This document shows positions 1 to 64,000 of a stretch of DNA of 64,000 nt, piece after piece. The notes beneath the pieces are model-generated. The model ran no database searches. It saw only the letters and a program-made list of their open reading frames with translations, and had not been told where the DNA came from. The number at the start of each line of letters is the position of its first letter. Positions within the stretch are counted from its first letter, which is position 1. Position numbers and translations under genes: made by a program. Where the stretch lies: positions 14,674 through 78,673 of the forward strand of contig CAVWHY010000002.1 of NCBI GenBank assembly GCA_963754955.1, given 5' to 3'. The stretch is from an uncultured Acidobacteriota bacterium. Its GTDB lineage: Bacteria > Acidobacteriota > Vicinamibacteria > Vicinamibacterales > CAVVIG01.

Positions 1-186
1 CAGGAAGACCGCGGCGGCACGCAGATCATCCAGGCGCGGGTGCCGCTGTCGGAGATGTTCGGATACGCGACCGACCTCCGGTCGCGGACGCAGGGGCGCG
101 CGACGTACTCGATGCACTTCGATCGGTACGAGCAGGCGCCGCCGTCCACGAGCGAGGAAGTCGTGGCGAGGAATCAGGGGAAGTAG
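1..186 (+). CDS. fusA: Elongation factor G, C-terminal fragment (5' end outside window)
   Basis: Frame-1 translation ..[39 protein letters not shown] matches the conserved EF-G C-terminus. TAG at 184-186; rpsJ follows 10 nt later. Confidence 0.9.
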
Positions 187-196
187 GACAGCACAT

Positions 197-535
<339 letters not shown>

Positions 536-536
536 A

Positions 537-608
537 GGTTCACGGTTCAGGGTTCAGGGTCAGGTTCGCCGTTTGAACCCTGAACGTTGAACCCTGAACC
601 TCTGAACC
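537..608 (+). repeat. Heptamer-periodic imperfect hairpin (unit GGTTCAG x4-5, loop GCCGTTT, complementary CTGAACC-type units)
   Basis: Read directly: ggttcac ggttcag ggttcag ggtcag gttc / gccgttt / gaac cctgaac gttgaac cctgaac ctctgaac. It fills the whole rpsJ-rplC spacer. Confidence 0.85.
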
Positions 609-621
609 GCGAGATCACTTT

Positions 622-1314
622 ATGGTTACAGGCATCATCGGCAGGAAAGTCGGCATGACGCAGGTGTTCGACGCCGACGGGACGGTGCACCCGGCCACGG
701 TCATCAAGGCCGGGCCGTGCGTCGTCGTGCAGGCGAAGAACAAGCAGAGGGACGGCTACGAGGCGGTGCAGCTGGGCCTTGTCGAAGAGCGCCCGGCGAA
801 AGTCGGCAAGGCGATGGCCGGGCACTACAAGAAGGCCAACGTGCCGCCGACGCGCGTGCGCCGCGAAGTGGCGCTGGCGCCGGCCGCGAAGGCCGACGAC
901 GCCGCCGTCAAGGCGGGCGATCAGGTGCTCGTCTCGATGTTCGCCGACGGCGAGCGCGTGGACATCATCGGCACCGGCCGCGGCAAGGGCTTCCAGGGCG
1001 TCGTCAAGCGTCACCACTTCGCCGGCGGCGCTGCGACGCACGGATCGATGTTCCACCGCGCCCCCGGTTCGATCGGCGCGTCGTCGTTTCCCTCCCGCGT
1101 GGTCAAGGGGATGCGCGCGGCCGGCCGCATGGGCGGCGGGCGCGTCACGATTCACAACCTGAAAGTCGTGCGCGTGGACGCGGAGAATCACCTGCTGCTC
1201 GTCGAAGGCGGCATTCCGGGCGCACCCGAGAGCTACGTGATCGTGCGCAAGGCGGTGACGGCCAAGCGCCTCAAGGTGGCGCAGGTCGAGAAGCCGAAAA
1301 AGGGCAAGAAGTAG
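622..1314 (+). CDS. rplC: 50S ribosomal protein L3
   Basis: ORF 622-1314, [32 protein letters not shown] is L3. Confidence 0.97.
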
Positions 1315-1315
1315 G

Positions 1316-1381
1316 GGCTCGTGGCTCGTGACTCGTGGCTCGGACGTTTCGAGCCACCAGCCACCAGCCGCCAGCCACGAG
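1316..1381 (+). repeat. Heptamer-periodic imperfect hairpin (GGCTCGT x4, loop GACGTTTC, CAGCCAC x4)
   Basis: ggctcgt ggctcgt gactcgt ggctcg / gacgtttc / gagccac cagccac cagccgc cagccac gag. C:C mismatches recur every 7 nt. It fills the rplC-rplD spacer. Confidence 0.85.
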
Positions 1382-1389
1382 AGACTCTT

Positions 1390-2010
1390 ATGCAATTTGA
1401 TGTCGTCAACAGCGAGAACCAGAAGGTCGGCAGCGTCGACGTCCGCGACGAGGTGTTCGGCGGGCGCGTGAACGCCGACCTGATTTGGGAGTCGGTCGTC
1501 CGCGAGAACGCGGCGGCCCGTCGCGGCACGCACGCGACCAAGAACCGCGCGCTCGTCAGCGGCAGCGGCAAGAAGCCGTGGCGCCAGAAGGGCACTGGCC
1601 GCGCGCGCGTCGGATCGTCCCGGACGCCGCTGTGGCGGCACGGCGGCACGGTGTTCGGGCCGCAGCCCCGCAGCTACGCGTTCGAGCTGCCGAAGAAAGT
1701 CGAGCGCGGCGCCCTGCGGTCGGCGATCGCGCAGAAGATGCAGGACGGCGCGCTCGTGGTGGTGGACCAGCTGACCGCGGCCGAGGTCAAGACGAAGACC
1801 GCCGTCGAGATGCTGAAGCGGCTGGGCGTGACCGGCAAGGCGGTCCTCATCGACGTCGCGATGGACGAGAAGCTGTCGAAGTCGGTGCGCAACATCGCCG
1901 GCGTGGCGTTCGTGCCGAGCGCCCGCGTCACGGCGCGCGACATCGTCAACGCGCAGCGGGTGGTGGCCACGCGCGGCGCGCTCGAGAAGCTGCAAGAGGT
2001 GCTCGCATGA
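1390..2010 (+). CDS. rplD: 50S ribosomal protein L4
   Basis: MQFDVVNSENQKVGSVDV..ATKNRALVSGSGKKPWRQKGTGRAR is L4. The ATG at 1390 lies inside track ORF 1321-2010; the upstream part of that ORF is the repeat element. Confidence 0.93.
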   Translation: MQFDVVNSENQKVGSVDVRDEVFGGRVNADLIWESVVRENAAARRGTHATKNRALVSGSGKKPWRQKGTGRARVGSSRTPLWRHGGTVFGPQPRSYAFELPKKVERGALRSAIAQKMQDGALVVVDQLTAAEVKTKTAVEMLKRLGVTGKAVLIDVAMDEKLSKSVRNIAGVAFVPSARVTARDIVNAQRVVATRGALEKLQEVLA

Positions 2011-2297
2011 AACTTGCCGACGTCATCCGCCGGCCGCTCATCACCGAGAAGACGTCCATCCAGCGTGAGGACGGCCGCACGCTCGTGTTCCAGGTGGCGC
2101 TCGACGCCAACAAGATCGAAATCCGGCGGGCGATCGAGACGCTGCTCGGCGCGAAAGTCGACAGCGTCCGGACGGGGATCGCGCACGGCAAGGAAAAGCG
2201 CCAGGGGCGCTACGCGGGCCGCCGGTCGGACTGGAAGAAGGCCTACGTGAAGCTGCGCGAAGGCGAGAAGATGCCGGAATTCCTGGAGGGCGCGTAA
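2007..2297 (+). CDS. rplW: 50S ribosomal protein L23
   Basis: [40 protein letters not shown] is L23. Its ATG overlaps the rplD stop (ATGA). Confidence 0.95.
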
Positions 2298-2298
2298 C

Positions 2299-3124
2299 AT
2301 GCCCATTCGCAAGTTCAATCCCACGTCGCCCGGGCGCCGGTTTCAGACCGGCCACGACTTCGACGAGATCACGACCTCGGAGCCGCACAAGCCGCTGGTC
2401 GAGACGCTCCATCAGTCGGGCGGGCGCAACAACCGCGGCAACCTCACGTCGTGGTGGCGCGGCGGCGGCCACAAGCGGATGTACCGCGTGATCGACTTCA
2501 AGCGGGACAAGCACGACATCCCGGCGAAGGTGTCGACCATCGAGTACGACCCGAACCGGTCCTCGCGCATCGCGCTCGTGACCTACGCGGACGGCGAGAA
2601 GCGCTACATCCTGCAGCCGAGCGGTCTGAAGGTGGGCGACACGATCGTGTCCGGCCAGAACGTGGACATCCTGCTCGGGCAACGCGCTGCCGCTGAAGAA
2701 CATCCCGCTCGGCACGCAGCTCCACAACGTCGAGCTGAAGCCCGGCAAGGGCGGGCAGATTGCGCGCAGCGCCGGATCGTCCGTGCAGCTGGTGGCCAAG
2801 GAAGGCCAGTACGCGTCGGTCAAGATGCCGTCGAGCGAGATTCGCAAGATCTTCAGCGAGTGCTACGCGACGATCGGCCAGGTCGGCAACATCGAGCACG
2901 AGAACGTCGCGATCGGCAAGGCCGGCCGCAGCCGGTGGATGGGCAAGCGCCCGCACGTCCGCGGCGTCGCCATGAACCCGGTCGACCATCCGCTGGGCGG
3001 CGGCGAAGGCAAGACGTCGGGCGGACGCCACCCCGTGTCGCCGTGGGGCCTGCCGACCAAGGGCTACAAGACGCGCAACCGCAAGACCACCGATCAATAC
3101 ATCGTCACGCGGAGACAGAAGTAA
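2299..3124 (+). CDS. rplB: 50S ribosomal protein L2, frame broken by one extra base near 2677-2680
   Basis: The N-terminus (ORF from 2299) and the C-terminus ..[24 protein letters not shown].. (ORF 2783-3124) are both L2. The frames join as ..VDILLG|[25 protein letters not shown]... Length 826 = 3n+1. Confidence 0.9.
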
Positions 3125-3467
3125 TGAGCCGCTCAACCAAGAAAGGTCCGTTCGTCGATACGCCGCTCCTCGAGAAGATCGAGGTGATGAACCGCGGATC
3201 CGAGCGGAAGGTCATCAAGACGTGGTCGCGCCGGTCCACGGTGATCCCCGAGATGGTGGGACACACGCTGGCCGTGCACAACGGCAAGAAGTTCATCCCC
3301 GTGTACGTGACCGAGAACATGGTCGGCCACAAGCTGGGCGAGTTCGCGCCGACGCGGCAGTTCAAGGGTCACACGACGAAGGTGGCGGAGCGGGCGGCCC
3401 AGGCCGCGGCGGCGCCTGGCGCGCCGGGCGGCGCGGCGGCGGCAAGCCGGCCGGCGCGTCGAGCTAG
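3124..3467 (+). CDS. rpsS: 30S ribosomal protein S19, 3' end uncertain (no in-frame stop as sequenced)
   Basis: [50 protein letters not shown] is S19. The ATG overlaps the rplB stop. The nearest plausible stop, TAG 3465-3467, is in another frame (length 3n+2), which implies an indel in the GC-rich tail at about 3400-3460. Confidence 0.8.
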
Positions 3468-3480
3468 GCGGAGAGCAGCG

Positions 3481-3898
3481 ATGATACAAGCGCAGGCAAC
3501 CTCTCGATACATCCGGACCTCGGCGCAGAAGGCCGGGCTCGTGCTCGATCTCATCCGCGGCAAGGACGTCAACCGCGCGCTGGCGACGCTCGAGTTCGCG
3601 CGCAAGTCGGTGGCGGAGGACATCGCGAAGCTGCTCCGGTCGGCGATTGCGAACGCGCAGCAGAAGGACGGCTTCAGCGGCGACGTGGACCGGCTGTTCG
3701 TGTCCGCGTGCTACGCGAACCAGGGGCCGTCGCAGAAGCGCGTGCGGCCGGCGCCGATGGGCCGGGCGTTTCGCGTCCTGAAGCGCACCGCGCACCTGAC
3801 CGTGCACGTCTCGGAGCGGCCGCAGAAGGCTGTGGCCGTGGCGGCGGGCGAAACGAAAAAGCGGGCGCAGAACCCCGAAGAAAGCTGCGAAGGAGTAA
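3481..3898 (+). CDS. rplV: 50S ribosomal protein L22, one extra base near the 3' end
   Basis: [39 protein letters not shown] is L22, with GGAG 9 nt upstream. TAA 3896-3898 is reached if one base is dropped, for example in the C-run 3873-3876, giving ..AQNPKKAAKE*. Length 3n+1. Confidence 0.82.
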
Positions 3899-3900
3899 CC

Positions 3901-4590
3901 GTGGGCCAGAAGGTTCATCCGTTCGGATTCCGGCTCGGCTTCAACAAGACGTGGCGGTCGCGCTGGTACTCCGACCGCGACTACGCGAAGCTGCTGCACG
4001 AGGACCTGGCGCTGCGGTCGACGCTGAAGAAGCGCTTCGCGCACGCCGGCGTCTCGAAGATCGAGACCGAGCGCGCCGCCAACAAGCTGAAGATCGACAT
4101 CTACACCTCGCGGCCCGGGATCATCATCGGCCGCAAGGGCACCGAAGTCGACAAGCTGAAGCAGGAAATCCAGAAGCGCACCAACCGCGAGGTGTTCATC
4201 AACATCCAGGAGATCCAGAAGCCGGAGCTCGATGCCCAGCTCATCTCCGAGTCGGTGGCGATGCAGCTCGAAAAGCGCGTGGCGTTCCGGCGCGCGATGC
4301 GCAAGGCGGTCGAGTCGGCGCTGCGGTTCGGCGCCCGCGGGATCAAGGTGCGCGTGTCGGGCCGGCTGAACGGCGCGGAAATCGCGCGGTCCGAGTGGTA
4401 CCTGCACGGCCAGCTGCCGCTGCAGACGCTGCGCGCGGACATCGACTACGGGTTCGCTGAAGCCAACACGACCTACGGCCAGATCGGCATCAAGGTGTGG
4501 CTGTACAAGGGCGAGCGGCTCGTGCCGCAACGCGGGCGTGAAGAAGAGTACCGAGAGCGGGCCCCACGCCGACCGGCGGCGCGGGCCTAG
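3901..4590 (+). CDS. rpsC: 30S ribosomal protein S3
   Basis: GTG start; [39 protein letters not shown] is S3 (KH domain). 230 codons, intact. Confidence 0.95.
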
Positions 4591-4605
4591 GAGAATTGAG
4601 TATTT

Positions 4606-4703
4606 AGTCATCTGGTCATCTGGTCATCTAGTCATCGTTTGCCAATTGAGCCATTTCACAATTGAGCAACGATGACCAGATGACCAAATGACCAAATGAC
4701 CAG
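4606..4703 (+). repeat. Octamer-built hairpin element, copy 1 (4x GGTCATCT, apical CAATTG stem-loop, 4x AGATGACC)
   Basis: agtcatct ggtcatct ggtcatct agtcatcg .. caattg agccatttca caattg .. cgatgacc agatgacc aaatgacc aaatgacc ag. It ends 15 nt before the rplP ATG. Confidence 0.9.
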
Positions 4704-4718
4704 ATTCGAGATCGCATT

Positions 4719-5145
4719 ATGTTGATGCCGAAGAAGGTCAAGTTCAGGAAACAGCAGCGCGGGCGCATGCGCGGCAAGGCGTGGCGCGGCGGCGACGTGT
4801 CGTTCGGCGACTACGGGCTGAAAGCGCTCGAGCCGTGCTGGCTGACCGACCGCCAGATCGAGGCGGCGCGCGTCGCGATGACGCGGTTCGTCGCGCGCGG
4901 CGGGAAGATCTGGGTGCGCGTGTTCCCCGACAAGCCGATCACGAAGAAGCCGCAGGAAACCCGCATGGGCAAGGGCAAGGGCGCCCCCGAGCAGTGGGTG
5001 GCCGTCGTGAAGCCGGGACGGGTGCTGTTCGAGATGGAAGGCGTGAGCGAGAAGGACGCGCGCGAAGCGATGAAGCTGGCGGCCGCGAAGCTGCCGATTC
5101 TCACGAAGTTCGCGACCCGCTTCTGCGCAGGAGAGAATCCAATGA
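4719..5145 (+). CDS. rplP: 50S ribosomal protein L16, one extra base near the 3' end
   Basis: [45 protein letters not shown] is L16. As sequenced it reads through into rpmC. TGA 5143-5145 is reached after removing one base at about 5117-5125. Length 3n+1. Confidence 0.85.
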
Positions 5146-5334
5146 AGGCCGCGGAACTGCGCGCCCTGGGCGCCGACGAGCTCAACGCGAAGGTGCGCGA
5201 ACTGACCGATCAGCTGTTTCGCCTGCGCATCCAGAAGTCCATGGGACAGCTCGAGGCGCCGGCCAAAGTGAAGATCCGTGCGCCGCGACCTCGCGCGGGT
5301 CAAGACGGTGCTGCAGCAGCAGAAGGCGGGATAG
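5142..5334 (+). CDS. rpmC: 50S ribosomal protein L29, one extra base about 5280
   Basis: [37 protein letters not shown].., then after the shift ..[17 protein letters not shown] (typical L29 end). Length 193 = 3n+1. Confidence 0.85.
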
Positions 5335-5590
5335 ATGGCGACGAAATCCGAGAAAACCGGCGTGGTCGTGAGCAACAAGATGACGAAGAGCATCGTCGTC
5401 GCCGTGGAGTGGCAGGTGCGCCACGGGCTCTACGGGAAAACCGAGCGGCGGACGTCGAAGTTCATGGTCCACGACGAGGAAAATACCGCCAAAGTCGGTG
5501 ACATCGTCGAGATCGTCGAAACGCAGGCCGCTCAGCCGCAGCAAACGCTGGGCGCTCAAGCGCGTGGTGCGGCAGGCGGCGGAGGTCTAA
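5335..5590 (+). CDS. rpsQ: 30S ribosomal protein S17, one extra base about 5525
   Basis: [48 protein letters not shown], then after the shift [21 protein letters not shown]. Length 256 = 3n+1. Confidence 0.88.
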
Positions 5591-5592
5591 CC

Positions 5593-5961
5593 ATGATTCA
5601 GATGCGATCGATCCTCGACGTCGCCGACAACTCGGGCGCCCGCAAGATCGCGGTGATCAACCCGATCGGCGGGTCGACGGGCCGCTACGCGCGCCTCGGC
5701 GACATCGTCACCGCGTCGGTCAAGGAAGCGACGCCCGAGGGCAACGTCAAGAAGGGCGCCGTCGTGAAGGCGGTCATCGTGCGCACCGTCAAGGAGCAGC
5801 GCCGGCGCGACGGCAGCTACATCCGCTTCGATCGCAACGCGGCCGTGCTGATCAACGATCAGAACGAGCCCATCGGCACCCGCGTGTTCGGTCCCGTCGC
5901 CCGCGAACTGCGCGAGCGCCGGTTCATGAAGATCATTTCGCTCGCGCCGGAGGTCCTGTAG
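5593..5961 (+). CDS. rplN: 50S ribosomal protein L14
   Basis: [41 protein letters not shown] is L14. 123 codons. Confidence 0.96.
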
Positions 5962-5965
5962 GGAC

Positions 5966-6298
5966 ATGTCCAGCTTAGCAACGCCGATTCGCAAGAACGA
6001 CAACGTGCTGGTGATTACCGGCAAGGATCGCGGCAAGCGCGGGCGCGTGCTGCGCGTGCTGCCCGACAAGAACCGGTTGATCATCGAGGGCGTGAACCTG
6101 ATCAAGCGCCACACGAAGCCGAACCCCGGCAAGAACGTCAAGGGCGGCATCGTCGAGCGCGAGGCATCGCTGCACGCGTCGAACGTGCAGCTGGTGTGCC
6201 CGGAGTGCGGAGCGCAGACGCGCGTCGGCCGCAAGATTCTCGGCGACGGCCGGAAGGTGCGTATCTGCCGCAAGTGCGAGGGAGTGGTGGACAAATGA
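5966..6298 (+). CDS. rplX: 50S ribosomal protein L24 (with C-terminal CxxC..CxxC zinc ribbon)
   Basis: ORF 5966-6298, [22 protein letters not shown] (KOW) plus CPECG..CRKCEG. Confidence 0.95.
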
Positions 6299-6838
6299 GC
6301 CGCCTGAAGGAGCGCTATCAGCAGGACGTCATCCCGGCCGCTGAAGAAGGAGTTCGGGTACACCAACGTCATGGCCGTCCCGAAGATCCAGAAAGTCGTC
6401 GTCAACATGGGCCTCGGCGAGGCGACGTCGAACGTGAAGATCATCGACACGGGCGCCGACGAGCTCGGACGAATCACGGGGCAGAAGCCGGTGACGCGCC
6501 GGTCGAAGAAGTCGATCGCGCAGTTCAAGGTCCGCAAGGGCCAGCCGGTCGGGACGATGGTCACGCTGCGCGGCGCGCGCATGTGGGAGTTCCTCGACCG
6601 CCTGATGAACATCGCGCTGCCGCGCGTGCGCGACTTCAAGGGCGTCTCGCCCAAGGGCTTCGACGGACGCGGCAATTACACGCTCGGCCTGCGCGACCAG
6701 CTGCTGTTCCCGGAGATCGACTACATGAAGGTCGACAAGGCGCGCGGCATGAACGTCTCGGTCGTCACCACGGCCAAGACGGACGAAGAGGCGAGGAAGC
6801 TGCTGCAGTTCATGGGCATGCCGTTCAGGCAGAACTGA
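6295..6838 (+). CDS. rplE: 50S ribosomal protein L5, one extra base about 6338
   Basis: [15 protein letters not shown], then after the shift [28 protein letters not shown].. (ORF 6371-6838). The ATG overlaps the rplX stop. Length 544 = 3n+1. Confidence 0.9.
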
Positions 6839-6843
6839 CGCGC

Positions 6844-6885
6844 AGGTCACAGGGCAAAAGGCACACGGCAGAGGGCAAAGGGTTA
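6844..6885 (+). repeat. Single-arm heptamer array (AGGGCAA-type x6) running into the rpsN start codon
   Basis: aggtcac agggcaa aaggcac acggcag agggcaa agggtta|tg. Confidence 0.8.
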
Positions 6886-7070
6886 TGGCAACGACGGCCA
6901 AGATCGCGAAAGAACAGAAGAAGCCGAAGTATAAGGTCCGGCTGCGCAACCGCTGCCACCTGTGCGGCCGTCCGCGCGCGTACATGCGGAAGTTCGCGCT
7001 GTGCCGCCTGTGCTTCCGCAAGTTGGCGCTCGAGGGCGACGTCACGGGCGTTACGAAGAGTAGCTGGTGA
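6885..7070 (+). CDS. rpsN: 30S ribosomal protein S14, zinc-binding type Z
   Basis: 61 aa, ..[28 protein letters not shown].. Confidence 0.96.
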
Positions 7071-7074
7071 ATAG

Positions 7075-7170
7075 AGTCATCTGATCATCTGGTCATCTCG
7101 TCTTCGTCGATCAATTGAGCACTTGCAATTGAGCAACGATGACCAGACGACCAGATGACCAAACGACCAG
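7075..7170 (+). repeat. Octamer-built hairpin element, copy 2
   Basis: agtcatct gatcatct ggtcatct cgtcttcg .. caattg agcacttg caattg .. cgatgacc agacgacc agatgacc aaacgacc ag. It ends 19 nt before the rpsH ATG. Confidence 0.9.
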
Positions 7171-7189
7171 ATGAAGTGAGATAGCAGAT

Positions 7190-7600
7190 ATGACTGATCC
7201 GATCGCAGACATGCTCACGCGGATCCGGAATGCCGTGAGCGCGAAGCACACACGCGTCGACATGCCGGCCTCGCGCATCAAGGCCGACATCGCCCGCATC
7301 CTGCAGGACGAGGGCTACATCCAGGGCTTCAAGGTCCTGGACGCGCCGCCCGGCCAGACGACGGCCGTCAGCAAGGTGCTGCGGGTGTTCCTGAAGTACG
7401 GGCCGCACGGCGAGCGGCTCATCACCGGCGTCGAGCGGATCAGCCGCCCCGGCCGCCGTGTCTATTTCGGCCACGACGACGTGCCGGAGGTGCTGGCCGG
7501 GCTCGGCACCAGCATCCTGACCACGTCGCGCGGCGTGATGACCGGGCGGGAAGCCGTCAAGGTCGGCGTCGGCGGCGAAGTGCTCTGTAATATCTGGTAG
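7190..7600 (+). CDS. rpsH: 30S ribosomal protein S8
   Basis: [43 protein letters not shown] is S8. Confidence 0.97.
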
Positions 7601-7634
7601 GACGCGCGACCACCACGAGCGACGGGAAACGAAC

Positions 7635-8175
7635 ATGTCACGTATAGGCAAAAAACCGATCACGATTCCGAAGGGCGTCACCGTCAAGGTCGCCGACGGC
7701 GCGGTCGAAGTGCAGGGCCCGAAGGGCAAGATGCGGCAGCCGTTTCCGGCCGGCATCAACTTCGAGCTCGCGGACGGCGCGCTGCACGGCGAAGCGGTCG
7801 ACCGCCGACCCGGAGCTCGCCAAGTACCACGGCCTGGCGCGCAGTCTGATCGCCAACGCGGTGCAGGGCGTCACCGAAGGCTTCAAGAAGGAGCTCGACA
7901 TCGTCGGCGTCGGCTACCGCGCGGAGCTAAAGGGCAAGCAGGTGATTTTCGCCCTGGGCTACTCGCACGCCGTCGTCTTCGACATTCCGACGGGTATCGA
8001 CGTCGCGATCGACAAGCAGACGCACATCACGGTGACGGGCGTCGATCGGCAGCTGGTCGGCCAGGTGGCGGCGAACATCCGGCGCCTGCGGGAGCCGGAT
8101 CCCTACAAGCAGAAGGGCGTTCGGTACACCGGCGAAGTGCTGAAGAAGAAGGCCGGCAAGACCGGGGCGAAATAG
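7635..8175 (+). CDS. rplF: 50S ribosomal protein L6, one extra base about 7785
   Basis: [19 protein letters not shown].., then ORF 7861-8175 ..[23 protein letters not shown]... Length 541 = 3n+1. Confidence 0.9.
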
Positions 8176-8177
8176 AC

Positions 8178-8552
8178 ATGAAGATTCATACGAAAGCCGA
8201 TCGCCGCGAGCGGATTCACCTCCGCCAGCGCAAGCGGATCACGGGAACGACGGAGCGGCCGCGCCTGAGCGTGTTCCGCAGCGTGTCGCACATCTACGCG
8301 CAGGTCATCGACGACCTGAGCGGCAAGACGCTGGCGTCGGCGTCGTCCACCGATCCGAAGCTGAAGGGCGCGTTCGAGAAGGACGTGCGCGGCGGCAACA
8401 TCAAGGGCGCCGAGGCGATCGGCAAAGCCATCGCCGAGCGATCGATCGACAAGGGCATCAAGCGCGTCGTCTTCGACCGCGGCGGGAACCTGTATCACGG
8501 GCGGATTCGCGCTGTCGCGGATGCCGCACGCAAAGCCGGTCTGGAGTTCTAA
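8178..8552 (+). CDS. rplR: 50S ribosomal protein L18
   Basis: [57 protein letters not shown] is L18. Confidence 0.95.
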
Positions 8553-9071
8553 ATGTTCAGTCGTGAACGCATCGATCCGTCGCAGCTCGACATCAAGGAC
8601 ACCGTCGTCTCGATCAACCGCGTGACCAAGGTTGTCAAGGGCGGCAAGAACCTGAGCTTCAGCGCCCTGGTCGTCGTCGGCGACGGACACGGCGTCGTCG
8701 GGTTCGGCATCGGCAAGGCGAAGGAAGTGCCCTCCGCCATCAAGAAGGGCATCGAGGCGGCGAAGAAGAACCTGATTCGCGTGCCGCTCAAGGGCACCAC
8801 CATCCCGCACCGCATCGTCGGCAAGTTCGGCGCGGGCGCGGTGCTGCTGAAGCCGGCGCCGGACGGCACGGGCATCATCGCGGGCGGCGCGGTCCGCGCC
8901 GTCGTCGAGGCCTGCGGGGTGACGAACATCCTGACGAAGTCGCTGGGATCGGCCAACCCCCACAACGTGGTGCGCGCGACGTTCACGGGGCTCAAATCGC
9001 TGCAGGATCCGCTGAGCATCGCGAGGCTCCGCGGCAAGGACCTCGATCAGCTGGTTCCGGCGAACGCATAG
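8553..9071 (+). CDS. rpsE: 30S ribosomal protein S5
   Basis: ORF 8553-9071, ..[39 protein letters not shown].. Confidence 0.97.
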
Positions 9072-9088
9072 GATTCGGAGATACAGAA

Positions 9089-9289
9089 GTGGCCAACGAA
9101 CGGACGGATAGCAAAGGCGGCATCGTCAAGGTGACGCTGGTGAGGAGCCCGACCGGCTTCGACCGCAAGCAGTCGACGACGGTCACGAGCCTGGGGCTGC
9201 GGCGCATTCGCCACACGGTCGAGTTGAAGGACACGCCGGCCGTGCGGGGCATGATTCACAAGGTCCGTCACCTGGTGACGGTGGAATAG
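9089..9289 (+). CDS. rpmD: 50S ribosomal protein L30
   Basis: GTG start; ..[38 protein letters not shown]. Confidence 0.93.
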
Positions 9290-9302
9290 TGATGGTGAAT
9301 GT

Positions 9303-9402
9303 GGTCATCTCATCATCTGGTCATCTCGTCATCGTCTCGATCAATTGAGACATTGGACAGTTGATCGACGATGACCAGATGACGAGATGACCACATGACC
9401 AG
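9303..9402 (+). repeat. Octamer-built hairpin element, copy 3
   Basis: ggtcatct catcatct ggtcatct cgtcatcg .. caattg agacattgga cagttg .. cgatgacc agatgacg agatgacc acatgacc ag. It ends 16 nt before the rplO ATG. Confidence 0.9.
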
Positions 9403-9418
9403 ATTCGAGAGAGCATTT

Positions 9419-9865
9419 ATGGATTTATCGAATCTCAAACCGCCGAAGGGCGCCAAGCACGTCAAGAAGCGCATCGGGCGCGGCCAGGGGTCGGGCAACG
9501 GCAAGACCGCCGGCCGCGGCCACAAGGGCGCGAAATCGAGGTCGGGTTACAAGTTCAAGCGCGGCTTCGAAGGCGGCCAGATGCCGCTGCACCGGCGCGT
9601 GCCGAAGCGCGGGTTTCACAATCCGACCCGCGTCGAGTACGACGTCGTCAACGTCGACACGCTCGCGGAGCGGTTCGAGGCCGGCACGGTCGTGACGCCG
9701 GAGCTGCTCCGCGAACACCGGCTGCTGCCGGGCGGCGGCCGCCCCCTGAAGGTGCTGGCCCGCGGCGACGTCAGCAAGGCGCTGACGATCCGCGCCCACA
9801 AGTTCAGCGGCAAGGCGGAGGAGAAGGTGAAGGCGGCGGGCGGAACGACGGAGCTGATCGCGTAG
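9419..9865 (+). CDS. rplO: 50S ribosomal protein L15
   Basis: MDLSNLKPPKGAKHVKKRIGRGQGSGNGKTAGRGHKG is L15. The track ORF starts at 9395 inside the repeat, so the ATG at 9419 is preferred. Confidence 0.92.
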   Translation: MDLSNLKPPKGAKHVKKRIGRGQGSGNGKTAGRGHKGAKSRSGYKFKRGFEGGQMPLHRRVPKRGFHNPTRVEYDVVNVDTLAERFEAGTVVTPELLREHRLLPGGGRPLKVLARGDVSKALTIRAHKFSGKAEEKVKAAGGTTELIA

Positions 9866-9896
9866 GTGGATTGATCGTCAAATCCATGGATCGCAT

Positions 9897-11288
9897 ATGG
9901 CCTTAGACAGCAGCCTCAAGAACATCTTCGCGGTGTCGGAGCTGCGCAACCGGGTGCTCTTCACCCTGGCGCTGCTCGGCGTGTTCCGCATCGGCGGGCG
10001 CATCGTCACGCCCGGCGTGGACATCCGCGCGCTCGAGGAATTCGCCCAGCAGCTCGGCAAGAACAGCATGTTCGGGCTGTACGACATGTTCACGGGCGGG
10101 AACCTCGCGAAGGTCACGATTTTCGCGCTGGGCATCATGCCCTACATCAGCTCGTCGATCATTCTCCAGCTGCTGACGGTCGTGTGGCCGTACCTGGAGA
10201 AGTTGTCGAAGGAAGGCGAGCTGGGCCGCCGCAAGATCACGCAGTACACGCGTTACGGGACGATCGTGCTGTGCGTCGTGCAGTCGCTCGGGATCGCGTT
10301 CTTCCTCGAGCGCAACACGACGCCGAGCGGCTTTCACCTGGTCACGAACGCGGGCTGGGGATTCCGGCTGTTGACGATCCTGACGCTGTCGACGGGGACG
10401 GCGTTCGTCATGTGGCTGGGCGAGCAGATTACCGAGCGCGGCATCGGCAACGGCATGTCGCTCATCATCTTCGCGGGCATCGTCGTCAACTTCCCGCGGG
10501 CGGTGATGACGACGTTCGAGCAGATGCGGACCGGCCAGATCGGGCTGATCCGGATCCTGTTCCTGATGGTGCTCATGGCGGTGGTGGTCGCGGCCATCAT
10601 CTTCGTCGAGCGCGGACACCGGCGAGTCACCGTGCAGTACGCGAAGCGCGTTGTGGGCCGCCGGATGTACGGCGGGTCGAGCACGCACATCCCGCTCAAG
10701 GTCAACACGGGCGGCGTCATCCCGGTCATCTTCGCGTCGTCGATCCTGGCGTTTCCGGCCACGATCGCGAGCGCGTTCAAGGGGCCGTGGGTCGACACTG
10801 TCGTTCAGCAGCTGAACGTGGGGATGCCGCTGCACAACCTGCTGTACGTGGCCGGCATCATCTTCTTCGCCTACTTCTACACGGCGATCATCTTCAACCC
10901 GGACGACGTCGCCGAGAACATGCGCAAGTACGGCGGGTTCATCCCCGGCATCCGGCCGGGCAAGCGGACCGCGGAGTACATCGACACGATCCTGGCGCGG
11001 ATCACGCTGGCGGGCGCGCTCTACCTGGCGGTCATCGCGATTCTGCCGCAGTGGCTGATGAGCGGCTTCCGGGTGGCGCCGATTCCCGTCATCGGGGACT
11101 GGCTCGATTCCGTGCTGCCGCGGTTCATCACCGAAGGCATGAACATCACGTTCTTCTTCGGCGGCACGTCGCTGCTCATCGTGGTCGGCGTGGCGATGGA
11201 CACGGTGCAGCAGGTGGAATCGCAGCTCATCATGCGGCACTACGACGGCTTCATGAAGAAGACGCGGCTTCGTGGCCGGCGCGGGTAG
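9897..11288 (+). CDS. secY: Preprotein translocase subunit SecY
   Basis: 463 aa, multi-TM, ..IFALGIMPYISSSIILQLL..GRRKI.QYTRY.. Confidence 0.97.
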   Translation: MALDSSLKNIFAVSELRNRVLFTLALLGVFRIGGRIVTPGVDIRALEEFAQQLGKNSMFGLYDMFTGGNLAKVTIFALGIMPYISSSIILQLLTVVWPYLEKLSKEGELGRRKITQYTRYGTIVLCVVQSLGIAFFLERNTTPSGFHLVTNAGWGFRLLTILTLSTGTAFVMWLGEQITERGIGNGMSLIIFAGIVVNFPRAVMTTFEQMRTGQIGLIRILFLMVLMAVVVAAIIFVERGHRRVTVQYAKRVVGRRMYGGSSTHIPLKVNTGGVIPVIFASSILAFPATIASAFKGPWVDTVVQQLNVGMPLHNLLYVAGIIFFAYFYTAIIFNPDDVAENMRKYGGFIPGIRPGKRTAEYIDTILARITLAGALYLAVIAILPQWLMSGFRVAPIPVIGDWLDSVLPRFITEGMNITFFFGGTSLLIVVGVAMDTVQQVESQLIMRHYDGFMKKTRLRGRRG

Positions 11289-11291
11289 CGT

Positions 11292-11972
11292 GTGGCAGTC
11301 AACGTCATCATGCTCGGCCCCCCGGGGGCGGGAAAGGGCACGCAGGCCGAACGTGTGGCGCGCAGCCGCGGCATTCCCAGGATTTCGACCGGCGACATCC
11401 TGCGCGACGCGGTCCATCACCACACGGCCATGGGGGAGAGCGTGCAGGCGGTCATGGACCGCGGCGAGCTGGTCAGCGACGACGTGATGATCGGCATCGT
11501 CACCGAGCGGCTGGGGCGCCCGGACGTGGCGCCGGGGTTCGTGCTCGACGGCTTTCCGCGCACCGTGGCGCAGGCCGCGGCGCTCGATCGGCTGATGAAC
11601 GGACGCGATCCGCTCATCGTGCTGGATATCGTCGTGCCGGAGTCGGAGCTGGCCCGTCGTCTCGGCATGCGGCTGATTTGCGAGGACTGCGGCACCAACG
11701 CGGACGGACGGGAAGTCGTGCCGGGGCGCTGCGGCAAGTGCAGTGGACGGCTGACGCAGCGTGCCGACGACAGCGATGGCGTGGTGCTCGAGCGGTTCAA
11801 GATTTACCAGCGGGCGACAAAGCCGCTGGTCGAGTTCTACCGCGATCGATCGACGTTCCGGTCGATCAACGGCGCACAGCCGGCGGACCTGGTGACGGCC
11901 GAACTGGCCGCGGCAATCGAAGCCGTCGGCAACGGGCGCCTGAATGCCGCCAGTGGAGGGAACACGCGGTGA
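11292..11972 (+). CDS. adk: Adenylate kinase (4-Cys zinc lid)
   Basis: GTG start; MLGPPGAGKGTQAE..ISTGDILR..GFVLDGFPRT; lid CEDCG..CGKCSG. Confidence 0.95.
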   Translation: MAVNVIMLGPPGAGKGTQAERVARSRGIPRISTGDILRDAVHHHTAMGESVQAVMDRGELVSDDVMIGIVTERLGRPDVAPGFVLDGFPRTVAQAAALDRLMNGRDPLIVLDIVVPESELARRLGMRLICEDCGTNADGREVVPGRCGKCSGRLTQRADDSDGVVLERFKIYQRATKPLVEFYRDRSTFRSINGAQPADLVTAELAAAIEAVGNGRLNAASGGNTR

Positions 11973-12742
11973 TCGTCTGCCGGTCGGCCGCCGAGCTCGA
12001 ACGGATGCGGGAGGCCGGGCGTCTGGTCGGCGAAGTGCTGACCGAGCTGACCGCCGCGGTGGCGCCGGGAGTGAGCACCGCCGAGCTGGACGAGATGGCG
12101 GAGCGGCGCATCCGCCAGGCGGGGGCGACGCCGGCGTTCAAGGGGTATCACGGGTATCCGGCGACCATTTGCGCGTCGATCAACGACGAGGTGATTCACG
12201 GGATCCCGTCGGGCCGCCGGGTGCTGGCCGAGGGCGACATCATCTCGATCGACGTCGGCGCCGCGCTCGACGGGTACTACGGCGACAGCGCGGTGACGCT
12301 GCCCGTGGGCCACGTCTCGGAGCAGGCCGCGACGCTGCTGCGGGTGACGGACGAGTCGCTGTACAAGGCGATCGAGCAGGCACGGCCGGGACGCCGCGTA
12401 TCCGACATCGGCCACGCCGTACAGCGGCACGTCGAGGCGTTCGGGTTTTCGGTCGTGCGCGAGTTCGTCGGGCACGGCATCGGCGTGCGGATGCACGAGG
12501 AGCCGCAGGTGCCCAATTACGGCGAGCCGGGTCACGGGCCGCGGCTGGCCGAGGGCATGGTGCTCGCGATCGAGCCCATGGTGAACGCCGGGAAGCCGGC
12601 GGTGAAGGTGCTGGCGGACGGGTGGACGGCGGTGACGCGCGATACGAGCCTGTCCGCGCACTTCGAGCACACGGTCGCGGTGACGTCGGGAGAGCCGTGG
12701 ATACTGACGGCACGGGAAGTCCCGGTCAGCGCGCGCCGATAG
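11969..12742 (+). CDS. map: Methionine aminopeptidase type I
   Basis: The GTG overlaps the adk stop. ..KGYHGYPATICASINDEVIHGIP..DIISIDVGA..GHGIG..HEEPQVPNY..EPM..HFEHTV. Confidence 0.94.
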   Translation: MIVCRSAAELERMREAGRLVGEVLTELTAAVAPGVSTAELDEMAERRIRQAGATPAFKGYHGYPATICASINDEVIHGIPSGRRVLAEGDIISIDVGAALDGYYGDSAVTLPVGHVSEQAATLLRVTDESLYKAIEQARPGRRVSDIGHAVQRHVEAFGFSVVREFVGHGIGVRMHEEPQVPNYGEPGHGPRLAEGMVLAIEPMVNAGKPAVKVLADGWTAVTRDTSLSAHFEHTVAVTSGEPWILTAREVPVSARR

Positions 12743-12930
12743 CGGGCGTGGTCGTCGAGCAGCTGCCGAGCGCGCTGTACCGCGTGAGGCTGGACGAGGG
12801 AACGCAGGTGCTGGCGCACGTCGCTGATCGGATCGACCGCAATTTCGTGCGCGTGATCGTCGGCGACCGGGTGCAGGTGGAATTGTCGCCGGTGGACGGC
12901 GGACGCGGGCGTATCGTGAGCCGGCTGTAG
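12697..12930 (+). CDS. infA: Translation initiation factor IF-1 (start codon uncertain)
   Basis: ..[61 protein letters not shown] is the IF-1 S1/OB fold. There is no ATG. Candidate GTGs are 12697 (overlapping map) and 12748 (which would truncate the N-terminus). Confidence 0.75.
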
Positions 12931-12973
12931 TTGTCGTGCAGGCCGTCGGGCCTGCCTGAAGATTCGAGGAAGC

Positions 12974-13087
12974 ATGAAGGTTCGAGCGTCAGTCAAACGG
13001 ATTTGCGACAAGTGCAAGATCGTCCGCCGCGCGGGCGTGGTGCGGGTGATCTGCCCGAACCAGAAACACAAGCAGCGGCAGGGCTAG
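12974..13087 (+). CDS. rpmJ: 50S ribosomal protein L36
   Basis: [37 protein letters not shown]. Read by hand; too short for the ORF track. Confidence 0.95.
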
Positions 13088-13088
13088 C

Positions 13089-13130
13089 GGGACAAGGGCA
13101 GAGCGCAAAGGGCAAAGGGCAAAGAGCATA
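13089..13130 (+). repeat. Single-arm heptamer array (GGGCAAA-type x6) running into the rpsM start codon
   Basis: gggacaa gggcaga gcgcaaa gggcaaa gggcaaa gagcata|tg. Confidence 0.8.
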
Positions 13131-13504
13131 TGGCACGAATTGCTGGTGTAGACCTTCCCCGGACGAAGCGGGTCGAGATCGGTCTCACGTACATCTTCGG
13201 GATCGGGCGGATGCGCTCGAACGGCATCCTCAAGGACGCGGGGGTCAGCCCCGATGTGCGCGTGAAGGATCTGTCGGAAGACGATGTCCGCAAGATCAGC
13301 CGGGTGATCGAAGAGCAGGGCGGCGTCGAAGGCGACCTCCGCAAGGAAGTGTCGATGAACATCAAGCGGCTGATGGAAATCGGCTGCTACCGCGGGGCGC
13401 GCCACCGGCGCAGCCTGCCCGTCCGGGGGCAGCGGACACGCACGAACGCGCGGACCCGGAAAGGGCCGCGCAAGGGCGCCATCGCGAAGAAGAAGGTCAT
13501 TTAG
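13130..13504 (+). CDS. rpsM: 30S ribosomal protein S13
   Basis: [48 protein letters not shown]. Confidence 0.97.
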
Positions 13505-13520
13505 GAAGGTCATCTGATTT

Positions 13521-13976
13521 ATGGCGAAGAGTGATCCGGTCGACGCCTCAGCCGTCCCCGAAAAAGGCGAGAAGAAAGAAGGGGCAGGCCGGCGCAAGAA
13601 GACGTTCAAGAAGCGCGGGGAAAAGCGGATCGTGCACCACGGGCTGGCGCACATCCAGGCCTCGTTCAACAACACCGTGGTGACGATCACCGACACCGAG
13701 GGCAATGTCGTCGCCTGGTCGAGTGCCGGCGGCATCGGCTTCAAGGGGTCGAGGAAGGGCACCCCGTTCGCGGCGACGCAGGCCGCCCTGAACGCCGGGA
13801 ACGCGGCGAAGGCCGTCGGCATGCGGTCGCTCGACGTGCGCGTGAAGGGACCGGGGTCCGGCCGGGAGTCGGCCGTCCGCGCGCTGCAGACCGTGGGCCT
13901 CGAGGTGAAGTCGATCCGGGACGTCACGCCGATTCCGCACAACGGCTGCCGTCCGCCGAAGCGTAGGAGAGTGTAA
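13521..13976 (+). CDS. rpsK: 30S ribosomal protein S11
   Basis: ..[56 protein letters not shown]. Confidence 0.97.
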
Positions 13977-14605
13977 TGGCGCGTTATATCGGACCCGTCT
14001 GCCGTCTGTGCCGCCGCGAGGCGATGAAGCTGTTCCTGAAGGGCGAACGCTGCTACACGGAGAAGTGCGCGATCGAGAAGCGCAACTTCCCGCCGGGACA
14101 GCACGGCAAGACGCGCAAGGCCAAGCTGGCCGGCTACGGCCTGCAGCTGCGCGAGAAGCAGAAGGTCAAGCGCATCTACGGCGTGCTCGAGGACCAGTTC
14201 CGCCGGTACTTCGAGTCGGCCGAGCGCACGCGCGGAATCACCGGCGAAACGCTGCTGCAGCTGCTGGAGCGCCGCCTCGACAACGTGGTCTACCGCCTTG
14301 GGCTGGCGACCTCGCGGGCCCAGGCGCGCCAGCTCGTGCGCCACGGGCACTTCCAGGTGAACGGGAAGAAGGTCGACATCCCGTCGTACTCGGTCAAGGC
14401 CGGCGACGTGATCACCGTGATCGTACGCAGCCAGAAGAATCCGACGATCGAGCACGCGATCGAGGAAGTGAAGGGACGCGGGATCCCCGAGTGGCTGTCC
14501 TTCGATCCGAACGCCATCGCGGGCCGGATCGTCTCGATGCCCACGCGCGAGCAGATCAACCTGCCGGTGCAGGAGCAGCTCATCGTCGAGTTGTACTCGA
14601 AGTAG
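13976..14605 (+). CDS. rpsD: 30S ribosomal protein S4
   Basis: [46 protein letters not shown]. Confidence 0.97.
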
Positions 14606-14795
14606 TCCGTCGCGGCCCTGAAAGGGCCGCGCTACGCACGTAGGGCGGGCCTGTCAGGCCCGCCTCGTCACCCGTCGGCCCGCAGCCTTATACAGACCTG
14701 CGGCGGGAGGCCGGCGGTTACTTGCAGGTCTGGAGGCCCGTCTGCGGGCCCGTTGGCGAATCCGGGGAAGAACCCCGGATTAGAGAGGACACGAC
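14606..14795 (+). promoter_or_regulatory. 190-nt structured spacer / rpoA leader with several GC-rich hairpins
   Basis: Hairpins: gcggccc-tgaaa-gggccgc (14612-14630), ggcgggcc-tgtca-ggcccgcc (14644-14664), cagacctgc/gcaggtctg pairing, and aatccgggg-aagaa-ccccggatt (14759-14781) directly 5' of the purine-rich RBS (agagagg). Confidence 0.45.
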
Positions 14796-15776
14796 ATGCT
14801 CTGGAAGGGTTTTCAACGACCGAAGCGGCTGGAGTTCGAGCGCGAGACGCTCACCGATCGGTTCGGACGCTTTTACGCGCAGCCGTTCGAGCGGGGATTC
14901 GGCACGACGATCGGCAATGCGGTACGGCGGGTTCTGTTGTCGTCGATTGAAGGCGCGGCCATCACGGCCGTCAAGATTGACGGGGTGCTCCACGAGTTCT
15001 CGCCCATTCCGGGCGTGGTGGAAGACGCGACGGACATCATCCTGAACCTCAAGCAGATTCCGCTGAAGCTGCACGTCGATCACGCCAAGACACTGGTGAT
15101 CAAGGTGGACAAGGCCGGCGAGGTGCGCGGCCGCGACATCCAGGCGGACGGCGACGTCGAGATTCTCGAACCGGACGCGCATATCGCGACCGTGTCCGAA
15201 GGCGGCAAGCTCCACATGGAGATGCGCATGAAGCGCGGCCGCGGCTACGTCTCGGCCGACAAGAACTTCGACGAAGACCTCGGCATCGGCTGGATCCCGG
15301 TGGACTCGGTCCACTCGCCGGTCAAGAAGGTCAACTACCTGGTCGAGGCGGCGCGCCTTGGACAGACGACCGACTACGACAAGCTCACGATCGACGTCTG
15401 GACGAACGGGTCAATCAACGCGCGCGACGCGGTGTCGCTCGCCGCGAAGCTGATCCGCGATCACCTGAACATCTTCATCAACCTCGAGGAAGGCTCGGGC
15501 GATCAGGCGGAGGCGCTGGCCGACCAGCCGCGCTCCGGCGTCAGCAACGAGAACCTCGACAAGAGCGTCGAGGAACTCGAGCTCTCCGTCCGTTCCTACA
15601 ACTGCCTCAAGAACGCGAACATCAGGACCATTCGCGAACTGGTGCAGAAGACTGAAGCCGAAATGCTCAAGACGAAGAACTTCGGCCGGAAGAGCCTGAA
15701 CGAGATCAAGGAGATCCTGCACACCATGGGTCTCAGCCTCGGGATGCGCGTGGATATGAGCGGAGCGCAGGACTAG
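14796..15776 (+). CDS. rpoA: DNA-directed RNA polymerase subunit alpha
   Basis: 326 aa, ..[27 protein letters not shown]..; C-terminal domain ..[22 protein letters not shown]. Confidence 0.97.
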
Positions 15777-15843
15777 CAAAGGGCATAGGGCAGAGGGCAG
15801 AAGGCAGAGGGAAATTTGCCCTTTGCCTTTTGCCCTTTGCCCT
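15776..15843 (+). repeat. Heptamer-periodic hairpin (GGGCAGA x4, loop AAAT, TTGCCCT x4)
   Basis: gcaaa gggcata gggcaga gggcaga aggcaga ggg / aaat / ttgccct ttgcctt ttgccct ttgccct. It fills the rpoA-rplQ spacer. Confidence 0.88.
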
Positions 15844-15856
15844 ACGTAATCACACC

Positions 15857-16441
15857 ATGAGACACCGAGTAGCACACCGCAAGCTGGGACGCGTCACCGA
15901 GCACCGGATTTCGATGCTTCGCAACCAGGCGACGGCGCTCCTGCGTCACGAACATCTGACGACCACCGTGCCGCGCGCCAAGGAACTGCGCCCGTTCGTC
16001 GAGCGCCTCATCACCGTCGCCAAGCGCGGCGTGGCCGGCGGGGCGGCGAACGCAAAGGAACTGAACGCGCGGCGGCTCGTGATGGTCGATCTGCAGGACC
16101 GCGAAGTCGTGACGAAGCTGTTCGACACGCTCGCGCCGCGGTTCGCCGACCGTCCCGGCGGCTATACGCGCCTGCTCCGACTGGGCTTCCGCAAGGGAGA
16201 CAGCGCCGAGGTCGCGCAGGTCGAACTGCTTGGCAGCGAGTACGACCCGAAGGCGAAGGCGGCAGGCGACGACAAAGCCGAGCCCGAGAAACCGAAGTCC
16301 AAGGGTGTCGGCGGGCGCCTGCGCGCGGCCGCGGATCGCATGCGCGGCAAGAAAGACGACGACGGCGGCAAGGCCGCGTCGAAGCCCGCCAAGGGTGTCA
16401 GCCGCAAGACGACCACGCCGCGAAAAGCCGGCGGCTCCTAG
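15857..16441 (+). CDS. rplQ: 50S ribosomal protein L17 (long basic C-terminal tail)
   Basis: MRHRVAHRKLGRVTEHRISMLRNQATALL.HE.L.TT..RAKELR..VE.LIT is L17. The ATG at 15857 lies inside track ORF 15830-16441. Confidence 0.93.
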   Translation: MRHRVAHRKLGRVTEHRISMLRNQATALLRHEHLTTTVPRAKELRPFVERLITVAKRGVAGGAANAKELNARRLVMVDLQDREVVTKLFDTLAPRFADRPGGYTRLLRLGFRKGDSAEVAQVELLGSEYDPKAKAAGDDKAEPEKPKSKGVGGRLRAAADRMRGKKDDDGGKAASKPAKGVSRKTTTPRKAGGS

Positions 16442-16457
16442 CTTCAGCCGGCCGGCG

Positions 16458-16489
16458 ACGTAGCGTCCGCCTGAAGGCGGACGCTACGT
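16458..16489. terminator. Perfect 14-bp hairpin between convergent rplQ and the MATE gene (probable bidirectional terminator; REP-like CTGAAGG family)
   Basis: acgtagcgtccgcc-tgaa-ggcggacgctacgt. No U-tract, so intrinsic-terminator status is inferred from position. Confidence 0.55.
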
Positions 16490-16493
16490 ACAA

Positions 16494-17918
16494 TCACACC
16501 CGCGCCGTTTTCCACCGCCCCTGCCGGAAAATCCACACGCTCAGAAAACACATCGTCGAGAAGCCTACGCAGAGCGCGATGAACGCGCCGGTCGGTCCGA
16601 ACCCGAGCGGGTTGGCGAGCACCCAGGCCAGCGGAACTTCGAGGAGCCACAGGCTGACGAGGTTGATCAGCGTGGGCGTGCGGGTGTCGCCCGCGCCGTT
16701 GAACGCGGCGGTCAGGGCCATGCCGTAGCCGTAGAACAGGAAACCCACCGACACGATCCGCAGGCAGTGGATCGCGTGCGCGGCGACGTCGACCTCGCCC
16801 GTGAACACGCTGACGATGAGCGGCGCGAACAGGAGAAAGATCACGCCGATCGAGACCAGACAGACCGTGTTGTAGATACAGATCTTCCACGCGGATTCCT
16901 CCGCGCGATCGGGGAATCCCGCCCCGAGATTCTGGCCGACGAGCGTGACCGCCGCGTTGCTGACGCCCCAGGACGGGAGCAGCCCGAAGAGGAAGATTCG
17001 GATGCCGATGGTGTTGCCGGCGAGCGCCGCGCTGCCGAAGGCGCTGATGATCCGCACGAGCGCCATGTACGACGCCGTGCCGATGAAGCTCTGGAAGGTC
17101 GCCGCACCCGAAATCGAAATGATCTTCCGCATGACCTCGGGGTCGAACCTGACGTGCGGCCACCGGATACGGAGGCGGCCGTCCTTGCGCGTCAGCACGT
17201 ACAGCTGAATCAGCACCCCGGTCCAGCGGCCGATGCTCGTGCCGATCGCCGCGCCCGTGACGCCGAGGCGCGGGAAGGGGCCCACGCCGAAGATCAGGCA
17301 CGGCCCGAGCGTGATGTTGATCGCGTTGGCAATCCAGAGGACGCGCATCGCGATGGCCGCGTCGCCGGTGCCGCGGAAGACCGAGTTAATGATGAACAGC
17401 AGCGTGACGCCGCCGCTCGCGCCGAGCATGACGCGCGCGAACCGGCCGCCGGTTGACACCACGCCTTCGTCGGCGCCCATCATCCTGAGAAGATCCGGCG
17501 CGAACAGGACGCCGGTTATCCCCACCACCGCGCCGACCGCGAGGCCGATGATGATCGACTGCACGGCGGCTCTCGCCGCGCCGTCGGGATCGCTTTCGCC
17601 CACGCGACGGGCGACGGTCGCGGCCGCGCCGACCGACAGGCCGATCGCCACCGCGTAGACGATCGTCATGAGCGATTCGGTGACGCCGACGGTGGAGATG
17701 GCGTCGGTGAGGCCCAGTCGCCCGACGAAGAAGATGTCCGCCACGGCGAACACCGACTCCATCAGCATCTCGAGCACCATCGGCACCGCGAGCAGGAGCA
17801 CCGCGCGCCCGATGGGCACCTTGGTGAAGTCGGCGGTGGTTCCGCGAACCGCTTCGCGGAGCGTCGCCCACAGCGACGCGATGTCGGATCCCGGCTCCGC
17901 CGTCGTCGTCGTCGTCAA
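16494..17918 (-). CDS. MATE family efflux transporter
   Basis: 474 aa, 12-TM pattern, ..LLLAVPMVLEMLMESVFAVADIFFVGRLG.. typical of MATE/NorM/DinF. Its TTG start overlaps the stop of the upstream EF-G2 gene (TTGA). Confidence 0.88.
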   Translation of the reverse strand: MTTTTTAEPGSDIASLWATLREAVRGTTADFTKVPIGRAVLLLAVPMVLEMLMESVFAVADIFFVGRLGLTDAISTVGVTESLMTIVYAVAIGLSVGAAATVARRVGESDPDGAARAAVQSIIIGLAVGAVVGITGVLFAPDLLRMMGADEGVVSTGGRFARVMLGASGGVTLLFIINSVFRGTGDAAIAMRVLWIANAINITLGPCLIFGVGPFPRLGVTGAAIGTSIGRWTGVLIQLYVLTRKDGRLRIRWPHVRFDPEVMRKIISISGAATFQSFIGTASYMALVRIISAFGSAALAGNTIGIRIFLFGLLPSWGVSNAAVTLVGQNLGAGFPDRAEESAWKICIYNTVCLVSIGVIFLLFAPLIVSVFTGEVDVAAHAIHCLRIVSVGFLFYGYGMALTAAFNGAGDTRTPTLINLVSLWLLEVPLAWVLANPLGFGPTGAFIALCVGFSTMCFLSVWIFRQGRWKTARV

Positions 17919-20011
17919 ACTTCTTCGACTTCGACGCCCGCCCGCTCGGCCTTCGCCGCGGCGATGATCTTTGTCTGGAGGTGGGAGGGCACTTCGTCGT
18001 AGTGCGAGTATTCCATGTGGTAGGAACCGCGCCCGCCGGTCGCCGACGTGAGGTGCTGCTCGTAGGTGAGCATCTCGGACATCGGCACCTGGGCCTTGAT
18101 GACCGTCGTGGCTCCCCGGGTATCCATGCCGGCGATGCGGCCGCGCCGGCCGTTGAGGTCGCCCATGAGATCGCCGGCGAAGTCAGACGGCGCGTAGACC
18201 TCGACGTTCATGATCGGCTCGAGGATCGTCGGCCGCGCCCGTGTCATGGCGTCCTTGAAGGCCAGCGAGCCCGCCAGCTTGAACGACAGCTCGTTCGAAT
18301 CGACGTCGTGGTAGGAGCCGTCGAACACCGTCACGCGGAAATCGACCATGGGGAAGCCGGCCAGATAGCCGCGCGTCCTGGCATCCTGGATGCCCTTCTC
18401 GACAGCCGGGATGAACTGGCGCGGGATGGACCCGCCGAAGATGTCGTCGACGAACTCGAAATCCGAGCCTCGCGGCAGCGGCTCGACCTTGATCTTGCAG
18501 TCTCCGAACTGGCCGTGGCCGCCGGTCTGCTTCTTGTGGCGGCCGTGCGCTTCGGTGGAGCCCTTGATGGTCTCGCGGTAGGGAATGCGCGGCGGCTTCA
18601 GGTTGACGTCCACGCCGAATCGCCGCTTCAGCTTGGCGACGGTGACCTCGATGTGCAGCTGTCCCTGTCCGGAGAGGAGCAGCTCTTTCGTCTGCGGATC
18701 GCGGCTGTACTTGATTGCCGGGTCCTCCTCCTCGAGGCGGTGCATGGACGTGCTGATCTTGTCCTCGTCGCCGCGGGCCTTCGGCTCGATCGCGTATGAG
18801 AGCACCGGCTCCGGGAACACGATTGCCGGAAACGTCACCGCGCTGGCCTTGTCGCCGAGGGTGTCGTTGGTCAGCGTGTCCTTCAGCTTCGCCACCGCGC
18901 CGAGGTCACCCGCCTTGATCTCGGGTACGTTGGTCTGCGTCTTCCCCTGGAGCAGCGTGACGTGGCCGAGCCGCTCCTGGCTGTCGCGCGTCTTGTTGTG
19001 GACGGTCGAGTCGGCCTTGAGGGACCCCGTGACCACGCGAAACATCGTGATGCGTCCCGCGAACGGATCCGCGATCGTCTTCCACACGAACGCCAGCGGC
19101 GGCTGCTTCTCGTCCGCGGCGCACGGGACGTCGGTGCCGCTCTTGTTCACGCCCGTGTACGGCCGTTCGGCCGGAGACGGCAGGTAGCTGACGACGGCGT
19201 CGAGCAGCTGCGGAATGCCGATGTTGACGATCGCCGACGTGCAGACCAGCGGGAACAGCTTGGCGGCCGCCGTCGCGCTGCGCAGGCCGGACACGACTTC
19301 CTCGTCCGTCAGCGTGCCTGCTTCGAAGAACTTCTCCATCAGCTTCTCGTCGGCTTCGGCCACCATTTCGACGAGGGCCTCGCGGGCGGCGTCTACGTCC
19401 CCGGTCATCTCCGCCGGCACTGGCCCCTCCGTGAACGAGCCGCTCTCGTCGGTCTTGAACAGGAAGGCCTTTCTCGTCACGAGGTCGACCACGCCCCGGA
19501 AGTTCTTTTCCTCGCCGATCGGCAGCTGGATGGGGATGACCGTGCGGTTGCACACCTCGCGGAGCGACCCAAGCGACCGCTCGAGGCTCGCGCGCTCGCG
19601 GTCGAGGCGGTTCAGCACGACGATGCGGGGCAGCCTCAGGTCGTCGCTGGTCTCCCAGACCTTTTCCGTCTGCACCATCACGCCGCCGACCGCGTCCACG
19701 ACGACGAGCGCCGAGTCGGCGACCTGCAGCGCGGCGCGGGCGTCGCTCAGAAAGTTCCCCATGCCCGGCGTGTCGATCAGGTTGATCTTCTGCTTGTTCC
19801 ACTCCGCGCACGCCAGGCTCGCCGCGAGCGTGTGCTTGCGCGCAATTTCTTCTTCGTCGTAGTCGGTCGCCGCGGTGCCGTCATCCACCTTGCCGAAGCG
19901 GTTCAGCGTTCCGCTGTCGAACAAAATCGCCGAGGCAAGCTGCGTTTTTCCCGAACCGGTGTGACCGACGAGGGCGACGTTTCTGATGGTGGCGGCGTCG
20001 TAGACCTTCAT
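17915..20011 (-). CDS. Elongation factor G paralogue (EF-G2-like GTPase)
   Basis: 698 aa; G1 motif VALVGHTGSGKTQL, DTPG, NRLD; C-terminal ..KKQTGGHGQFGDCKIKVEP..GSYHDVDSNELSFKLAGSLAFK... Divergent switch I (RKHTLAAS), as in Thermus-type EF-G2. A canonical fusA is also present at 1-186. Confidence 0.88.
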   Translation of the reverse strand: MKVYDAATIRNVALVGHTGSGKTQLASAILFDSGTLNRFGKVDDGTAATDYDEEEIARKHTLAASLACAEWNKQKINLIDTPGMGNFLSDARAALQVADSALVVVDAVGGVMVQTEKVWETSDDLRLPRIVVLNRLDRERASLERSLGSLREVCNRTVIPIQLPIGEEKNFRGVVDLVTRKAFLFKTDESGSFTEGPVPAEMTGDVDAAREALVEMVAEADEKLMEKFFEAGTLTDEEVVSGLRSATAAAKLFPLVCTSAIVNIGIPQLLDAVVSYLPSPAERPYTGVNKSGTDVPCAADEKQPPLAFVWKTIADPFAGRITMFRVVTGSLKADSTVHNKTRDSQERLGHVTLLQGKTQTNVPEIKAGDLGAVAKLKDTLTNDTLGDKASAVTFPAIVFPEPVLSYAIEPKARGDEDKISTSMHRLEEEDPAIKYSRDPQTKELLLSGQGQLHIEVTVAKLKRRFGVDVNLKPPRIPYRETIKGSTEAHGRHKKQTGGHGQFGDCKIKVEPLPRGSDFEFVDDIFGGSIPRQFIPAVEKGIQDARTRGYLAGFPMVDFRVTVFDGSYHDVDSNELSFKLAGSLAFKDAMTRARPTILEPIMNVEVYAPSDFAGDLMGDLNGRRGRIAGMDTRGATTVIKAQVPMSEMLTYEQHLTSATGGRGSYHMEYSHYDEVPSHLQTKIIAAAKAERAGVEVEEV

Positions 20012-20081
20012 AGGGCGGATCCCCCTTCAAGGTGGCAAGGCGCATCATATCGACGCGCCCGGGAGGCCGCAAGGTCCGCCG

Positions 20082-21384
20082 CTATTCGTATCGCAGCGCT
20101 TCGATCGGATCGAGGCGGGAGGCTTTGAACGCCGGGTACATCCCGAAAAACAGACCGACGGCGGCCGAGAAGCCGAGACCGATGGCAAAGGACCACCACG
20201 GGAGCGACACCGGGAAGCCCGAGACGAGGTGCACCACGAGCCCGATGCCGCTGCCGAACGCGATGCCGAGGATCCCTCCGAGCGACGTCAGAAACGACGC
20301 TTCCATCAGGAACTGGAACAGGATCTCGATCCGCCGCGCGCCGAGGGCCTTCCGGACGCCGATTTCCCTGGTCCGTTCGGTCACGCTGATCGACATGATG
20401 GCCATCACGCCGATGCCGCCGACCATCAGCGCGATCGACGAGATCACGACGAGCGCGAACAAGGTCGCCTGGCTCACGCGCTCGTAGAGCTTCAGGATCG
20501 AATCCTGCGTGAACATGTCGAAGTCGTCGGGCTGGTCGAGCCGCAGCCCGTGGCGGACGCGCATGATGCGCTGGATCTCGTCCATCGCGTCCTTGGCGCT
20601 CACGCCTTCGCGCGGCACCGCGGAGATCTGGATGTTCGAGATGGTCCCGAGATTGCCGAGACGGGCGACGCGGACGCCGAAGATGCGCGCATACGTCGTG
20701 TTCGGGATGACGACGAAGTCGTCGGTGTTCCCGCTGAAGCCGCCGGGCGTGGGGCGCTTGTTGAACGCGCCGACCACCTCGAACCGCTCGGCCCCGACCC
20801 GGACGGTCTTGCCGATGGGATCGATCCCGGACTCCCCGAACAGCCGCTGGTACGGTCCGTACGCGAGGACGACGACGTTCTTGCGGTACTGCAGTTCCGT
20901 GCCGTTGAAGAACCGGCCGGCGAGGAACGGGATGCGCGTGCCCTCGGCGAAGAACTCCGACGTGCCGAGGACCACGATCATCTTGGTCTTCAGCGTGCGG
21001 TAGAACACGCGCTGCTGGACTTGCGGGCCCACGCCGCCGCCGTACTCGAGATCGACGTACTGGAGCGTGGTCGCCTCGTTCTCGAGCGCGCGGGCGTCGG
21101 ATGCGGTCAGGTTGGGCCGCCTCAGCAGATCCCGGATCTCGGCGCCGTTGATGAAGTCGGTGATGCCGAACCGCTGGACGAAGATCGTGTTCGGGACCGA
21201 TGGTCGCCAGCAGGTCGCGCACCGACTGATCGAAGCCGCGGATGAGCGCCGTCATGCCGACGATGGCCGTGATCCCGATCACGATGCCCAGCACCGTCAG
21301 GCCCGAGCGCATCTTGTTGGTGCGCACCGTGTCGAACGCCATCGAGACGACTTCCTTGACGAGGCCGAGCCGAATGGTCGCCAT
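20082..21384 (-). CDS. FtsX/MacB-type ABC permease (MacB periplasmic core + FtsX domain), one extra base about 21190
   Basis: N-terminus (ORF ending 21384) ..MRSGLTVLGIVIGITAIVGM..; C-terminus (ORF 20082-21032) ..ISVTERTREIGVRKALGARR..FGMYPAFKASRLDPIEALRYE*. Length 1303 = 3n+1. Confidence 0.85.
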
Positions 21385-21391
21385 CAGGTGA

Positions 21392-22622
21392 TCATTCCCG
21401 CCTGAGCGCCTCGATCGGATCGAGCGCCGCCGCCCGGGAGGCGGGGTACAGGCCGAAGAAGAGGCCGACGAGCGCCGTGATCGTGATGCCCAGCACCACC
21501 GCCCAGATTTCGACCTTCGCCGGAATCGGCGTGAGCGCTGAAACCGCCAGCGCGACGGAGCTGCCCAGGATCGTGCCCACGACGCCGCCGAACATCGACA
21601 GCACCACCGACTCGGTGAGCATCTGCGACATGATGTCCGACCGCTTCGCGCCGAGCGCCTTGCGCAGGCCGATCTCGCGCGTCCGCTCGCTCACGACCAT
21701 CAGCATGATGTTCATGATGACGATGCCCCCGACGACGAGCGACAGCCCCACGACACCGACGAGCACCGCGAAGATGCCGTTGGTCGCCGACTTGATAGAT
21801 GCCCAGGATCGTGTCGGACGTGTACATGCCGAAGTTGTCGGGCTGCTTCGGGCTGAGGCGCCGCGCGCCGCGGAGGGCGACGGTCGCTTCGTCCTGCGCC
21901 GCCGCGAGGTCGGAGACCTCCTTGGGCCTGACGCGGAGATCGAGGGACCGCCTGGACCCGAACATCATCGCGAACTGGCCGAGCGGGATGATCGCGAAGC
22001 TGTCCTGCGACTGGCCGAGCATCGAGCCTTTCTTCTCGCTCACGCCCACGACCTGAAAGTGCACGCCCTCGATCTGGATGATCTTGTCGATCGGATCCAC
22101 GTTGGTGCCGAACAGGCGGTCCGCGGTCTGCCAGCCGAGGACCGTGACCGGACGCGAGCGCTCCACTTCGATAGGGCTCATGAGGCGGCCGCGCTCGGCG
22201 GTATAGCCCGAGAAGCTGATGTAGCTGGAACTGACGCCCTCGACCTGCGTGTTGTCGATGGACTTGTCGCGAAACGTGATCCGCCCGCGCCCGCTGGTGT
22301 TGGCCATGATGGCGGCGATGTGTTCGCCGTCGTACCGCTGGATCGCGCGCATGTCCTGCATCGTGATGATCGGGTTGCTGCGGACGCGGTCGAAGTCCTC
22401 GTCGCTGCGCGTGACGGGGTACCGCTGGATGCTGAAGGACTCGGCGCCGGCCTCGTCGAGAATCGCCTGCTTGACCGAGGCGTTGAGCCCCTGGATGAGC
22501 GACACCACGGCAATGATGGACGTCACCGCCACGATGTTGCCGAGCACGGTCATGAACGACCGCAGCTTGGCCGACCAGATGGCGGCCAGCGCGATCTTCG
22601 CCGATTCGAGGATGGTATTCAT
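21392..22622 (-). CDS. FtsX/MacB-type ABC permease, one extra base about 21795
   Basis: N-terminus ..KLRSFMTVLGNIVAVTSIIAVVSL..; C-terminus (ORF 21392-21766) ..VVSERTREIGLRKALGAKRSDI..LYPASRAAALDPIEALRRE*. Length 1231 = 3n+1. Confidence 0.85.
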
Positions 22623-22652
22623 AACACGGCCGGGCCGGGCGGCTCCCGCCCT

Positions 22653-24065
22653 CTAGGACCCGGTCCGGTTCCGCTGGTTCCTCTTGTTGTCGACTTTCAC
22701 GGGATCGCCGTCCGTGATGTTGCGGACCGAGTTGTACGGCCCGGTGACGACCTCGTCGCCCGCCTTGACCCCGGAGAGCACTTCGAAGAACTTGTCGCCC
22801 GCGATGCCCATCTTGATGGGGACGAACTCGACGCGCTTTTCCTTCTCCCGCACGACGAACACGCCCTCCACTTCTTTGCGTGTCTGGCCGGGTTTCAGGT
22901 CGGGCAACGGCTGGTACGACGACTCCGAACTGGTGCCGCTCCCGCTGCTGGTGCTGCTGCTGTTGCTGCTGCTGAAAAAACTGCGGCGGCGGCGCTTCAA
23001 CGCCTGCGGGTCGCGATAGATCTGCCCGTTCGCTTCGTAGATCAGCTCGCGCACGGCCACTGACGGAATCGGCACGGCGACCACGCCGTGGCGTGTCGCC
23101 GTCTTGATGTCGGACGTGCACGTGAAGCCCGGCCGGACCTCCGGGACCTTCTCGTCGAGGACGACCACCACCTTGAAATTCGTCGCCTGCGTACCGGCAC
23201 CGCCGCCCGACGTCGTCTGAATCGGGCTGTTGCCGATTTCGGTGACGTGGCCCTGGAAGCTGCGGTCGGGAATGGCGTCGATGGTGATCTTCGCCGTCTG
23301 CCCGAGCTGCACGTTCGGGATGTTGGTTTCGTCGACTTCGACCTCCGCCTGGATGATCGACATGTCGGCCAGCGTCAGCAGCACGGTGCCGGCGTTGTTC
23401 ATCGTGCCGATCATCGCGGTTTCGCCTTCCTGGATGTTCCGGCGGGTCACGATGCCTTCGATTGGCGACTCGATGCGGACCTTGCTGAGATCGTATTTGG
23501 CGTTATCGAGCGTCGCGCGCTCCTGCATGATGCGGCTGTCCTGGGCGTGGGCGCTCTTCTCGCGCTCCTGCAGGGAGGACTCGGCGGTCCGCACGTCGTT
23601 CTCCGCCCGCTCCAGCGATTCCCTCGTCGTCAGCTGTTGTTTCCACAGCGTCTGCTGCCGGGCGAGGTTCTGCCTCGCCTGATCGAGCTGGACCCGCGCC
23701 GTTTCGACGGACTGCCGCATCTGCTCGAGCGACGCCTGCGCGACCTGGAGGGATGCCTCGCCGCTGTCGACGCGCGTGCGGAGCGACTTCGGGTCGATCT
23801 GCAGCAGGAACTGGCCGACGTGGACGCGATCGCCCTCGTTCACCGCCAGGTTGACGACGCGCCCGGCGGTTTCCGCGGTGATGTTGACGAGCCGCTTCGG
23901 CTGAATCTTGCCGGAGGCCGACACGATGGCCTCGAGGTCGCGCGCCTTGATTTGCTCGGTCGTCACCGTCAGACCGCTGTCGCGGATGAAGTAGATGTTC
24001 GCCCCGACAACGGCGGCGGCCACCAGCACGACTCCGACGGTGATGAGAATGTTCTTCCCGGACAT
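22653..24065 (-). CDS. HlyD/MacA-family periplasmic adaptor (membrane fusion protein)
   Basis: 470 aa; N-terminal TM, coiled-coil hairpin (..ASLEQMRQSVETARVQLDQARQNLARQQTL..), lipoyl and beta-barrel motifs (IESPIEGIV.RRN.QEGE). Ser-rich insert near the C-terminus. Confidence 0.9.
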   Translation of the reverse strand: MSGKNILITVGVVLVAAAVVGANIYFIRDSGLTVTTEQIKARDLEAIVSASGKIQPKRLVNITAETAGRVVNLAVNEGDRVHVGQFLLQIDPKSLRTRVDSGEASLQVAQASLEQMRQSVETARVQLDQARQNLARQQTLWKQQLTTRESLERAENDVRTAESSLQEREKSAHAQDSRIMQERATLDNAKYDLSKVRIESPIEGIVTRRNIQEGETAMIGTMNNAGTVLLTLADMSIIQAEVEVDETNIPNVQLGQTAKITIDAIPDRSFQGHVTEIGNSPIQTTSGGGAGTQATNFKVVVVLDEKVPEVRPGFTCTSDIKTATRHGVVAVPIPSVAVRELIYEANGQIYRDPQALKRRRRSFFSSSNSSSTSSGSGTSSESSYQPLPDLKPGQTRKEVEGVFVVREKEKRVEFVPIKMGIAGDKFFEVLSGVKAGDEVVTGPYNSVRNITDGDPVKVDNKRNQRNRTGS

Positions 24066-24080
24066 CGATACTCCCAGTTG

Positions 24081-24823
24081 CTACGAAAGGGCGGACCTGA
24101 CGGCCGCGATGGCGACGACGATGACGAAGTACACGAGGAACATGGTCCAGGCGATCGGGCGCCGTGCGCCGCTTGTAGAGCACGCCCAGCCCGATGGCCA
24201 GGGACAAGATGCGCCCAGATGTGGAACAGATCGATGCGACCCCAGGAGGCGCGCGGGAAATGTGTTCTCCTCGAGAAACGGCGCGAAGACTCCGAGGTTG
24301 GTCGGGCTCGACATCGTTTCGCGCACGTAGTCGAGCGGAAGCGAGAAGATCGTCTGCAGGGCGACGATGAGCCCCGTGTGCGCGACGAGGGCGTAGACCT
24401 GCTTGAACCGCGCGTCGCCGCCCATCAGGGCGTTGAAGATGCCAAGCAGGATGCCGGCGATGATCGCCGCCGCCAGCGGAATGAAGACGACCTGGCTGAC
24501 CGCCGACGTATACCGCGCCGATTCGAGCCGGGATTCCATCTGGGCCTGCTGCGCTGTCGCTCAGCTTCACCCCGAAGGACTCGAGCACCTGCGCCTGCTG
24601 CTCGAGCACCGCCTGCTGTCCGACTTCGGTGGAGAGGAAGGCGAAGGTCGAGCCGGCCACGAGCGCGATGCCCAGCGCCAGCACGCCGAACCAGCGCGGC
24701 CGGGCCGCCACGTCGGCGTACGTCGCCCGGGGCGACACGAAGACACCCACCACCCGCGCGAGCAGGCTCTTGCCGGGGGCGAGCGTCCGCCTGGACCGAT
24801 GTGGAAAGCGTCTGGTCTGTCAT
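24081..24823 (-). pseudogene. Yip1-domain-like membrane protein, about 5 frame shifts as sequenced
   Basis: Pieces in three frames: MTDQTLSTS.. / VGVFVSPRATYADVAARPRWFGVLALGIALVAGS.. / ..VVFIPLAAAIIAGILLGIFNALMGG..HTGLIVALQTIF.. / ..ILSLAIGLGVLYKRRTAP / IAWTMFLVYFVIVVAIA... Length 3n+2. The family call is from memory of the Yip1/DUF1282 N-terminal pattern. Confidence 0.5.
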
Positions 24824-24882
24824 AAGTCCTCGGTATAGACGCTCGACCCCCGCCAAGTGTTCCCGGGAAAGGACATATTCCT

Positions 24883-25362
24883 TCAGCGCCGTGAACGGGC
24901 CGGCCGGCCGCGGCCCGCCGCCAGCTGGGGAGGCGCCGCAAACGCCTCCCGCATCACGTCGAGTCCCGACTGCAGCCGCCGGCGGGCCGGCTCGTCGAGC
25001 GGCGACAGGACGGCCGCAATGTGCTGCTCGGCGCAGCGCGCCACGCGGTCGAGCGCGGCGCGTCCGCCGGCCGTCACCTCGAGCATCACGACGCGGCGGT
25101 CGGGCCCCGGCGTGACACGCCGGATCCACCCCCTGGCGACCAGCGTCGTGACGGAACTGGACATGCTGGGGAGGCTGACACCGCGGAACGCCGCGAGCTC
25201 GCTGAGCGTGCGCGGCTGCTCGCTGAGCATGTGAAGCAGCGGGAAATGCGCCGGCGCCGGCAGTTCGCCGGCCGCGCGCAGTTCGGCGGCGACCGTCCGC
25301 ATCACCAGCGGCATCACTTCGAGCAGCGTCCGCGCCGCCTCGCGGGCTTTCAACTTGGTCAT
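24883..25362 (-). CDS. MarR family transcriptional regulator
   Basis: 159 aa, winged HTH ..FPLLHMLSEQPRTLSELAAFRGVSLPSMSSSVTTLVARGWIRR..PDRRVV.LEVT. Confidence 0.9.
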   Translation of the reverse strand: MTKLKAREAARTLLEVMPLVMRTVAAELRAAGELPAPAHFPLLHMLSEQPRTLSELAAFRGVSLPSMSSSVTTLVARGWIRRVTPGPDRRVVMLEVTAGGRAALDRVARCAEQHIAAVLSPLDEPARRRLQSGLDVMREAFAAPPQLAAGRGRPARSRR

Positions 25363-25364
25363 TT

Positions 25365-25399
25365 CAGTGAGCGGTGATCAGTGATCAGTGATCGGTACG
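25365..25399 (+). repeat. Single-arm heptamer array (CAGTGAT-type x5) in the marR/pdaD divergent spacer
   Basis: cagtgag cggtgat cagtgat cagtgat cggtacg. Same unit as the hairpin inside nadB. Confidence 0.8.
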
Positions 25400-25500
25400 G
25401 TGAGTTAAGACGGCTAACCGTTAGCAGTCCTAAGCTATCACGCGCGTCGCGGACGGGGCAAATCGCCGCGCCGAACAGCGCGCGGAACGCGCCGGTTGTC

Positions 25501-25529
25501 TTGACTCCGCACACCGCGCTGTTTACCAT
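25501..25529 (+). promoter_or_regulatory. Putative sigma70-type promoter of pdaD
   Basis: TTGACT, 17 nt, TACCAT; AAGGAG Shine-Dalgarno 6 nt before GTG 25557. Confidence 0.5.
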
Positions 25530-25556
25530 GCAGGTGCCCTCGCGGAAGGAGCTGAC

Positions 25557-26108
25557 GTGGTCGGATTCGTGCCGAAGGAAATGTTCTTCACGAAAGGCGT
25601 CGGCAAGCACCGGGAGAAACTCACCTCGTTCGAGCTGGCGCTGCGCTCAGCCGGGATCGCCGCCTGCAACCTGGTGCGCGTGTCCAGCATCTTCCCGCCC
25701 GGCTGCCGGCTGCTGTCGCGCACGCAGGGCGCCAAGCGCCTCGAACCGGGGCAGGTCACCTTCGTGGTGATGTCCGAAGCGGCCACGCGCGAGCCGCATC
25801 GTCTGGTCGCGGCGACCGTCGGCGTCGCCATCCCGCGCGACCGCGAGCTCTATGGCTATCTGTCGGAGCATCACAGCTTCGGCGAGAGCGAGGAAGTGGC
25901 CGGCGACTACGCCGAGGAGCTCGCCGCCGAAATGCTCGCCACCACGCTCGGCCTGGAGTTCGACCCGGACAAGAGCTGGGACGAAAAGAAGGAAGTCTAC
26001 CGTCTGTCCAACCAGATCGTCCGCACGCAGAACGTCACGCAGACGGCCGTCGGCGACAAGAAGGGCTGGTGGACCACCGTGGTGGCCGCCGCCGTGCTCG
26101 TCGGCTGA
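25557..26108 (+). CDS. pdaD: Pyruvoyl-dependent arginine decarboxylase
   Basis: 183 aa, ..FFTKGVGKHREKLTSFELALRSAGIA.CNLV.VSSI.PP.. characteristic of the PvlArgDC family. Confidence 0.88.
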   Translation: MVGFVPKEMFFTKGVGKHREKLTSFELALRSAGIAACNLVRVSSIFPPGCRLLSRTQGAKRLEPGQVTFVVMSEAATREPHRLVAATVGVAIPRDRELYGYLSEHHSFGESEEVAGDYAEELAAEMLATTLGLEFDPDKSWDEKKEVYRLSNQIVRTQNVTQTAVGDKKGWWTTVVAAAVLVG

Positions 26109-26155
26109 CGCGCGCCCTATCAACCACGCTCAAACAACATTAAGGTTAAGGCCCT

Positions 26156-27095
26156 ATGGCCAGAACCCGTCCGTCCGTTCTCTGCGCGCTGCTCCTGTGC
26201 GCGCCGTTGCCAGTCCTCGCTCAGACCATTGAAAGCGTCGGCATCCGCGCGCAGGGCGTGGCCGGCGCCTTCGTCGCCGTCGCCGACGATGCCACTGCGA
26301 CGTGGTGGAATCCGGCGGGCCTGCCCCACAGCCAATCGTTCATCGACGGCGTTGTCGAGGCGGGACGTGGCGGGCACTGGGGCGTCGCCTTCGGATTTCC
26401 TGCACTCGGTTTGAGCTATTACCACCTGAATATCAGTCAAATACAGCCTTCAGCCTCTACAGCGGCCGGGAGCACGAGCCGACAAGATCTCGGACCTACA
26501 GGAACAGGTCTGCCTGTGCCGTATTCATTTGGATTCAACCAGTTCGGCGCGACCGTCGGGCAATCGCTCGGCGACCACTTCGTGGTCGCGACGACGGTCA
26601 AGGTGATGAACGCGTTGTCCGACACGCAGGGGCGATTTCGACATCGGCGCGATGGCGGCGTTTGGCCCGATCCGCGCGGGCTTGAACGTGCGGAACCTGA
26701 TTGGCGGAACGTTCGGCGTGTCGTCCACCGCGACGACCGGACACGTCTTCGAGCTGACGCGGCAGGCGCGCGCCGGTGTGGCGGTGATGCCGCGAACGGC
26801 TCAATCGCTCGACCGGCTGACGCTGTCGCTTGACGTGGACCTGACGACGGCGCCCTTCGAGGGCCGAGACGAGCGGCACGTGGCAGGGGGCGCCGAGGCC
26901 TGGCTGCGGGGACGGCGTCTTGCCCTGCGCGGCGGGGCGGGCGTGAACATGGTCAGCGATGGCGGAAATGCGGCTTATGGGGCGATCGGCGTCACGGTGT
27001 CGCCGTTTCAGCGATGTTTCGTGGATGGAGTGGCCAGTTGGGGACCGACCGAGGATCGGAACCGTTGGGGTTTCGACCTAAGAGTGACGTTCTGA
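26156..27095 (+). CDS. Putative outer-membrane beta-barrel protein, one extra base about 26637
   Basis: Signal peptide MARTRPSVLCALLLCAPLPVLAQ; ..GVAGAFVAVADDATATWWNPAGL..; alternating beta pattern; C-terminal ..RWGFDLRVTF*. Length 940 = 3n+1 (T-run). Confidence 0.6.
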
Positions 27096-27141
27096 GTCAG
27101 TAGTGACATTTATTGTCAGAATTGGATAGCGACTAGTCCCC

Positions 27142-28932
27142 ATGGCCGTCCGCATTGGCGAGCTCCTGCTGAAGGAGAAACGCATCACCGCCGACCAGCT
27201 CCAGCAGGCCTTGAACCATCAAAAGGCCAACGGCGGGAAGCTCGGCTACAACCTCGTCAAACTGGGGATCGTCAAGGACGACGAGATCACGGCGCTGCTG
27301 AGCAAGCAGTACGGCGTGCCGTCGATCAACCTCACGCAGTTCGACATCGATCCGGCCGTCATCAAGCTGATTCCCGCGGAGACGGCGCACAAGTATCAGA
27401 TCGTGCCGCTGTCGCGGGCAGGCGCGACGCTGACGATCGCGATGACGGATCCCACCAACGTCTTCGCGATGGACGACATCAAGTTCATGACCGGCTACAA
27501 CGTCGAGCCGGTCGTCGCGTCCGAGACGGCGGTGGTCGAAGCGGTCCTGCGGTACTACCCGACCGGCGGCGCCCCGAAGCCCGTGGGCCAGAGCAAGGCC
27601 GCCGTGCAGTCGGCGCCTCCGACGGCGGGCGGCCCGAGCGCGCTCGACATGGCCACCAAGGGCCTCGAGGAGATGCAGGCGCTTGCCGACACGGGCGACG
27701 TCGAAGTCCTCGAGGAGCTGCAGGAGATCAGCGCCGACGCGCTGGCCAAGCAGGGAGAAGAAGCGCCGGTCGTCCGCCTGGTGAACGTCGTGCTGATGTC
27801 CGCGATTCAGAAGGGCGCCAGCGACATCCACATCGAGCCCTACGAGAAGGAACTGCGCATCCGGTACCGCATCGACGGCATCCTCTACAACATCATGCAG
27901 CCGCCGATGAAGTTCCGCGACGCGATCTCGTCGCGCCTGAAGATCATGGCGAAGCTCGATATCGCGGAGAAGCGCCTGCCGCAGGACGGCCGCATCAAGA
28001 TCCGCTTCAGCGACAACGGCCAGCAGAAGGAAATCGACTTCCGCGTCTCGGTGCTGCCGACGCTCTTCGGCGAGAAGATCGTCATGCGTCTGCTCGACAA
28101 AGACAAGCTGATGCTCGACATGACGAAGCTGGGTTTCGAGCAGGAGTCGCTGACCAAGTTCGAGACGGCGATTCTGCGTCCGTGGGGCATGGTGCTCGTG
28201 ACGGGCCCGACCGGCAGCGGCAAGACGAACACGCTCTACTCGTCGATCTCCAAGGTGAACACGCCGGAAACCAACATCATGACGGCGGAAGATCCGGTGG
28301 AGTTCAACCTGGTCGGCGTCAACCAGGTGCAGATCCGGGAAAACATCGGGCTCAACTTCGCGGCGGCGCTGCGGTCGTTCCTCCGGCAGGACCCGAACAT
28401 CATCCTGGTCGGCGAAATCCGCGACTTCGAGACGGCCGAAATCGCCGTGAAGGCGGCGCTCACGGGGCACCTCGTGCTGTCGACGCTGCACACGAACGAC
28501 GCGCCGAGCACGATCAACCGCCTGATGAACATGGGCATCGAGCCGTTCCTGGTGGCAAGCTCCGTGCATCTGATCTGCGCCCAGCGCCTTTGCCGACGCG
28601 TGTGCGCCAACTGCAAGGAACCGCACCCGACGCCGCCGCCAGCGCTCATCCACGCCGGGTTCACGCAAGAGGAAGCCGAGAAGATCACGCCCATGAAGGG
28701 CAAGGGCTGCGAGCGGTGCAACAACACCGGCTACAAGGGCCGCGTCGGCCTGTACGAGGTGATGGAGGTCAGCGAGGAGCTCCGCGAGCTGATTCTGGTC
28801 GGCGCCTCCGGCCTCGAGTTGCGGCGCAAGGCGATCGACGAAGGAATGATCACGCTCAGGCGCAGCGGCCTGCGCAAGGTGATGGACGGCATGACGTCAG
28901 TGGAAGAAGTGGTCCGGGAGACGGTGAAGTAA
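27142..28932 (+). CDS. pilB: Type IV pilus assembly ATPase PilB (GspE family)
   Basis: 596 aa; N-terminal T2SS-E_N repeats, Walker A GPTGSGKTNTLY, tetracysteine CxxC..CxxC. Confidence 0.93.
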   Translation: MAVRIGELLLKEKRITADQLQQALNHQKANGGKLGYNLVKLGIVKDDEITALLSKQYGVPSINLTQFDIDPAVIKLIPAETAHKYQIVPLSRAGATLTIAMTDPTNVFAMDDIKFMTGYNVEPVVASETAVVEAVLRYYPTGGAPKPVGQSKAAVQSAPPTAGGPSALDMATKGLEEMQALADTGDVEVLEELQEISADALAKQGEEAPVVRLVNVVLMSAIQKGASDIHIEPYEKELRIRYRIDGILYNIMQPPMKFRDAISSRLKIMAKLDIAEKRLPQDGRIKIRFSDNGQQKEIDFRVSVLPTLFGEKIVMRLLDKDKLMLDMTKLGFEQESLTKFETAILRPWGMVLVTGPTGSGKTNTLYSSISKVNTPETNIMTAEDPVEFNLVGVNQVQIRENIGLNFAAALRSFLRQDPNIILVGEIRDFETAEIAVKAALTGHLVLSTLHTNDAPSTINRLMNMGIEPFLVASSVHLICAQRLCRRVCANCKEPHPTPPPALIHAGFTQEEAEKITPMKGKGCERCNNTGYKGRVGLYEVMEVSEELRELILVGASGLELRRKAIDEGMITLRRSGLRKVMDGMTSVEEVVRETVK

Positions 28933-28935
28933 GAC

Positions 28936-28991
28936 GGGCTCGTGGTTCGGGGCTCGCTGCTCGGGGCTGGGGACTAGGGGCTGGGGAGACA
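28936..28991 (+). repeat. Single-arm heptamer array (GGGCTCG/GGGCTGG x8) filling the pilB-pilT spacer
   Basis: gggctcg tggttcg gggctcg ctgctcg gggctgg ggactag gggctgg ggagaca. Confidence 0.75.
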
Positions 28992-28995
28992 AACG

Positions 28996-30123
<1,128 letters not shown>

Positions 30124-30138
30124 TAGGAACGACTAGAT

Positions 30139-31371
30139 ATGGCTAACTTCGCATATTCGGGACGGACGCGCGGCGGAGAGACGGTCAGCGGCGAGCGGAT
30201 CGCCGACACCATGGACGCGGCTGTGGCCGCGCTGCGCCGCGACCAGATCCTGGTCACGCGGATCACGCCGACCAAGGCCAGGGCCGAGGAGAAGGACAAG
30301 GAAAAGGCCAAGGGCGGCGGCGGCAAGACCACCAAGAGGGTGGCCGCCAAGAACCTGGCCGTGTTCACCCGCCAGTTCTCGGTGATGATCGACGCCGGGC
30401 TGCCCCTCGTGCAGTGCCTCGACATCCTGGGCAACCAGGAAGAGGACAAGAATTTCGCCGAGGTCATCCTGCAGACGCGGTCGAGCGTCGAAGGCGGCGC
30501 GGCGCTTGCCGACGCGATGCGGAAATTCCCGAACTCGTTCGACCCGCTCTTCACGAACATGATCGCCGCGGGCGAGGCGGGCGGTATTCTGGATACGATT
30601 CTGAAGCGGCTGGCGGTCTACATCGAGAAGAACGTCAAGCTCAAGGGTCAGGTCAAGTCGGCGATGATCTACCCGATCGCCGTGATCGTCATCGCAGGCG
30701 CGGTGGTGGGCGTCATTCTCTGGAAGGTGATCCCGACATTCGCGGCGATGTTCGCCGGCCTTGGCGCCCAGCTGCCGCTGCCGACCCGCATCGTCATCGC
30801 GCTCAGCGACAACCTGGTGAAGTACGGGCTGTTCGCCATTCCCGTTGTCGGCATCGGGGGATACGCGTTCACGCAGTACTACAAGACGGACGGCGGCCGC
30901 CACGCGGTCGACGCGGTCGCGCTGAAGATGCCGGTGCTCGGCATGCTCCTCCGCAAGATCGCGGTGGCCAGGTTCTGCCGGACGCTCTCGACGCTCATCT
31001 CCTCGGGCGTGCCCATCCTCGATGGCCTGGACATCACGGCGCGCACGTCGGGCAACGCGATCGTCGAGGACGCCATTCTCGAGACGCGGAAGAGCATCGA
31101 GCGCGGCGAGACGATTTCCGCGCCGCTCAAGGAAACCAACGTGTTCCCGTCGATGGTGACCCAGATGATCAGCGTCGGCGAGGCCACGGGCGCGCTCGAC
31201 GCGATGCTCGCGAAGATCGCCGACTTCTACGAAGAGGAAGTCGACGTGGCGGTCGCGGGTATGCTGACGCTGCTCGAACCGATCATGATCGCGTTTCTCG
31301 GTACCGTGGTCGGCGGCATCGTCATCGCGATGTACATGCCGATCTTCGACATGATCAGCAAGCTGACGTAG
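30139..31371 (+). CDS. pilC: Type IV pilus platform protein PilC (GspF family)
   Basis: 410 aa, two T2SS-F repeats, ..FTRQFSVMIDAGLPLVQCLDIL.. and ..FCRTLSTLISSGVPILDGL.. Confidence 0.94.
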   Translation: MANFAYSGRTRGGETVSGERIADTMDAAVAALRRDQILVTRITPTKARAEEKDKEKAKGGGGKTTKRVAAKNLAVFTRQFSVMIDAGLPLVQCLDILGNQEEDKNFAEVILQTRSSVEGGAALADAMRKFPNSFDPLFTNMIAAGEAGGILDTILKRLAVYIEKNVKLKGQVKSAMIYPIAVIVIAGAVVGVILWKVIPTFAAMFAGLGAQLPLPTRIVIALSDNLVKYGLFAIPVVGIGGYAFTQYYKTDGGRHAVDAVALKMPVLGMLLRKIAVARFCRTLSTLISSGVPILDGLDITARTSGNAIVEDAILETRKSIERGETISAPLKETNVFPSMVTQMISVGEATGALDAMLAKIADFYEEEVDVAVAGMLTLLEPIMIAFLGTVVGGIVIAMYMPIFDMISKLT

Positions 31372-33032
31372 TGGACCCCAAGACGCCCGCGAGCGACCTG
31401 CGGCGCAAGCTCCGGTGGCTGATCGCCATCCGCGCTGTGATCAGCACCGCGCTGCTGGGGTCGGCGACGTTCGCCCAGATCACCGCGCCCGGGTCGTTCC
31501 CGGTCGACCCGTTCTTCTTCCTGATCGGCCTCACGTATGCGCTGACGGCGGCCTACGCGGCGACGCTGCGGCTGGCCGAAGGCCGCCGGTGGATCATCGA
31601 CGTGCAGCTGGCCGCCGACGCGCTGATCGTCTCGGCCTTCATCTACTTCACGGGCGGCATCACCAGCTATTTCTCGTCGCTCTACGTCCTGCCGATCGTG
31701 GCGGCGTCGGTGGTGCAGTTCCGGCGCGGCGGCCTCCTCGTGGCGACGTTGAGCGCGGTGCTGTACGGCGGGGTGGTGCTGGCGCAGTACCTCACGGCTG
31801 CCGGCTACGTGCACGACCCCTGGCTGGTGTCGCCGGTGCTGCCGCCGCGGTCGGTCGCGCAGTACACCTACCTGCTCAACGCGTTCGGGTTCTTCGCGGT
31901 CGCGCTGCTCAGCGGATCGCTCGCCGATCGTGTCAGGAGTACCGGGGCGCGGCTCGAACAGGCCTCCCACCAGATCGCCGATCTGCAGGCGCTCAACCAG
32001 CACGTGATCGACAGCCTGCCGAGCGGACTGGCGACGACCGACAACACCGGCCGGATTCTGACATTCAACCGCGCCGCGGAGAACATCACCGGCCGCTCGT
32101 CCGCGTCGGTGGCCGGCCGGCCGATCGCCGAAGTGCTCCACCTCCCCGAGGACGCGGTGGGGGCCCTGGCGCCGGAACTGGATGCCGGCCGCGCGCGCCG
32201 CATGGAATCGCACTACATGCGGGCGGGCCAGCACGTCGAAATCGGCCTCAGCATCGCCTACCTGCAGACGCCGGGCGGGCGGGCCGGATACCTCGTGACG
32301 TTCCAGGACGTCACCGACATCAAGAAGCTCGAGCGCGACGCGCGCCTGCAGCAGCGCCTCGCCGCTGTCGGCGAGATGGCCGCGGGCATCGCGCACGAAA
32401 TCCGGAATCCCCTCGCCTCGATGTCCGGATCCATTCAGATTCTTCGCCACGAACTGCCCCTGAGCGCGGAGCAGAGCCAGCTCATGGACATCGTGCTGCG
32501 CGAATCCGAGCGCCTGAACACCACTATCGGATCGTTCCTCGCGTACGCGCGGCCGCAGCGGTTCGCCGTCTCGCGACACGACGTGCGCCGGGCGCTGAAC
32601 GACGCGGCGCTGCTGCTGCGCAATTCCGCCGAGGTCCAGGAAGGCCATGTCATCGACGTGGACGTGCCGGCCTCGGAGCTGTGGTACGAAGCAGACGAAG
32701 GGCAGATCAAACAGATCGTCTGGAACCTCGCCTCGAACGGCCTGCGCGCCATGCCAACGGGAGGGCGCCTGAAGTTGATCGGCGGGTACGACGAGTCCGC
32801 CGACGGCGTCGTGATCACCGTGCAGGACGAGGGCATCGGCATTCAGCCCGAGGAGCTCGACGGCCTCTTTCAGCCGTTTCACGGGCGATTCAGCCAGGGC
32901 AGCGGCCTCGGGCTGGCGATCGTGCATCGCATCGTGACCGACTACAACGGCGAGATTAAGGTCAGCTCGCAGCCGAGCCGCGGCACGACCGTGGCCGTGC
33001 ATCTGCCGGCACGGGCCGCGGTGGTGACATAG
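31371..33032 (+). CDS. pilS: PilS-like sensor histidine kinase
   Basis: The GTG overlaps the pilC stop. Multi-TM N-terminus, PAS, HisKA (MAAGIAHEIRNPL), HATPase_c (GSGLGLAIV). Sits between pilC and the sigma54 regulator. Confidence 0.85.
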   Translation: MDPKTPASDLRRKLRWLIAIRAVISTALLGSATFAQITAPGSFPVDPFFFLIGLTYALTAAYAATLRLAEGRRWIIDVQLAADALIVSAFIYFTGGITSYFSSLYVLPIVAASVVQFRRGGLLVATLSAVLYGGVVLAQYLTAAGYVHDPWLVSPVLPPRSVAQYTYLLNAFGFFAVALLSGSLADRVRSTGARLEQASHQIADLQALNQHVIDSLPSGLATTDNTGRILTFNRAAENITGRSSASVAGRPIAEVLHLPEDAVGALAPELDAGRARRMESHYMRAGQHVEIGLSIAYLQTPGGRAGYLVTFQDVTDIKKLERDARLQQRLAAVGEMAAGIAHEIRNPLASMSGSIQILRHELPLSAEQSQLMDIVLRESERLNTTIGSFLAYARPQRFAVSRHDVRRALNDAALLLRNSAEVQEGHVIDVDVPASELWYEADEGQIKQIVWNLASNGLRAMPTGGRLKLIGGYDESADGVVITVQDEGIGIQPEELDGLFQPFHGRFSQGSGLGLAIVHRIVTDYNGEIKVSSQPSRGTTVAVHLPARAAVVT

Positions 33033-33035
33033 GAC

Positions 33036-34457
<1,422 letters not shown>

Positions 34458-34478
34458 CATTCTCTCGTCCTACATAGA

Positions 34479-34493
34479 GACAGTAATTGTCAG
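34479..34493 (+). promoter_or_regulatory. Candidate enhancer (PilR-type) site, GACA-N5-TGTC inverted repeat
   Basis: gacagtaattgtcag, about 90 nt upstream of the sigma54 promoter of pilin 1. Related ATTGTCA motifs occur at 35293 and 27109. Confidence 0.35.
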
Positions 34494-34580
34494 TTGCTGC
34501 TGATGCTGCGCGCTGGCTGGGCAGCCAAGAATCGAGGTAACTCGTGTTCCGACAACAGCTTGACGGTTAAGCCCAGCCGC

Positions 34581-34596
34581 TGGCACCCCCGTTGCT
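34581..34596 (+). promoter_or_regulatory. Sigma54 (-24/-12) promoter of pilin gene 1
   Basis: TGGCAC-ccccg-TTGCT, canonical TGGCAC-N5-TTGC spacing, 77 nt upstream of ATG 34673. A sigma54 activator gene is adjacent. Confidence 0.8.
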
Positions 34597-34672
34597 CAAG
34601 AGGTAGGCACGACATGCCTGCGACTGGGCTGCCGTTACAACATTCGGTTTGAAGGATTGAAGGGGAGAGAAG

Positions 34673-35173
34673 ATGCGAACGAACCAGAAGGGCTTCACAC
34701 TCATCGAGCTGCTGATCGTGGTTGCAATCATCGGCATCATCGCGGCGATCGCGGTGCCTGGCCTGCTCCGCGCCCGCATGTCGGGCAACGAGGCGTCGGC
34801 CATCGGGTCGATGCGCGCCATCAACACCTCACAGCAGAACTACTCGCAGCAGTGCAACGGCTACTCGCCGAGCCTCACCGAGCTGCGCGTCGCCGGCAAC
34901 TTCCTGTCGCCCGACCTCACGAGCGCGGCGTCGGTGGCGAAGAGCGGCTTCACGGTGACGATGGTGCAGGCGTCCACGGGCTCGGCCATCCCGGCGCCCC
35001 CGGCGGGCTGCACGGGCACGACGACCAACTACTACGCGACGGCGGTTCCGCTCTCGTTCGGCTCGACCGGCACGCGGTCGTTCGCGACGACGGAGCAGGG
35101 CACGATCTTCTACACCAGCGCCGCCGCGGCTCCGGCCGACCCGATTCCGGCCGCTGCGACCCCGATTCAGTAA
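34673..35173 (+). CDS. pilA: Type IV pilin (major pilin candidate), copy 1
   Basis: MRTNQKG|FTLIELLIVVAIIGIIAAIAVP: class III signal with G-F cleavage and E+5. 166 aa, two Cys. Confidence 0.92.
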   Translation: MRTNQKGFTLIELLIVVAIIGIIAAIAVPGLLRARMSGNEASAIGSMRAINTSQQNYSQQCNGYSPSLTELRVAGNFLSPDLTSAASVAKSGFTVTMVQASTGSAIPAPPAGCTGTTTNYYATAVPLSFGSTGTRSFATTEQGTIFYTSAAAAPADPIPAAATPIQ

Positions 35174-35196
35174 CCGTAGGACCGCTTCTTCTCCCA

Positions 35197-35236
35197 CCGG
35201 CATGGCTTCGCAAGGGGCCATGCCGGTTTCCATTTT
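35197..35236 (+). terminator. Rho-independent terminator after pilin 1
   Basis: ccggcatggc-loop-gccatgccgg followed by TTTCCATTTT. Confidence 0.8.
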
Positions 35237-35269
35237 GGGACACCCAGGGAGGCAATCCCTGACACTCGC

Positions 35270-35302
35270 TGTCAATCCGGGCAGTCACAAATTGTCAATC
35301 CG
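35270..35302 (+). promoter_or_regulatory. Direct repeat TGTCAATCCG x2 (23-nt spacing), candidate enhancer for pilin 2
   Basis: tgtcaatccg at 35270-35279 and 35293-35302, with a related ggcaatccc at 35251. They lie 70-100 nt upstream of the second sigma54 promoter. Confidence 0.4.
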
Positions 35303-35371
35303 CGGTGATTCCGGTCCTGTAATTTCGTTCTAAACACCTGAATTATAGGCATTTAATAGAAACACCGCCTC

Positions 35372-35387
35372 TGGCATACCCGTTGCT
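35372..35387 (+). promoter_or_regulatory. Sigma54 (-24/-12) promoter of pilin gene 2
   Basis: TGGCAT-acccg-TTGCT, followed by GGCACGAC as in copy 1. Confidence 0.78.
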
Positions 35388-35468
35388 CCTTGGCTGGGCA
35401 CGACGACGCCAACCGAGCACAGTCGTAATGGAACACTTTCAGTTACTGAGATGAAGGAGAACAGACCG

Positions 35469-35969
35469 ATGCGAACGAATCAGAAAGGTTTCACGTTGAT
35501 CGAGCTGTTGATCGTGGTTGCGATCATCGGCATCATCGCGGCGATCGCGGTGCCTGGCCTGCTCCGCGCCCGCATGTCGGGCAACGAGGCGTCGGCCATC
35601 GGGTCGATGCGCGCCATCAACACCTCGCAGCAGAACTACTCGCAGCAGTGCAACGGCTACTCGCCCAGCCTGACGGAGCTGCGCGTGGCCGGCAACTTCC
35701 TGTCGCCCGACCTGACGAGCGCAGCGTCGGTGGCGAAGAGCGGCTTCACGGTGACGATGGTCCAGTCGTCACTGGGCGCGGCGATCCCGGCGCCCCCGGC
35801 GGGCTGCACGGGCACCACGACCAACTACTACGCGACGGCGGTTCCGCTCTCGTTCGGTTCGACCGGCACGCGGTCGTTCGCGACGACGGAGCAGGGCACG
35901 ATCTTCTACACCAGCACCGCCGCCGCCCCGGCGGATCCGATTCCCGCCGCTGCGACCCCGATTCAGTAA
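35469..35969 (+). CDS. pilA: Type IV pilin, copy 2 (tandem paralogue, about 96% identical protein)
   Basis: Same 166-aa protein apart from QASTGSAI>QSSLGAAI and SAAAAP>STAAAP. AAGGAGA Shine-Dalgarno 8 nt before ATG 35469; the track ORF starts earlier at 35451. Confidence 0.9.
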   Translation: MRTNQKGFTLIELLIVVAIIGIIAAIAVPGLLRARMSGNEASAIGSMRAINTSQQNYSQQCNGYSPSLTELRVAGNFLSPDLTSAASVAKSGFTVTMVQSSLGAAIPAPPAGCTGTTTNYYATAVPLSFGSTGTRSFATTEQGTIFYTSTAAAPADPIPAAATPIQ

Positions 35970-35990
35970 CGCTTCGCGTTTTCACAATCA

Positions 35991-36034
35991 CCGGCATGGT
36001 TCCGCAAGGAGCCATGCCGGTTTCTTTTTTGTTT
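35991..36034. terminator. Rho-independent terminator after pilin 2 (bidirectional position)
   Basis: ccggcatgg-loop-ccatgccgg then TTTCTTTTTTGTTT. A convergent gene ends at 36042. Confidence 0.85.
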
Positions 36035-36041
36035 GGGGGAT

Positions 36042-37067
36042 CTACTTGCCGCGTGAGGATGCTGCCGCTTCGGCCGCCTTCTTCTCCTCGAGCCGGGCGC
36101 CGACGAGCGTGTTGTAAAGGCCGTAGTTCCCTTCGTGGCAGGCGTGCTCGAACAGCGGTCCCGTCGTCGTCACCATGGGCATTTCCGCGGTCCACGGCCG
36201 TGTCCACGTCGAGGGATCCTCGACCGTGAAGCTGTATTGGATGGCGTCGGGGGAGACGCGCGTGAACCGCTCCGTCACGCGCATGTTCGCGCTCGAGCCT
36301 TCGAGCGGATTCTTGCCGTTGAAGTTGGTGGTCTCGACGACCAGGGTGTTGCCGTCCCACCGCCCATGCGACAGCCCGATCCATTGCCGGATATTGCCGG
36401 GGGACTGTGCAGCGGCGTCGAGGGGAATGATGCGGACGTCGTGAATCATCTCCGTGAGAATCATGACGTGGCCCGGGGCCTGGACGATCTGATAGTTGGC
36501 GTTGTACGCGGAGTTCAGCATGGGCGGCCCGGAGCCCACCATGATGATGCACCGGTCGTCGAGCTGGTTGCTCTGCGCCGAGTCCCACCGCCCGACGCGC
36601 TTGGCGAGTTCCGCGGCTTCCGCGGCGCGCTTCTGCCCCTCGGCCGACAGCGGCGGCAGGCGGCCGTCTTCCGGATCCACGATCAACGAGGTGCGCAGAT
36701 TGCGGGCGAGTTTCGACTGGCTCTTGTCGAGTCCGAACTGGCTGAAGTCGTAGTGCACGTCGGCGACGGTTCCGGGCGTCGTCAGCTCGTTCTCGCTGGC
36801 GGCGGCGCGTTTCTCGGCTTCCATCGCTTCTGCCGCCGTATAGAACGCCTTGGTCACGCCCTTCGGCCGCTGGAGCGGCGTGTAGGTCGAGTTGGTCCAG
36901 AACCCCTGGATGTCCGGCTGCCCGTCCGGCGTGCGCGGGGGCGCGTAGGGCTTCGCCGGCTGGCTCACTTTCGTTGGAGCGGGTGGCGCCTGGCCAGCGA
37001 TTGTGACGGACAGCGGCGACATAACGACCGTCACCAGACCGACGCAGGCGAGCAATGGACGAGTCAT
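36042..37067 (-). CDS. Secreted conserved hypothetical protein
   Basis: 341 aa, signal peptide MTRPLLACVGLVTVVMSPLSVTIAGQ, high GC3, C-terminal motif FEHACHEGNYG. No family recognised. Confidence 0.65.
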   Translation of the reverse strand: MTRPLLACVGLVTVVMSPLSVTIAGQAPPAPTKVSQPAKPYAPPRTPDGQPDIQGFWTNSTYTPLQRPKGVTKAFYTAAEAMEAEKRAAASENELTTPGTVADVHYDFSQFGLDKSQSKLARNLRTSLIVDPEDGRLPPLSAEGQKRAAEAAELAKRVGRWDSAQSNQLDDRCIIMVGSGPPMLNSAYNANYQIVQAPGHVMILTEMIHDVRIIPLDAAAQSPGNIRQWIGLSHGRWDGNTLVVETTNFNGKNPLEGSSANMRVTERFTRVSPDAIQYSFTVEDPSTWTRPWTAEMPMVTTTGPLFEHACHEGNYGLYNTLVGARLEEKKAAEAAASSRGK

Positions 37068-37210
37068 GGAAATCTCCTGGCTGGCTGGATCCGGCTCCCG
37101 CTCAATTCGCCTATCATACCCGCCCGGCTGGAGCGGGGGGATGCCCGGCCGGAGCTATAATCGGCGCGTTCCCGGGGGGCAGGCCCGGTCTTGTTCTGGA
37201 GGTTGCGGCA

Positions 37211-38302
37211 ATGAAGCGAAGTCTGACGTTCTCGCTCACGCTCGTCGCGATGGTCGGCGCGCTGTCGCTGATGTTCGCTCCGCTCTCGCGGCCCGTGTCG
37301 GCGCAGAGCAAGGCCACAGCGGCGAACGTCCCCGTGATTCCGCACGAAGCGGTGCCCAATTTCTTCAAGAACGCGCCCGGCATCTACACCGGCGAGAACA
37401 TGGGCATCGCCACGAACTCGAAGGGCAACATCTACATCTACCACCGCGCGTACGAGACACGCCTGTTCGAGTACTCGCCGCAAGGCAACTTCACGCGCGA
37501 GATCGGACGCAACAACTACGGCTTCGGCTTCGCGCACTCGGTGCGCGTGGACGCCGACGACAACATCTGGGCCGTTGACGAAGGCACCGACATGCTGGTC
37601 AAGTTCAGTCCGGAGGGCCGGGTGCTGATGACGATCGGCCGCCGCGAAGATCCCGTGGCGATGCTCTCGAACATGCCCGGCGCAGGCGCGTTTCACGGCC
37701 GCAACGAGAAGTACCGGTTCGGACGGGAGACAGACGTCGCGTGGGATCAACAAGGCAACATCTTCGTGCCCGACGGCTACAGCGACGCGCGCGTCGTGAA
37801 GTTCGACAAGAACGGGCGGTTCATCAAGGCGGTCGGCACGCGGGGGAACGGCAACCTGCAGTTCAACACGCCGCACTCGATCGCGACCGATTTTCAGGGA
37901 AACGTCTATGTCGCCGACCGCGGCAACGCGCGCATCCAGGTGCTCGACAACGATCTGAACTGGAAGGCGAACTACACGAACGTGGGCAATCCGTGGGCGG
38001 TGTGCGTGTCCGGCGGCCCGGGCCCGAAGAATCCCGGGAAGCAGTACCTCTACGCGTCCAACTCCTGGCCCGACAGCGCGCCCGCAGCCGCCGCGGAGTT
38101 CACCGGCGAGATCTACAAGATGGAGCTCGACGGGACGATCATCGGCAAGTTCGGCCGCGGCGGAAAGGCCCCCGGTGAGTTCGCGACCACCCATCAGATG
38201 GACTGCCGCGACCCCAACGTGATCTACACCGCCGAGATCAACAACTGGCGCTCGCAGAAGATTCTGCTGAAGCCCCAGGCCGTGAAGTCGACCGCGAACT
38301 AG
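37211..38302 (+). CDS. NHL-repeat beta-propeller protein (secreted)
   Basis: Signal peptide MKRSLTFSLTLVAMVGALSLMFAP; repeated ..G.F..PH.IA.D..GNVYVADRGNARIQV.D.. NHL motifs. ATG 37211 lies inside track ORF 37055-38302. Confidence 0.82.
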   Translation: MKRSLTFSLTLVAMVGALSLMFAPLSRPVSAQSKATAANVPVIPHEAVPNFFKNAPGIYTGENMGIATNSKGNIYIYHRAYETRLFEYSPQGNFTREIGRNNYGFGFAHSVRVDADDNIWAVDEGTDMLVKFSPEGRVLMTIGRREDPVAMLSNMPGAGAFHGRNEKYRFGRETDVAWDQQGNIFVPDGYSDARVVKFDKNGRFIKAVGTRGNGNLQFNTPHSIATDFQGNVYVADRGNARIQVLDNDLNWKANYTNVGNPWAVCVSGGPGPKNPGKQYLYASNSWPDSAPAAAAEFTGEIYKMELDGTIIGKFGRGGKAPGEFATTHQMDCRDPNVIYTAEINNWRSQKILLKPQAVKSTAN

Positions 38303-38311
38303 GAGACGCCC

Positions 38312-39418
38312 ATGAAGCGAACACCACGAACACTCCTGGCGTGTGCGGCGGCTGCAGTCCTCGCGCTCGGTGCGTCGCTCTTGGCGCAGTCCGTGCGGGA
38401 CATCTCCTTCGACGCGACGGACCTGCTGAAGACGCCGCTCGACACGTTCGTCGGCGAAGTCGGCGGCGTCGGACAGAATTCGAAGGGCCAGATTTTCGTC
38501 TACACGCGGACGGGCCACCCTTATGCGACCATCGGCGACAACCGGACGTTCGCGCGCGGCGGCTCGCGGCTGTTCCAGTTCGACAAGACCGGCAAGTTCG
38601 AGCGTGAGCTGGGCCAGATGGTCTATGGCTTCAACGCCGCGATCGGCCTGCGTGTCGATCCGCAGGACAACGTCTGGACGATAGACGAGGCGGCCAGCCA
38701 GGTCGTCAAATTCGACACGGAAGGGCGCGTCGCCCTTGTCCTCGGACGGAAGCCCGAGGCGATTAACGTCCGCCCCGCGGCGGGCCGCGGTGGGCCGGGT
38801 GGCGGCGATGGTGAAGGCGGCGGTCGTGGCGGGCGTGGCGGCGCCGCCGGCCCGCCCGGATCGGGCATTCCAGGCTCCACGTTCAACCGTCCCACGGATG
38901 TCGCGTGGGATCGGGCCGGCAACATCTACATCGCGGACGGCATCGGCAACACGAACCGCATCGCCAAGTTCGACAAGAACGGCAACTTCGTCAGGCAGTG
39001 GGGATCGACCGGGGCGGGGAACGGCCAGTTCGCCGGCGTGAAGAGCCTGGCGGTCGACGCGCAAGGCAACGTGTACGCGGCCGACATCGGCAATAAACGG
39101 ATTCAGGTGTTCGACGCCGACGGCAACTTCAAGTCGCAGTTCGGCAACATCGGCACGCCGCTCACGATGTGCATGACGACGGGCGCGACGCAGTACCTCT
39201 ACGTCTCGCACTCAGGCGATCCCGACGGCATGGAAGACGCCGCCATCTACAAGGTCCAGCTCGACGGACAGATCGTGGGCAAGTTCGGCGCGGCCGGCAA
39301 GCTGCCGAAACAGTTCGGCCTGGCCAACTCGATCGACTGCCGCAACGAGAACGAGCTGCTCGTGGGCGAGATGACGAACTGGCGCGTGCAGAAAGTCACC
39401 CTGAGAGCGGCCCGTTAA
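38312..39418 (+). CDS. NHL-repeat beta-propeller protein (secreted), paralogue
   Basis: 368 aa, signal peptide, ..RPTDVAWDRAGNIYIADGIGNTNRIAKFDKNG..GQF..VKSLAVDAQGNVYAADIGNKRIQVFD..; Gly-rich insert. Confidence 0.82.
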   Translation: MKRTPRTLLACAAAAVLALGASLLAQSVRDISFDATDLLKTPLDTFVGEVGGVGQNSKGQIFVYTRTGHPYATIGDNRTFARGGSRLFQFDKTGKFERELGQMVYGFNAAIGLRVDPQDNVWTIDEAASQVVKFDTEGRVALVLGRKPEAINVRPAAGRGGPGGGDGEGGGRGGRGGAAGPPGSGIPGSTFNRPTDVAWDRAGNIYIADGIGNTNRIAKFDKNGNFVRQWGSTGAGNGQFAGVKSLAVDAQGNVYAADIGNKRIQVFDADGNFKSQFGNIGTPLTMCMTTGATQYLYVSHSGDPDGMEDAAIYKVQLDGQIVGKFGAAGKLPKQFGLANSIDCRNENELLVGEMTNWRVQKVTLRAAR

Positions 39419-40052
39419 GATCCACGTCTGGTCCGACGTCGTCTGCCCCTGGTGCTACGTGGGGAAGCGCCGCTTCGAGCGGGCTCTCGACGGCTTTGCC
39501 CACCGGGACCAGGTCCAGGTGACGCATCGCGCGTTCCAGCTCGACCCGGCGCGGCCGCGCGGCGAAACGGCGAGCCGTCGCGCCATGCTGATGTCGAAAT
39601 ACCACCGCACCGCCGCCGAAGTCCTCGAGATGGATCGCCAGATGGAAGCGCTCGCGGCCGCCGAAGGCCTCGAGTATCACCTGACCGACGCGAACCTGAC
39701 CGGCAATACGCTGGACGCTCACCGGTTGCTGCACCTCGCCGGAACGCGCGGCCTGCGGGACGCGGTCCTCGAACGGCTCTACCGCGCGTACTTCACCGAG
39801 CAGCGGTCGATCTTCGACGTCGAGTCGCTCGTGATGCTCGGAGCCGAGACGGGGCTTGACGCGGACGAGGCTCGCCGGGCGCTCGACAGCGGCGCGTTCG
39901 GCGAGGCCGTTGCCGAGGATCTCAGAGAAGCGAAGTCTCTCGGCATCACCGGCGTTCCCTTCTTCGTCATTGATGGCCGCTATGGAATCTCCGGCGCACA
40001 GCAGACCGACGTGTTCGGTCAGGCCCTCGCACGTGTCTGGGAAGAACAATGA
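39417..40052 (+). CDS. DsbA-family (FrnE-like) thiol:disulfide oxidoreductase; start codon unresolved
   Basis: Homology begins KIHVWSDVVCPWCYVGKRRFERAL (CPWC at 39444-39455), upstream of the first callable start (GTG 39459). The frame is open only from 39405 and has no ATG/GTG/TTG there. C-terminus ..GITGVPFFVIDGRYGISGAQ.. Confidence 0.75.
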   Translation, partial: KIHVWSDVVCPWCYVGKRRFERALDGFAHRDQVQVTHRAFQLDPARPRGETASRRAMLMSKYHRTAAEVLEMDRQMEALAAAEGLEYHLTDANLTGNTLDAHRLLHLAGTRGLRDAVLERLYRAYFTEQRSIFDVESLVMLGAETGLDADEARRALDSGAFGEAVAEDLREAKSLGITGVPFFVIDGRYGISGAQQTDVFGQALARVWEEQ

Positions 40053-41515
40053 GATCGATGAACCGGAAAGAATTTCTCGGCGTGGTGACACGGGGCGCCG
40101 TGGCGTTCGGGGCGACGGCGCTCCCATGGGCGCGGCTCCGCGCAGAGTCGCCGGGCCCTGTCATGGCGACGCTCAGCGCTTACATGGCGGCTGCCGCGGC
40201 GCGGACGCTCCCTGCCGGAGGTCGTGGAGGTGACCAAGCACCACATCCTGGATACGTTCGCCGCGATGATCTCCGGATCGGAACTGCCGCCCGGCCGGGC
40301 GGCCATCGCGCTCGCGCGTGCAGTTGCGGGCGACACCACGGGAACCGTTGCGGGCTCACGCGTCCTCTGCGGTCCGCTCGACGCGGCGCTCGCCAACGGC
40401 GTGCATGGCGCACGCCGACGAAACGGACGATTCGCACGGCCCCTCGCAATCGCATCCGGGTTCGGCTGTCGTGCCGGCGGCGCTGGCGGCCGCCGAGCAG
40501 TTCGGCGCCGACGGCGCCGCGCTTCATCCGCGCCGTCGCGCTGGGCTACGACATCGGCCCGCGGGTGACGATGGCGCTCGGCGGCGTGAGGTTCCGGACC
40601 GAGAGCCACCGCAGCACGCACAGCATCGCCGGCACGTTCGGCGCCTCGGCGGCTGCGGGATGTGTCGCGCGCCTGAACGCGCAGCAGATGCGCTGGCTGC
40701 TCGACTACGCCGCCCAGCAGGCTTCCGGCTTCGCGGCGTGGGAACGCGACACGGATCACATCGAGAAAGGGTTCGTGTTCGCCGGGATGCCGGCCCGCAA
40801 CGGCGTCACGGCCGCTCTTGTCGTCAGCCTGAAGCTGGAGCGGCGTCGACGACGTGTTCTCGGGCGAAGACAACTTCTTCGAGGCGATGTCGCCGGCAGG
40901 CCAATCCCGCGACGCTCGTCGAGCGGCTGGGCGAGCGGTACGAGGTGACGCGGACCGACATCAAGAAATGGACCGTGGGTTCCCCTATCCAGGCGCCGCT
41001 CGACGCGCTGGACAACCTTCTGCGCCGTCGTCCGCTCGACGCCGATCAGGTGCAGCGCGTCGTCGTCCGCCTTGCGTCCAGCGCCGGCGCGGTCGTGAAC
41101 AACCGCGAGATGCCGGACATCTGCCTGCAGCACATGATCGCGGTGATGCTCCTCGACAAGACCGCGTCGTTCGCGGCCGCGCACGACAAGCCGCGGATGC
41201 AGGCTCCCGCGGTTCTCAAGCAGCGCGCGAAGGTCGAACTGGTGCTGGACGAGGAACTCGAGCGCCTGATGCCGCAGCGGCAGGCGATCGTCGAGGTCAC
41301 GTTGACCGACGGCATCGCGGCTCACCGAGCGCGTCGAAGCCGTGCGGGGCACCGCGGCGAACCCGATGAGCCGTGAGGAAGTCGTCCGCAAGTGCCGCGA
41401 CCTGACCGCGCCCGTCCTGGGCCCGGCCGTGGCCGATCGGCTGATCCAGACGGTGCTGACGCTCGAGCAGATCACCGACATCCGCTCGCTCCGGCCGCTC
41501 CTCCAACGCGAGTAG
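40049..41515 (+). pseudogene. MmgE/PrpD-family protein with Tat-like signal; six +1 frame shifts as sequenced
   Basis: Segments: MNRKEFLGVVTRGAVAFGATALPWA.. / EVTKHHILDTFAAMISGS.. / MAHADETDDSHGPSQSHPGSAVVPAAL.. / IRAVALGYDIGPRV..STHSIAGTFGA.. / ..DIKKWTVGSPIQAPLDAL.. / ..RGTAANPMSREEVVRKCRDL... The frame path is 2>0>1>2>0>1>2. Confidence 0.75.
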
Positions 41516-41516
41516 C

Positions 41517-41566
41517 GCAGGCCTTCAGGTCTGCTGGTCCGGCAGGCCTGAAGGCCTGCACTACTT
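41517..41566 (+). repeat. REP-like twin hairpin (TTCA/TGAA loops), family B copy 1
   Basis: gcaggcc-ttca-ggtctgc, then GTCCGGCAGGCCTGAAGGCCTGCACTACTT. The 30-mer recurs at 56541-56570 with 1 mismatch. Confidence 0.75.
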
Positions 41567-41578
41567 CTGTCGCCCCCG

Positions 41579-41620
41579 CGACTGCCGACTGCTGACTGTC
41601 GACTGCCGACTGGTTACTGT
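41579..41620 (+). repeat. Single-arm heptamer array (CGACTGC-type x6)
   Basis: cgactgc cgactgc tgactgt cgactgc cgactgg ttactgt. It ends 17 nt before GTG 41638. Confidence 0.8.
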
Positions 41621-41637
41621 GATACAAGTCGCTGGTT

Positions 41638-42833
41638 GTGAGTCCCACCGCCAGAACGCTGGCTGTAGTCTGTGCGCTGGCCGGGCTTGCGGCGATGGTT
41701 GCCGCCGCCTACGTGCACTATCACCTGATCTTCGATCCGCGCTACGCCTCGTTCTGCGACATCAACACGACGGTCAGCTGCACGCAGGTGTACCTGAGCC
41801 GGTACAGCACCGTGGCCGGCGTTCCCGTCGCGATCTACGGGATCATCTTCTTTGCCGGCGTGCTCCTGCTGCTCCTGGCTGGTTCGGTCGGGCCGCAGGC
41901 GATGCGCGAAAACGTGCCCGGGTATCTGTTCGCCCTGTCCACGGCCGGACTCGCCGTGGTTCTCTACCTCGGCTACATCTCCATAGCCGTTCTCAAGGCA
42001 TACTGCGTCTTGTGCCTGACCAGCGACGCCGCGGTGGTCGGGTTGTTCCTGGTGTCCGGCGCTGCCACTTCCTTTCCCATGACGACATTACCCCGACGAG
42101 CTGTCACCGATCTGCGCGCCTGGATTTCGAGCCCGATCGCCATCGCGGTCACCGTGCTGTTCTTCGGCGGCGCGGCGTCGGCCGTGGCGTTCTTCCCGCG
42201 AGAGAGTGCGGCGCCCGCGTTGGCCGGACAGGCGGCGCCGCCCCAGGATCCGCGGTCCGAGTTCGAACGCTGGTACGCGGCCCAGCCGCGCGTCCCGATC
42301 ATCGTGCCCAGCGAGGGCGCGAAGGTGCTGATCGTCGACTTCAGCGACTTCCAGTGCCCGTACTGCCGGCAGGCGTTCGTGTCGCTCAAGCCGATCATCG
42401 CCAAGTACAACGCGCAGGCGCCGAACACCGTTCGGCTCGTGCTGAAGGACTATCCGCTCGAGTCGGAGTGCAACCCCAACGTGCAGGGCGGCGGACCGCA
42501 CCCGTCGGCCTGCGAGGCCGCGGTCGCCGTCCGGCTGGCCCGCGGGCACAACCGGGAAGATGCGATGGAGGAGTGGCTGTTCTCCAACCAGGAGGGCATG
42601 ACGCCCGACACCGTGCAAGAAGGCGGCGCGCGAGGTTGGACAGGTCACGGATTTCGATGCGAAGTACGCGTCGCTGCTGGACCTCGTCAAGGGCGACATC
42701 GCGTTCGGCAAGACGCTCGGCGTCCAGGCGACGCCGACCCTCTTCATCAACGGCGTGAAGATCGCCGGGGTGCTCGCCCCCCAGTATCTCGACCAGGCGA
42801 TCACCGATCGAGCTACAGCGCGCGGCCAAATGA
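41638..42833 (+). CDS. VKOR (vitamin K epoxide reductase homologue) fused to a DsbA/thioredoxin domain; two extra bases
   Basis: N-terminal TM domain with loop Cys pair (SFCDINTTVSC) and CVLC; C-terminal ..VDFSDFQCPYCRQA..ATPTLFINGVKI... Shifts at about 42617 and about 42808. Alternative stop at 42850 if there is only one shift. Confidence 0.8.
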
Positions 42834-42902
42834 CCGATATATTCAGGTGAGGAGTGGTCCGCGCGTCGGCGGACCCATGGGGCCAGGCCGCCCTCGAGAC
42901 GA

Positions 42903-43844
42903 TTGACACCCGCGATCGAAACCATCGAGCTGACCAAGGACTACGCCGTTGGCTTCTGGCGGAAGCGGCCCCGGCGTGTCCTCGATCGCCTGTCGTTGAC
43001 GGTCGAACCCGGCGAGGTGTTCGGCTTTCTCGGGCCGAACGGCGCCGGCAAGACGACCACGCTCAAGCTGCTGCTGCAGCTCGTGTTTCCCACCTCCGGC
43101 GAGGCGCGCATCCTCGGACGCCCGGCCGGCGACCTCGACGCCAAACGCCGCTTCGGCTATCTGCCGGAGCAGCCCTACTTCTACGATCACCTGACGGCCG
43201 AAGAGCTGCTCACCTACTACGCCGGGTTGTTCGGCATCGGTGCGGCCGACCGGCGCCAGCGCGTCGGCTCGCTGCTCGACGATGTGGGCATCGGCCGTGA
43301 GCGCCGCGACCCGCTGCGCAAGTTTCCAAGGGCATGCTGCAGCGCGTGGGTATCGCCCAGGCGCTCATCAACGAGCCCGAGCTCGTGATCCTCGACGAGC
43401 CGATGTCGGGGCTCGACCCGCTCGGCCGCCGCGACGTCCGCGCGCTCATCCTGCGGCTGCGCGACCGCGGGTGCACCGTGTTTTTCAGCTCGCACGTCCT
43501 GAGCGACGCGGAGGCGCTGTGCAGCCGGGTCGCGATCCTCGCGAAGGGCCGGCTGGTCGCCAGCGGCCTGCTGAGCGAGATGCTGGCCTTCAGCGTCCAC
43601 GGCTGGGAACTGGTCGTCGCCGACCTGCGCGACGATGCCATCGCGAAGCTGCGCGCGCGCGTGCGGAGCGCCGTCGCCATCGGCGGCGGACGGTTTCAGC
43701 TCGAGCTGCCGCTCGAAACGCCGCCCGAACAGTTGCTGGCCGAAATCGTCGTCGGCCGGCGGGCGGCTGGTGTCGCTCAACCCGATCCGGGAAACGCTCG
43801 AGGAGCTCTTCATCGAGCGCGTCGGCGGGGCCGCAGCGTCATGA
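42903..43844 (+). CDS. ABC transporter ATP-binding protein (PilH-like position); two compensating shifts
   Basis: TTG start; Walker [11 protein letters not shown]; signature [14 protein letters not shown]; Walker B LVILDEP. One missing base at about 43323 (T-run) and one extra base at about 43750. Confidence 0.82.
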
Positions 43845-44650
43845 GAACCCTCGGCTGGATCGCGATGAACGGCTTCCGCGAGTCGGTGCGCGACAAGGTG
43901 CTGTACAACCTCGTCGCGTTCGCGATTCTGCTGATGGGCACCTCGTACCTGCTGGGACAGCTGACGGCCGGCCAGGATCTGAAGATCATGAAGGACCTCG
44001 GCCTGTCGGCGATGGCCGTGTTCGGCCTGTTCATGGCCGTCTTCATCGGCATCGGCCTGGTCTCGAAGGAAGTGGAGCGGCGGAGCATCTACAACCTGAT
44101 GGCCAAGCCGATCCGGCGCCATCAGATCGTGCTCGGCAAGTACGCCGGCCTCGTCGTGACGCTCACGGTCAACGTCGTGATCATGACCGCGGCGCTCTAC
44201 CTGGTGCTCGGCTACGTCGGCTGGGGCGAGAACGAGTTCGCGAAGGCCGCCCGTGAGGCGCCCGCGCTCGATCCCGCGCTCCTCAAGGCGGTCGTGCTGA
44301 TCCTCGTGCAGTTGATGATCGTCACCGCGATCGCGACGTTCTTCTCGACGTTCTCGACGCCGATTCTCTCGGCCGCGCTGACCTTCGGGTTCTACGTGGC
44401 GGGCTATTTCAGCGCGGACCTCCGCAACTTCGACCAGGTCGTGGATTCGAAGGTCGGTGCAGTGGTTGGCGCGCGGCGCTTGTATTACGTGCTGCCGAAC
44501 CTCGCGCCGTTCGACGTGACCGCGCAGGTGGTCCACGGCCTGCCCGTGACGTTCGGCTACATGGCCGTGACGATCGGCTACGGGCTCGTCTACATCGCGA
44601 TGCTGCTCATCGGCGGCGCGTTGATCTTCTCGCGGCGGGACTTCAAATGA
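43841..44650 (+). CDS. ABC-2 type transporter permease (PilI-like position)
   Basis: The ATG overlaps the ATPase stop (ATGA). 269 aa, 6 TM, ..FRESVRDKVLYNLVAFAILLM.. Confidence 0.8.
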   Translation: MRTLGWIAMNGFRESVRDKVLYNLVAFAILLMGTSYLLGQLTAGQDLKIMKDLGLSAMAVFGLFMAVFIGIGLVSKEVERRSIYNLMAKPIRRHQIVLGKYAGLVVTLTVNVVIMTAALYLVLGYVGWGENEFAKAAREAPALDPALLKAVVLILVQLMIVTAIATFFSTFSTPILSAALTFGFYVAGYFSADLRNFDQVVDSKVGAVVGARRLYYVLPNLAPFDVTAQVVHGLPVTFGYMAVTIGYGLVYIAMLLIGGALIFSRRDFK

Positions 44651-45607
44651 CGCGAACGCCTCCGGGCGCCGATCGCGTCCGGGCTGGCCGCCGTGTTCGT
44701 GCTGTTTGCCGCGGCGGTCGTGGCTGCAGACGCTGCGGGACGGACGCTTTGCGCTCGAGACGAGCGACGAGGAAACGCTCTACCTGTCGCAGCGGGCGAC
44801 GGGGCGCGTCGTGTTCGCGCAGCGTTCGCTGGCGTCTGATCTGTACTGGATACGGGCGATTCAGTACTACGGCGGGCGGACGAAAGACGCCAAGGATCGA
44901 TTCTCGGACGCGCTCGAACCGCCGCCGGCCCTCGCCGCCAAGGCGCCGGTCACCTTCGATCTCCTGTACCCGCTGCTCGACATCGCGACCACGCTCGATC
45001 CGCGGTTCAACATCGCGTATCGGTTCGGCGCCATCTTCCTGTCCGAGACCTATCCGCATGGGCCCGGACGGCCCGACCACGCCGTCGAGCTCCTCGAGAA
45101 GGGCCTGCGGGCGATGCCCGACAAGTGGCAGTACTACCAGGACATCGGGTTCGTGTATTACTGGAACGTCCACGACTACCGCCGCGCCGCCGAGGCGTTC
45201 AAGCGCGGCGCCGAGGTCGCCGGGCGCCCCGTGGTGGATGCAGTCGCTCGCCGCGACGACGCTCGGCAAGGGCGGCGACCGCGGCGGCATCGCGCCTGCT
45301 GTGGAAGCAGATCTACGAGACGGCCAACAACGATTTCGCGCGCAACGCCGCGCGCACGAAGCTGCAGCAGCTCGACGCGATCGAGATCATCGAACGCCTG
45401 CAGCAGGCGGTCGACGCCGTCGTCAGCCGGTCCGGCGGACAGGTGACCGACTGGGGACCGCTGATCAGGGCCGGTACGATACCGGGCGTCCCGCTCGATC
45501 CGGCCGGCGTCCCGTACGAGCTGTCGTCCTCCTCGCGCGTCGAACTGTCTCCACGCTCGCCGCTCTTCCCGCTGCCGATCGAGCCCGGCGCGCGGAGCGG
45601 CGCGTGA
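44647..45607 (+). pseudogene. Membrane-anchored hypothetical protein (helical/TPR-like), about 4 +1 shifts
   Basis: Pieces: ..IASGLAAVFVLFAAAVV / WLQTLRDGRFALETSDEETLYLS..LYWIRAIQYYGG..YQDIGFVYYWN.HDYRRAAEAFKRGAEV / APWWMQSLAATTLGKGGDR / ASRLLWKQIYETANNDFARNAARTKLQQL... Start uncertain. Confidence 0.45.
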
Positions 45608-46387
45608 GCGACGCCGCGCTCGTCTCTCGAAGCGGCCTACGTCACGCTGCTCGGCCTGATGCTCGGCAGCTTCATGAACGTCTGCATCTATCGGCTGCCG
45701 CGCGGGCTCTCGCCCGTCCGGCCGCGTTCGGGCTGCCCGAAGTGCGGCCACATGCTCGCGTGGTACGAGAACGTCCCGATCGTGAGCTACCTCGTGCTGC
45801 GGGGACGATGCCGCAAGTGCCGCACGCCCATCTCACCGATGTACCCGATCGTGGAGTTCATCACCGGCGCGGTGTTCCTCGCCGGCTACCTGTGGTTCGG
45901 GCCGCGGCGTCTGCTCCTGATCGCGCGGCTGACGTTCGCCTGGGCGTTGATCGCGCTCTTCATCATCGATTTCGAGCATCAGATCCTGCCCAACGTCATC
46001 ACGCTCCCGGGCATCGTCGTCGGCATCCTGTTCAACCTGATCGGCGCGGGGCCCGGCTGGGTGGACTCGATCATCGGCGCCGCCGCCGGGGCGGGCGGCC
46101 TCTACCTGATCGCCGAGATCTACTATCGCGTCCGCCACGAGGAAGGGCTCGGCATGGGCGACGTCAAGATGCTGGGCATGATCGGCGCGTTTCTCGGGTG
46201 GAAGCCGATGGTGCTGACGCTCGTCCTCTCGTCGTTTCTCGGCTCGATCGTCGGCGTGTTCGTGCTCGTTTCGCGGAAGGAGTCGCTCAAGTACGCGATG
46301 CCGTTCGGCACGTTCCTCGCCGTCGGCGCGTTCATTGCCGCCGTGGCCGGCGACGCCATCCTCGACTGGTATCTCGGATTCTTCTGA
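45604..46387 (+). CDS. pilD: Prepilin peptidase / N-methyltransferase (A24 family), one extra base about 45628
   Basis: ..LGSFMNVCIYRLP..CPKCGH..CRKCR.. (Zn motif), ..GMGDVKMLGMIGAFLGW..PFG.FL. The GTG at 45604 overlaps the upstream stop. Length 784 = 3n+1. The intact track ORF is 45659-46387. Confidence 0.85.
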
Positions 46388-46393
46388 GGCTCC

Positions 46394-47669
46394 ATGACGC
46401 CTGCCGGCCAGCTGTTTCTGGGCCTGACCGCGATCGTGACGGTCCTCGTCGCCGTCATGACGTTCGCCGTGCTGAAGTTCTTCACGGCGGCGCGCGACAC
46501 GCGGGGCCGGATGAGAGACGGCGGCATGGAGACCGCGCTCCTGTCGGCGGCCCTGCAGGACGCGGTCACCAAGCTGAAGGCGCAGGAGCGCGCGATGACG
46601 CTGCGCGCCGAGGCCTCCGAGCGGCTCAGCGACGAGATCATCGCCAACCTGACCGCCGGCCTGCTGATGGTCAACCGATCGGGCGAAGTGCAGATCGTCA
46701 ATCCCGGTCGGCCGGCGCCTGCTCAATCTGCACGACGGCCCGCACCGCGGCGTCCACTACCGGCAGCTGCTGGCGCACGCGGAGCCCCTGGCCGCAATCA
46801 TCGAGCAGTGCCTCAGCACGGGGCGCACGATGATCCGCCGCGCGGTCGAGTTGCCGGCGGCCACGGCGCCCTCGCTGCACCTGGGCCTCAGCGTGTCGCC
46901 GCTCGGCGACGAGTCGTCCGCGCCGCACGGCGTGATTTGCCTCTTCACGGATCTCTCGGCGGTCGTGGCGCTCGAGGAGCAGGTGCGGCTCAAGGACAGC
47001 CTGGCGAGGGTCGGTGAGCTGACGGCCGGCATCGCGCACGAGTTTCGCAACGGGCTGGCCACCATCCACGGCTACAGCCGCCTGCTGAACCTCGACGCGC
47101 TGCCCGGAGCAGTTCCGCCCGTACGTCGAAGGCATTCGCGCCGAGACCGAATCGATGCGCGAGGTCGTGACGAACTTCCTGAACTTCGCGAAGCCCGATC
47201 AGCCGACGCTGTCGCCGGTCGATCTCGGCGCCATCGCCGAGCGCGCGGCCGACGACCTGCGCGCCGACGCGCGCGCGCTGGCCGGCGACATCCGCGTGCG
47301 AAGGCGAGTTCGCGACGATCGAAGGCGACGACGTGCTGCTCCGGCAGGCGTTCAGCAACCTGCTGCGGAACGCCATCGAGGCCTGTGCGGCGGCGGCGAC
47401 TGCGCCGTCGGTGTCGGTTGAGGCGCAGATCGATCGCGCGCAGGGCGTCTGCACGATCTCGGTCCGCGACAACGGACCGGGCTTTCCCGAACACATGCGC
47501 GATCGCGTGTTTCACCCGTTCTTCACGACGAAGGCGCAGGGCACGGGTCTCGGCCTGGCGCTGGTGCAGAAGATCGTCGTCACGCACAACGGGCGCGTCG
47601 TCGGCCGGCAGCGATCCGGAAGGTGGCGGTCGCATCACGATCGTGCTTCCAGTCACGGATCAGACCTAG
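46394..47669 (+). pseudogene. Sensor histidine kinase (TM, PAS-like, HisKA, HATPase_c), four +1 shifts
   Basis: Segments in frame path 2>0>1>2>0: ..LKAQERAMTLRAEASERLSDEIIANLTAGLLMVN.. / ..ELTAGIAHEFRNGLATIHGYSRLL.. / ..MREVVTNFLNFAKP.. / ..NLLRNAIEA..VRDNGPGFP..HPFFTTKAQGTGLGLALV. Confidence 0.78.
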
Positions 47670-47809
47670 CCTCTATCGCCAGGCGGCCCTGCAGTTTCTG
47701 CCACCCTGCCCGCAGGGGATACTGCAGCCCCTGCAGCGGTCTCGATCTCCTAGCCGGCCCTCATCGCGAAATCGTTCGAGTTTCCACGTCCATGCACCGG
47801 TGCTCGGCC

Positions 47810-47825
47810 TGGAGCGCGCGTTGCA
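47810..47825 (+). promoter_or_regulatory. Possible sigma54 promoter upstream of the minor-pilin genes
   Basis: TGGAGC-gcgcg-TTGCA has correct GG/GC spacing but lies only 14 nt before ATG 47839, which would give a near-leaderless mRNA. Weak call. Confidence 0.3.
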
Positions 47826-47838
47826 CTTCCTGCCGGAC

Positions 47839-48259
47839 ATGGCGACGAAGACTACATCCGGCATTCTCAAGAGCGAACGCGGCTTCTCGCTGCTCGAAGT
47901 CGTGATCGCCGCTGGCCTGGTCGCCGGCGCGTTTGCAGCGCTCGCGCAGGTGCTCGCGATGTCCCTTGCCAGCAACGTGTCGGCGCGCAGCGGTTCGACG
48001 GCGACGGTGCTGGCCGTGCAGAAGATGGAACAGCTGCGCGCGTTGCCCTGGGGCCCACGCGCACCGGGCGTGGACTACTTCGATCTCGCCGGAAACGTGC
48101 TGGGTGAGAGCGGTGCCGGCCCGCCCGGAACGGTGTACGTTCGCCGCTGGTCTGTTGACCGTTCAGGCGACGAAGACGAGGTCGTTCTGCAGGTCCGGTG
48201 TGACGGGCGGACACAACGGCGCGCGCCTGGTCACCACCCGGAGGAGGCAGGCGCCATGA
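47839..48259 (+). CDS. Minor (pseudo)pilin, PilV/GspI-like, one extra base about 48201
   Basis: ..KSERG|FSLLEVVIAAGLVAGAFAAL prepilin-type N-terminal methylation motif. Length 421 = 3n+1. Confidence 0.75.
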
Positions 48260-49438
48260 GGCCGGCCTGGCGGAGCCAGGCGGGGTTCTCCCTGCTCGAG
48301 GCGCTCATCGCCACGACGATTACCGTGGCGGTCACGGCCGGCGTGTTCGCCGTCGTGGGTTCCTCGCAGGGAATCGCTGACACGCAGCCTGAGTTTGCCG
48401 ACATGCAGCAGCGGCTGCCGTGCGGCGTCGACGTGCTGCGGCACGATCTCCTCATGGCCGGCGCGGGCGCGTACACGGGTCGCGCGAGCGGAGGCCTCGT
48501 GGCGCAGTTCGCACCCGTCCTGCCGTTTCGACGCGGCGCCTCGGCCACGTACGACGATGGAGCGGGGGTCGTTCAACGCAAGTGCGGTCACGATTCTCTA
48601 CGTCCCGTCGACTGCCTCGCAGACGACGATCCGTTTGCCATTGACGGACCCGTCCCGGGCCGATCTCGATTCGGGGCCGGGCTGTCCGCTAGCCGACGCG
48701 GTCTGCGGTTTCCGGCCCGGCGCCGCCGCGGCCGTTTACGACGGCACGGGGGCATTCGACGTGTTCGCGGTGATCAGTGCGGACGCGGCCGGTGCGCTCG
48801 GGCTTCAACAGATGCAGCGCGGAGGAGGAGCGAAGCTATATGCCACCGGCGCGAAGATCGTGGAGGTCGTCAGGCATTCGTACTTCCTCGATGCGCCTGG
48901 CCGCCAGTTGATGCGCTACGACGGCCTCGCGTCCGCAAACGTTGTCCTGGAGAACGTCGTGGGACTGGATTTCGAATATTACGCGGACCCTGCGCCTCCG
49001 GCGTTGGCACACCCGGGCGTTGACCAATCGGTCAGCTACGGGCCTGCGCCACCTGCCCCGCACGTCAGCCAGGCGCCGTGGCCGCCAGGCGAGAACTGCG
49101 CCTGGCGAATGGTCGGTGGAGAGCAGGCGCCCCGCCTGGCGCTGCTCGGTCCGTCCGGGGAGGGCCTTGTCAGATTGACGGCCGCGGAACTCACCGATGG
49201 CCCGTGGTGTCCCGATGCCGCCAGCGACAACCGGTACGATGCCGACCTGTTTCGGATCCGCACTGTTCGTGTCGCGATTCGGCTGCAGACGGGCAACGCG
49301 TGGCTGCGTGCCTCGCTGGCGAGCGGGCGTGGGGCGCTGTTCGCGAACCCCGGCACGGCGAGGAATGCGGCGCGCATGGTCCCCGATCAGTCCATCCGGT
49401 TTGATGTCACCCCGCGGAACATGAATCTGGGCAGGTGA
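48256..49438 (+). CDS. Minor pilin, PilW-like, one extra base about 48565
   Basis: MRPAWRSQAG|FSLLEALIATTITVAV..; C-terminal ..LFRIRTVRVAIRLQTGN... The ATG overlaps the upstream stop. Length 1183 = 3n+1. Confidence 0.72.
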
Positions 49439-49441
49439 GTC

Positions 49442-50221
49442 GTGCGAGTGGAAGACAACGTCAGTGCTGGCGCCGGACACCGGCTCGCCGATGAGCGCGG
49501 GATGGCGCTGCTCGTCGCGCTCATGGCGATCCTCCTCGTGATGGCGCTCGGAACCGCGCTGGTTCTCGCCGCCAGCGTCGAGTCGACGATCACCAGAAAT
49601 TTCCGCAACAGTTCGGAAGCGCTCTACGCCGCCGACGCCGGAGTCGAGCGGGCAGTCGGCGATTTGAACGCGATCGCAGACTGGAATGCCGTCTTGTCCG
49701 GTGCGGCGTCGTCTGCGTTTGCGGATGGTACGCCCACCGGAGTCCGTACCCTGCCGGATGGCCAGCTTATCGACCTGGCCGCGGTCCTCAACCTCGCCAA
49801 CTGCCGGCAGACGAGCCTCTGCTCGACTGCAGCGATGGATGCGGCGACGGCCGACCGTCCGTGGGGCTCGAACAACCCGCGCTGGCAGCCGTTCGCGTGG
49901 GGGCCACTGATTGGCCTGCTGCCGGCTGAGGCAGACGAGCCGCCGTTTTACGTCTTCGTGATGGTCGGCGACGATCCGTCCGAGAACGATGGCGATCCGC
50001 TGGCAGACGGGGCGGTCCCGTGTGCGCCGGGAGAGACAAGCACGTGCAATCCTGGAACCGATCGCCTCGCGCTCCGCGCCGAGGCGTTCGGGCCCTTTGG
50101 CGCTCACGCGATCCTCGAGTTGACGATTGCACGGCGCGGCGCCGGCGAGCGTCCGCCGGACGATGATGACGGCGGGGGTCAGGCAGGCGTACGCGTCCTG
50201 TCCTGGCGCGAGCTGAGATAG
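49442..50221 (+). CDS. PilX-like minor pilin / pilus-associated protein
   Basis: GTG start; ..DERGMALLVALMAILLVMALGTALVLAAS.E..I.RNF... resembles the PilX N-terminal domain. 4 Cys. Confidence 0.65.
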   Translation: MRVEDNVSAGAGHRLADERGMALLVALMAILLVMALGTALVLAASVESTITRNFRNSSEALYAADAGVERAVGDLNAIADWNAVLSGAASSAFADGTPTGVRTLPDGQLIDLAAVLNLANCRQTSLCSTAAMDAATADRPWGSNNPRWQPFAWGPLIGLLPAEADEPPFYVFVMVGDDPSENDGDPLADGAVPCAPGETSTCNPGTDRLALRAEAFGPFGAHAILELTIARRGAGERPPDDDDGGGQAGVRVLSWRELR

Positions 50222-50293
50222 ATCTTGACACCGGCCCTTCGTCAGGGGCGGCCCTCACGTTGGGGAGGGTTCGAGCCGATACGATCTTTCGCC

Positions 50294-50890
50294 ATGCGTC
50301 CATTTTCACAGCGCTGTCTCGTCGTCGTTCTGGCGGTGTCAGGGTGGGTAGGAGTCTCCTATCCCGTTCAGGCGCAGTCACTTGGGGATGTAGCCCGCCA
50401 GGAGGAAGCACGGCGGAAAGACCTCAAGGGCGCGGCCAAGGTCTACACGGACAAAGACCTGGCTTCGGTGCCGGAGTCCTCGAACGGCACCCTGCCGGCG
50501 CCCGGACCAGCCCCTGCGACGCCCAGCGAGACCGCCAAAGCGGACGACAACAAGGACAAGGGCACCGCGAATAAGAACACGACGGATAAAAACGCGAAGG
50601 AGCCCAAGAAAGACGAGGCCTACTGGAGCGGGCGCAAGAAGGGCCTGCAGACGAAGCTGGACACCGACCAGACGCTCGCCGAGGCCCTGCAAAGCCGGAT
50701 CAACGCGCTCAACACCGACTTCGTCAACCGCGACGACCCGGTCCAGCGCGCCGCCATCGACCGCGACCGCCAGAAGGCCGCGAGCGAGCTCGATCGCCTG
50801 AAGAAGAGCATTGTCGACGACAAGAAAGCCCTCAGCGATCTCGAGGAAGAAGCGCGCAAGGCGGGCGTCCCGGCCGGCTGGCTGCGGTGA
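50294..50890 (+). CDS. Secreted coiled-coil hypothetical protein
   Basis: Signal peptide [28 protein letters not shown]; K/D/E-rich low-complexity region and heptad-like C-terminus. Confidence 0.6.
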
Positions 50891-52300
50891 GCCCACGCCC
50901 GCGAGCGGCCGCTCCTCCAATTCTGCTGGTTGAGGACAAAGACTCGCTGCGAACGATGCTCCGCCTCGCACTCGAGGCGCAGGGCCACTCGGTCATCGAG
51001 GCGCGCGACCAGCCGGAAGCCGTGGCCGCCCTGGAGAGCTCGCGGCCCGGCGTCGTGCTCTCCGATCTCCGGCTGCCGAACGGCGATGGGTTCGGCGTTC
51101 TCCGCGCCGCCAAGGAACTCGATCCCGAGATGCCCGTCATCGTCATGACGGCGTTCGGCAGCATCCAGGACGCGGTCTCGGCGATGCGCGAAGGCGCATT
51201 GGACTTCCTCGCCAAGCCGGTCGATCCCGATCATCTGCTGCTGATGGTCGAACGCGCGCTCGCGCAGCGGCGCCTGGCGACCGAGAACATCCTGCTGCGC
51301 GAGGAGCTCGCCGCGCGGCGCGGCGCGCCCGCAAATCATCGGAGAAGATCCCGGGCTGCAGCAGGTCACGATCGCGCTGCAGCGCGCCGCCGGCACCGAT
51401 ACGACGGTGCTGCTCGAGGGCGAGAGCGGCACCGGCAAGGAGCTGTTCGCGCGCGCGCTCCACATGCTCAGCCCGCGCGCCGACGGCCCGTTCGTCGCGA
51501 TCAACTGCGCGGCGATCCCGGAGAACCTGCTCGAAACCGAGCTCTTCGGCTACGAGAAGGGCGCGTTCACCGGCGCCGGCGCGCCGCAAGCCCGGCAAGT
51601 TCGAGCTCGCGCACCGGGGCACGCTGTTCCTCGACGAGATCGGCGAGCTTCCGCTGGCGCTGCAGGCGAAGATCCTGCGCGCGCTCGAGGAGAAACGGTT
51701 CGAGCGAGTCGGCGGAACCGTCCAGCTGCAGGTGGACGTGCGCGTCGTCGCGGCCACCAACCGCAACCTGAAAGCGGCCGTCGCCGCGCGCAGTTCCGCG
51801 AGGACCTGTTCTTCCGGCTGTCGGTGTTCCCGATCACGATCCCGCCGCTGCGCGATCGCCCCGACGATATCGCGATGCTGGCGACGCACTTCATCGAGCG
51901 TTTCAGCCGCGACCAGAACAAGAAGCCGCTGATGCTGGCGCCTTCCGCGATCGAGGCCATGGCCGCGTACCCCTGGCCCGGCAACGTGCGCGAACTCCAG
52001 AACTGCATCGAGCGGGCGGTCATTCTGACGGAGGGCGATACGATTCACGCGCGCCACTTGAACCTGTCGTTCAGGGACGCGGCGCCCGTCGCTGACGCGA
52101 GCCCGTGGTCGCAGATCGACTTGTCCGGAACGCTTGCCGGCGCCACGCAGCGCGTGGTCGCCGAGGTCGAGCGGCGCAAGATCGAGCAGGCGCTCAAGGA
52201 CGCCGGTGGCAACCGCGCCAGGGCCGCGGACGTCCTCCAGGTCGGATTCAAGGCCTTCACCGCAAAGCTTCGGGAATACGGACTCGACGCTACTTCTTGA
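50887..52300 (+). pseudogene. Sigma54-dependent response regulator (NtrC family), three shifts
   Basis: REC ([16 protein letters not shown]), AAA+ ([29 protein letters not shown]), HTH (..[20 protein letters not shown]). Shifts at about 51330, 51590 and 51790. Confidence 0.8.
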
Positions 52301-53379
52301 AGCCGAGCCGGAGCAGGGCCGCCTTGATCTCCTTCTCCGTCACATCGCTGACGATCGACGTGCCGCCGATGCCGGTCGGCAGGACGAAATGCAGCCGTCC
52401 CGCGACGACCTTCTTGTCGTGCCGCATGGCCTCGAGCATCCTGGCGCTCGAGAGGTCCGCGATTGGCGGGAGGGGACCGAGCCGGGTAATGAGGCCGGCC
52501 AGCGCCTCGCGATCGGCCGCCGGCATGACGGTGCGCCGCGCGGCGATCTCGGCGGCGACGAGCATGCCGTAGGCGACCGCCTCTCCGTGCCTGAACCGCT
52601 TGTATTTCGTCACCGCCTCGAGGGCGTGGCCCGCGGTGTGGCCGAAATTGAGAATCCGGCGGAGGCCGGCCTCCTTCTCGTCCGCGGCGACGACTCTCGC
52701 CTTGATCCGGCACGATTCGGAGATGATCGCGGTGAGCGCGGCCGGCTCGCGATCGAAGATCGAGTTTGAGGTCGCGGCCGATCCGCTCGAACAGCGCCCG
52801 GGCTCGACGTCACGCCGTACTTCACCACCTCGTAGAGGCCTGCCCGGAACTCGCGCCTCGGACAGCGTGCCCAGCACCGACGGATCGACGATCACGCCGT
52901 GCGGCTGATAGAACGATCCGATGAGATTCTTGCCGAGCGGGATGATTGACGCCGACCTTGCCGCCGACGGCGCTGTCCACCTGCGCGAGCAGTGTCGTCG
53001 GGATGTGGACCAGCGGGAGGCCGCGCAGATAGGTGGAGGCTGCGAACCCGGCCATGTCGCCGATGACGCCGCCGCCGAACGTGACGAGGGTCGAGCCGCG
53101 ATCCGCCTCGGCCTTCACCAGCGCGTCGTAGACGCGGGCGACCGTCGCGAGCTGTTTGAACCGTTCGCCGTCGGGGATGAGAATCGGTTCCACGCCGTGC
53201 GTGCCTCTCGCCACCCGTGCGCCGTGGAGCCGCCACACCGTCGGACTGGACACCACGAACCGTCGGGCCGGAACCTTCAGCTCGTCGAGCAGCCGCCCGA
53301 CGCTGTCGAGGGCGCCGTCCTCGATCGTGATCGCGTACGCGCGAGAGGGAGTGGGAACGTCGATGCGGACAGGGGGCAT
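52290..53379 (-). pseudogene. aroB: 3-dehydroquinate synthase, about four +1 shifts
   Basis: ..VTFGGGVIGDMAGFAASTYLRGLPLVHIPTTLLAQVDSAVGGKVGVNHP / ..IVDPSVLGTLS / VKYGVTSSP / ..LNFGHTAGHALEA..RHGEAVAYGM... Length 3n+1. Confidence 0.82.
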
Positions 53380-53406
53380 GAAGACCGGATGGTAGGATAA
53401 CACCGC

Positions 53407-55046
53407 GTGCATCTCTCCCCGGATTTCATCGTCATCGGCAGCGGCATCGCCGGGCTGCGGGCGGCGATTGCGCTCGCGCCCGTCGGCCGCGTCCTGATTC
53501 TGACCAAGGCCGAACCGACCGAGAGCAATACCGGCTACGCGCAGGGCGGCATCGCCGTCGCGCTCGGCGACGACGACAGCCCCGCGCTCCACGCGGCGGA
53601 CACGGTGAAGGCCGGCGACGCGCTCTGCGACGAAGAGGCCGTGCGGGTGCTGGTCGAGCAGGGACCGCCGCTACGTCACGGAGCTCGTCGAGTGGGGCAC
53701 GCGCTTCGACCGCGACGCCGAGCGGGCGCCTGTCGCGAGGACGGGAAGCCGCCCACAGCGTCCGGCGCGTGCTGCACGCAGGCGACACGACGGGACGGGA
53801 GATCGCGCCGCGTCCTGTGGCGTCGTGTCAGCGCCCTGCCGACGGTCGAAACAGCGAACCACGCGCTGGTGACCGGAGCTGCTCGTCGAGGACGGGCGCG
53901 TGGCCGGCGTCAGGTTCTTCGATCAGCTCGGGTTTCCGCGGGACGCGCGGGCGCGCGCCACGCTGCTGGCGACCGGCGGGGCCGGACACGTCTTCAAGGA
54001 AACCACGAATCCGCCCGTGGCGACCGGCGACGGCGTGGCGCTCGCGTTCCACGCCGGGGCCCGCGTCGCCGATCTCGAGTTCGTCCAGTTTCATCCCACC
54101 GCGCTGAATGTCCGCGGCGCTCCGCGGTTCCTGATTTCAGAAGCGCTGCGCGGCGACGGCGCCCGGCTGCTCAACGGCCGGGGCGACGCGTTCATGGGCG
54201 GCTATCATCCCGACGGCGATCTCGCGCCGCGCGACGTCGTCGCCCGGAGCATCGTTCGCGAGATGGAGCGGACCGGCGGGCCTGTGTTCCTCTCGCTGTC
54301 GCATCTCGATCCCGACTACGTCGTCCATCGCTTCCCGACGATTGCCGACATGTGCCGCCAGATCAATCTCGACCTGGCGACGCGATCCGATTCCCGTCGG
54401 ACCCGCGGCGCACTACATCATGGGAGGCGTCGAAACGGACCACTGGGGTCGGACCTCGATTCCGGGCCTGTTCGCCGCCGGCGAGGTGGCCTGCACGGGC
54501 GTTCACGGCGCCAATCGCCTGGCGAGCAACTCGCTGCTCGAAGGACTCGTGTTCGGCGCGCGCGCAGCGACGGCGATGCAGCAGGCTGACGGTGGCCAGT
54601 GGTCAGTGGCCGGTGATCAGTGGGTGCCGGCGCCACCGATCACTGATCACCGATCACCGATCACCGATGACGGATCACCGATCGCTGCCAACCGGCGTTC
54701 GTCGAGCGACCACCGTTCGCTGACGACCAGCGAAGTCCGCGACCTGATGTGGAAGTCGGTCGGCCTGTTCCGGACGGGCGAGGGTCTGCGCGATGCCGGC
54801 GCGAAACTCGAAGCCGCGTACCGCGCACATCGTCGCGCGCTCGACGACGCGCGCGCTGACGATGCGGATGCCTGGAAGCAATTCAACCTCGTGACCGTGG
54901 CGCGACTGATCGCGCGCGCCGCGCTGCGTCGGCAGGAGAGCCGCGGCGCCCACTACCGGCAGGATTTTCCGGAGAGGGACGATGTACACTGGAAAATCCA
55001 CCTGGTAGATCACATCGACGCATATGGCGAAAAACGACAAGACTGA
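53407..55046 (+). pseudogene. nadB: L-aspartate oxidase, about five +1 shifts, plus an in-frame repeat insertion
   Basis: FIVIGSGIAGLRAA..YAQGGIA.. / ..LLATGGAG.VF..TTNP..ATGDGVALA..AGA...DLEFVQFHPT.. / ..[60 protein letters not shown]. Confidence 0.85.
54590..54687 (+). repeat. Heptamer-periodic hairpin (CAGTGRY x5, loop CCGGCG, TCACCGA x7) inside the nadB coding sequence
   Basis: cggtggc cagtggt cagtggc cggtgat cagtggg tg / ccggcg / ccaccga tcactga tcaccga tcaccga tcaccga tgacgga tcaccga tcgctg. Translated as ..[32 protein letters not shown].. Confidence 0.85.
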
Positions 55047-56505
55047 CAACCCCGAGAAATCGGGAAAGAAGGACACGTTCGTCACCGAGATCACACCGCG
55101 GTCGCAGGATTTTTCACGCTGGTATCTCGACGTCGTCCAGCGGGCCGAACTGGCCGACTATTCGCCCGTGAAGGGCTGCATGGTGATCCGCCCGTACGGC
55201 TACGCCATCTGGGAACTCCTGCAGCAGGCGCTCGATTCGCGCATCAAGGCCACCGGGCATGTCAACGCGTATTTCCCGTTGTTCATCCCGAACAGCCTGC
55301 TGACGAAGGAGGCCGAGCACGTCGAAGGCTTCGCGCCGCAGGTGGCGTACGTGACCCACGGCGGCGGCGAGGAACTGGAAGAGAAGCTCGTCGTGCGGCC
55401 GACCTCGGAAGCGATCATCGGCACGATGTACGCGAAGTGGGTGCAGTCGTGGCGCGACCTGCCCATTCTCATCAACCAGTGGGCCAACGTCGTGCGATGG
55501 GAGAAGAAGACGTTTCCGTTCATCCGCACGACGGAGTTCCTCTGGCAGGAGGGCCACACCGCGCACGAAACGGCGGAAGAAGCCGAGGCCGAAACGCTCA
55601 AGATCCTCGACCTGTACGCGGAAGTCTGCGAGTCGGTGCTCGCGATGCCCGTGCTGAAAGGGCGCAAGTCGGACAGCGAGAAGTTTGCCGGCGCGCTGCG
55701 CACGTACTCGATCGAAGCGCTGATGGGGGACGGCCGCGCGCTGCAGGCGGGCACGTCGCACAACCTCGGCCAGAACTTCGCGAAGGCGTTCGAGATCACG
55801 TTCCAGGCCCGCGACAAGAGCGTCCAGCACGTCTGGGGCACGTCGTGGGGCGTGACGACGCGCCTCGTGGGCGGCATCATCATGGTCCACGGCGACGACA
55901 GCGGCCTCGTCCTGCCGCCGCGGATCGCGCCATACCAGGTCGTAATCGTGCCGATCGGCCGCGACAACTGGCGGGAAACCGTGCTGCCGACCGCCGAAGC
56001 GATCCGGCGCCAACTGGTCGATGCCGGCGTCCGCGTCACGCTCGACGAACGAGACGAGCGCCCCGGCTGGAAATTCTCGGAATGGGAAATGCGCGGCGTA
56101 CCGCTGCGGCTCGAGATCGGGCCCAAGGACATCGAGAAATCTCAGGTGCTGCTGGCCCGCCGCGATACGCGCGAGAAGCTCGGCGTGCCGATCGAGGGCC
56201 TGGCCTCCCGCGTCACAGAGCTGCTGAACGACATTCAGCGGACGCTGTGGGAGCGCGCGGTCACCTTCCGCGACGAGCACACACAGCAGGCCGACACCTA
56301 CGACACGTTCAAGCAGATGCTCGAGGGCCGGCCGGGGTTCGTCCTGGCGCCCTGGTGCGGTTCGGCTGCCTGCGAAGCGCAGATCAAGACCGACACGCAG
56401 GCGACGATTCGAAACATCCCCATGAACCCCCCGAAACCCGAGGGCTCGTGCGTGCGGTGTGATTCTCCGGCCGAGTTCGTCGTCCGTTTCGCGAAATCGT
56501 ACTGA
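55024..56505 (+). CDS. proS: Proline--tRNA ligase (archaeal/eukaryote-like type)
   Basis: 493 aa; ..FSRWY.DV...[27 protein letters not shown]..; C-terminal Zn-binding domain ending ..FAKSY. Confidence 0.94.
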
Positions 56506-56519
56506 GAATCAGATATGGT

Positions 56520-56570
56520 GCGGGGCTTCAGCCCCGCCGTGTCCGGCAGCCCTGAAGGCCTGCACTACTT
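56520..56570 (+). repeat. REP-like twin hairpin, family B copy 2 (between convergent proS and the HEAT gene)
   Basis: gcggggc-ttca-gccccgc, then GTCCGGCAGCCCTGAAGGCCTGCACTACTT. The minus-strand gene's stop codon (56565-56567) lies inside the repeat. Confidence 0.75.
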
Positions 56571-57579
56571 GCGCTGCGTCGGGAGCGCGCCCCAACGCTT
56601 CTCGATTTTCTTAATCACCCCGTGGCGCCGCGTGAGGCCTTCGCGTGCCACGATGGCCTGGAACGTGTCAGCGAGATGCTGGCGCCACCACGTGTCCTCG
56701 GCGCGCTCGTGCGCGGCGGCAATCGCTTCCAGGCACGATGCATCGCCCGCAATCGAAAGCGCGGCCAGAAATTCGACAGGCAGGGGCGTTGATGCGGCTT
56801 CGAGCGCTTCTCGCAGGTCGTATAGGCCGACCCGGCTGCGAGCGCTTTGCCAGGGCGATGTGCGCGGTTCCCCGGGCCCGTGTCCACTCGCCGCGGGCGG
56901 CCGCCGGCGCCGCGGCTTCCCGCTCGCGAAGGCGTTCGATGATGCGATGGAGGGTCGGCAATGGCGCCGTGGTTCCCGCTGCCACAAGCAGCCGCCGCAC
57001 CGTTTCCGGCTGATCGGGAAGCCCCGCCTCGGCCGCTTCACGCAGTTGATCCCCGGGCGGCGCCTCTGCCCGCCGACTGGCTGGACGACCTGACCCACCG
57101 ATACGCTCCCGGATCGCGGCGCTCGGGTCTGCCGCGAGGGTTTCCCACAGGGGCTTCAGCGTCGCCGCTTTGAGATCGCTGACGGCCGAGATCGCGGCCA
57201 GCCGCACCGATTCTGGGCGCGCGCGGTCGAGTGCAATTGCGGTCAGCCGGTCGAGTATCGCTGGATCGCGCCGGCCCTTGAGGAACACCTGCGCGAGGGC
57301 CACGGCCGCTGCCGCGACGCCGGCGTCCGCGTCCACCGCCGCCTGTAGCGCCACGTCCAGCGCCCGCTCGTCTGCGAGGGCCTCGAGGGCCCTGATGGCC
57401 GCCAGACGGGCGGTGACGCCGTTGTCGATGCGACCAACGATGGCCACCAGGCTCTCCACGGCGCGGGGACCGATCACGGTCAGCCGGGCAATTGCGGCTT
57501 CGCGGGTGACCGCGCTTGGAGACGCCAGATCGGCCGTCAGCACGTCAATCGAGGCTGCGGACGACTTCCTGATGGGCAC
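56565..57579 (-). CDS. HEAT-repeat protein, one extra base about 56870
   Basis: Ala/Leu-rich helical repeats ..REAAIARLTVIGPRAVESLVAIV..RLAAIRALEALADERALD... The C-terminus continues in ORF 56565-57098. Length 1015 = 3n+1. Confidence 0.65.
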
Positions 57580-57656
57580 GCCTGATCAAAACACAAACGG
57601 CCAGCCTGTGCTCGTGCACAGGCCGGCCGTTGGGTGAGAACGAGAGGATCGACGAG

Positions 57657-59370
57657 CTACTGAACGCTTACGGTGAGCGCGGCGCGGCGGTTCAACCGGC
57701 GCGTCTCCTCGCGCGAGTTGTCGTACTTCGGAGCTTCCTCACCGTAGCTGCGCGTCTGCATCCGGGCTGCCGGAACGCCTCGCGAGATGAGGTAGTCGCG
57801 CACGCTCGCCGCGCGGCGGTCGCCGAGCGCGAGGTTGTACTCCGCCGTGCCGATGCTGCAGGTGTGGCCTTCGATGACGATGTTACGGCCCGGGTTCGCC
57901 TGGAGCTTCGTGACCGCGTCGTCGAGGAGCCGAAGCGCCTCTGGACGCAGCGTCGAGCGGTCGAAGTCGAAGTAGACGTCGTCGAAGGTCAGCTGCGCGA
58001 CCGGCGCCGGCCGGTTGACCTGGATGTTGACCGTATCAGACGCGGTCTTGTTGTCGGTCGGGCACGTGACCGTCACGGTGACCGGAACGGCGCCTTCCTG
58101 GTTCGGGGCGGTGAACACCGTCTGGCGCGCGGTCGGGTTCGCGAACGTGCCGCTCGGCGCCGTCCAGCGGTATGTGACGGCGCAATTGATCGAGCTCGTC
58201 GCGACCGCAGTCACCGTCGAGGTCCGTCCGACTTCGACCGTCGTCGGCTCGGCCTGGGCGCGCACCGAGAGGTTGTGAGCCGGAGGCGGAGCCGGAGCCG
58301 GTGCCGGCGTCGGCGTGGGCGGCGGTGGTGGCGGCGGCACGTACTTCCGGACACCGGGGTGGTATCCGATCCGGACCTGCCAGTCCCAGTAGTCGCCGAA
58401 CGGGAAGTCGTCCGATTCGGCGCGCCCTGTCGCGCGCTCCTGCGTGGGCACGTTCCAGCTCAGGCCGACGCCGACGAAGAATCCCTTGGGCGCCTGGTAC
58501 GTCGCGCCAACGGTCGCGCGTGTGATGTTCTCCGTGTTCACGGTGAAGAGCGGCCGCGTTCCGTCGAAACCCGGCGGGAAGCCGGCGGCCGGACCCGTAT
58601 AGCTGGCGGTGCTGCTGGAGTTGGCGATGCCGTTCAGTTCGGCCGTGACGCGCAACGGCTGCCGCGACGGGAAGCCGGCGCCGACGCCCCACCGGAACGC
58701 GCCGCCGGGAATGTCGAAGTCGTCGGGCTTGCCGCGGAACTCGTAGCCGGCATAACCGGACACTTCGGCTTTCGCCAGTTCCTTGCTTGCGATGAAGTCG
58801 ACGAGGAAGTCGGCTTTTCCGGTGCCGATGCCGTCGTCGGAATTGGCCGTCGGCAGCTTCACCATGAACTTGACCGCCAGCGCAGCCGGTTTCGGCGTCG
58901 CCTGCGACCAGAAGTTGACCTTGGCGCCCAGGAAGACGTCGCCGAAATTATCGCCGGTCCACGTGGTGTGGACGCGGGGATACCGATCGACGAACCCGCC
59001 GTATGTCGGATCGGCGACAGAACAGCGGCCGGACGTCGCGATCGATGCGCGTGTCGAACAGCACCGATCCGAAGATTTCGGCGCGTCCCTTGATGCCGTA
59101 CGCGAACGTGCCGGAGAAGTCGCCGATGTTCGTGTAGCCCTGAACATAGTTCGTGCCCCGGCGGTAGCCGCTGACCGACCATTTGCCCGCGGGAAGTACC
59201 TCGGCTGTAGGCACGAACCACAGGCCGGTATCGCCGTAGAAGGTCGTCGTCGCCGGGCGTGTGTTATCTGTAGTTGTTGAGCTTGTCTGGCTGGTCTGTG
59301 CGCCGGCTGTCAGGGCCGTAAGCACGCAGAACACGGCAGCGAGACTCAGCGAACGGAACGTTGTCGTCAT
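57657..59370 (-). CDS. OmpA-family outer membrane protein (beta-barrel, Pro-rich linker, Ig/PKD-like domain, OmpA_C), one extra base about 59030
   Basis: Signal peptide MTTTFRSLSLAAVFCVLTALTAGAQ; PPPPPPPTPTPAPAPAPPP linker; C-terminal ..FDFDRSTLRPEA...LD......NP...I.IEGHTCSIGTAEYNLALGDRRA..V. Length 1714 = 3n+1. Confidence 0.82.
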
Positions 59371-59420
59371 AAGGGTGATCAGCCTTCCCGCATCAGGATA
59401 GGACGGATCCGGCGAAATTG

Positions 59421-60218
59421 CTAGCTGATTTCGCGTTTTGGAGTGACGATCCATGCAATCAGGATGCTCAGCGCGTAAAGGCCGAGCATCGGCGCCGCAA
59501 AGATCGTCTGCGTGATCATGTCGCCGCTGGGCGTGACGACGGCTGCGATGACGAAGATCGCGAGCACGGCGTACTTGGTATTGCGGAGCAGGAAACGCGC
59601 CGTGACCAGGCGCATCTTCGCGAGGAAGAACACCACGGTCGGCATCTGGAACACCAGGCCCATACCGATCAGCATCTTCGTGTACAGGTCGAACACGTCC
59701 TCGAGCCTCGGCATGAAAATCAGGTCGGCCGTGTTGAAGCTCGCGAAGAACGTCATCATGAACGGGAAGATGATGTAGTGGTTGAACGCCGCGCCGCCGA
59801 CGAACCCGATCGTCGACATCAGGACGAACGGCACAGCGAACCGCTTCTCGTTCGCGTACAGCCCCGGGGCGATGAACAGCCACACCTGGTACATGATCCA
59901 CGGCGACGCCAGCACGATGCCGACGATCAATCCGATCTGCACGTAGAGCCCGAACGCTTCGCCGGGCTGCGTGTAAATCATCCGGCTGCCGGGCGGCAGC
60001 ACGCGCCAGGTCGGCGTCAGGATGAAGTTGACGATGGGATTGATGAAGAAAAAGCCGAGGCCCACGCCGACCGCGACGCCGAGCAGGGCCTGCACGATGC
60101 GTTTCCGGAGCTCGTCCAGATGCTCCAGAAACGACATCTTGCCCCCAGCCTCTTCATCGTCTTCGAGATCGGGCTGGAGGGCCCCCGACTGAGGGCCTGG
60201 AAACTGCACTAAGGCCAC
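59421..60218 (-). CDS. tatC: Twin-arginine translocase subunit TatC
   Basis: ..MSFLEHLDELRKRIV.., 6 TM. Alternative start at 60137 (Met28). Confidence 0.9.
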   Translation of the reverse strand: MALVQFPGPQSGALQPDLEDDEEAGGKMSFLEHLDELRKRIVQALLGVAVGVGLGFFFINPIVNFILTPTWRVLPPGSRMIYTQPGEAFGLYVQIGLIVGIVLASPWIMYQVWLFIAPGLYANEKRFAVPFVLMSTIGFVGGAAFNHYIIFPFMMTFFASFNTADLIFMPRLEDVFDLYTKMLIGMGLVFQMPTVVFFLAKMRLVTARFLLRNTKYAVLAIFVIAAVVTPSGDMITQTIFAAPMLGLYALSILIAWIVTPKREIS

Positions 60219-60226
60219 GGAGGGGG

Positions 60227-60499
60227 CTAGGCGGTCTTATCAGCGTGCTGGGCGACGGGGTCCGCAGCCGGGTGCGAGTCGGGTGGGGCGGGCGTGACGG
60301 GCGCCGGCGTCGTCGTCCGCTGCTCCTCCATCCGGATTTCTTCTTCGAGCGTGCTCTTCAGCTCGTTCGAGGCTCGCTTGAATTCGGCGAGGCTCTTGCC
60401 GAGCGATTTGCCCAATTCAGGCAGCTTGCGGGGGCCGAAGATGATCAGCGCGATGACGAAAATCACGATGAGCTCCGGCATGCCAAGCGAACCAAACAT
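60227..60499 (-). CDS. tatA: Twin-arginine translocase subunit TatA/E
   Basis: MFGSLGMPELIVIFVIALIIFGPRKLPELGKSLGKSL.EFK; AGGAGA Shine-Dalgarno upstream. The track ORF extends to 60550. Confidence 0.9.
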   Translation of the reverse strand: MFGSLGMPELIVIFVIALIIFGPRKLPELGKSLGKSLAEFKRASNELKSTLEEEIRMEEQRTTTPAPVTPAPPDSHPAADPVAQHADKTA

Positions 60500-60609
60500 G
60501 GTGTTCTCCTGCTTTCCGCCATTATAGGAACCGCGATGCAAACGGGTCAAGGAGTTCCGCCGCGAGCGGTACCCGGAAGTCGTTGCGCCTAAGGAAGTTA
60601 TCTGCTAGC

Positions 60610-62235
60610 ATGCCTGACATGCGACGTTACCGCTCTCTGTCCATCGTCGTGTCCGCGATCGCCGTTTCCGCGCTGGTCGGCGGGTTCTTCGGCAAGAGCC
60701 TGCTCGCCGACGACAAGGTGCCGGATCACTACAAGGCGTTCACGGCCGCGCTGAGCGCCATCGAATCCGGCTACATCGACAAGATCGATTCGGATCGCCT
60801 GGTGTACGGCGCGGTGCGGGGCATGCTCTCGACGCTCGATCCGCACTCGAGCTTTTTCGATCCGCGCGAGTACGCGCAGATGCGCGAGCGGCAGGAAGGG
60901 CACTACTACGGCATCGGGATCCAGATCAGCGCGGTCGACGGCGACATCATCGCGCAGTTCGTGTTCGAGGGATCGCCGGCGTACAAGCAGGGCGTGCGGC
61001 AGGGCGACGTCATCGCGAACATCGCGGGCGAAGGCACGAAGGGCTGGAACACCGATCAGGCGATGAAGAAGCTTCGCGGCGCGCGCGGCACGCCGGTGCA
61101 GATTTCACTGCGCCGCCGCGGCTACGCGCAGGTCATCAACGTGGAGCTCGTCCGCGACGAAATCACCATCCCCACCGTTCCCGCGTTCTTCATGATCGAC
61201 GCGACGACGGGTTACGTGCAGCTGCGCGACTTCGGCGAGAACACCGATCGCGACTTGCGTCGCGCGCTGCAGGCGCTCGCGCCCAAAGGGATGCGCCGGC
61301 TGCTGCTCGACATCCGCAACAATCCGGGCGGGCCGCTCGACCAGGCCATCAAGGTCGTCAACGAGTTCATGCCGCGCGGCAAGATGATCGTCTACACACG
61401 AGGGCGCGTCTCCAACTCCGACCAGGATTATCGCGCGACCGAAGACGGTCAGTTCACCGACATCCCGATCGTCGTCATGGCGAACCGCAGCAGCGCGAGC
61501 GCGTCGGAGATCGTCACCGGCGCCCTGCAGGATCACGACCGCGCCTACGTCGTCGGCGAAACGACGTTCGGCAAGGCGCTCGTGCAGTCCATCTACCGCA
61601 TCAGCGGCGGGGCGGGCCTCGCGCTCACCACCGCGCACTACTACACCCCGAGCGGGCGGCTCATCCAGCGGCCGTGGGACGCGAGCTTCGACGAGTACCT
61701 CACGTACACGATGCGCGATCAGGACGCGAACAAGGCGCACAACCCGAGCGATCTGAAGCACACAGATGCGGGACGGCCGGTGTACAGCGGCGGCGGCATC
61801 GAGCCCGACAAGCGTGTGGCCGGCCCGCTTGAAGGGTTCGACCCGACGCGGTTCGGCAGGGGCCTGAGCGGTCGCGGATCGTTCGCCGCCTATGCGGCAA
61901 AGTTCACCGCCGAGGGCGACACGCGCGTGGCCCAGCCGTCGACCGGCCGCAAGACGGTCAAGCCAAACTTCGTCGTCGACGACGCGATGGTCGCGGACTT
62001 CCGCGAGCAGCTGAAAGCCGATCACGTCCGCATCGACGAGGAGGCGTTCAAGAAAGATCTGGAGTTCATCACGGCGATGCTTCGGTTCGAGATCGATCGC
62101 GCGTTGTTCGGCGTGGCTGAAGCACGCCGCCACCTGATCGAGGTCGATCCGCAGGCGCGCGTCGCCCTCACCATGTTCGGCGAGGCACAACGGTTGTCCG
62201 ACTTGTCGCGGACGCCCGCCAAGGCCGCACACTAA
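60610..62235 (+). CDS. ctpA: Carboxyl-terminal processing protease (S41 family, PDZ domain)
   Basis: ..LDPHSSFFDPREY..YYGIGI..; PDZ ..GSPAYKQGVRQGDVI..; catalytic ..LDIRNNPGGPLDQA...SASASEI..GAL.D. Start 60610 or 60619 (track 60583). Confidence 0.88.
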   Translation: MPDMRRYRSLSIVVSAIAVSALVGGFFGKSLLADDKVPDHYKAFTAALSAIESGYIDKIDSDRLVYGAVRGMLSTLDPHSSFFDPREYAQMRERQEGHYYGIGIQISAVDGDIIAQFVFEGSPAYKQGVRQGDVIANIAGEGTKGWNTDQAMKKLRGARGTPVQISLRRRGYAQVINVELVRDEITIPTVPAFFMIDATTGYVQLRDFGENTDRDLRRALQALAPKGMRRLLLDIRNNPGGPLDQAIKVVNEFMPRGKMIVYTRGRVSNSDQDYRATEDGQFTDIPIVVMANRSSASASEIVTGALQDHDRAYVVGETTFGKALVQSIYRISGGAGLALTTAHYYTPSGRLIQRPWDASFDEYLTYTMRDQDANKAHNPSDLKHTDAGRPVYSGGGIEPDKRVAGPLEGFDPTRFGRGLSGRGSFAAYAAKFTAEGDTRVAQPSTGRKTVKPNFVVDDAMVADFREQLKADHVRIDEEAFKKDLEFITAMLRFEIDRALFGVAEARRHLIEVDPQARVALTMFGEAQRLSDLSRTPAKAAH

Positions 62236-62244
62236 GAGGTGTAG

Positions 62245-62288
62245 CGTCCGCCTTCAGGCGGACGTCGTCCGGCCGGCTGAAGCCGGCC
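62245..62288 (+). terminator. Two tandem GC hairpins after ctpA (REP-like family A, inverted copy of 16441-16489)
   Basis: cgtccgcc-ttca-ggcggacg (62245-62264) and ggccggc-tgaa-gccggcc (62271-62288). Confidence 0.5.
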
Positions 62289-62521
62289 GCTATGGTTCGT
62301 TCAGCAGAGCCGATTGGGGCAAGTAACCACAACGAATAGGGCATCAGATTGCCCTTGCCCCAATACATAGGCCTTGCTACACTGGCGACCGCTTGGCGGC
62401 TCGGGGCCGCCTTCCGACTTTCGGAAGGCGAAGTAGCCGCAGAATCGGTCGCGTTGTCATTCTGTCACCCAGCCAGATTTCCGCACATTGAGGCATCCGT
62501 GTCGATGCCGTGGTGTCCACC

Positions 62522-64000
62522 ATGCGTCTCGAACGTCTAGAGATCAACGGGTTCAAATCGTTCTCCGATCGCTCGGAGCTGGCCTTCGACAAGGGCGTGA
62601 CCGCCATCGTCGGCCCGAACGGGTGCGGCAAGAGCAACGTCGCCGACGCCATCACGTGGGTGATGGGCGAGCAGAGCGCCAAGAGCCTGCGCGGCGAGCG
62701 CATGGAAGACGTGCTCTTCAGCGGCAGCGATGCGCGCAAACCGACGGCGTCGGCCGAAGTCCGGCTGCGTTTCAGCGGCGTGCTGAAAAGCCTCACGGGG
62801 CCCGCGCTGCCAGGCCTCGACGATGCCGCCCCGCACGAGAACGGACACGCCGGCAACGGTCACCACGGGAACGGCCATAACGGCAATGGCCACAACGGCA
62901 ACGGGCATCACGGCAATGGGGCGAACGGCAACGGCCACGAACCGGTTCCCTTCGTCGCGACGCCGATCGCGCGCGAGGATGCGGTGCTCACGCGCGCGGA
63001 GGCCGAGGAGCTGATTCAGTCGGTGGCGCGCGAAGTGGAAGTGACGCGTCGTCTGTACCGATCGGGCGAGAGCGAGTACCTGATCGACGGCCAGGTCTGC
63101 CGCCTGCGCGACGTGCACGAACTGCTGATGGATACGGGCCTCGGCGCGAAGGCCTATGCCATCATCGAGCAAGGCAAGATTGGCCTCATTCTGAGCTCGA
63201 GGCCGACCGATCGTCGCCAGCTGATCGAGGAAGCGGCCGGCGTGACCCGCTACAAGTCCCGGCGTCGCTCGGCGGAGCTCAAGCTCGAAGCGGCGCGTCA
63301 GAACCTGACGCGCATTGACGACATCGTGTTCGAGGTGGAAAAGCAGCGCGGGACGCTGAAGCGGCAGGCCGGCAAGGCGAAGCGGTACCAGAAGCTTCGC
63401 GACGAACTGCGGCGCTGCGAAAAGGTCCTCCTGGCGCGCAAGTATCGGCAGCTCGCCGAGACGATCGCGACGGCGCGCGCGCAGCTCTCGGAGGCCCGGG
63501 TGCGCGAGTCGGCCGCGACCGCGCAGGTCGCCGAAGTCGAATCCAACCTGAGCCGGCTGCGCATCGAGTTGGTCGAAGCCGAGTCGCATTCCACCTCCAC
63601 GCGCGAGGCGGCCCATGCGTGCGAGCTGACCATCAACCGCCAGCAGCAGCAGATCGCGTTCGACGACGAGCAGGCCCGGACGCTCGACGCGCGCGTCGCG
63701 GCCGTCGTGGCCGAGGCGGCAGCGCTCGAGGCGCGCCGCGAGCCGGCTCGCGCCGCACTCGAGGCGCGGCGGGTGGCCGCGATCGACGCCAACGCCGAAC
63801 GCGACCGCGCGGCGGCGATGCTCGCGGCCGGCTCCGACGCCTACGATTCGGCGCATCGCGAGATCGAAGGGCTCGAAGCGGACGTTGAAGCGGCGCGCAG
63901 CGAGGTGTTCTCCGCGATCAACTCCGCAACCGCCCTGCGACACGCGCTCGAACACGCGGCCGCCACGCGGGACCGAGTCGGCGAGACGCTCTCGAAGCTC
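62522..64000 (+). CDS. smc: Chromosome partition protein Smc, N-terminal 493 codons (3' end outside window)
   Basis: MRLERLEINGFKSFSDRSELAFDKGVTAIVGPNGCGKSNVADAI.WV.GEQSAK.LRG; then coiled coil. Open to the window end, so absent from the ORF track. Confidence 0.92.
   Translation, partial: MRLERLEINGFKSFSDRSELAFDKGVTAIVGPNGCGKSNVADAITWVMGEQSAKSLRGERMEDVLFSGSDARKPTASAEVRLRFSGVLKSLTGPALPGLDDAAPHENGHAGNGHHGNGHNGNGHNGNGHHGNGANGNGHEPVPFVATPIAREDAVLTRAEAEELIQSVAREVEVTRRLYRSGESEYLIDGQVCRLRDVHELLMDTGLGAKAYAIIEQGKIGLILSSRPTDRRQLIEEAAGVTRYKSRRRSAELKLEAARQNLTRIDDIVFEVEKQRGTLKRQAGKAKRYQKLRDELRRCEKVLLARKYRQLAETIATARAQLSEARVRESAATAQVAEVESNLSRLRIELVEAESHSTSTREAAHACELTINRQQQQIAFDDEQARTLDARVAAVVAEAAALEARREPARAALEARRVAAIDANAERDRAAAMLAAGSDAYDSAHREIEGLEADVEAARSEVFSAINSATALRHALEHAAATRDRVGETLSKL

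Follow-up and report, generated by a model that had tools for sequence, protein, structure and literature searches.

Heptanucleotide tandem arrays, mostly in the form of hairpins, in spacers of the ribosomal-protein operons of Vicinamibacterales

Eleven arrays of short tandem repeats, seven of them hairpins, were distinguished in the window (the whole 64-kb stretch of DNA analysed here, which comes from a soil acidobacterium of the order Vicinamibacterales). Eight of the 11 lie inside the ribosomal-protein cluster, which is approximately eight-fold denser in arrays (8 of 27 spacers, versus 2 of 38 elsewhere in the window). This frequency is beyond chance: 13 period-7 arrays of at least three copies were found, against 0.68 in dinucleotide shuffles (maximum 4 in 100 shuffles), and 6 period-8 arrays, against 0.40 expected from such shuffles. 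Genes were called with a codon-usage model instead of a GC3-only caller, which chose antisense shadow ORFs; the calls are approximate, chiefly at the frame breaks of the window. A Pfam scan covered 10 of the approximately 65 window proteins.

The first two arrays, both on the forward strand, occupy the rpsJ-rplC (537-608) and rplC-rplD (1316-1381) spacers. They had been described as hairpins with 4-5 tandem 7-mers per arm that start 1 nt past a stop codon and end 8-13 nt before the next ATG. Tandem-repeat (TRF), inverted-repeat and RNA folding analyses bore out the plan, and the placement is as stated, each hairpin being followed by the ribosome-binding site of the downstream gene. The rpsJ-rplC hairpin follows the rpsJ stop codon (TAG, 533-535), and the rplC start codon (ATG at 622) lies 13 nt past its end. 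It is composed of four GGTTCAS units, a 7-nt loop and five CTGAACC-type units; TRF reports period 7 in both arms (537-564, 4.1 copies of GGTTCAG; 573-608, 5.0 copies of TTGAACC), the arms at 534-560 and 577-603 are 89% complementary, and none of 200 shuffles folded as well (-44.9 kcal/mol, z = -6.1). One left-arm unit is a 6-mer (GGTCAG), which could be an indel error, since the reading frames of rplB, rpsQ and further genes are broken in this assembly. The rplC-rplD hairpin, located between the rplC stop codon (TAG, 1312-1314) and the rplD start codon (ATG at 1390, 8 nt past the array end), pairs four GGCTCGT with four CCAGCCA units (TRF: 1316-1342, 3.9 copies of GGCTCGT; 1352-1378, 3.9 copies of AGCCACC). 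Its arms (1316-1342 and 1350-1376, 7 nt apart) are 81% complementary, and 1 of 200 shuffles folded as well (-40.5 kcal/mol, z = -4.3). The C:C mismatches reported to recur here with a 7-nt period are present, three in number, at positions 9, 16 and 23 of the folded piece, together with one A:C. The loops, given previously as 7-8 nt, are predicted to be 7 nt (537-608) and 3 nt (1316-1381). That the arrays might be assembly artefacts is ruled out by the recurrence of the same architecture in SPAdes, MEGAHIT and long-read assemblies and by base-for-base identity of the arrays between two independent metagenomes (loci L128 and L129). Relative to long-read assemblies, some units differ in being 7-mers versus 8-mers.

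Five further hairpins, also on the forward strand, were identified. Three of them, built of 8-mers, are located in the rpsC-rplP (4602-4705), rpsN-rpsH (7076-7174) and rpmD-rplO (9297-9406) spacers. The first (TRF) carries GTCATCTG and CAGATGAC units around a CAATTGAGC..CAATTGAGC centre, and its 47-nt arms are 83% complementary (-58.2 kcal/mol, z = -9.4); the second (-47.8 kcal/mol, z = -3.8) and third (-62.5 kcal/mol, z = -6.2) were assigned to the same family by TRF, inverted-repeat search and alignment. The three are homologous, with 78% column identity over approximately 125 nt, including the centre, the flanks and the stretch preceding the ATG. The rpoA-rplQ hairpin (15776-15843; TRF; L17 identified by Pfam) starts from the rpoA stop codon and opposes five GGGCAGA to four TTTGCCC units around an AAATTT centre (-53.1 kcal/mol, z = -8.2). 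The last one (54590-54683; TRF, inverted repeat) lies directly after the stop codon (54587-54589) of a FAD-binding gene, 340 nt upstream of proS (Pfam), and combines 4.6 copies of GTGGYCA with 7.1 copies of CACCGAT (-54.1 kcal/mol, z = -2.6).

The remaining four arrays, detected by TRF, are one-armed. Two forward-strand arrays of the ribosomal-protein cluster nearly abut a start codon: the purine-rich AGGGCAA array (4.6 copies) of the rplE-rpsN spacer (6844-6882; S14 by Pfam) ends 2 nt before the ATG, and the AAGGGCA array (5 copies) of the rpmJ-rpsM spacer (13094-13135; S13 by Pfam) ends 1 nt before it. Neither is structured as RNA (fold z = +0.2 and +1.2, respectively). Outside the cluster, TCAGTGA (4.3 copies; 25364-25393, no strand assigned) lies in a divergent spacer and starts 1 nt ahead of the start codon of a MarR-family gene on the minus strand (Pfam), and CGACTGC (4.9 copies; 41579-41620, forward strand) lies upstream of a VKOR-thioredoxin gene (Pfam). 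Unit sharing within the window includes GTCATCTG, common to three hairpins, and GGGCARA, common to three arrays.

For comparison, 160 related Vicinamibacterales loci were analysed, comprising 80 genome loci and 80 metagenome contigs. In both of these independent sets, period 7 prevails in the non-coding DNA: TRF distinguished 368 arrays of period 7, 69 of period 8, 19 of period 9 and 6 of period 6 in the window plus the genome loci, and 202, 34, 6 and 1, respectively, in the metagenome contigs. The 368 period-7 arrays fall within the non-coding 15% of bases, versus 31 arrays in coding DNA (window and 80 genome loci). The Vicinamibacterales arrays share several features with known heptanucleotide arrays: 7-nt units arranged head to tail, in at least three copies, a strongly intergenic location and a frequency above chance. 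Hairpins with at least 14 Watson-Crick pairs were found in 282 of 420 array-bearing co-directional spacers, the median stem having 26 such pairs, and approximately one third of arrays have a single arm. Arms vary little in length, most of them comprising 4-5 units, and the copy numbers of the two arms are only weakly coupled (r = 0.23; mean difference 1.04, versus 1.19 permuted).

The combination of a common plan with differing sequence, proposed from the two first hairpins, proved general: 203 distinct units (mean 54% GC) were found among 437 arrays, 41 of them at the rpsJ-rplC junction alone. The mismatch periodicity is likewise a property of the hairpins at large, as mismatches recur at distances of 7 nt (414 cases) and 14 nt (261), often with the same type, compared with about 200 and 140 at neighbouring distances. 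Differing units with a common period and plan argue that the arrays have a mechanism of formation in common and against dispersal of a single sequence, in agreement with the preliminary description. Its term "locus-specific units" was overstated, because an identical unit occurs in 10.3% of within-genome spacer pairs and in 1.3% of pairs between genomes, i.e., sharing is about eight times commoner within genomes, several units being present in the 12-64 kb available per genome. A unit structure of conserved core plus variable linker was not found; variable positions are no more contiguous than expected by chance.

The position of the one-armed arrays 6844-6882 and 13094-13135, which end 1-2 nt before start codons, raises the question of whether a protein that binds single-stranded nucleic acids with an approximately 7-nt footprint, such as a cold-shock-domain protein, ribosomal protein S1 or a CsrA-like protein, uses the repeats as a platform. 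Such a role was proposed for the TAACTGA arrays of Beggiatoaceae, which are placed likewise, including upstream of the L3 gene, and a report cited in that study describes CspB binding one protein per heptamer (PMC4679880). A sense-strand excess of purines is shown by one-armed arrays (98 versus 29), by loops (91 versus 26) and also by array-free spacers. Two thirds of the arrays are, however, sequestered in stems, and unit sequence is nearly unconstrained, with variable positions not clustered, so that any such binding would be non-specific; we regard this role as very improbable.

At almost every junction of the S10/spc cluster, arrays are present in some genomes (20-45%) and absent from the others. 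Eighteen of the 80 genomes have no array at all (e.g., none in the 15 spacers of L018), and 62 are array-rich; the array-free ones include the L018/L119/L121 species. Spacers have a median length of 97 nt when an array is present and of 7 nt when it is not. The stem begins a median of 5 nt after the upstream stop codon, and the start codon lies a median of 17 nt past the stem end. The placement shared by the first two hairpins is consistent, as claimed, but needs no special mechanism, because an array-bearing spacer is composed of the array plus the ribosome-binding site, and the spacers of array-free relatives have 2-10 nt. A TAG stop codon precedes 58% of hairpin spacers; this enrichment was rejected as hairpin-specific, since array-free spacers of at least 15 nt show nearly the same share (54%).

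Turnover of the arrays is fast, yet they are not hypermutable. L128 and L129 (99.9% genome identity) have 9 of 9 array spacers identical, and in L094 and L007 (97.7% identity) 3 of 8 array spacers are restructured. At the rpsJ-rplC junction, relatives L081 and L083 carry an array of the same length built of another unit (GGCTRGA), units having been replaced in place while the spacer remained at 86 nt. The orthologous rplC-rplD hairpin of L082 retains the better-pairing CGAGCCA units and contains the CCAGCCA variant in one unit, versus three in the window, which indicates that this variant spread within the right arm of the window's hairpin.

The filled and empty states of orthologous junctions, together with the whole-genome character of presence or absence and the sharing of units within a genome, are what would be expected of small mobile palindromes, akin to MITEs or REPINs, whose insertion is carried out by an enzyme with its gene at another place in the genome. 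The homology of the three 8-mer hairpins over approximately 125 nt, including centre, flanks and pre-ATG stretch, points the same way, as does the departure of unit type from phylogeny: GGTTCAS is common to the window and L034 (76% rplC identity), and relatives of 90-96% identity lack it. Nevertheless, same-unit hairpins of one genome shared their centre sequences in 0 of 34 cases, which argues against cassette transposition, and copy-and-paste of cassettes within genomes was rejected on this ground. The 203 units among 437 arrays, the one-armed third, the absence of any family exceeding three copies in the DNA examined and the swapping of units in place at constant spacer length also speak against mobility. 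No target-site duplication was visible by eye when filled junctions were compared with "TAG CC ATG" empty junctions, in pairs from different species. Insertion of mobile palindromes is therefore considered improbable.

The hairpins may instead be RNA elements selected in the polycistronic ribosomal-protein mRNA, acting as RNase III sites, as 3' stabilisers or by looping out the spacer for re-initiation. Folding energies of -40 to -62 kcal/mol (z = -4 to -9) indicate very high stability of their stems, and approximately 26 Watson-Crick pairs, the median observed, are enough for RNase III. The consistent distances to stop and start codons, the narrow range of arm lengths, the enrichment in the ribosomal-protein cluster and the sense-strand purine bias of unpaired parts would also fit. 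Downstream genes have weak Shine-Dalgarno motifs, GGAG being found in 9% of genes after hairpin spacers versus 51% after short ones. A precedent comes from Clostridium, in which intercistronic stem-loops are reported to set operon stoichiometry (PMC4423207); among ribosomal proteins, differential stabilisation has no obvious use, because they are needed in equal amounts. No intrinsic terminators, defined by a GC-rich stem with a U-tract directly behind it, were found at the hairpin ends (13 in the whole window, versus 12.1 in shuffles), the hairpins lying inside operons, and the terminator and promoter scan revealed no promoters at the hairpins. A search of Rfam at gathering score gave no matches in the window or in 9 related loci; a permissive search of the window returned sub-threshold matches only, to miRNA-precursor models, i.e., generic hairpins.

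Several features of the stems stand against this RNA role. In a selected structured RNA, G:U is tolerated and A:C avoided, whereas the isolated mismatches of the array hairpins, read on the sense strand, comprise 167 A:C and 128 G:U (249 and 243 in the first set). The wobble signature, an excess of G:U over A:C, is thus absent from these stems, and the mismatch spectrum lends no support to structural selection, which the preliminary description had offered as an alternative. Complementarity continues through the apex in 52 of 217 hairpins (24%; approximately 2% expected by our own estimate) and is not maintainable there by RNA selection, because RNA pairing cannot act at the apex. The pairing register is degenerate (pairing of 0.84 in register, versus 0.80 and 0.79 after a one-unit slip), units are free in sequence, and no junction has a conserved hairpin, given the frequencies of 20-45% and the 18 genomes with none. 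The complementarity looks DNA-made. The mismatch test has little force against an RNA role should the stability of the stems far exceed what is needed, since single mismatches would then be neutral. Tests of which arm is purine-, G- or T-rich were dropped as evidence of strand-specific selection, because these properties are identical on the opposite strand of a palindrome; such selection is readable only from mismatches, loops and one-armed arrays. Taken together, we consider selected RNA elements unlikely, although less so than mobile palindromes.

The explanation that we favour, and to which we give about an even chance as a whole, is that the arrays are a genome-level trait of many Vicinamibacterales, resembling the short tandemly repeated repetitive (STRR) sequences of cyanobacteria, with units of 7 nt and less often 8, and that they arise by slippage with inverted duplication or template switching, are tolerated in operon mRNA and do not constitute a sequence-specific functional RNA. 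The evidence suggests that errors in the copying of DNA produce the repeats and that they are not maintained as a working RNA. Replication slippage would enlarge the arrays and homogenise units within an arm; the array would become palindromic through inverted duplication or through template switching from arm to arm; and each arm would thereafter evolve as an array homogenised on its own. The units of one genome may be kept alike by short-patch recombination among its arrays. Slippage, inverted duplication and conversion between arrays are all deduced from the repeat patterns. A palindromic array could persist within an operon because its stem, of approximately 26 bp, would hide the repeat and keep the stop codon near the downstream ribosome-binding site and start codon; one-armed arrays would be tolerated if their sense strand is purine-rich. 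Heptamers are an over-represented class of long repeats in several phyla, and polymerase slippage has been proposed as their source (PMC4692102; PMC4060949). Template switching corrects quasipalindromes (PMC7202029); in Escherichia coli one arm templates the other, giving strand-symmetric "compensatory" changes of the kind that the mismatch spectrum needs. This is a mutational mechanism and not an element class, and we infer its action here.

Some observations fit this slippage and inverted-duplication origin less well. The narrow arm length, or the retention of approximately 85-90% pairing despite fast turnover, could reflect selection on structure. The density in the ribosomal-protein cluster is not predicted by a purely mutational model, unless high transcription drives array formation, and the period of 7 is not accounted for. 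The three 8-mer hairpins of the window share centres and flanks, as copied cassettes would. The weak Shine-Dalgarno motifs after hairpins hint at a possible contribution of the hairpin to translational coupling. A bolder and doubtful possibility, to which we attach little probability, is an active lineage-specific system that builds and continually renews periodic palindromes of free sequence and fixed geometry (approximately 4-5 x 7 nt per arm); it would depend on a trans-acting factor present in the 62 array-rich genomes and absent from array-free ones, and its hairpins would replace Shine-Dalgarno-led initiation in ribosomal-protein operons by holding stop and start codons together.

REP and REPIN sequences are multi-copy families of conserved sequence, REPINs having a cognate RAYT transposase. 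Like REP, REPIN and ERIC elements, the array hairpins are intergenic palindromes of approximately 70-130 nt, often inside operon transcripts; in those elements, however, the arms lack internal periodicity and the sequence is conserved, whereas here neither centres nor units are. Instead of many near-identical palindromes, the 64 kb, a small sample, contain no more than three related copies. Compared with MITEs, the whole array element is an inverted repeat.

The analogy with the STRRs of heterocyst-forming cyanobacteria, drawn in the preliminary description, is apt. In Calothrix, Nostoc and Anabaena, STRRs are tandem intergenic heptamers with several unit families per genome (PMC4692102), and in Nostoc PCC 7120 GGGGAYT arrays are located within operons, e.g., pecE-pecF. 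The cyanobacterial hosts are low-GC, arrays there reach 26 units, and paired inverted arrays are few in Nostoc, compared with about two thirds here. The preliminary description knew of no such arrays in high-GC genomes outside the cyanobacteria; this claim of novelty fails, since inverted GGGAATC arrays, the closest precedent, are known in Xanthomonas (65% GC). X. campestris and X. axonopodis carry approximately 186 GGGAATC arrays, 70-75 sets of which are convergent inverted pairs capable of forming stem-loops; they comprise mostly four units, lie approximately 28 nt after the upstream ORF, are 89-93% intergenic, lie mostly between co-directional genes, and vary in length and sequence between close species (Rehm et al., 2015; PMC4692102). 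The likeness thus extends to high GC, tandem 7-mers, intergenic location near the end of the upstream ORF and convergent inversion. Xanthomonas, however, has essentially a single G-rich unit throughout the genome, which was investigated for its formation of G-quadruplexes, while in Vicinamibacterales units are free, quadruplex potential is limited to GGGCARA arrays and period-8 relatives exist; a bias towards ribosomal-protein operons was not reported for Xanthomonas.

The TAACTGA arrays of marine Beggiatoaceae, some cyanobacteria and Bacteroidetes (2-6 units) resemble the window's one-armed arrays 6844-6882 and 13094-13135, being intergenic, forward-oriented and situated just upstream of start codons; they are over-represented before translation genes and also occur inside ribosomal-protein operons (MacGregor, 2015; PMC4679880). 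They differ in having a single conserved unit and one inverted repeat in 170 sets, hairpins being the majority form here. A literature search on heptamer or tandem repeats in Acidobacteria, Vicinamibacter and Luteitalea found no report of such arrays for Acidobacteriota.

To our knowledge, how bacterial heptanucleotide arrays originate and what they do has lacked an explanation since the description of cyanobacterial STRRs in 1990. Array spacers mislead annotation and assembly, and also the discovery of RNA motifs, in which they receive scores as miRNA-like hairpins. The Vicinamibacterales are a good comparative system, with hundreds of species-level genomes in which arrays were gained, lost or switched in unit at the same junctions, and with some array-free relatives. 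In this order, mutational origin can be set against RNA function through the mismatch spectrum and apex palindromy, a genome-level factor can be searched for by phylogenetic profiling, and it becomes tractable how essential, tightly coupled ribosomal-protein operons tolerate insertions of 70-130 nt.

The S10-spc-alpha ribosomal-protein gene cluster occupies the first 16.5 kb of the window (66% GC overall) on the + strand and comprises the end of tuf, rpsJ, and the genes from rplC through rpoA and rplQ. The rplC product shares 64-88% identity with homologs in 80 species-level genomes, nearly all labeled Vicinamibacterales, Vicinamibacteria, Luteitalea or Acidobacteriota, and up to 96% with soil metagenome contigs; on sequence grounds, these identities place the source of the window in the Vicinamibacterales (Acidobacteriota subdivision 6). 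A preliminary description had reported heptamer hairpins, i.e., tandem arrays followed by inverted complementary arrays, at 537-608 (rpsJ-rplC spacer) and 1316-1381 (rplC-rplD spacer). TRF and an inverted-repeat search gave the same units, with 4-5 copies per arm, and the placement was as described: the arrays begin 1 nt past the stop codon and end 13 and 8 nt, respectively, before the next ATG. The predicted RNA folds have energies of -44.9 (z = -6.1 against shuffles) and -40.5 kcal/mol (z = -4.3), respectively, and the 7-nt-periodic C:C mismatches noted in 1316-1381 were recovered as three, spaced by exactly 7 nt. In the shuffle control that the description had proposed, the 13 period-7 arrays of the window compare with 0.68 in dinucleotide shuffles; for period 8, the values are 6 and 0.40. 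A chance origin of these arrays is excluded; the observation holds, with strong statistical support.

The window also carries (i) three mutually homologous 8-mer hairpins (4602-4705, 7076-7174 and 9297-9406), alike over about 125 nt; (ii) a GGGCAGA/TTTGCCC hairpin (15776-15843); (iii) a hairpin behind a non-ribosomal gene (54590-54683); and (iv) one-armed arrays, lacking an inverted partner, at 6844-6882, 13094-13135, 25364-25393 and 41579-41620. Arrays occur in 8 of 27 spacers of the ribosomal-protein cluster vs. 2 of 38 called spacers in the remaining window, a count that omits the 54590 hairpin because the gene call there is doubtful. The GGGCARA arrays (6844-6882, 13094-13135 and 15776-15811) contain at least four GGG runs on the sense strand and, by analogy with the G-rich heptamers of Xanthomonas and Nostoc, could form G-quadruplexes. 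Behind a PrpD-like gene lies a near-perfect palindrome with 27-nt arms (41511-41565; GCAGGCCTTCAGG / CCTGAAGGCCTGC), and the rpsJ-rplC spacer of three related loci (L002, L004 and L046) is filled by similar non-periodic GGCCTGAAGGCC-type hairpins; together these apparently form a second class of intergenic hairpins, resembling REP elements.

Reading frames are broken in rplB (2299-3124, near 2680-2706), rpsQ (5335-5590, near 5525), the 3' end of rpmC (5142-5334) and a FAD-binding gene (53407-54589, near 53880), and adjoining genes are fused into single ORFs (2299-4590 and 4719-5501). These splits, three of them in essential genes, look like indel errors of a long-read-type assembly and not real pseudogenes; single-base indel errors are therefore likely in the window, and odd-length units deserve caution.

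Using a codon-usage model trained on the window for gene calling, we ran TRF on the window and 80 related genome loci (903 kb, 15% of bases non-coding). Counting arrays with three or more copies in non-coding DNA, we found 368 of period 7, 69 of period 8, 19 of period 9 and 6 of period 6; coding DNA showed the expected periods 3, 6 and 9. A second, independent set of 80 metagenome contigs yielded 202, 34, 6 and 1 arrays at periods 7, 8, 9 and 6, respectively. Two in-frame coding repeats were seen in the window: an Asn/Gly/His-rich one with 6.6 copies of the 15-nt unit AACGGCCACCACGGC (62840-62938, within an ORF starting at 62510) and CCAAGG ×7 (30272-30313, within gene 30139-31371). The first set has 539 co-directional spacers that are 40 nt or longer; 288 of them contain arrays, and the median spacer length is 97 nt with an array vs. 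7 nt without. A hairpin with at least 14 Watson-Crick pairs is present in 282 of the 420 distinct array-bearing spacers of the combined set; in the first set the median is 26 pairs, and the stem begins a median of 5 nt past the stop and ends a median of 17 nt ahead of the start. Arms mostly comprise four or five units, which is no hard limit, since a 245-nt spacer of a Luteitalea MAG (L015:10561-10805) holds a hairpin that belongs to the 8-mer family of the window but is much longer, pairing about 13 GGTCATCT-type units with about 10 complementary ones. In many relatives, a separate element of about 100 nt ('...CAGCGCCTGCGGC...GGGGGTGGGGCCCC...AAAAA') adjoins heptamer arrays within the same spacers: L003:928-1056, L005:5758-6000 (two copies), L031:5821-6000, L038:5843-6000, L054:3807-3976, L064:2042-2192, L069:6682-6810, and the rpsJ-rplC or rplC-rplD spacers of L099, L118, L134 and L139. 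The window lacks this element, no Rfam family matches it at the gathering score, and it may be an undescribed small RNA or mobile element.

Spacers at orthologous junctions take two forms: short ones of 2-10 nt (often only 'CC') and ones filled by an array. Every S10 and spc operon junction carries arrays in 20-45% of genomes, except rpsS-rplV (0/73), rplP-rpmC (0/64) and rplX-rplE (1/64). At least one array was found in 62 of 80 genomes; some of the 18 array-free ones had 15-20 spacers examined, and array-proneness therefore looks like a genome-level property. The 437 arrays comprise 203 distinct units (mean GC 54% vs. 65% for the DNA), a diversity against which a protein-binding platform, in our estimate very improbable, has to be set. 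The preliminary interpretation was partly right: the hairpin layout and placement stand, but the units are not strictly locus-specific, as identical units occur in 10.3% of same-genome spacer pairs vs. 1.3% between genomes. The centers of hairpins sharing a unit are unrelated (similar in 0 of 34 pairs), with the window's three 8-mer hairpins as the exception, and it is on this pattern that spread as a mobile element, which we consider unlikely, has to be judged.

Turnover is visible among close relatives. In two contigs 99.9% identical, all nine array spacers are identical, and in two genomes 97.7% identical (L094 and L007, one a long-read assembly) three of eight are heavily rebuilt, one of them with a switch between 8-mer and 7-mer units. 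Their spacers L094:4501-4589 and 4926-5000 vs. L007:5504-5582 and 5919-6000 contain 8-mer units (GGGGACTN) in one genome and 7-mer units (GGGACTA / AGCCCCN) in the other; either all units changed in concert by one base, or the long-read assembly contains a systematic homopolymer error. In relatives with 90-96% identical L3, the rpsJ-rplC spacer keeps its 86-nt length while GGCTRGA replaces GGTTCAG, both arms having changed. The orthologous rplC-rplD hairpin of a 91% relative (L082) has better-matched arms than that of the window, with the CCAGCCA variant in one unit vs. three.

A palindrome is identical on both strands, so strand-specific forces are visible only in mismatches, loops and unpaired arrays. 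In alignments scoring G:T and A:C equally, isolated mismatches (those with two Watson-Crick pairs on either side) numbered 167 A:C vs. 128 G:U on the sense strand; the reverse would be expected of an RNA helix under selection. In 52 of 217 hairpins (24%; about 2% by chance, roughly estimated), complementarity extends across the apex, a part that cannot pair in an RNA loop. Mismatches recur at 7- and 14-nt spacing, often of the same type, and the arms pair nearly as well after a one-unit slip (0.80 and 0.79 vs. 0.84 in register). Thus, each arm is homogenized internally and complementarity is strand-symmetric; a DNA-level origin of the pairing is favored. One-armed arrays are purine-rich on the sense strand by 98 to 29, and hairpin loops by 91 to 26, much like array-free spacers. 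Among co-directional spacers of the window and all 160 related loci, GGAG precedes 9% of genes behind hairpins (most of these genes have GAGA or AGGA) vs. 51% behind spacers of at most 10 nt, where it is embedded in the upstream gene. The weak Shine-Dalgarno motifs and purine bias fit an mRNA-level filter on what is tolerated; a mutation bias linked to transcription could also produce them. No U-tract, promoter or Rfam family was detected at the hairpins. Weighing the stable folds and weak motifs with the mismatch spectrum and complementary apices, we regard a selected RNA role (processing, stabilization or hairpin-assisted re-initiation) as rather doubtful.

From the observed periodicity, turnover, within-arm homogenization and strand symmetry we infer the following events: (i) replication slippage would make and homogenize the arrays; (ii) inverted duplication, or arm-to-arm template switching as in Escherichia coli quasipalindromes (PMC7202029), would produce and refresh the palindrome; (iii) arrays of about 30 nt may recombine with each other, which would hold units alike in one genome; and (iv) within operons, survival would be limited to arrays that are purine-rich or fold away. 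The 7-nt preference is common to other bacteria and has been tentatively tied to the DNA polymerase footprint (PMC4692102). We hold slippage with inverted duplication or template switching, tolerated within operons, with about even confidence as the overall reading; it and the three rivals are not mutually exclusive.

The closest known case is found in Xanthomonas, whose GGGAATC arrays also lie in a high-GC genome and usually have four units; 70-75 sets are inverted pairs in convergent orientation just behind the upstream ORF, and the arrays differ between sister species (PMC4692102). Cyanobacterial STRRs (heptanucleotide short tandem repeats) and GGGGAYT arrays are of the same kind, as are the TAACTGA arrays of Beggiatoaceae, likewise found within operons for ribosomal proteins, L3 being among the genes they precede (PMC4679880). 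When 1,424 bacterial chromosomes were surveyed (number per PMC4692102), 7-mers emerged as the long repeat class most often over-represented, and the four acidobacterial genera then available scored normal (PMC4060949). We found no report of such repeats in the literature on Vicinamibacteria or other Acidobacteriota. Compared with these known repeats, the Vicinamibacterales arrays have free unit sequences and a fixed architecture, form hairpins in the majority of cases, and include 8-mer relatives. They are a variant, not seen before, of a known but unexplained repeat type, most likely mutational in origin, with a role in operon translation as a possibility.

Follow-up and report, generated by a model that had tools for sequence, protein, structure and literature searches.

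The window analysed here, a 64,000-nt stretch of a metagenome contig from an uncultured member of the Vicinamibacterales, holds roughly 60 genes, about 25 of which are broken by insertions or deletions. Eight of the broken genes encode ribosomal proteins. This raises the question of whether the frame breaks belong to the organism or to its assembled sequence. We conclude, with a probability of about 96%, that they are residual, uncorrected, insertion-biased consensus errors in the contig and that the organism itself has intact copies of these genes.

Between positions 2299 and 59373 we identified 46 single-base insertions and four single-base deletions. Insertions make up 92% of the events, a strong departure from a 1:1 ratio (P = 4e-10, binomial test). 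A preliminary description of this DNA had counted about 50 disruptions, almost all of them +1, and had named eight ribosomal protein genes among those disrupted; both statements hold. The three deletions that it had inferred (in the rpsS tail, at 43326, which it placed at about 43323, and at 51790) were recovered and a fourth was added at 50249. All thirteen genes that it had listed as carrying one extra base do carry one, and each site has now been located (Table 1). New in the present analysis are the events in the Yip1 gene (four), the VKOR gene (two) and aroB (four), as well as the strong clustering of the indels, which are concentrated at 2.6–7.8 kb, 21.2–26.6 kb and 40.2–54.4 kb.

Frame changes were sought by Viterbi segmentation on codon position. 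With a high switch penalty this missed short frame excursions (the rpsS tail, the end of rplV and Yip1); a lower penalty recovered the three excursions but added false positives. Candidates at 38786–38860, 42003–42225 and 22902–22985 were discarded because no indel is seen at these places in the Illumina contigs L086 and L088 or in full-length profile matches. For the first of two clean stretches gap statistics were computed, and any candidate event in it is backed by at most one or two references. The second yields full-length family matches, and L086 is 99.2% identical to the window and gap-free over 37912–39513.

Table 1. Frame disruptions and clean stretches in the window (positions count from the first nucleotide of the window).
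Feature	Position	Strand	Observation
Artificial 763-aa ORF	2299..4590	+	L2 N-terminus, out-of-frame L2 sequence, S19, L22 and S3 fused in one frame
rplB	2299..3124	+	extra T at 2675, CTGC[T]CGGG; supported by 16-17/17 reference proteins
rpsS	3124..3467	+	net -1 in Gly/Ala-rich C-terminal tail, ~3385-3445
rplV	3481..3898	+	one extra base ~3856-3868; true C-terminus ...KKAAKE* in +1 frame
rplP	4719..5145	+	extra T at 5124
rpmC	5142..5333	+	extra base ~5271-5275
rpsQ	5335..5592	+	extra A at 5525
rplE	6295..6838	+	extra C/G at 6338-6340
rplF	7635..8175	+	extra base at 7785-7790
Clean stretch 1	7800..21190 (13.4 kb)		rplR to rpoA, rplQ, EF-G-like gene, others; no frame disruption
MacB/FtsX-type permease 1	20085..21400	-	extra base at 21193
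MacB/FtsX-type permease 2	21395..22652	-	extra base at 21795
Yip1-domain membrane protein	24084..24800	-	four +1 steps: ~24555, 24237, 24212, 24159
TraF_2-like outer-membrane protein	26153..27095	+	one +1 step at ~26631
Clean stretch 2	26640..40210 (13.6 kb)		pilB, pilT, pilC, pilS, pilR, pilins, two NHL-repeat genes
MmgE/PrpD-family gene	40050..41515	+	six extra bases: 40215, 40404, 40520, 40835, 40898, 41314
VKOR-thioredoxin fusion gene	41623..42850	+	two extra bases: 42616, 42806
ABC transporter ATPase	42900..43844	+	missing base 43326, extra base ~43750
Conserved 322-aa protein	44640..45607	+	two extra bases: 45218, ~45284
pilD prepilin peptidase	45602..46387	+	extra C at 45624
Sensor histidine kinase	46388..47690	+	four extra bases: 46706, 47109, 47300, 47600
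Two minor-pilin genes	47710..49438	+	one extra base each: 48197, 48570
Single missing base	50249		A present in L083, L081, L082
Sigma-54 response regulator	50920..52300	+	extra bases 51328, 51583; missing base 51790
aroB	52293..53400	-	four extra bases: 52763, 52796, 52863, 52939
nadB	53400..55043	+	five extra bases: 53671, 53723, 53806, 53875, 54382
HEAT-repeat-like gene	56560..57600	-	extra base at 56838-56839
OmpA-family gene	57660..59330	-	extra G at 59020
Spacer just downstream of OmpA-family gene	59373		further extra G

The consequences for gene calling are seen at the start of the ribosomal protein genes. Here three stop codons are lost or circumvented through the insertions in rplB and rplV and the deletion in rpsS, and this creates the 763-aa ORF. 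The ORF had already been described as artificial, correctly so: the C-terminus of L2 is found in the +1 frame (2630–3121). The true stop of rpsS is a TAG at 3465 in a different frame. The cyclic +1 stepping through frames that had been described for the MmgE/PrpD and nadB genes was likewise recovered, as six and five +1 steps respectively.

When the inferred bases were deleted or added, nine of ten corrected genes gave single-stretch, end-to-end domain matches, and the corrected proteins contain no internal stops. These nine are all of the genes with a good Pfam model; examples of the restored matches are FAD_binding_2 (1–414 of 414), Sigma54_activat (1–167 of 168) and MmgE_PrpD_N (2–241 of 244). 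The corrected Yip1 protein matches positions 2–171 of 173 in one stretch; its events are backed by frame analysis and this profile match only, with no close reference, and their positions come from the frame analysis. The tenth gene, TraF_2-like, gives a weak partial model match, and its event was placed by frame analysis and profile match only; a relative carries a 311-aa gene at this place.

The number of genes affected, some with four to six hits, might suggest that the extra bases are real mutations in a decaying genome and the genes pseudogenes. We consider this highly improbable. A genome whose coding sequence is otherwise undamaged and highly conserved cannot have lost the function of eight essential ribosomal protein genes, as the preliminary description had argued of essential single-copy genes in general. 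Frame breaks aside, the proteins are 80–98% identical to intact orthologues and, once corrected, free of internal stops. In real decay deletions would be no rarer than insertions, and substitutions would create stop codons as well, whereas the counts here are four deletions and 46 insertions. Pseudogene-rich decaying genomes, such as those of Mycobacterium leprae and recently host-restricted symbionts, do resemble the window in their many frameshifted genes. However, the ribosomal protein genes of such genomes stay undamaged, their decay includes deletions, stop codons and gene loss, and their lesions are common to all isolates; none of these traits holds here. The indels in the window disregard gene essentiality, strand and coding status, as an assembly or consensus artefact would: both strands carry them, and ribosomal genes, aroB, nadB and the spacer sites 59373 and 62303 are affected alike. 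With a 5-nt and 4-nt pair at 50572–50592 added to the two sites just named, the spacers hold at least three insertions.

The window's checkable extra bases are found in none of the comparison contigs. These comprise L083, which is from the same species (97.3% nucleotide identity), L081, L082, L168–L170, the Illumina-type JGI contigs L084, L088, L166 and L167 and, over the ribosomal genes, 17 loci from MAGs with short-read names that belong to the Vicinamibacterales, an order of soil Acidobacteriota. The 19-kb comparison set was aligned with MAFFT in fast mode. Between 45 and 59.3 kb, the base is absent from L083, L081, L082 and L084 at 21 window-private single-base insertion columns, one of which (45912) is not an error. 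The apparent insertion at 45912 arises from a 3-nt deletion in L083 combined with an error in L081, and PilD aligns shift-free from 45623 onward. At one further site, 53806, an extra base is present in L083 too, but it is not the one in the window. As independent evidence, neither the five nadB bases nor the bases at 56838, 59020 and 59373 occur in the JGI contigs L166 and L167, and L088, which is 91% identical at the nucleotide level over the MmgE/PrpD gene, lacks all six of its extra bases and encodes an intact protein of 501 aa. Because the indels are absent from other same-species and related assemblies, we regard them as assembly errors and not as biology. Pseudogene lesions would be common to the species, and L083 lacks the bases.

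Three of the comparison contigs, L083, L081 and L168, have Flye-style or similar names and an indel load that suggest long-read assemblies, and each has indels of its own elsewhere: L083 has 19 insertions and 16 deletions, L081 about 11 insertions and L168 many indels. Error density in the window is uncorrelated with that in L083 (rho -0.04), and a region-specific systematic error is therefore ruled out. The private bases, the restored frames, the sibling contigs with indels of their own and the lack of a recoding signal all support the uncorrected, insertion-biased consensus error proposed in the preliminary description.

A nearly uniform +1 direction is also what would be expected of a single dedicated mechanism, in which real extra bases are bypassed by programmed +1 ribosomal frameshifting or corrected in the transcript. 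We consider this extremely improbable. The shift sites have no motif or slippery sequence in common and carry no stop codon, their contexts are heterogeneous, and the zero frame of rplB remains open for 1.9 kb beyond its shift site. The long A or T runs expected for transcriptional slippage are lacking; among 35 base-resolved insertions, none lies in a run of two or more A or T. The shift sites are not conserved even within the species, the base being absent from orthologues and from L083. Additionally, four events run the opposite way, and the spacer insertions lie where decoding does not apply. Bacterial prfB, which encodes release factor 2, is similar in having one extra base relative to a continuous protein and a shift in the +1 direction. 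However, prfB is one gene, in which an in-frame UGA comes after a conserved slippery CUU, with an upstream Shine-Dalgarno-like stimulator and conservation across species, whereas the 46 sites in the window are not conserved, share no motif and carry no stop.

Pervasive frameshifting is known in Euplotes ciliates, and a genome-wide +1 correction, by the ribosome or at the transcript level, would be its bacterial counterpart. That the bases are truly in the DNA of this strain and are corrected in this way is extremely improbable, and we extend the same judgement to a milder version in which a DNA modification in this lineage misleads the basecaller. The latter idea derives from a G/C-after-complement signature and an avoidance of homopolymers, both seen in the window and in L083.

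The inserted base touches an identical base in 8 of the 35 resolved insertions (18±3 expected) and is unlike both neighbours in 27, and the longest run involved is three bases. Typically a G or C follows its complement, so that G becomes GC or C becomes CG, and the inserted bases are 77% G+C. The homopolymer runs expected of Nanopore-type error are thus not the usual site. The preliminary description had placed several events in short homopolymers, which is mostly wrong: the event at about 51330 does lie within a run of C, but the two cited sites that could be resolved against a reference disagree with it. The GGG run at 2677 is conserved, the inserted base being the T at 2675, and at about 21190 a C has been inserted in front of GGG. 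A GATC-linked motif, suggested by two sites with GATCG plus the insertion, does not extend to other sites. Deliberate or simulated corruption is unlikely given the 77% G+C of the inserts, the homopolymer avoidance, the clustering and the same signature in sibling public contigs.

Both the insertion bias and the homopolymer avoidance would be accounted for if the artefact came not from low depth but from a consensus over closely related strains, with both alleles of a position written out and an extra base created. At several sites in the ribosomal genes, the added base and the one next to it do resemble two alleles of a position that varies among relatives (CCG/TCG at 2675, TTC/TTT at 5124, CGG/AGG at 5525 and GCC/GCG at 6338), and related strains co-occur, contigs 91–99% identical to the window being present in several soil samples. 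We nevertheless consider this origin unlikely, though far from negligible. Many sites at 45–59 kb have no matching polymorphism in L083 or L081, the near-equal insertions and deletions of L083 are not what the mechanism predicts, and strain diversity would have to vanish locally in the clean 13-kb stretches.

Under our preferred reading, the consensus of this contig from the Vicinamibacterales (Acidobacteriota subgroup 6) would never have been fully corrected, and each leftover indel would shift the frame of whichever gene contains it. Such errors would be stochastic and private to one assembly. The three clusters are probably few-read or unpolished stretches, with low local depth as the probable cause of the clustering. 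Most likely the sequence stems from a metagenome assembly of the Microflora Danica type, made with Flye and Medaka at low depth from Nanopore reads only. In GTDB the nearest relatives are Nanopore MAGs of the MFD set, whose contigs bear Flye names, and the sibling contigs belong to ENA analyses ERZ25039490, ERZ25039492 and ERZ25039585. The project behind the sibling contigs used Flye --nano-hq with one Medaka round and no short-read polishing (PMC12313526), and the same group states that polishing is required for bins of less than 40-fold depth (PMC9262707). Against this reading, the homopolymer avoidance and the 92% share of insertions are not the classic Nanopore signature, and in same-species L083 insertions and deletions are in rough balance.

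Residual Nanopore or PacBio consensus indels, a problem gauged by the IDEEL test, yield fragmented and fused gene calls as seen here. The window resembles such error in its single-base indels at about 1 per kb, in the truncated and fused ORFs within otherwise conserved genes, in being private to one assembly and in its removal by reference to accurate sequence. Residual indels of this kind are worse at low depth (PMC9262707, PMC12313526). Classic long-read error, however, consists of homopolymer deletions and insertions, whereas the errors in the window avoid homopolymers, are overwhelmingly insertions, follow the G/C-after-complement pattern and fall in three clusters instead of being evenly spread. 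Homopolymer-aware polishing would not repair errors with this homopolymer avoidance, insertion bias and clustering; they call for frameshift-aware annotation or for polishing with short reads.

Left as it stands, the sequence would cause about 25 of the roughly 60 genes in the window to be mis-annotated as truncated, fused or pseudogenes. Public protein collections already contain such products, in the form of L16-L29 fusion proteins from other long contigs. Since the errors strike marker genes such as those for ribosomal proteins, they can distort phylogenomics and completeness estimates. For the organism itself the frame breaks would have no biological significance, as its genes are intact.

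The reading-frame disruptions between positions 2299 and 59373, affecting about 25 genes, are confirmed as an observation and are an assembly artefact rather than a biological feature. We counted 46 insertions and 4 deletions in this range, in agreement with the preliminary description of about 50 disruptions, almost all of them +1 insertions. The uncorrected, insertion-biased consensus error proposed there is supported by extra bases that are private to the window (found in one sequence only, relative to the comparison contigs), by damage in sibling contigs, and by the essential single-copy genes among those disrupted.

The window has a G+C content of 66%. Besides its ribosomal protein cluster it carries a cluster of type IV pilus genes and a range of housekeeping genes. 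SecY, which is intact, is at best 86% identical to MAG proteins of uncultured Vicinamibacterales or Acidobacteriota subgroup 6, and many of these MAGs are Nanopore ones of the 'MFD' series whose contigs are named in Flye style. Relatives covering other parts of the window were found by searching with the intact ProS, which has a 100% identical counterpart on a 124,707-bp contig in NCBI and ENA; two further contigs, L086 and L088, came from scanning metagenomes with an NHL-repeat protein. Judged by nucleotide identity (97.3%), contig L083 and the window represent one species.

Features of the window and contigs compared with it
Feature	Position in window	Strand	Remarks
S10/spc/alpha ribosomal protein cluster	about 0.2-16 kb		
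rplB extra base	2674-2675		many references in frameshift alignment
hairpin	4600-4706		spacer between rpsC and rplP
rplP extra base	5124		many references in frameshift alignment
rpmC extra base	about 5274		many references in frameshift alignment
rpsQ extra base	5524-5525		many references in frameshift alignment
rplE extra base	6338-6340		many references in frameshift alignment
hairpin	7078-7173		spacer between rpsN and rpsH
rplF extra base	7785-7790		many references in frameshift alignment
hairpin	9298-9405		spacer between rpmD and rplO
MacB/FtsX-type permease extra base	about 21193	minus	many references in frameshift alignment
second MacB/FtsX-type permease extra base	about 21795	minus	many references in frameshift alignment
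L088 (JGI)	37.4-42.4 kb		91% identical
L086 (JGI Ga0207644_10193128)	37912-39513		99.2% identical, gap-free
L083 (ENA ERZ25039585 contig_41030)	45012-59303		97.3% nucleotide identity
L081 (ERZ25039490)			91% identical
L082 (ERZ25039492)			87% identical; genes intact
L084, L166, L167 (JGI)			about 90% identical; genes intact

The single extra bases claimed earlier are supported by many references when the window is aligned to the proteins of its relatives with a purpose-written protein-to-DNA aligner that permits frameshifts, the queries being ORFs from 17 MAG loci named in the manner of short-read assemblers. In a DNA alignment of 26 sequences, each of these multi-reference sites is a column in which only the window has a base. 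The extra base in rplB, previously assigned to the GGG at 2677, is the T at 2675; the GGG is conserved. The 763-aa ORF at 2299-4590 that had been described as artificial is present, and NCBIfam models place L2 positions 1-132, S19, L22 and S3 in its single frame and L2 positions 125-274 in the +1 frame (2630-3121). Three-frame reading recovers the end of S19 (...KPAGASS and a stop) in the -1 frame, corresponding to one deletion, and the end of L22 (...KKAAKE and a stop) in the +1 frame, corresponding to one insertion. The ORF is fused because the S19-tail deletion is joined by the additional insertion in the L22 tail. With these two tails, the alignments yield the eight disrupted ribosomal protein genes originally claimed. 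The C-terminal extension of S19 (window 3390-3465) is Gly/Ala/Pro-rich and variable in this clade, with lengths far apart among relatives, and because of this variability the rpsS-tail deletion cannot be placed to the base.

Further downstream, comparison with L088 puts the number of extra bases in the MmgE/PrpD gene at exactly six. Proteins from the comparison locus L085 indicate two extra bases in the VKOR gene, and a missing base at 43326 and an extra base at about 43750 in the ABC ATPase gene. Frame analysis gives four +1 shifts inside 400 nt of the Yip1 gene and one shift in the TraF_2-like gene. L088 carries an additional 526-aa gene (L088 2697-4277), flanked by the DsbA-like gene (39405-40052 in the window) and the MmgE/PrpD gene. 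It is absent from the window, where the junction is clean (40047-40052) and stop and start codons overlap as ATGA at 40050. This looks like a real difference in gene content between close relatives.

From 45 to 64 kb, in an alignment of five sequences, 23 single-base insertions and 2 single-base deletions are private to the window. One of the insertion columns, 45912, is not an error. The private sites fall in genes encoding a histidine kinase (four), the minor pilins (one per gene), a sigma-54 regulator (two insertions and one deletion), AroB (four), NadB (five), a HEAT-like protein (one) and an OmpA-like protein (one). The sites in nadB and at 56838, 59020 and 59373 are independently confirmed by L166 and L167. 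In the same alignment 19 insertions and 16 deletions are private to L083 and about 11 insertions to L081, and private indels are almost absent from the Illumina-type contigs.

Several other differences were observed in this region. Position 53806 is the only site with an added base in both the window (C) and L083 (G) compared with L081, L084, L082 and L167. Its context is GAGATCG, and the window insertion at 52763 likewise follows GATCG; a pair of cases does not suffice to define a motif. The window and L083 have a longer version of a short in-frame repeat in the NadB linker (window 54630-54710; CCGATCA-like DNA, PITD-like protein) than do L081, L084, L082 and L167; this looks like natural repeat-length variation rather than a frame error. 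Private insertions of 5 nt and 4 nt in an A-rich non-coding spacer (50572-50595), and a private single A in non-coding sequence at 62303, beyond the range described previously, may be errors or real differences.

We corrected the genes by removing each inferred extra base and inserting an N for each missing one. Internal stops disappeared from 12 of 14 corrected models, the Yip1 and pilD models being rebuilt separately. Nine of the ten corrected genes that were scanned match Pfam end to end in a single stretch (Yip1, PilD, MmgE/PrpD, NadB, AroB, the regulator, the ABC ATPase and both permeases).

At all sites that could be checked, neither the same-species contig nor any other comparison contig has the extra bases of the window. 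Similar damage occurs at other positions in L083, L081 and L168, public ENA contigs of related soil Acidobacteria with names and indel loads that suggest long-read assemblies; in L168, L2 is split, S19 is fused to L22, and L16 to L29. Private indels in these three contigs also split PilD, NadB and AroB and fragment SMC. The error densities of the window and L083 in 1-kb bins are uncorrelated (rho -0.04), and the errors are therefore stochastic and unlinked to particular sequence. Nothing like a recoding signal occurs in the 35 base-resolved contexts, which have no common motif, no stop codon on the site and no A/T runs. Spacers, in which decoding plays no part, contain at least three of the insertion events.

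Although several events had been described as sitting in homopolymers, the errors as a whole are not homopolymer errors. The inserted base differs from both neighbours in 27 of the 35 base-resolved insertions and touches an identical base in only 8, compared with 18±3 expected under random placement. The inserted bases are mostly C (15) and G (12), with 5 A and 3 T, and 20 of the 35 follow their complement (G to GC, C to CG), as do 11 of 19 insertions in L083. The errors are also clustered, which was not noticed previously. Two stretches, 7.8-21.2 kb (13.4 kb) and 26.6-40.2 kb (13.6 kb), are free of errors, the dispersion index in 2-kb bins is 2.37 (P about 1e-4), and none of 20,000 simulations produced two gaps that long. 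One clean stretch is backed independently by the gap-free 99.2% match to the Illumina contig L086.

From the relatives and sibling contigs we infer that the source is probably the long-read project Microflora Danica or a pipeline like it. Microflora Danica assembled Nanopore-only data with Flye 2.9.2 (--meta --nano-hq), followed by a single Medaka 1.8.0 round, and reported that coding density was reduced in MAGs of lower coverage (PMC12313526). The same group found that short-read polishing was still needed for bins below about 40-fold depth (PMC9262707). Alternatively, both alleles of a strain polymorphism may have entered the consensus, an artefact of another kind that would be consistent with some of the ribosomal-gene sites; however, it leaves unexplained the many deletions in L083, where insertions and deletions are about equal, contrary to the window. 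With uncorrected consensus error, the clustering could arise if some stretches had very few reads or were missed by polishing.

Three spacers of the ribosomal protein operon each contain a hairpin of about 100 nt. In each hairpin arm the 8-mer GGTCATCT is repeated about four times in tandem, opposite its complement, and the loop region carries CAATTGAG. The 13-mer CATCTGGTCATCT (at most 2 mismatches) has 21 matches compared with 0.9 expected, all inside these spacers. RNA folding energies are -56, -42 and -62 kcal/mol (z-scores -9.1, -4.5 and -6.7), and among 165 loci only L027 shares an exact 15-mer. The hairpins could represent RNA structures within the operon or else a small repeat element.

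Five L16 proteins of 204-205 aa with both L16 and L29 domains (P0268, P0283, P0322, P0339 and P0341) were found, all from NCBI or ENA, on contigs between 7 and 565 kb long. They are probably similar frameshift fusions at the rplP/rpmC junction that have been carried into databases; the fusion was checked for P0283, from L168. The base-level error list is a useful product, and the avoidance of homopolymers and the clustering are useful observations on the errors. A further useful result is the warning that public protein collections already hold fused or truncated products of this kind.

Follow-up and report, generated by a model that had tools for sequence, protein, structure and literature searches.

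Some bacterial MITEs, such as Correia/NEMIS of Neisseria and ERIC/YPAL of enterobacteria, are transcribed along with adjacent genes and then processed. Correia hairpins are cut by RNase III, and ERIC alters mRNA stability. Intercistronic RNase III hairpins are also found in the early region of phage T7 and in the rplL-rpoB spacer of E. coli. The STRR sequences of heterocystous cyanobacteria are heptanucleotide tandem repeats in direct arrays, with several unit families per genome. REP/REPIN elements are mobilized by RAYT tyrosine transposases (as defined in PMC3733652 and PMC3116915), and the eukaryotic Foldback (FB-like) transposons include Drosophila FB, Galileo and Tetris (PMC4079207, PMC3573991).

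In the window, which is the whole 64,000-nt stretch of DNA analyzed here, the rpsC-rplP, rpsN-rpsH and rpmD-rplO spacers are occupied by one hairpin each. These three hairpins are probably copies of a foldback repeat of Vicinamibacteria that is dispersed, REPIN/MITE-like, non-coding and non-autonomous. This octamer foldback repeat, a palindrome of ~110 nt from soil Acidobacteriota (Vicinamibacteria), is apparently undescribed, and a literature search found no account of it. As supposed in the preliminary description, it belongs to no known RNA family: the Rfam search at gathering score gave 0 matches, and the E-value mode added only eukaryotic miRNA-hairpin models, all below threshold.

Hairpins in the Ribosomal Protein Spacers

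The identities of the flanking genes (S3/L16, S14/S8 and L30/L15) were assigned by synteny with annotated relatives and by tblastn. The three hairpins are near-perfect and ~110 nt long each (Table 1). The four tandem octamers (consensus GGTCATCT), the four complementary octamers and the CCAGAT tail were all found as first described, and so was the apical stem CAATTG/CAATTG (CAGTTG in copy 3). The ~98 nt given earlier slightly understate the length of the element, which also has the inverted termini (T)GAATYT and ARATTC(A). The canonical form is (T)GAATYT, (GGTCATCT)x4, a 32-nt apex of four TTGNNCAA octamers, (AGATGACC)x4 and ARATTC(A). As the apex also consists of four octamers, the periodicity of 8 nt extends over the entire element. 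Allowing up to 3 mismatches, GGTCATCTGGTCATCT matched the window 18 times, all within the three elements (0.39 expected), and 0 of 100 shuffled windows reached 18 matches. The predicted folding energies of the sense RNAs of copies 1–3 were -58.3, -42.2 and -57.4 kcal/mol (z = -10.2, -4.3 and -5.6), and the antisense strands folded more strongly (-69.2, -61.6 and -59.7 kcal/mol). A long-read assembly artefact was ruled out, since short-read JGI contigs (L001, L127–L129) contain the same elements.

The distances reported earlier, with the left arm starting 4–15 nt past the stop codon and the right arm ending 15–19 nt before the start codon, hold; the hairpins themselves end 11–19 nt before the next start codon. 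In copy 2, the terminus opens with the TGA stop codon of rpsN. The GAGATCGCATT spacer between copy 1 and the rplP start is the native ribosome-binding region, and the empty site retains it. The end given for rplP is approximate because an indel in the window joins the reading frames of L16 and L29. The ATG at 9395 called by the ORF finder sits within the right arm of copy 3; the conserved rplO start is at 9419. The remaining long spacers of this operon contain heptamer hairpins of like architecture, which were absent from the preliminary description.

Table 1. Coordinates of hairpins and neighboring genes in the window.
Feature	Start	End	Strand	Description
Copy 1	4598	4707	.	Between rpsC and rplP; preceding stop codon 4588-4590
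Copy 1 left terminus	4598	4605		GAGTATTT
Copy 1 left arm	4606	4637		4 octamers
Copy 1 apex	4638	4669		4 TTGNNCAA-type octamers
Copy 1 right arm	4670	4701		
Copy 1 right terminus	4702	4707		AGATTC
rplP (L16)	4719	5141	+	Start 11 nt past copy 1 end; end approximate
Copy 2	7068	7174	.	Between rpsN and rpsH; preceding stop codon 7068-7070
Copy 2 left terminus				TGAATAG
Copy 2 left arm	7075			
Copy 2 right arm		7172		Ends ...CGACCAGAT
rpsH (S8)	7190	7600	+	Start 15 nt past copy 2 end
Copy 3	9296	9406	.	Between rpmD and rplO; preceding stop codon 9287-9289
Copy 3 left terminus	9296	9302		TGAATGT
Copy 3 left arm	9303	9334		
Copy 3 apex	9335	9368		
Copy 3 right arm	9369	9400		
Copy 3 right terminus	9401	9406		AGATTC; then GAGAGAGCATTT and the rplO start codon
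rplO (L15)	9419	9865	+	Conserved start ATGGATTTATCG at 9419
Heptamer foldback hairpin	537	608	.	(GGTTCAG)n/(CTGAACC)n; between rpsJ and rplC
Heptamer foldback hairpin	1316	1378	.	(GGCTCGT)n/(CCAGCCA)n; between rplC and rplD
Heptamer foldback hairpin	15776	15843	.	(GGGCAGA)n/(TTTGCCC)n; between rpoA and rplQ
Heptamer foldback hairpin	54592	54683	.	(GTGATCA/GTGGCCA)n/(CACCGAT)n
GTAG-tagged REP/REPIN	41512	41564		GTAGTGCAGGCCTTCAGGCCTGC
GTAG-tagged REP/REPIN	56546	56568		GTAGTGCAGGCCTTCAGGCCTGC

Comparison with Described Elements

Similar to REP/REPIN, the octamer elements are short extragenic palindromes with tens to hundreds of copies and no target-site duplication, lie for the most part right behind coding regions and within operons, persist vertically at orthologous sites across species and are polymorphic between strains. 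Like the REPIN form, they are long hairpins of ~100 nt. Different from REP/REPIN, they end in GAATYT, possess no GTAG or CGTC tag and have arms of tandem octamers, whereas a REPIN consists of two self-folding REPs. The GTAG-tagged REP/REPINs that are also present in the window clearly belong to a separate family. The window and 0.8 Mb of sequence around copies revealed neither a RAYT flanked by octamer elements nor any other transposase or autonomous partner; we therefore infer mobility only from distribution and polymorphism.

Similar to Correia/NEMIS and ERIC/YPAL, the octamer elements are non-coding, fall in the range of 100–150 nt, have inverted termini, are intergenic or intercistronic and form long RNA hairpins. 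Correia/ERIC offer the best model for the behavior of the operon copies. However, a target-site duplication (TA for Correia) flanks Correia/ERIC, their core is not a palindrome, and they lack an internal short-period tandem structure, whereas no duplication was found here and the octamer element is an 8-nt-periodic palindrome throughout. In Foldback transposons, too, the long inverted termini are arrays of short tandem repeats, the unit number varies, and a unique middle part is short or absent. Those transposons are eukaryotic, kilobase-scale elements with 7–9-bp duplications and known or suspected transposases, whereas the octamer element is bacterial, 110 nt long and without duplication, and the similarity is confined to architecture.

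STRR are likewise lineage-specific intergenic tandem arrays, of 7-nt units, that are transcribed with neighboring genes, but they are direct arrays and not obligate inverted pairs, and they occur in another phylum with other units. Finally, intercistronic RNase III hairpins also place a long duplex between the cistrons of a polycistronic mRNA and leave the next ribosome-binding site free. Those hairpins, however, are unique, conserved, irregular and at fixed sites, whereas the octamer elements are a dispersed family whose cleavage is presumed.

Family Size and Genomic Context

The strict pattern TCATCTGGTCATC-N30-60-ATGACCAGA, which yields a lower bound and not a whole-genome count, matched at least 109 loci. 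The matches listed were nearly all from Vicinamibacteria, Vicinamibacterales, Luteitalea or unclassified Acidobacteriota MAGs, and MFD03975.bin.1.62 alone accounted for 24 loci among them. Flanking sequence, 0.81 Mb in all, contained ~8 further unascertained copies (~10 per Mb). Among the matches listed, the modal form was 4+4 octamers (44 of 110 copies), the units per arm ranged from 2 to 10, and the terminus consensus at positions -4, -3 and -1 was A (91%), T (86%) and T (85%). The apex of the main subfamily is exactly 32 nt long. The element had first been presented as a three-copy feature of the rplP, rpsH and rplO spacers; with this many loci, in every sort of intergenic context, it is not private to them.

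This distribution refutes the reading of the hairpins as autoregulatory leaders, in which they would be mRNA sites for L16, S8, L15 or operon repressors. Although they do lie upstream of ribosomal protein genes, the S8 gene among them, the same sequence precedes three unrelated proteins and occurs at >100 non-ribosomal loci, close relatives lack it, no Rfam leader matched, and its regular duplex is unlike an irregular rRNA-mimic site. We give this reading next to no credence.

The copies are intergenic, typically 0–13 nt past a stop codon. At 41 of 56 gene-end-abutting sides, the stop codon begins 7–20 nt before the first octamer, and in 8 such sides it is the beginning of the TGAATYT terminus. 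Among the matches listed, 67 contexts were co-directional, 25 convergent and 11 divergent, and ribosomal protein or tRNA loci held ~14 of ~111 copies, with over-representation at str/S10/spc cistron junctions and in one tRNA cluster. Translation loci hold ~12% of copies and make up <1% of the genome. This >10-fold excess is unlike what would be expected for a purely deleterious parasite. The preliminary description had named genome-wide copies without positional preference as evidence against it. Genome-wide copies exist, but with a preference for positions after stop codons and for translation loci.

Filled, Empty and Remnant Sites in Relatives

At all three junctions, filled, empty and remnant alleles coexist among contigs with identical or 99% identical S8 proteins. 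At the S3-L16 junction, orthologous filled copies were present in L002, L003, L126/L067 and L120, the site was empty (13 nt) in L001 and L008, and L127 had a 31-nt remnant. The rpsN-rpsH junction was filled in L002, L126–L129, L102 and L075, contained a 28-nt remnant (ACTGACCAGATTT...) in L001 and L003–L010, and harbored other hairpin families in L120–L125 and L051. The rpmD-rplO junction was filled in L001, L002, L126, L046, L051, L090 and L058 and empty (5–7 nt) in L003–L010. Spacers of 13, 28 and 5–7 nt at these junctions in close relatives bear out the claim that those of the window are unusually long.

L126, L127 and L129 share the same S8 protein and have three different S3-L16 spacers. 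Copies were gained, lost and truncated over short time scales, and no direct repeats, i.e., no target-site duplication, were found in the flanks of octamer elements. In L129, the entire spacer was swapped, including the ribosome-binding region; given such whole-spacer replacement, some of the turnover may be allele exchange by homologous recombination and not transposition. The L30-L15 and S14-S8 copies persist across species whose S8 proteins are 84–99% identical, which points away from a pure parasite.

It is improbable that the hairpins grew in situ, by replication slippage of tandem units and arm-to-arm conversion of a small palindrome, and are alike by convergence. The range of 2 to 10 units per arm, the one architecture with many unit sequences, the 279 unpaired tandem arrays in ~1 Mb, the unit-level homogenization that separates orthologous heptamer hairpins of close relatives (rpsJ-rplC spacers of L001 vs. 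L002) and the one unit-like TGACCAGAT at the 'empty' rpsN-rpsH site would fit such growth. However, >100 GGTCATCT copies at unrelated loci of many MAGs share the non-unit termini GAATYT/ARATTC, the 4+4 mode and apex subfamilies, which independent growth would not yield, and the empty rpmD-rplO site (TAG-GCATTTT-ATG) contains no seed unit.

Strand Symmetry and Arm Evolution

In the octamer family, the better-folding strand was the sense strand in 27 copies and the antisense strand in 32 (Wilcoxon p = 0.50), and transition (wobble-type) mismatches were 5.5 and 5.3% on the two strands. Watson-Crick pairing was 82.7% between the arms of one copy and 81.4 ± 0.7% between arms of different copies. 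The two arms of a copy decay independently. Strand symmetry and arm pairing speak for a DNA-level repeat and against an RNA motif selected site by site. As for compensatory arm changes, to which the preliminary description had attached weight, the two pairing values leave almost none that are copy-specific; such changes were present at the arm/apex junction. Between the window and L126, the arms are 92–95% identical, like adjacent coding DNA, and the apex, the fast-evolving part of the canonical unit, is 70% identical. Moreover, sister families keep the GAATCT termini and have a different unit (GGTAATCG, GGTGATCT or GGTGAATT), altered in both arms. Taken with the arm identity and the arm/apex compensation, these units suggest that the hairpin matters at the family level.

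The GGTCATCT octamers might instead be an array bound by a host nucleoid, replication or regulatory protein, with the palindrome incidental. Class-wide conservation of the octamer but not of flanks and apex would agree with this, as would the strand symmetry and the length of four 8-bp units (32 bp), which approximates three turns of B-DNA, although by arithmetic only. We regard such an array as very improbable: sister families have the same architecture with other units, the copies are at gene 3' ends and not at promoters (11 of 103 divergent among the matches listed), and a search for promoter-like sites in or near the elements found none.

The Wider Class of Tandem-Unit Hairpins

The octamer family falls within a broader acidobacterial class, hairpins with arms of tandem 7–9-nt units. 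Such hairpins, of many sequences, were found at ribosomal protein operon junctions of Vicinamibacteria and Pyrinomonadaceae. The GGTTCAG/CTGAACC unit family of the rpsJ-rplC spacer also occurs at the unrelated loci L059 and L097, and the rpoA-rplQ junction has a heptamer hairpin in L004 and L126 but only a 3-nt spacer in L001. The window contains six tandem-unit hairpins in its 16.4-kb ribosomal protein region vs. one, at 54592–54683, in the other 47.6 kb. In L120, the spacer reaches ≥45 nt at 19 of 31 junctions, and most of these long spacers fold as tandem-unit hairpins. In other lineages, the same junctions hold hairpins of unrelated unit sequence, which is as compatible with selection for 'a hairpin here' as with an insertion hot spot.

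These hairpins could be functional operon punctuation, i.e., intercistronic RNA modules selected in highly expressed operons as RNase III processing sites, 3'-end stabilizers or translational insulators, their repeat nature merely reflecting their origin. The excess in translation loci, the density of hairpins in the window operon and in L120, and the lineage-specific unit families at the same junctions argue for this role, as do the 11–19-nt spacing to the start codon, the retention of the start-codon-proximal terminus in deletion remnants and arm evolution as slow as that of coding DNA. We nevertheless consider it unlikely. Many junctions of close relatives are tight and hairpin-free, so none is required; neither octamer copies nor operon hairpins in general (42 vs. 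28 by folding strand, Wilcoxon p = 0.52) prefer sense-strand folding; copy-specific arm compensation is almost nil; and most copies are outside translation loci, 36 of 103 among the matches listed being between convergent or divergent genes. Of the element types offered in the preliminary description, a selfish small element landing in operon spacers fits best.

Proposed Mechanism

The dispersed foldback repeat would spread by structure-dependent copying or transposition that requires the hairpin, since sister families alter the unit of both arms together and keep the termini, and no duplication is made. The most plausible agent would be a single-stranded-DNA enzyme of the HUH/tyrosine (RAYT/TIRYT-like) type. 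Operon copies would be co-transcribed as a ~45-bp RNA hairpin that ends 11–15 nt before the start codon and would leave the ribosome-binding site free. Translation would still be initiated, given that the native purine-rich stretch for ribosome binding is either retained or supplied. The RNA duplex should be a substrate of RNase III and a barrier to 3' exonucleases, and cutting and blocking together would leave the polycistronic mRNA in stabilized segments. Such processing and stabilization of mRNA is probably tolerated or mildly useful, and would not be the reason for the existence of the element.

Octamer Hairpins in the Ribosomal-Protein Cluster

The G+C content of the window was 66%, and synteny with annotated relatives as well as tblastn placed an S10-spc-alpha ribosomal-protein cluster on the + strand of its first 16 kb. 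The octamer-built hairpins that the preliminary description had placed at 4606–4703, 7075–7170, and 9303–9402 were confirmed, and their sequences matched that description. With up to 3 mismatches allowed, GGTCATCTGGTCATCT had 18 matches in the window, all within the three octamer elements, while 0.39 were expected by chance. The predicted sense-strand stems had ~40–45 pairs and ranged from −42 to −58 kcal/mol. The folding energies of copies 1–3 were −58.3, −42.2, and −57.4 kcal/mol (z = −10.2, −4.3, and −5.6) for sense RNA and −69.2, −61.6, and −59.7 kcal/mol for antisense RNA, respectively. The preliminary description had recognized no known family in these hairpins, and comparison with Rfam bore this out, as no match reached the gathering score. 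When E-values served as the cut-off, the sole results were sub-threshold matches to models of eukaryotic miRNA precursors and to RNA-OUT (E = 0.44), which are generic long-hairpin matches. Moreover, no promoter-like sites were found in the elements and their surroundings, and terminator-like sites in the window were at chance level (12 found vs. 12.2 expected). Only one of these sites was in a hairpin of the tandem-unit class, a heptamer hairpin, and none was in the octamer copies.

In the mechanical prediction, the rplO ORF begins with an ATG that lies in the right arm of copy 3, and the JGI gene call for rplO in the relative's contig L001 (156 aa) likewise starts at an ATG within the hairpin. 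The rplO start that is kept at the sites without the element is ATGGATTTATCG at window position 9419 (148 aa). Repeat insertions create false upstream start codons.

Several reading frames of the cluster were also disrupted. An apparent frameshift was found in rplB, S19, L22, and S3 were fused as a single ORF, and the L16–L29 frame was fused. The closest named records to the window are the Microflora Danica "MFD" MAGs. The same kinds of fusion were found in ENA long-read contigs of relatives (L002 and L003), whereas all these genes were intact in the short-read JGI contig L001. Thus, the frameshifts of the window are long-read assembly indels rather than biology. That the hairpins themselves are an assembly artefact was rejected, because the same elements were found in short-read contigs.

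Positions of repeats and other features in the window and in contigs of relatives
Feature	Position	Setting	Remark
Octamer element, copy 1	4598–4707	rpsC–rplP (S3–L16)	
Octamer element, copy 2	7068–7174	rpsN–rpsH (S14–S8)	
Octamer element, copy 3	9296–9406	rpmD–rplO (L30–L15)	
Heptamer hairpin (GGTTCAG)n	537–608	Operon spacer	Same architecture as octamer element
Heptamer hairpin	1316–1378	Operon spacer	
Heptamer hairpin	15776–15843	Operon spacer	
Heptamer hairpin	54592–54683	Beyond ribosomal region	
Terminator-like site	15803–15820	Heptamer hairpin	
Array (GGGCAAA/GGGCAGA)n	6840–6884	Directly upstream of rpsN start codon	Unpaired, purine-rich
Array (GGGCAAA/GGGCAGA)n	13091–13135	Directly upstream of rpsM start codon	Unpaired, purine-rich
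Array (TCAGTGA)n	25364–25396	Intergenic, outside ribosomal region	Unpaired
Array (CGACTGC)n	41579–41620	Intergenic, outside ribosomal region	Unpaired
GTAG-tagged REP GTAGTGCAGGCCTTCAGGCCTGC	41512–41564		Two head to head, REPIN-like
GTAG-tagged REP GTAGTGCAGGCCTTCAGGCCTGC	56546–56568		
GTAG-tagged REP GTAGTGCAGGCCTTCAGGCCTGC	L001 15710–15732		
GTAG-tagged REP GTAGTGCAGGCCTTCAGGCCTGC	L005 2269–2291		
Repeat ending in ...GCGGGGGTGGGGCCCCGCGAGAGA	L124 7223–7452, 2924–3009, 11417–11486		
Repeat ending in ...GCGGGGGTGGGGCCCCGCGAGAGA	L126 3242–3421, 4076–4218		
Repeat ending in ...GCGGGGGTGGGGCCCCGCGAGAGA	L130		
rpsD–rpoA core	14667–14760	rpsD–rpoA spacer	~94 nt
Start region of the mechanical rplO ORF	9395–9421	Starts in copy 3	
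Apparent frameshift	About 2680	rplB	
Fused S19–L22–S3 ORF	2299–4590		763 codons
Fused L16–L29 frame	4719–5501		

Census and Anatomy of the Octamer Family

At least 109 loci in 185,579 species-representative genomes matched the pattern TCATCTGGTCATC-N30-60-ATGACCAGA, and one MAG supplied 24 of the loci listed. All but a handful of the matches listed were from MAGs labelled as Acidobacteriota, Vicinamibacteria, Vicinamibacterales, or Luteitalea. A looser search of 0.81 Mb of flanking sequence revealed about 8 further copies (~10 per Mb). No copies were found in the viral contigs, plasmids, and phages searched. Three matching loci carried labels outside Vicinamibacteria, for which mis-binning, loose labels, or horizontal transfer may be responsible: L018 (labelled Solirubrobacterales), which on reading was a full element with GAATCT...AGATTC termini, L092 (labelled Terriglobia), also a full element, and L081 (labelled Pseudomonadota). 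Two others, L050, which is within a coding region, and L061 from Tetragenococcus, look like chance matches to the pattern.

Among 110 copies, (T)GAATYT was found just outside the first octamer at both ends, and no conservation was found further out. Four octamers per arm was the modal form (44 of 110 copies), and the number of octamers ranged from 2 to 10. Together, termini and arms form inverted repeats of ~38 nt. In the main subfamily, the apex between the arms is exactly 32 nt long and consists of four self-complementary octamers of type TTGNNCAA, so that the 8-nt period runs through the whole element of ~110 nt. No direct repeat of any offset or length that would represent a target-site duplication was found in the 110 copies, in which the sole signal of direct-repeat type was the self-complementary AT inside the termini. 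Comparison of empty with filled sites also revealed no target-site duplication.

Genomic Positions of the Copies

The copies showed a positional preference, a point that the preliminary description had named for checking. The 103 classifiable copies were between co-directional (67), convergent (25), or divergent (11) genes. Of 56 gene-end sides whose reading frame was clear, 41 had a stop codon that started 7–20 nt ahead of the first octamer. In 8 of those sides, the stop codon (TGA in 7) coincided with the first three nucleotides of the terminus TGAATYT, as it did in window copy 2. In addition, ~14 of ~111 copies were in translation loci. These included the junctions L30–L15 (eight or more species), S14–S8 (six or more species), S3–L16, L29–S17, and S7–EF-G, the region upstream of rpsL (three copies), and a tRNA Thr-Gly-Tyr-Thr cluster (two MAGs). 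Given that translation loci make up <1% of the genome, the excess of copies is >10-fold, a rough estimate as orthologous copies in different species are non-independent events.

Filled, Empty, and Remnant Alleles

Relatives were reached via S8 homologs, and the window S8 itself had no exact database record. Contigs whose S8 was 99% identical to that of the window were compared junction by junction. The rpsC–rplP spacer is 128 nt long in the window and 13 nt in the contigs L001 and L008 (TAG-AGAGATCGCATT-ATG). At the same junction, L127 has a 31-nt remnant that retains ...GTCCAGATTC-GAGATCGCATT, L007 an element with variant units, and L129 an unrelated heptamer hairpin. The rpsN–rpsH spacer is 119 nt long in the window and 28 nt in nine relatives, in which the solo right end ACTGACCAGATTT is still present. 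The rpmD–rplO spacer is 129 nt long in the window and 5–7 nt in seven relatives (TAG-GCATTTT-ATG). Despite the same S8 protein, L126, L127, and L129 each have a different S3–L16 spacer. Thus, the elements are dispensable, and their turnover is faster than the change of ribosomal proteins.

Strand Symmetry and Evolution of the Arms

The 61 co-directional copies tested for strand preference folded better as sense RNA in 32 cases and as antisense RNA in 27 (Wilcoxon p = 0.50). An antisense function, which the better antisense folding of the window copies had suggested, was thus rejected. Tandem-unit hairpins of operons in general also lacked a preference for the sense strand (42 vs. 28, Wilcoxon p = 0.52).

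The complementarity of the two arms within 43 canonical copies was 82.7% Watson-Crick, and that of arms taken from different copies was 81.4 ± 0.7%. Copy-specific compensatory changes in the arms, a point that the preliminary description had named for checking, were marginal. The transition (wobble-type) mismatches were equal on the two strands (5.5 vs. 5.3%). Taken together, the similar pairing within and between copies and the strand-equal mismatches indicate that copies decay from a shared consensus, without local compensation that keeps the pairing. At the family level, the palindrome is maintained. Sister families have the GAATCT termini in common and possess the units GGTAATCG, GGTGATCT, or GGTGAATT, changed in both arms. 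Compensatory changes were found at the boundary between arm and apex in six orthologous and paralogous copies. Between the window and L126, the nearest species representative, the arms were 92–95% identical, the adjacent coding DNA 91–97%, and the apex 70%.

The excess of copies in translation operons is compatible both with insertion that favors strongly transcribed DNA and with selection for intercistronic hairpins. Selection is the main rival reading and is considered rather unlikely.

Tandem-Unit Hairpins in Operon Junctions

The octamer element is not the only hairpin of its kind. In the operon of the window, the other long spacers (537–608, 1316–1378, and 15776–15843) contain heptamer-built hairpins whose architecture is that of the octamer element, and a further one lies at 54592–54683. 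Six tandem-unit hairpins were found in the 16.4-kb ribosomal region vs. one in the other 47.6 kb of the window. In about 1 Mb of sequence from the loci examined, Tandem Repeats Finder identified 132 inverted pairs of arrays with a period of 7–9, about 30 of which had units unrelated to GGTCATCT, and some of these recurred at unrelated loci. In relatives whose S8 was 89–90% identical to that of the window, most operon junctions were swollen. For instance, 19 of 31 junctions of the contig L120 had a length of 45 nt or more, and nearly all of them fold as tandem-unit hairpins. A protein-guided scan of metagenomes revealed swollen junctions in loci with an S8 identity of at least 73% as well as in a second group with S8 identities of 50–57% and a G+C content of 53–60%. 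Some cluster names of this second group are Pyrinomonadaceae (class Blastocatellia), and others are just Acidobacteriota. No such hairpins were found in the intermediate and low-G+C loci of the scan. That operon junctions of two acidobacterial classes are filled by tandem-unit hairpins is a more interesting result than the octamer family itself.

Other repeats were observed in the same regions. The (GGGCAAA/GGGCAGA)n arrays before rpsN and rpsM, which might serve as the ribosome-binding region, are conserved in relatives, and their unit pairs with its complement as a hairpin at 15776–15843. Over 33 nt, the (TCAGTGA)n array and the right arm (54634–54683) of the hairpin beyond the ribosomal region are 91% complementary. 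A further dispersed structured repeat with the end ...GCGGGGGTGGGGCCCCGCGAGAGA is preceded by CGCGAGCAC-CGCGGTGCGAGCGCG hairpins and lies in several operon junctions of relatives; the S3–L16 junction of L124 contains three tandem copies.

Unlike the other operon spacers, which are all hypervariable, the rpsD–rpoA spacer contains a core that was 86–97% identical in every relative examined (L001–L004, L090, L120–L122, L124, and L126). In a pseudoknot model with the helices 6–14:43–51, 27–35:58–66, and 15–23:67–80, 99.5% of cells were paired and 4 pairs had compensatory changes, and the covariation score was reached by 0 of 500 shuffles. No Rfam match was found for this core, which is a candidate for a new leader RNA upstream of rpoA.

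Comparison with Known Repeats

Similar to REP/REPIN, the octamer element is a short extragenic palindrome, has many copies (at least 109 loci), and is mostly downstream of genes. A defining feature of REPs is that one of their ends has an unpaired tetranucleotide, GTAG or CGTC (PMC3733652). The octamer element, however, has no such tag and possesses the (T)GAATYT consensus at both ends. In its behavior, it is most like REPINs. GTAG-tagged REPs of the type GTAGTGCAGGCCTTCAGGCCTGC, whose sequence is unlike the octamer element, were also observed, and they fill the rplE–rpsN spacer in L005 and L007–L009 and the infA–rpmJ spacer in L001, L003, and L004. Thus, ribosomal operon junctions collect several unrelated families of palindromic repeats.

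MITEs are defined by terminal inverted repeats of at least 10–15 bp and a target-site duplication of 2–10 bp (PMC11602168). The octamer element has the inverted repeats of a DDE-transposon MITE (~38 nt) but lacks the duplication, and no insertion sequence with the same termini, recognizable as a gene between two solo arms, was found in the loci examined. Its inverted termini consist of short units in tandem and leave little unique sequence between them (arms of 4 × 8 nt in the modal form and an apex of 4 × 8 nt), which is the architecture of eukaryotic Foldback elements at one-tenth of the size.

The interpretation in the preliminary description held in part. An autoregulatory leader of ribosomal proteins was ruled out, as presence of the element varies among close relatives, over 100 loci are non-ribosomal, no Rfam family matched, and the elements belong to a dispersed family. 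No description of the repeat, its literal sequence included, was found in the literature, and "undescribed" is provisional as the searchable literature is incomplete. The octamer repeat is an extragenic palindromic repeat of bacteria whose architecture is of the foldback type.

Proposed Spread and Effect on mRNA

The octamer repeat is dispersed, canonical, and polymorphic, lies tight after stop codons without duplication, and is concentrated in translation operons. It would spread via a process that requires the hairpin and leaves no duplication, which points to RAYT/TIRYT-type enzymes that recognize structure in single strands. In Acidobacteria, enzymes of this kind are reported to accompany long inverted repeats (PMC3733652). 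The window and 0.8 Mb around the copies yielded no RAYT gene with the repeat on its flanks. A mobilizer was also sought among the codon-scored ORFs that lie between clustered copies, by clustering 3,560 ORFs of the 109 loci against each other, by Pfam searches with 10 window ORFs, and by looking for genes between solo arms. These searches gave housekeeping families only, such as ABC ATPase, sensor kinase, ECF sigma factor, and PQQ dehydrogenase.

When co-transcribed, an operon copy would form a hairpin of ~45 bp that ends 11–19 nt before the start codon. At rplP, the native purine-rich stretch GAGATCGCATT is retained beside the element; at rplO, GAGAGA comes with the element and is missing from the empty site. 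The predicted stems include the near-continuous duplex of at least ~20 bp of an RNase III processing hairpin. By analogy with Correia and REP elements, for which RNase III cutting or a block of 3′ exonucleases is known, the duplex is expected to undergo cleavage by RNase III and to block 3′ exonucleases. In its effect on the transcript, the repeat is probably similar to Correia and ERIC elements.

A broader proposal, to which we give little credence at present, is that Acidobacteriota, at least Vicinamibacteria and Pyrinomonadaceae, punctuate their top-expressed operons in a way not recognized before, via hairpins of tandem 7–9-nt units of almost arbitrary sequence. These would be seeded and maintained after stop codons as interchangeable modules for processing, stabilization, or insulation and be generated or spread in a structure-specific rather than sequence-specific manner, with GGTCATCT as the most successful lineage.

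Implications

In bacteria, operons for ribosomal proteins belong to the loci that are most compact and most conserved. In the genomes examined, as many as 19 of 31 of their junctions are swollen by hairpin repeats that turn over between strains with identical ribosomal proteins. Such repeats break short-read assemblies and may yield false start codons, as for rplO. The octamer family is a well-defined bacterial case of foldback architecture, with an 8-nt period throughout and no target duplication, as well as a member of a larger acidobacterial class whose units have many different sequences, and it provides a handle on the mechanism by which such repeats are mobilized or generated. Moreover, the filled, empty, and remnant alleles are a natural experiment on how intercistronic hairpins affect processing of polycistronic mRNA and stoichiometry, and the hairpin spacers are hypervariable strain markers for abundant, poorly cultured soil bacteria.

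Follow-up and report, generated by a model that had tools for sequence, protein, structure and literature searches.

The GGGCARA heptamer, which recurs at the rpsN, rpsM and rpoA-rplQ junctions of a Vicinamibacterales bacterium (Acidobacteriota), belongs, as one genus-level variety, to a rapidly evolving class of tandem repeats with 7-base units that occurs in many Acidobacteriota ribosomal-gene gaps. The class takes two forms, single runs or mirrored runs that fold into long hairpins. In relatives the same junctions carried either the same architecture with unrelated units or a bare spacer of 3-27 nt. The arrays are probably hypermutable heptamer (sometimes octamer) SSRs grown by slippage; in several lineages of Acidobacteriota, such repeats occupy operon spacers between one gene's stop and the next gene's start. 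A literature search found no description of such repeats for Acidobacteriota.

Arrays and hairpins in the 64-kb window

The whole stretch of DNA analysed (64,000 nucleotides, here called the window) contained 18 arrays with a period of 6 to 9, compared with 0-1 in 20 shuffles, and at least six unit types, including GGTTCAG, GGCTCGT, GTCATCTG, GATCACY and CGACTGC besides GGGCARA. Within the S10-spc-alpha operon, an array was present at most of the junctions that exceed ~40 nt (Table 1).

Table 1. Arrays and hairpins in the window
Feature	Positions	Strand	Units and setting	Energy (kcal/mol)
rpsJ-rplC hairpin	534..608	+	GGTTCAG x4 / TGAACC(C) x5	-44.9
rplC-rplD hairpin	1316..1381	+	GGCTCGT x4 / AGCCACC x4; one mismatch per unit	-40.5
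rpsC-rplP octamer hairpin, copy 1 of 3	4602..4705	+	GTCATCTG x4 / GATGACCA x4; CAATTG centre	-56.3
Single-arm array before rpsN	6844..6884	+	six heptamers: AGGTCAC AGGGCAA AAGGCAC ACGGCAG AGGGCAA AGGGTT	
rpsN-rpsH octamer hairpin, copy 2 of 3	7076..7174	+		-42.2
rpmD-rplO octamer hairpin, copy 3 of 3	9297..9406	+		-62.1
Single-arm array before rpsM	13089..13129	+	six units: GGGACAA GGGCAGA GCGCAAA GGGCAAA GGGCAAA GAGCAT	
rpoA-rplQ hairpin, 5' arm	15776..15811	+	~5 GGGCARA units; 5.1 copies (TRF)	
rpoA-rplQ hairpin, 3' arm	15815..15843	+	~4 TTTGCCC units; 4.1 copies (TRF)	
Single-arm array before MarR-family gene (24883-25362, minus)	25364..25393	-	GATCACT-type x4; ends 3 nt before ATG	
Single-arm array before VKOR-thioredoxin gene	41579..41612	+	CGACTGC x5; ~25 nt ahead of GTG start (41638)	
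Mirrored heptamer arrays in NadB-like flavoprotein gene	54592..54683	+	GTGGCCA-type / GATCACC-type; in frame, inter-domain linker	
Bipartite hairpin	62313..62362	+	GGGCA/TGCCC cores; 78 nt downstream of S41 peptidase gene	

An earlier note on this DNA had proposed a GGGCARA family common to three junctions, with single arms that run into the rpsN and rpsM start codons, and the sequence was as described. The rpsN array lies between the rplE stop codon (TGA, 6836-6838) and the ATG at 6885, and the rpsM array between the rpmJ stop codon (TAG, 13085-13087) and the ATG at 13130. The last units hold the only SD-like purines, as had also been stated, and the ATG-proximal units (GGCAAAGGGCAAAGGGYAT|ATG) were the conserved part of the leader in relatives. 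The rpsN leader was predicted to be less structured than its shuffles (z = +1.0) and the rpsM leader to be unstructured (z = +0.5). The 3' end of rpmJ (cAGGGCTAg) matches the 5'-most unit type of the rpsM leader.

The hairpin reported in the rpoA-rplQ spacer is real, with arms of five and four units rather than four and four. Its 5' arm begins on the final base of the rpoA stop codon (TAG, 15774-15776), and 15783-15811 base-pairs with 15819-15847 in the predicted stem, which has an energy of -53.1 kcal/mol (z = -9.2 versus shuffles), the variant unit AAGGCAG pairing with the variant TTGCCTT. A 9-nt unpaired tail containing no SD-like sequence separates the hairpin from the rplQ ATG (15857), and an SD was absent from rplQ in both allele types. 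The bipartite hairpin near the S41 peptidase gene was likewise confirmed as a structure (-23.7 kcal/mol, z = -4.7), but its assignment to the GGGCARA family is doubtful, as each side has no more than two GGGCA/TGCCC units, with a 16-nt insert between them, and the units do not form a tandem array. Counted without regard to arrangement, GGGCARA occurred 23 times in the window versus 15.0 +/- 3.8 expected, and 3 of 100 shuffles reached 23; this count is only marginally beyond chance, and what exceeds chance is the tandem arrangement. GGGCARA did not hold up as a special element, being one of many unit types in the window and across Acidobacteriota.

The three octamer hairpins have common units, a CAATTG-containing centre and the tail GATTCGAGAKMGC, which extends as far as the ATG; no further copies were found in the remaining 47 kb of the window. 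In the minimum-free-energy structures of the window's six operon-spacer hairpins, both RBS and ATG were unpaired, and stems measured 25-35 bp at -40 to -62 kcal/mol (down to about -89 in relatives). Outside the operon, a degenerate unit carries the CGACTGC array from its TRF end at 41612 to ~41620, and the arrays in the NadB-like gene encode residues 84-114, between the FAD_binding_2 domain (which ends at residue 65) and the Succ_DH_flav_C domain (from residue 131). This in-frame mirrored array in a linker fits a mutational product retained wherever it is tolerated.

The arrays are not assembly artefacts, since they recur in JGI and ENA assemblies made independently. In the window, rplB, rpsQ, rplF and nadB show apparent frameshifts, whereas their orthologues are intact in relative L100; single-base details of the units therefore call for caution.

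Turnover among relatives and distribution in Acidobacteriota

Conservation of the arrays in relatives, the absence of which the earlier note had named as part of a refutation, was found within a cluster of 92-96% operon identity, and beyond this cluster the arrays were replaced or absent. The relatives compared have identical S13 or S14 proteins. GGGCWRA is retained in close relatives, where the number of units ranges from 2 to 8; the rpoA-rplQ hairpin is missing altogether from some of them. The rpsN leader ranged from 0 to 6 units among relatives with identical S14, with the last unit conserved, and the shortest leader (L108) consisted of two units, TAAcAGGGCTGAGGGCAT|ATG. The rpsM leader had 5-8 units, of which the 3' units were conserved and the 5' units variable (GGGCTAA, GGGCCAA). 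At rpoA-rplQ, two relatives (L100, L106) had a spacer of 6-7 nt with no hairpin and four others (L081, L101, L105, L107) had a hairpin built of other units; the 5' arm varied from 5 to 8 units versus 4 in the 3' arm, and therefore each arm changes independently by whole units.

A recognisable hairpin was present at the S10-L3 junction (rpsJ-rplC) in nine of ten close relatives (L100-L108, all but L105). Seven of these nine were made of repeat units, which differed from relative to relative and often included TAG in the 5' units (TAG AGGCTAG AGGCTAG...). Hairpin retention despite the change of units could point to selection for structure rather than tolerance. The rpsC-rplP spacer was merely 12-19 nt in L100 and L104 and held a single arm in L109, the S14-S8 spacer (rpsN-rpsH) of L100, L104 and L106 was 27 nt with only the seed TGACCAGAT, and the rpmD-rplO (L30-L15) spacer was 5-6 nt in L104 and L106, the entire palindrome and tail being present or absent relative to TAGacaactATG. 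The presence of the octamer hairpin was correlated over its three junctions among relatives. The alleles form a graded series of 0, 2, 3 and 4 units, with seed sequences already in the short alleles.

More distantly, orthologous junctions of loci L001-L003, L006 and Terriglobales loci showed the same architecture with different units, and those of L004, L005, L027, L012 and others were plain short spacers. Period 7 was dominant, with 106 arrays in 459 kb of Acidobacteriota loci versus 17 in 902 kb from other phyla. The modal copy number was 4, equally for units lacking G tracts, and orthologous arrays of other genera had no G tracts at all (AGTCGAC, GGAAGAC, GCTAGAA). GGGCARA arrays recurred in many unrelated metagenome contigs.

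Origin of the arrays and alternative explanations

Growth and shrinkage in place, together with boundary seeding, is well supported as the origin of the arrays. Replication slippage by whole units would enlarge and shorten arrays in situ, in keeping with the heptamer SSR excess that has been ascribed to slippage (Mrazek 2007, as cited in PMC4679880). Single arms would be seeded by an SD-like heptamer adjoining the ATG (AGGGCAT|ATG), and 5' arms by a heptamer containing or abutting the upstream stop codon. Boundary seeding is suggested because the shortest rpsN leader has two units, rpmJ ends in AGGGCTA, the S10-L3 arms are of the TAG type, the short S14-S8 allele holds the seed, and sense-strand units are enriched in stop triplets (54/125, against 38.1 +/- 3.9 when the units are shuffled). 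With a mirrored array on the opposite side, the insert would become a 25-35 bp hairpin; the mirrored arm is assumed to arise first by fold-back template switching. Paired inverted heptamer arrays are known from Xanthomonas (PMC4692102), and heptamer arrays near starts from r-protein operons (PMC4679880). Slippage alone is insufficient to explain the same unit at three junctions and the common loop and tail of the octamers, which need ectopic copying or a trans-acting preference; some whole palindromes, such as the octamer element at three sites, were seemingly copied between junctions.

The arrays would be tolerated because single arms repeat a leader that is SD-like and free of structure, and because mirrored arms fold away. 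Single arms may keep the initiation region unstructured while presenting an SD-like AAGGG/GAGGG every 7 nt, and might be tolerated or mildly helpful. Mirrored arrays would fold out of the mRNA path, leaving the RBS free and translational coupling preserved. In 113 structured spacers, median lengths were 3 nt (IQR 1-5) for the 5' tail and 13 nt for the 3' tail. Because only these ~3 nt separate the stop from the stem and ~13 nt the stem from the start, the effective stop-to-start distance (tail sum, 17 nt) resembles the 14.5 nt of ordinary short spacers. The stems may also be barriers to exonucleases or sites for RNase III. All functional steps, such as the retention of coupling and a benefit of SD multiplication, are ones that we infer.

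It is possible, though rather unlikely, that the hairpins are selected intercistronic RNA elements, at which RNase III cleavage and/or a block to 3'-exonucleases would divide the long S10-spc-alpha transcript into stable pieces and so adjust stoichiometry. They would then be likened to selective RNA processing and stabilisation (SRPS) or REP elements, with repeats simply the quickest way for mutation to build a long stem. Stems of 25-35 bp fall in the length range of RNase III substrates. The strong stems without a U tract are consistent with this possibility, as is the retention of structure at S10-L3 and S14-S8 while sequence turns over, and precedents exist in the RNase III-processed heptamer-SSR 5'-UTR hairpin of Haemophilus influenzae (PMC12721329) and in SRPS stem-loops (PMC4423207). 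Yet the hairpin of every junction is dispensable in some close relatives, L104 and L106 having spacers of 5-27 nt at four junctions, and one hairpin lies within a coding region. Folding was more stable in sense than in antisense in 82 versus 48 spacers phylum-wide (p = 8e-6), alongside an excess of G.U pairs, although strand composition skew confounds this bias. The rpoA-rplQ hairpin is ~10 kcal/mol more stable in sense because of its G.U pairs. The close cluster, in turn, showed no bias (23 versus 23 spacers, with the same confounding skew), and for the octamer hairpins the antisense fold is the more stable one. That the hairpins are miniature mobile palindromes of the MITE/REP/REPIN type, brought into the spacers through a transposase and then decaying, is improbable. 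The common features of the three octamer hairpins, their correlated presence among relatives and the all-or-none L30-L15 palindrome would be expected of such elements, but close relatives have different units and loops at the same site, alleles are graded and already seeded when short, arm lengths change independently, no target-site duplications were seen, and the window held no copies outside the operon.

The earlier note had also raised RNA G-quadruplexes (G4) or periodic sites for RNA-binding proteins in the G-rich single arms as regulators of rpsN and rpsM translation, which is very unlikely. Most rpsM leaders of the close cluster have exactly four GGG tracts (G3N4G3N11G3N4G3), GGGCARA arrays are widespread in metagenomes, G-rich heptamers of Xanthomonas and Nostoc form G4 in vitro with a preference for four units (PMC4692102), and S1, Csp and CsrA have been proposed to bind TAACTGA arrays (PMC4679880). 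The G4 did not prove to be a general feature, however: in the rpsN leader, GGG tracts number only 3 in the window and range from 0 to 5 among relatives, the four tracts of rpsM are interrupted by an 11-nt central loop, and the suggested G4 prediction, run in ViennaRNA with G4 energies, never placed a G4 in any minimum-free-energy structure. Furthermore, four is also the modal copy number of units without G tracts, orthologous single arms elsewhere lack such tracts, and a G4 that covered the SD of an essential gene with high expression would presumably be inhibitory. Least probable, to the point of being nearly dismissed, is a role of the hairpins as transcription terminators or attenuators within the operon. 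Their stems are strong and GC-rich, but none is trailed by a U tract, they sit between essential co-transcribed genes, and a scan for terminator-like sites returned 13 versus 12.7 expected, the sole match within a hairpin being the apex of the TTTGCC units.

Comparison with known repeat systems

The SSRs of Xanthomonas (GGGAATC) and Nostoc (GGGGAYT) resemble the slippage-grown arrays described here in their 7-nt tandem units, mostly intergenic between co-directional ORFs and within 50 bp of a stop or start, their modal copy number of four, their strain-variable unit number, their transcription, and their 70-75 convergent pairs per genome with potential stem-loops (Rehm et al. 2015, PMC4692102). 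One unit dominates each of those genomes and G4 formation was demonstrated biophysically, whereas here there are many units with identity turning over at about the genus level, most are not G4-competent, and the predicted hairpins are flush with stop codons within r-protein operons. The TAACTGA repeats of marine Beggiatoaceae also end a few nt from start codons, are frequently the sole RBS-like context, occur at internal r-protein operon junctions (L3, S4, S1) and have been assigned a putative translational role (MacGregor 2015, PMC4679880). In that case a single unit spans phyla and only one inverted pair was reported (PMC4679880); here each lineage has its own units, which are purine-rich or SD-like, and mirrored hairpins are the commoner form. 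LSSR and cyanobacterial STRR heptamers (Mrazek 2007 and Mazel 1990, as cited in PMC4679880 and PMC4692102) share the excess of 7-nt periods, sporadic phylogeny, intergenic bias and slippage as proposed generator, and as described in those citing papers they are without stop-flush hairpin geometry or a boundary-seeded origin.

In the hmw 5'-UTR of Haemophilus influenzae, the transcribed (ATCTTTC)n heptamer SSR likewise supplies an arm of a long RNA hairpin, and expression changes with its copy number (PMC12721329). That hairpin belongs to a single phase-variable virulence locus, has a non-repeat right arm, and was shown experimentally to be processed by RNase III with a role in copy-number change; the predicted hairpins here lie among housekeeping operon genes and consist of repeats in both arms. 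REP/BIME/REPIN and SRPS stem-loops are similarly intercistronic operon palindromes able to stabilise upstream mRNA (PMC2817692, PMC8266576, PMC4423207). REPs are dispersed, near-identical, non-tandem sequences of 20-40 bp linked to RAYT transposases, whereas tandem units make up the Acidobacteriota elements, which are site-specific and differ in how many units they have.

Heptamer arrays of the S10-spc-alpha operon

Few gene arrays of bacteria are as conserved and as tightly packed as the S10-spc-alpha cluster. Eight junctions of this operon in the window (1-16.4 kb) are occupied by period-7/8 hairpins or repeat leaders, and most S10-spc-alpha junctions longer than about 40 nt hold a near-perfect hairpin of 25-35 bp or a repeat leader. 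The three GGGCARA sites that the earlier note had described, namely the rpsN leader, the rpsM leader and the rpoA-rplQ spacer, were recovered from the sequence, and all four GGGCARA/TTTGCCC arrays were detected by TRF. What the note observed is confirmed; what it inferred has support in part. As RNA, the mirrored pair of the rpoA-rplQ spacer folds into a near-perfect stem (-53.1 kcal/mol, z = -9.2), and the rpsN and rpsM single arms fold more weakly than their own shuffles (z = +1.0 and +0.5, respectively). In local folds, no single arm paired with a distant TTTGCCC arm or with coding sequence further downstream. A further degenerate copy had been proposed at 62313-62362; a hairpin is indeed present there, but it is bipartite and does not form a tandem array. 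The bare GGGCARA heptamer occurs 23 times in the window versus 15.0 +/- 3.8 expected, a marginal rise, and TRF found 18 tandem arrays of period 6-9 versus 0-1 in 20 shuffles; the GGGCARA signal is its tandem arrangement and not the number of bare units.

Repeat elements and neighbouring features in the window
Element	Position	Description
GGTTCAG / TGAACC	534-608	Hairpin; TRF and inverted-repeat search
GGCTCGT / AGCCACC	1316-1381	Hairpin; TRF and inverted-repeat search
Octamer GTCATCTG / GATGACCA, rpsC-rplP	4602-4705	Hairpin, CAATTG centre; homologous to the other two octamer copies
GGGCARA, rpsN leader	6844-6884	Single arm, six heptamer units, flush with ATG 6885; rplE stop 6836-6838
Octamer GTCATCTG / GATGACCA, rpsN-rpsH	7076-7174	Hairpin, CAATTG centre; homologous copy
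Octamer GTCATCTG / GATGACCA, rpmD-rplO	9297-9406	Hairpin, CAATTG centre; homologous copy
GGGCARA, rpsM leader	13089-13129	Single arm, six units, flush with ATG 13130; rpmJ stop 13085-13087
rpsM-rpsK spacer	13496-13520	13-nt tandem duplication including the stop codon (GAAGGTCATTTAG GAAGGTCATCTGA)
rpsD-rpoA spacer	14672-14765	Conserved non-repetitive RNA element just upstream of rpoA
GGGCARA / TTTGCCC, rpoA-rplQ	15783-15811 / 15819-15847 (stem)	About 5 GGGCARA versus about 4 TTTGCCC units; rpoA stop 15774-15776, rplQ ATG 15857
GATCACY	25364-25393	Single arm, minus strand; ends 3 nt before the ATG (25362) of a MarR-family regulator
CGACTGC x5	41579-41612	Single arm; ends about 25 nt before GTG 41638 of a VKOR-thioredoxin gene
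GATCACY	54592-54683	Mirrored pair in a NadB-like gene (ORF 54342-55046)

The same architecture is built from other units elsewhere in the window (see table; gene identities were taken from translations and from Pfam labels on orthologous contigs), and its hairpins have predicted energies of -40 to -62 kcal/mol. These elements have the hallmarks of the LSSR and STRR repeats, that is, head-to-tail units of 5-11 nt in arrays longer than chance allows, with period 7 dominant. Twelve of the 13 period-7/8 repeat loci lie in spacers or UTRs, in line with the preference for non-coding DNA that marks LSSR with periods not divisible by three. The remaining locus, in the NadB-like gene, lies in frame within the coding linker that joins the FAD_binding_2 domain to the Succ_DH_flav_C domain and encodes a 7-residue peptide repeat, indicating that tolerant coding segments can be invaded by these repeats, which agrees with a product of mutation that tolerance has filtered. 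At rpsN, rpsM and the MarR-family gene the array ends within a few nucleotides of the start codon, with no separate canonical RBS. Single-arm heptamer arrays in 5' leaders also belong to non-ribosomal genes (the MarR-family regulator and the VKOR-thioredoxin gene). A search of the whole window with Rfam 15 at the gathering score gave no matches, and none of the repeat elements matches any Rfam family.

The possibility that the arrays are an assembly artefact was ruled out, since independent JGI and ENA sample assemblies have the same arrays. The window itself probably comes from an error-prone long-read assembly: there are apparent frameshifts in rplB, rpsQ, rplF and nadB (2299-4590, 5335-5961, 7635-8552 and about 54400), and rpsS-rplV-rpsC are joined by in-frame runs with no stops between the genes. 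Orthologues of the frameshifted genes are intact in an Illumina contig (L100), and several ENA long-read contigs are similarly fragmented.

Turnover among close relatives and origin of the arrays

A close set was defined as contigs encoding exactly the S13 (rpsM) or S14 (rpsN) protein of the window. These contigs are 92-96% identical to the window over the operon, and another three contigs reach about 84-85%. The notion that relatives with identical S13 or S14 are strains of one species was rejected, as 92-96% operon identity corresponds to a genus-level cluster. Unit number is polymorphic among these relatives, and elements have been gained, lost and re-made between genomes whose ribosomal proteins are identical. 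The rpsM leader of the 92-96% group keeps the GGGCARA family in 5-8 units, with variable 5' units (GGGCTAA, GGGCCAA) and a conserved GGCAAAGGGCAAAGGGYAT abutting the ATG. In relatives that share the S13 or S14 protein, the rpsN leader has 0 to 6 units; in the 92-96% group it has between two units, TAAcAGGGCTGAGGGCAT directly before the ATG in L108, and six.

The rpoA-rplQ and S14-S8 junctions range from short spacers to full stems. The rpoA-rplQ spacer is 6-7 nt in L100 and L106; the window, L102 and L104 have a GGGCARA hairpin there, whose 5' arm counts 5-8 units and whose 3' arm counts 4, and L101 and L081 have a hairpin of other units (GGGCTGA / TCAGCCC in the latter). At the S14-S8 (rpsN-rpsH) junction, L100, L104 and L106 have a 27-nt spacer with the seed TGACCAGAT already inside, L108 has a 3+3-unit octamer hairpin, and L101-L103 and the window have a 4+4-unit octamer hairpin with differing loops. 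The 84-85% relatives L105 and L107 lack the rpsN array and have a GGCTGGR / CCAGCCT hairpin at rpoA-rplQ and a GAGTTGG / CCAACTC hairpin at S14-S8.

The sequences point to arrays that grew in place out of boundary sequences. The minimal rpsN leader consists of two SD-like heptamers next to the ATG; the 5'-most rpsM units (AGGGCTA) are identical to the seven bases of rpmJ that precede the G closing its stop codon; the 5' arms at S10-L3 (rpsJ-rplC) read TAG AGGCTAG AGGCTAG or TAG AGGTTAG..., a stop-codon heptamer multiplied; and a single arm in L109, TGACCAGA TGACCCGA TGACCCGA, begins with the S3 stop codon. Overall, a stop triplet was present in 54 of 125 sense-strand units versus 38.1 +/- 3.9 in shuffled units (500 shuffles, maximum 50). 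The arms of a hairpin vary in unit number independently of each other, and in some hairpins, such as that at GGCTCGT / AGCCACC, each arm is homogeneous and has one mismatch per unit to the opposite arm, both of which are predicted by slippage within arms. The mirrored arm itself would first arise by fold-back template switching, an established candidate mechanism for quasi-palindromes. The three octamer hairpins have in common their loop and a 3' tail reaching the ATG, and at the L30-L15 (rpmD-rplO) junction the entire palindrome is either present or missing among relatives; slippage alone is insufficient for this pattern, which suggests some ectopic copying of the octamer palindromes.

Other elements were noted in the operon spacers. 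The rpsM-rpsK duplication, present in the window, L081, L085, L087, L088 and L103, shows on a small scale how a gene boundary can be duplicated; the other close relatives lack it and have 3-4 nt spacers or an overlapping stop/start (TAATG). In L102, one long insert that is not built of heptamers (...gcgcctgcggccatgccgag...ggcatcag...gttcgcggcgggggtggggccccgccgccagtg...) occurs both in the S10-L3 spacer (about 3527-3706) and in the adjacent L3-L4 spacer (about 4361-4503). It may represent another kind of dispersed palindromic element, and similar ggggtggggcccc cores also occur in L002 spacers.

The element upstream of rpoA was found in L002-L004, L006, L081, L082 and L100-L109; no Vicinamibacterales relative possessing an rpsD-rpoA spacer lacks it. 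Its fold is an H-type pseudoknot in which CCGUCGGCC and GGCCGGCGG form P1 and the loop of the hairpin, CAGACCUGC, pairs with GCAGGUCUG further downstream. In an analysis of 10 sequences, pairing was seen in 97.8% of cells and seven pairs vary on both sides, a result that 0 of 500 shuffles matched; pairing with slid partners was 30-45%. The element had no Rfam match, and we regard it as a candidate leader of rpoA or a candidate site of autoregulation.

Geometry of the spacers and competing explanations

In 113 structured spacers with a median length of 101 nt, the spanning helix begins a median of 3 nt past the stop codon (IQR 1-5) and ends a median of 13 nt ahead of the start codon, so that the summed tails are 17 nt versus 14.5 nt for 156 short spacers. 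In minimum-free-energy structures of the six operon-spacer hairpins of the window, the last 9-20 nt, including a GAGA/GGAG-type RBS and the ATG, are unpaired. The window rpsN and rpsM leaders repeat SD-like AAGGG/GAGGG strings at 7-nt phase, and such strings were found only within the units, which bears out the earlier proposal that the last unit supplies the sole RBS-like sequence. From this fold-out geometry, the unpaired RBS and the SD-like strings we interpret the arrays as products of slippage that persist wherever they do no harm: mirrored arrays would fold clear of the mRNA path, and single arrays would provide a repeated, unstructured SD-like leader. The rplQ gene lacks an SD-like sequence in the 6-nt allele and behind the hairpin alike; coupling to rpoA is therefore a plausible requirement for its translation, and the folded-out stem would leave this coupling in place.

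A role of the hairpins in processing or stability, as RNase III substrates or exonuclease barriers, is plausible and compatible with survival of harmless slippage products. The stem size suits such a role, and a hairpin is present at S10-L3 in nine of 10 close relatives (not in L105) though its sequence turns over. Folding is biased to the sense strand phylum-wide (82 versus 48, p = 8e-6; G.U pairs 435 versus 309), but strand composition skew confounds both the sense-versus-antisense and the G.U-versus-A.C test, the close cluster is unbiased (23 versus 23), and the octamer hairpins are more stable as antisense. Intrinsic termination was excluded because the hairpins lack U tracts, no T run following any of them, and a scan for terminator and promoter consensus sequences gave no excess over shuffles. 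Mobile elements of the REP, REPIN or MITE kind are argued against in general by the graded allele series; the octamer element may be mobile. Three related copies of it were found in the window, all within the operon, and no target-site duplications were seen.

It had also been speculated that the G-triplets of the arrays might form G-quadruplexes. This idea does not hold as an explanation in general, and for the local arrays it is weak. Four or more tracts of at least three G with loops of 1-7 nt were not found: the rpsN leader has three tracts, and the rpsM leader and the 5' arm of the hairpin have four, but with one loop of 11 nt. When the leaders and the 5' arm of the hairpin were folded with G4 taken into account, a G-quadruplex was never part of the minimum-free-energy structure. 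Four is the modal copy number of the arrays, and in Xanthomonas a four-copy preference was read as G4 evidence (PMC4692102); here the preference extends to units incapable of forming a G-quadruplex, which cautions against calling G-rich heptamer arrays G-quadruplex switches.

A bolder extension of the slippage reading, which we consider unlikely, is that the Acidobacteriota maintain a self-renewing mRNA punctuation, in which slippage keeps building stop-flush fold-out hairpins and SD-multiplying leaders and selection retains them. Slippage would possibly be promoted by transcription and RNase III, by analogy with Haemophilus influenzae hmw; selection would hold a hairpin at given junctions while its sequence turns over; and the hairpins would act as processing or stability boundaries with shunt-like re-initiation across them, for example at the SD-less rplQ. 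If so, the repeat units would not be junk; a structural code would draw on them as its evolvable raw material.

Distribution and comparison with known repeat systems

The genomes nearest to the window are MAGs of Vicinamibacterales (Acidobacteriota). Period-7 arrays numbered 106 in 459 kb from 25 Acidobacteriota loci versus 17 in 902 kb from 56 loci of other phyla, and the trait is patchy among the Acidobacteriota loci compared. Expanded spacers (80-250 nt) that are period-7 and strongly structured occupy most junctions in the window, four other Acidobacteriota loci (L001-L003, L006) and seven Terriglobales loci; short plain spacers are found in L004, L005, L027, Bryobacterales and others. Unit identity at one and the same junction differs from genus to genus. 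The rpmJ-rpsM spacer, for example, holds a GGGCAAA single arm in the window, a GGTAGGTCA-type hairpin in L001, an AGTCGAC x6 single arm in L002 and a GCTTCCA / GCTGGCA hairpin in L006, and in L004, L027 and L012 it has no array (13 nt in total, with a stop-to-ATG spacer of 3 nt). Start-abutting single arms elsewhere have purine-rich units such as GGAAGAC, AGAGTCG, GCTAGAA and GCTAAGA.

A metagenome scan for GGGCARAGGGCARAGGGCA (exact GGGCARA x2.7 arrays) identified at least 120 loci (L110-L229) on contigs of 37-72% GC, showing that the unit recurs widely, in unrelated organisms. Among the matches listed, many single arms start right behind a stop codon and about nine have a mirrored TYTGCCC arm.

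The relatives provide a naturally occurring series of alleles for experiments (0, 2, 4 or 6 units; mirrored arm present or absent), bearing on how much structure an intercistronic spacer tolerates before translational coupling breaks, on the de novo birth of long RNA stems, and on why bacterial slippage favours a 7-nt period.

No earlier description of such repeats in Acidobacteria was found in the literature searched. Besides LSSR and STRR repeats in general, the closest known systems include the heptameric SSRs of Xanthomonas and Nostoc, with 70-75 convergent pairs (PMC4692102), and the RNase III-processed heptamer-SSR hairpin of Haemophilus influenzae hmw (PMC12721329). The TAACTGA arrays of Beggiatoaceae likewise end just before start codons and also lie inside ribosomal protein operons (PMC4679880), but their unit is not the one used here, where GGGCWRA, GATCACY, CGACTGC and others occur. 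The Acidobacteriota arrays differ from these systems in having many units in each genome, which turn over at about the genus level, in the predominance of the mirrored-hairpin form, in hairpins flush with stop codons inside the most conserved bacterial operon, and in the evidence of a boundary-seeded origin.
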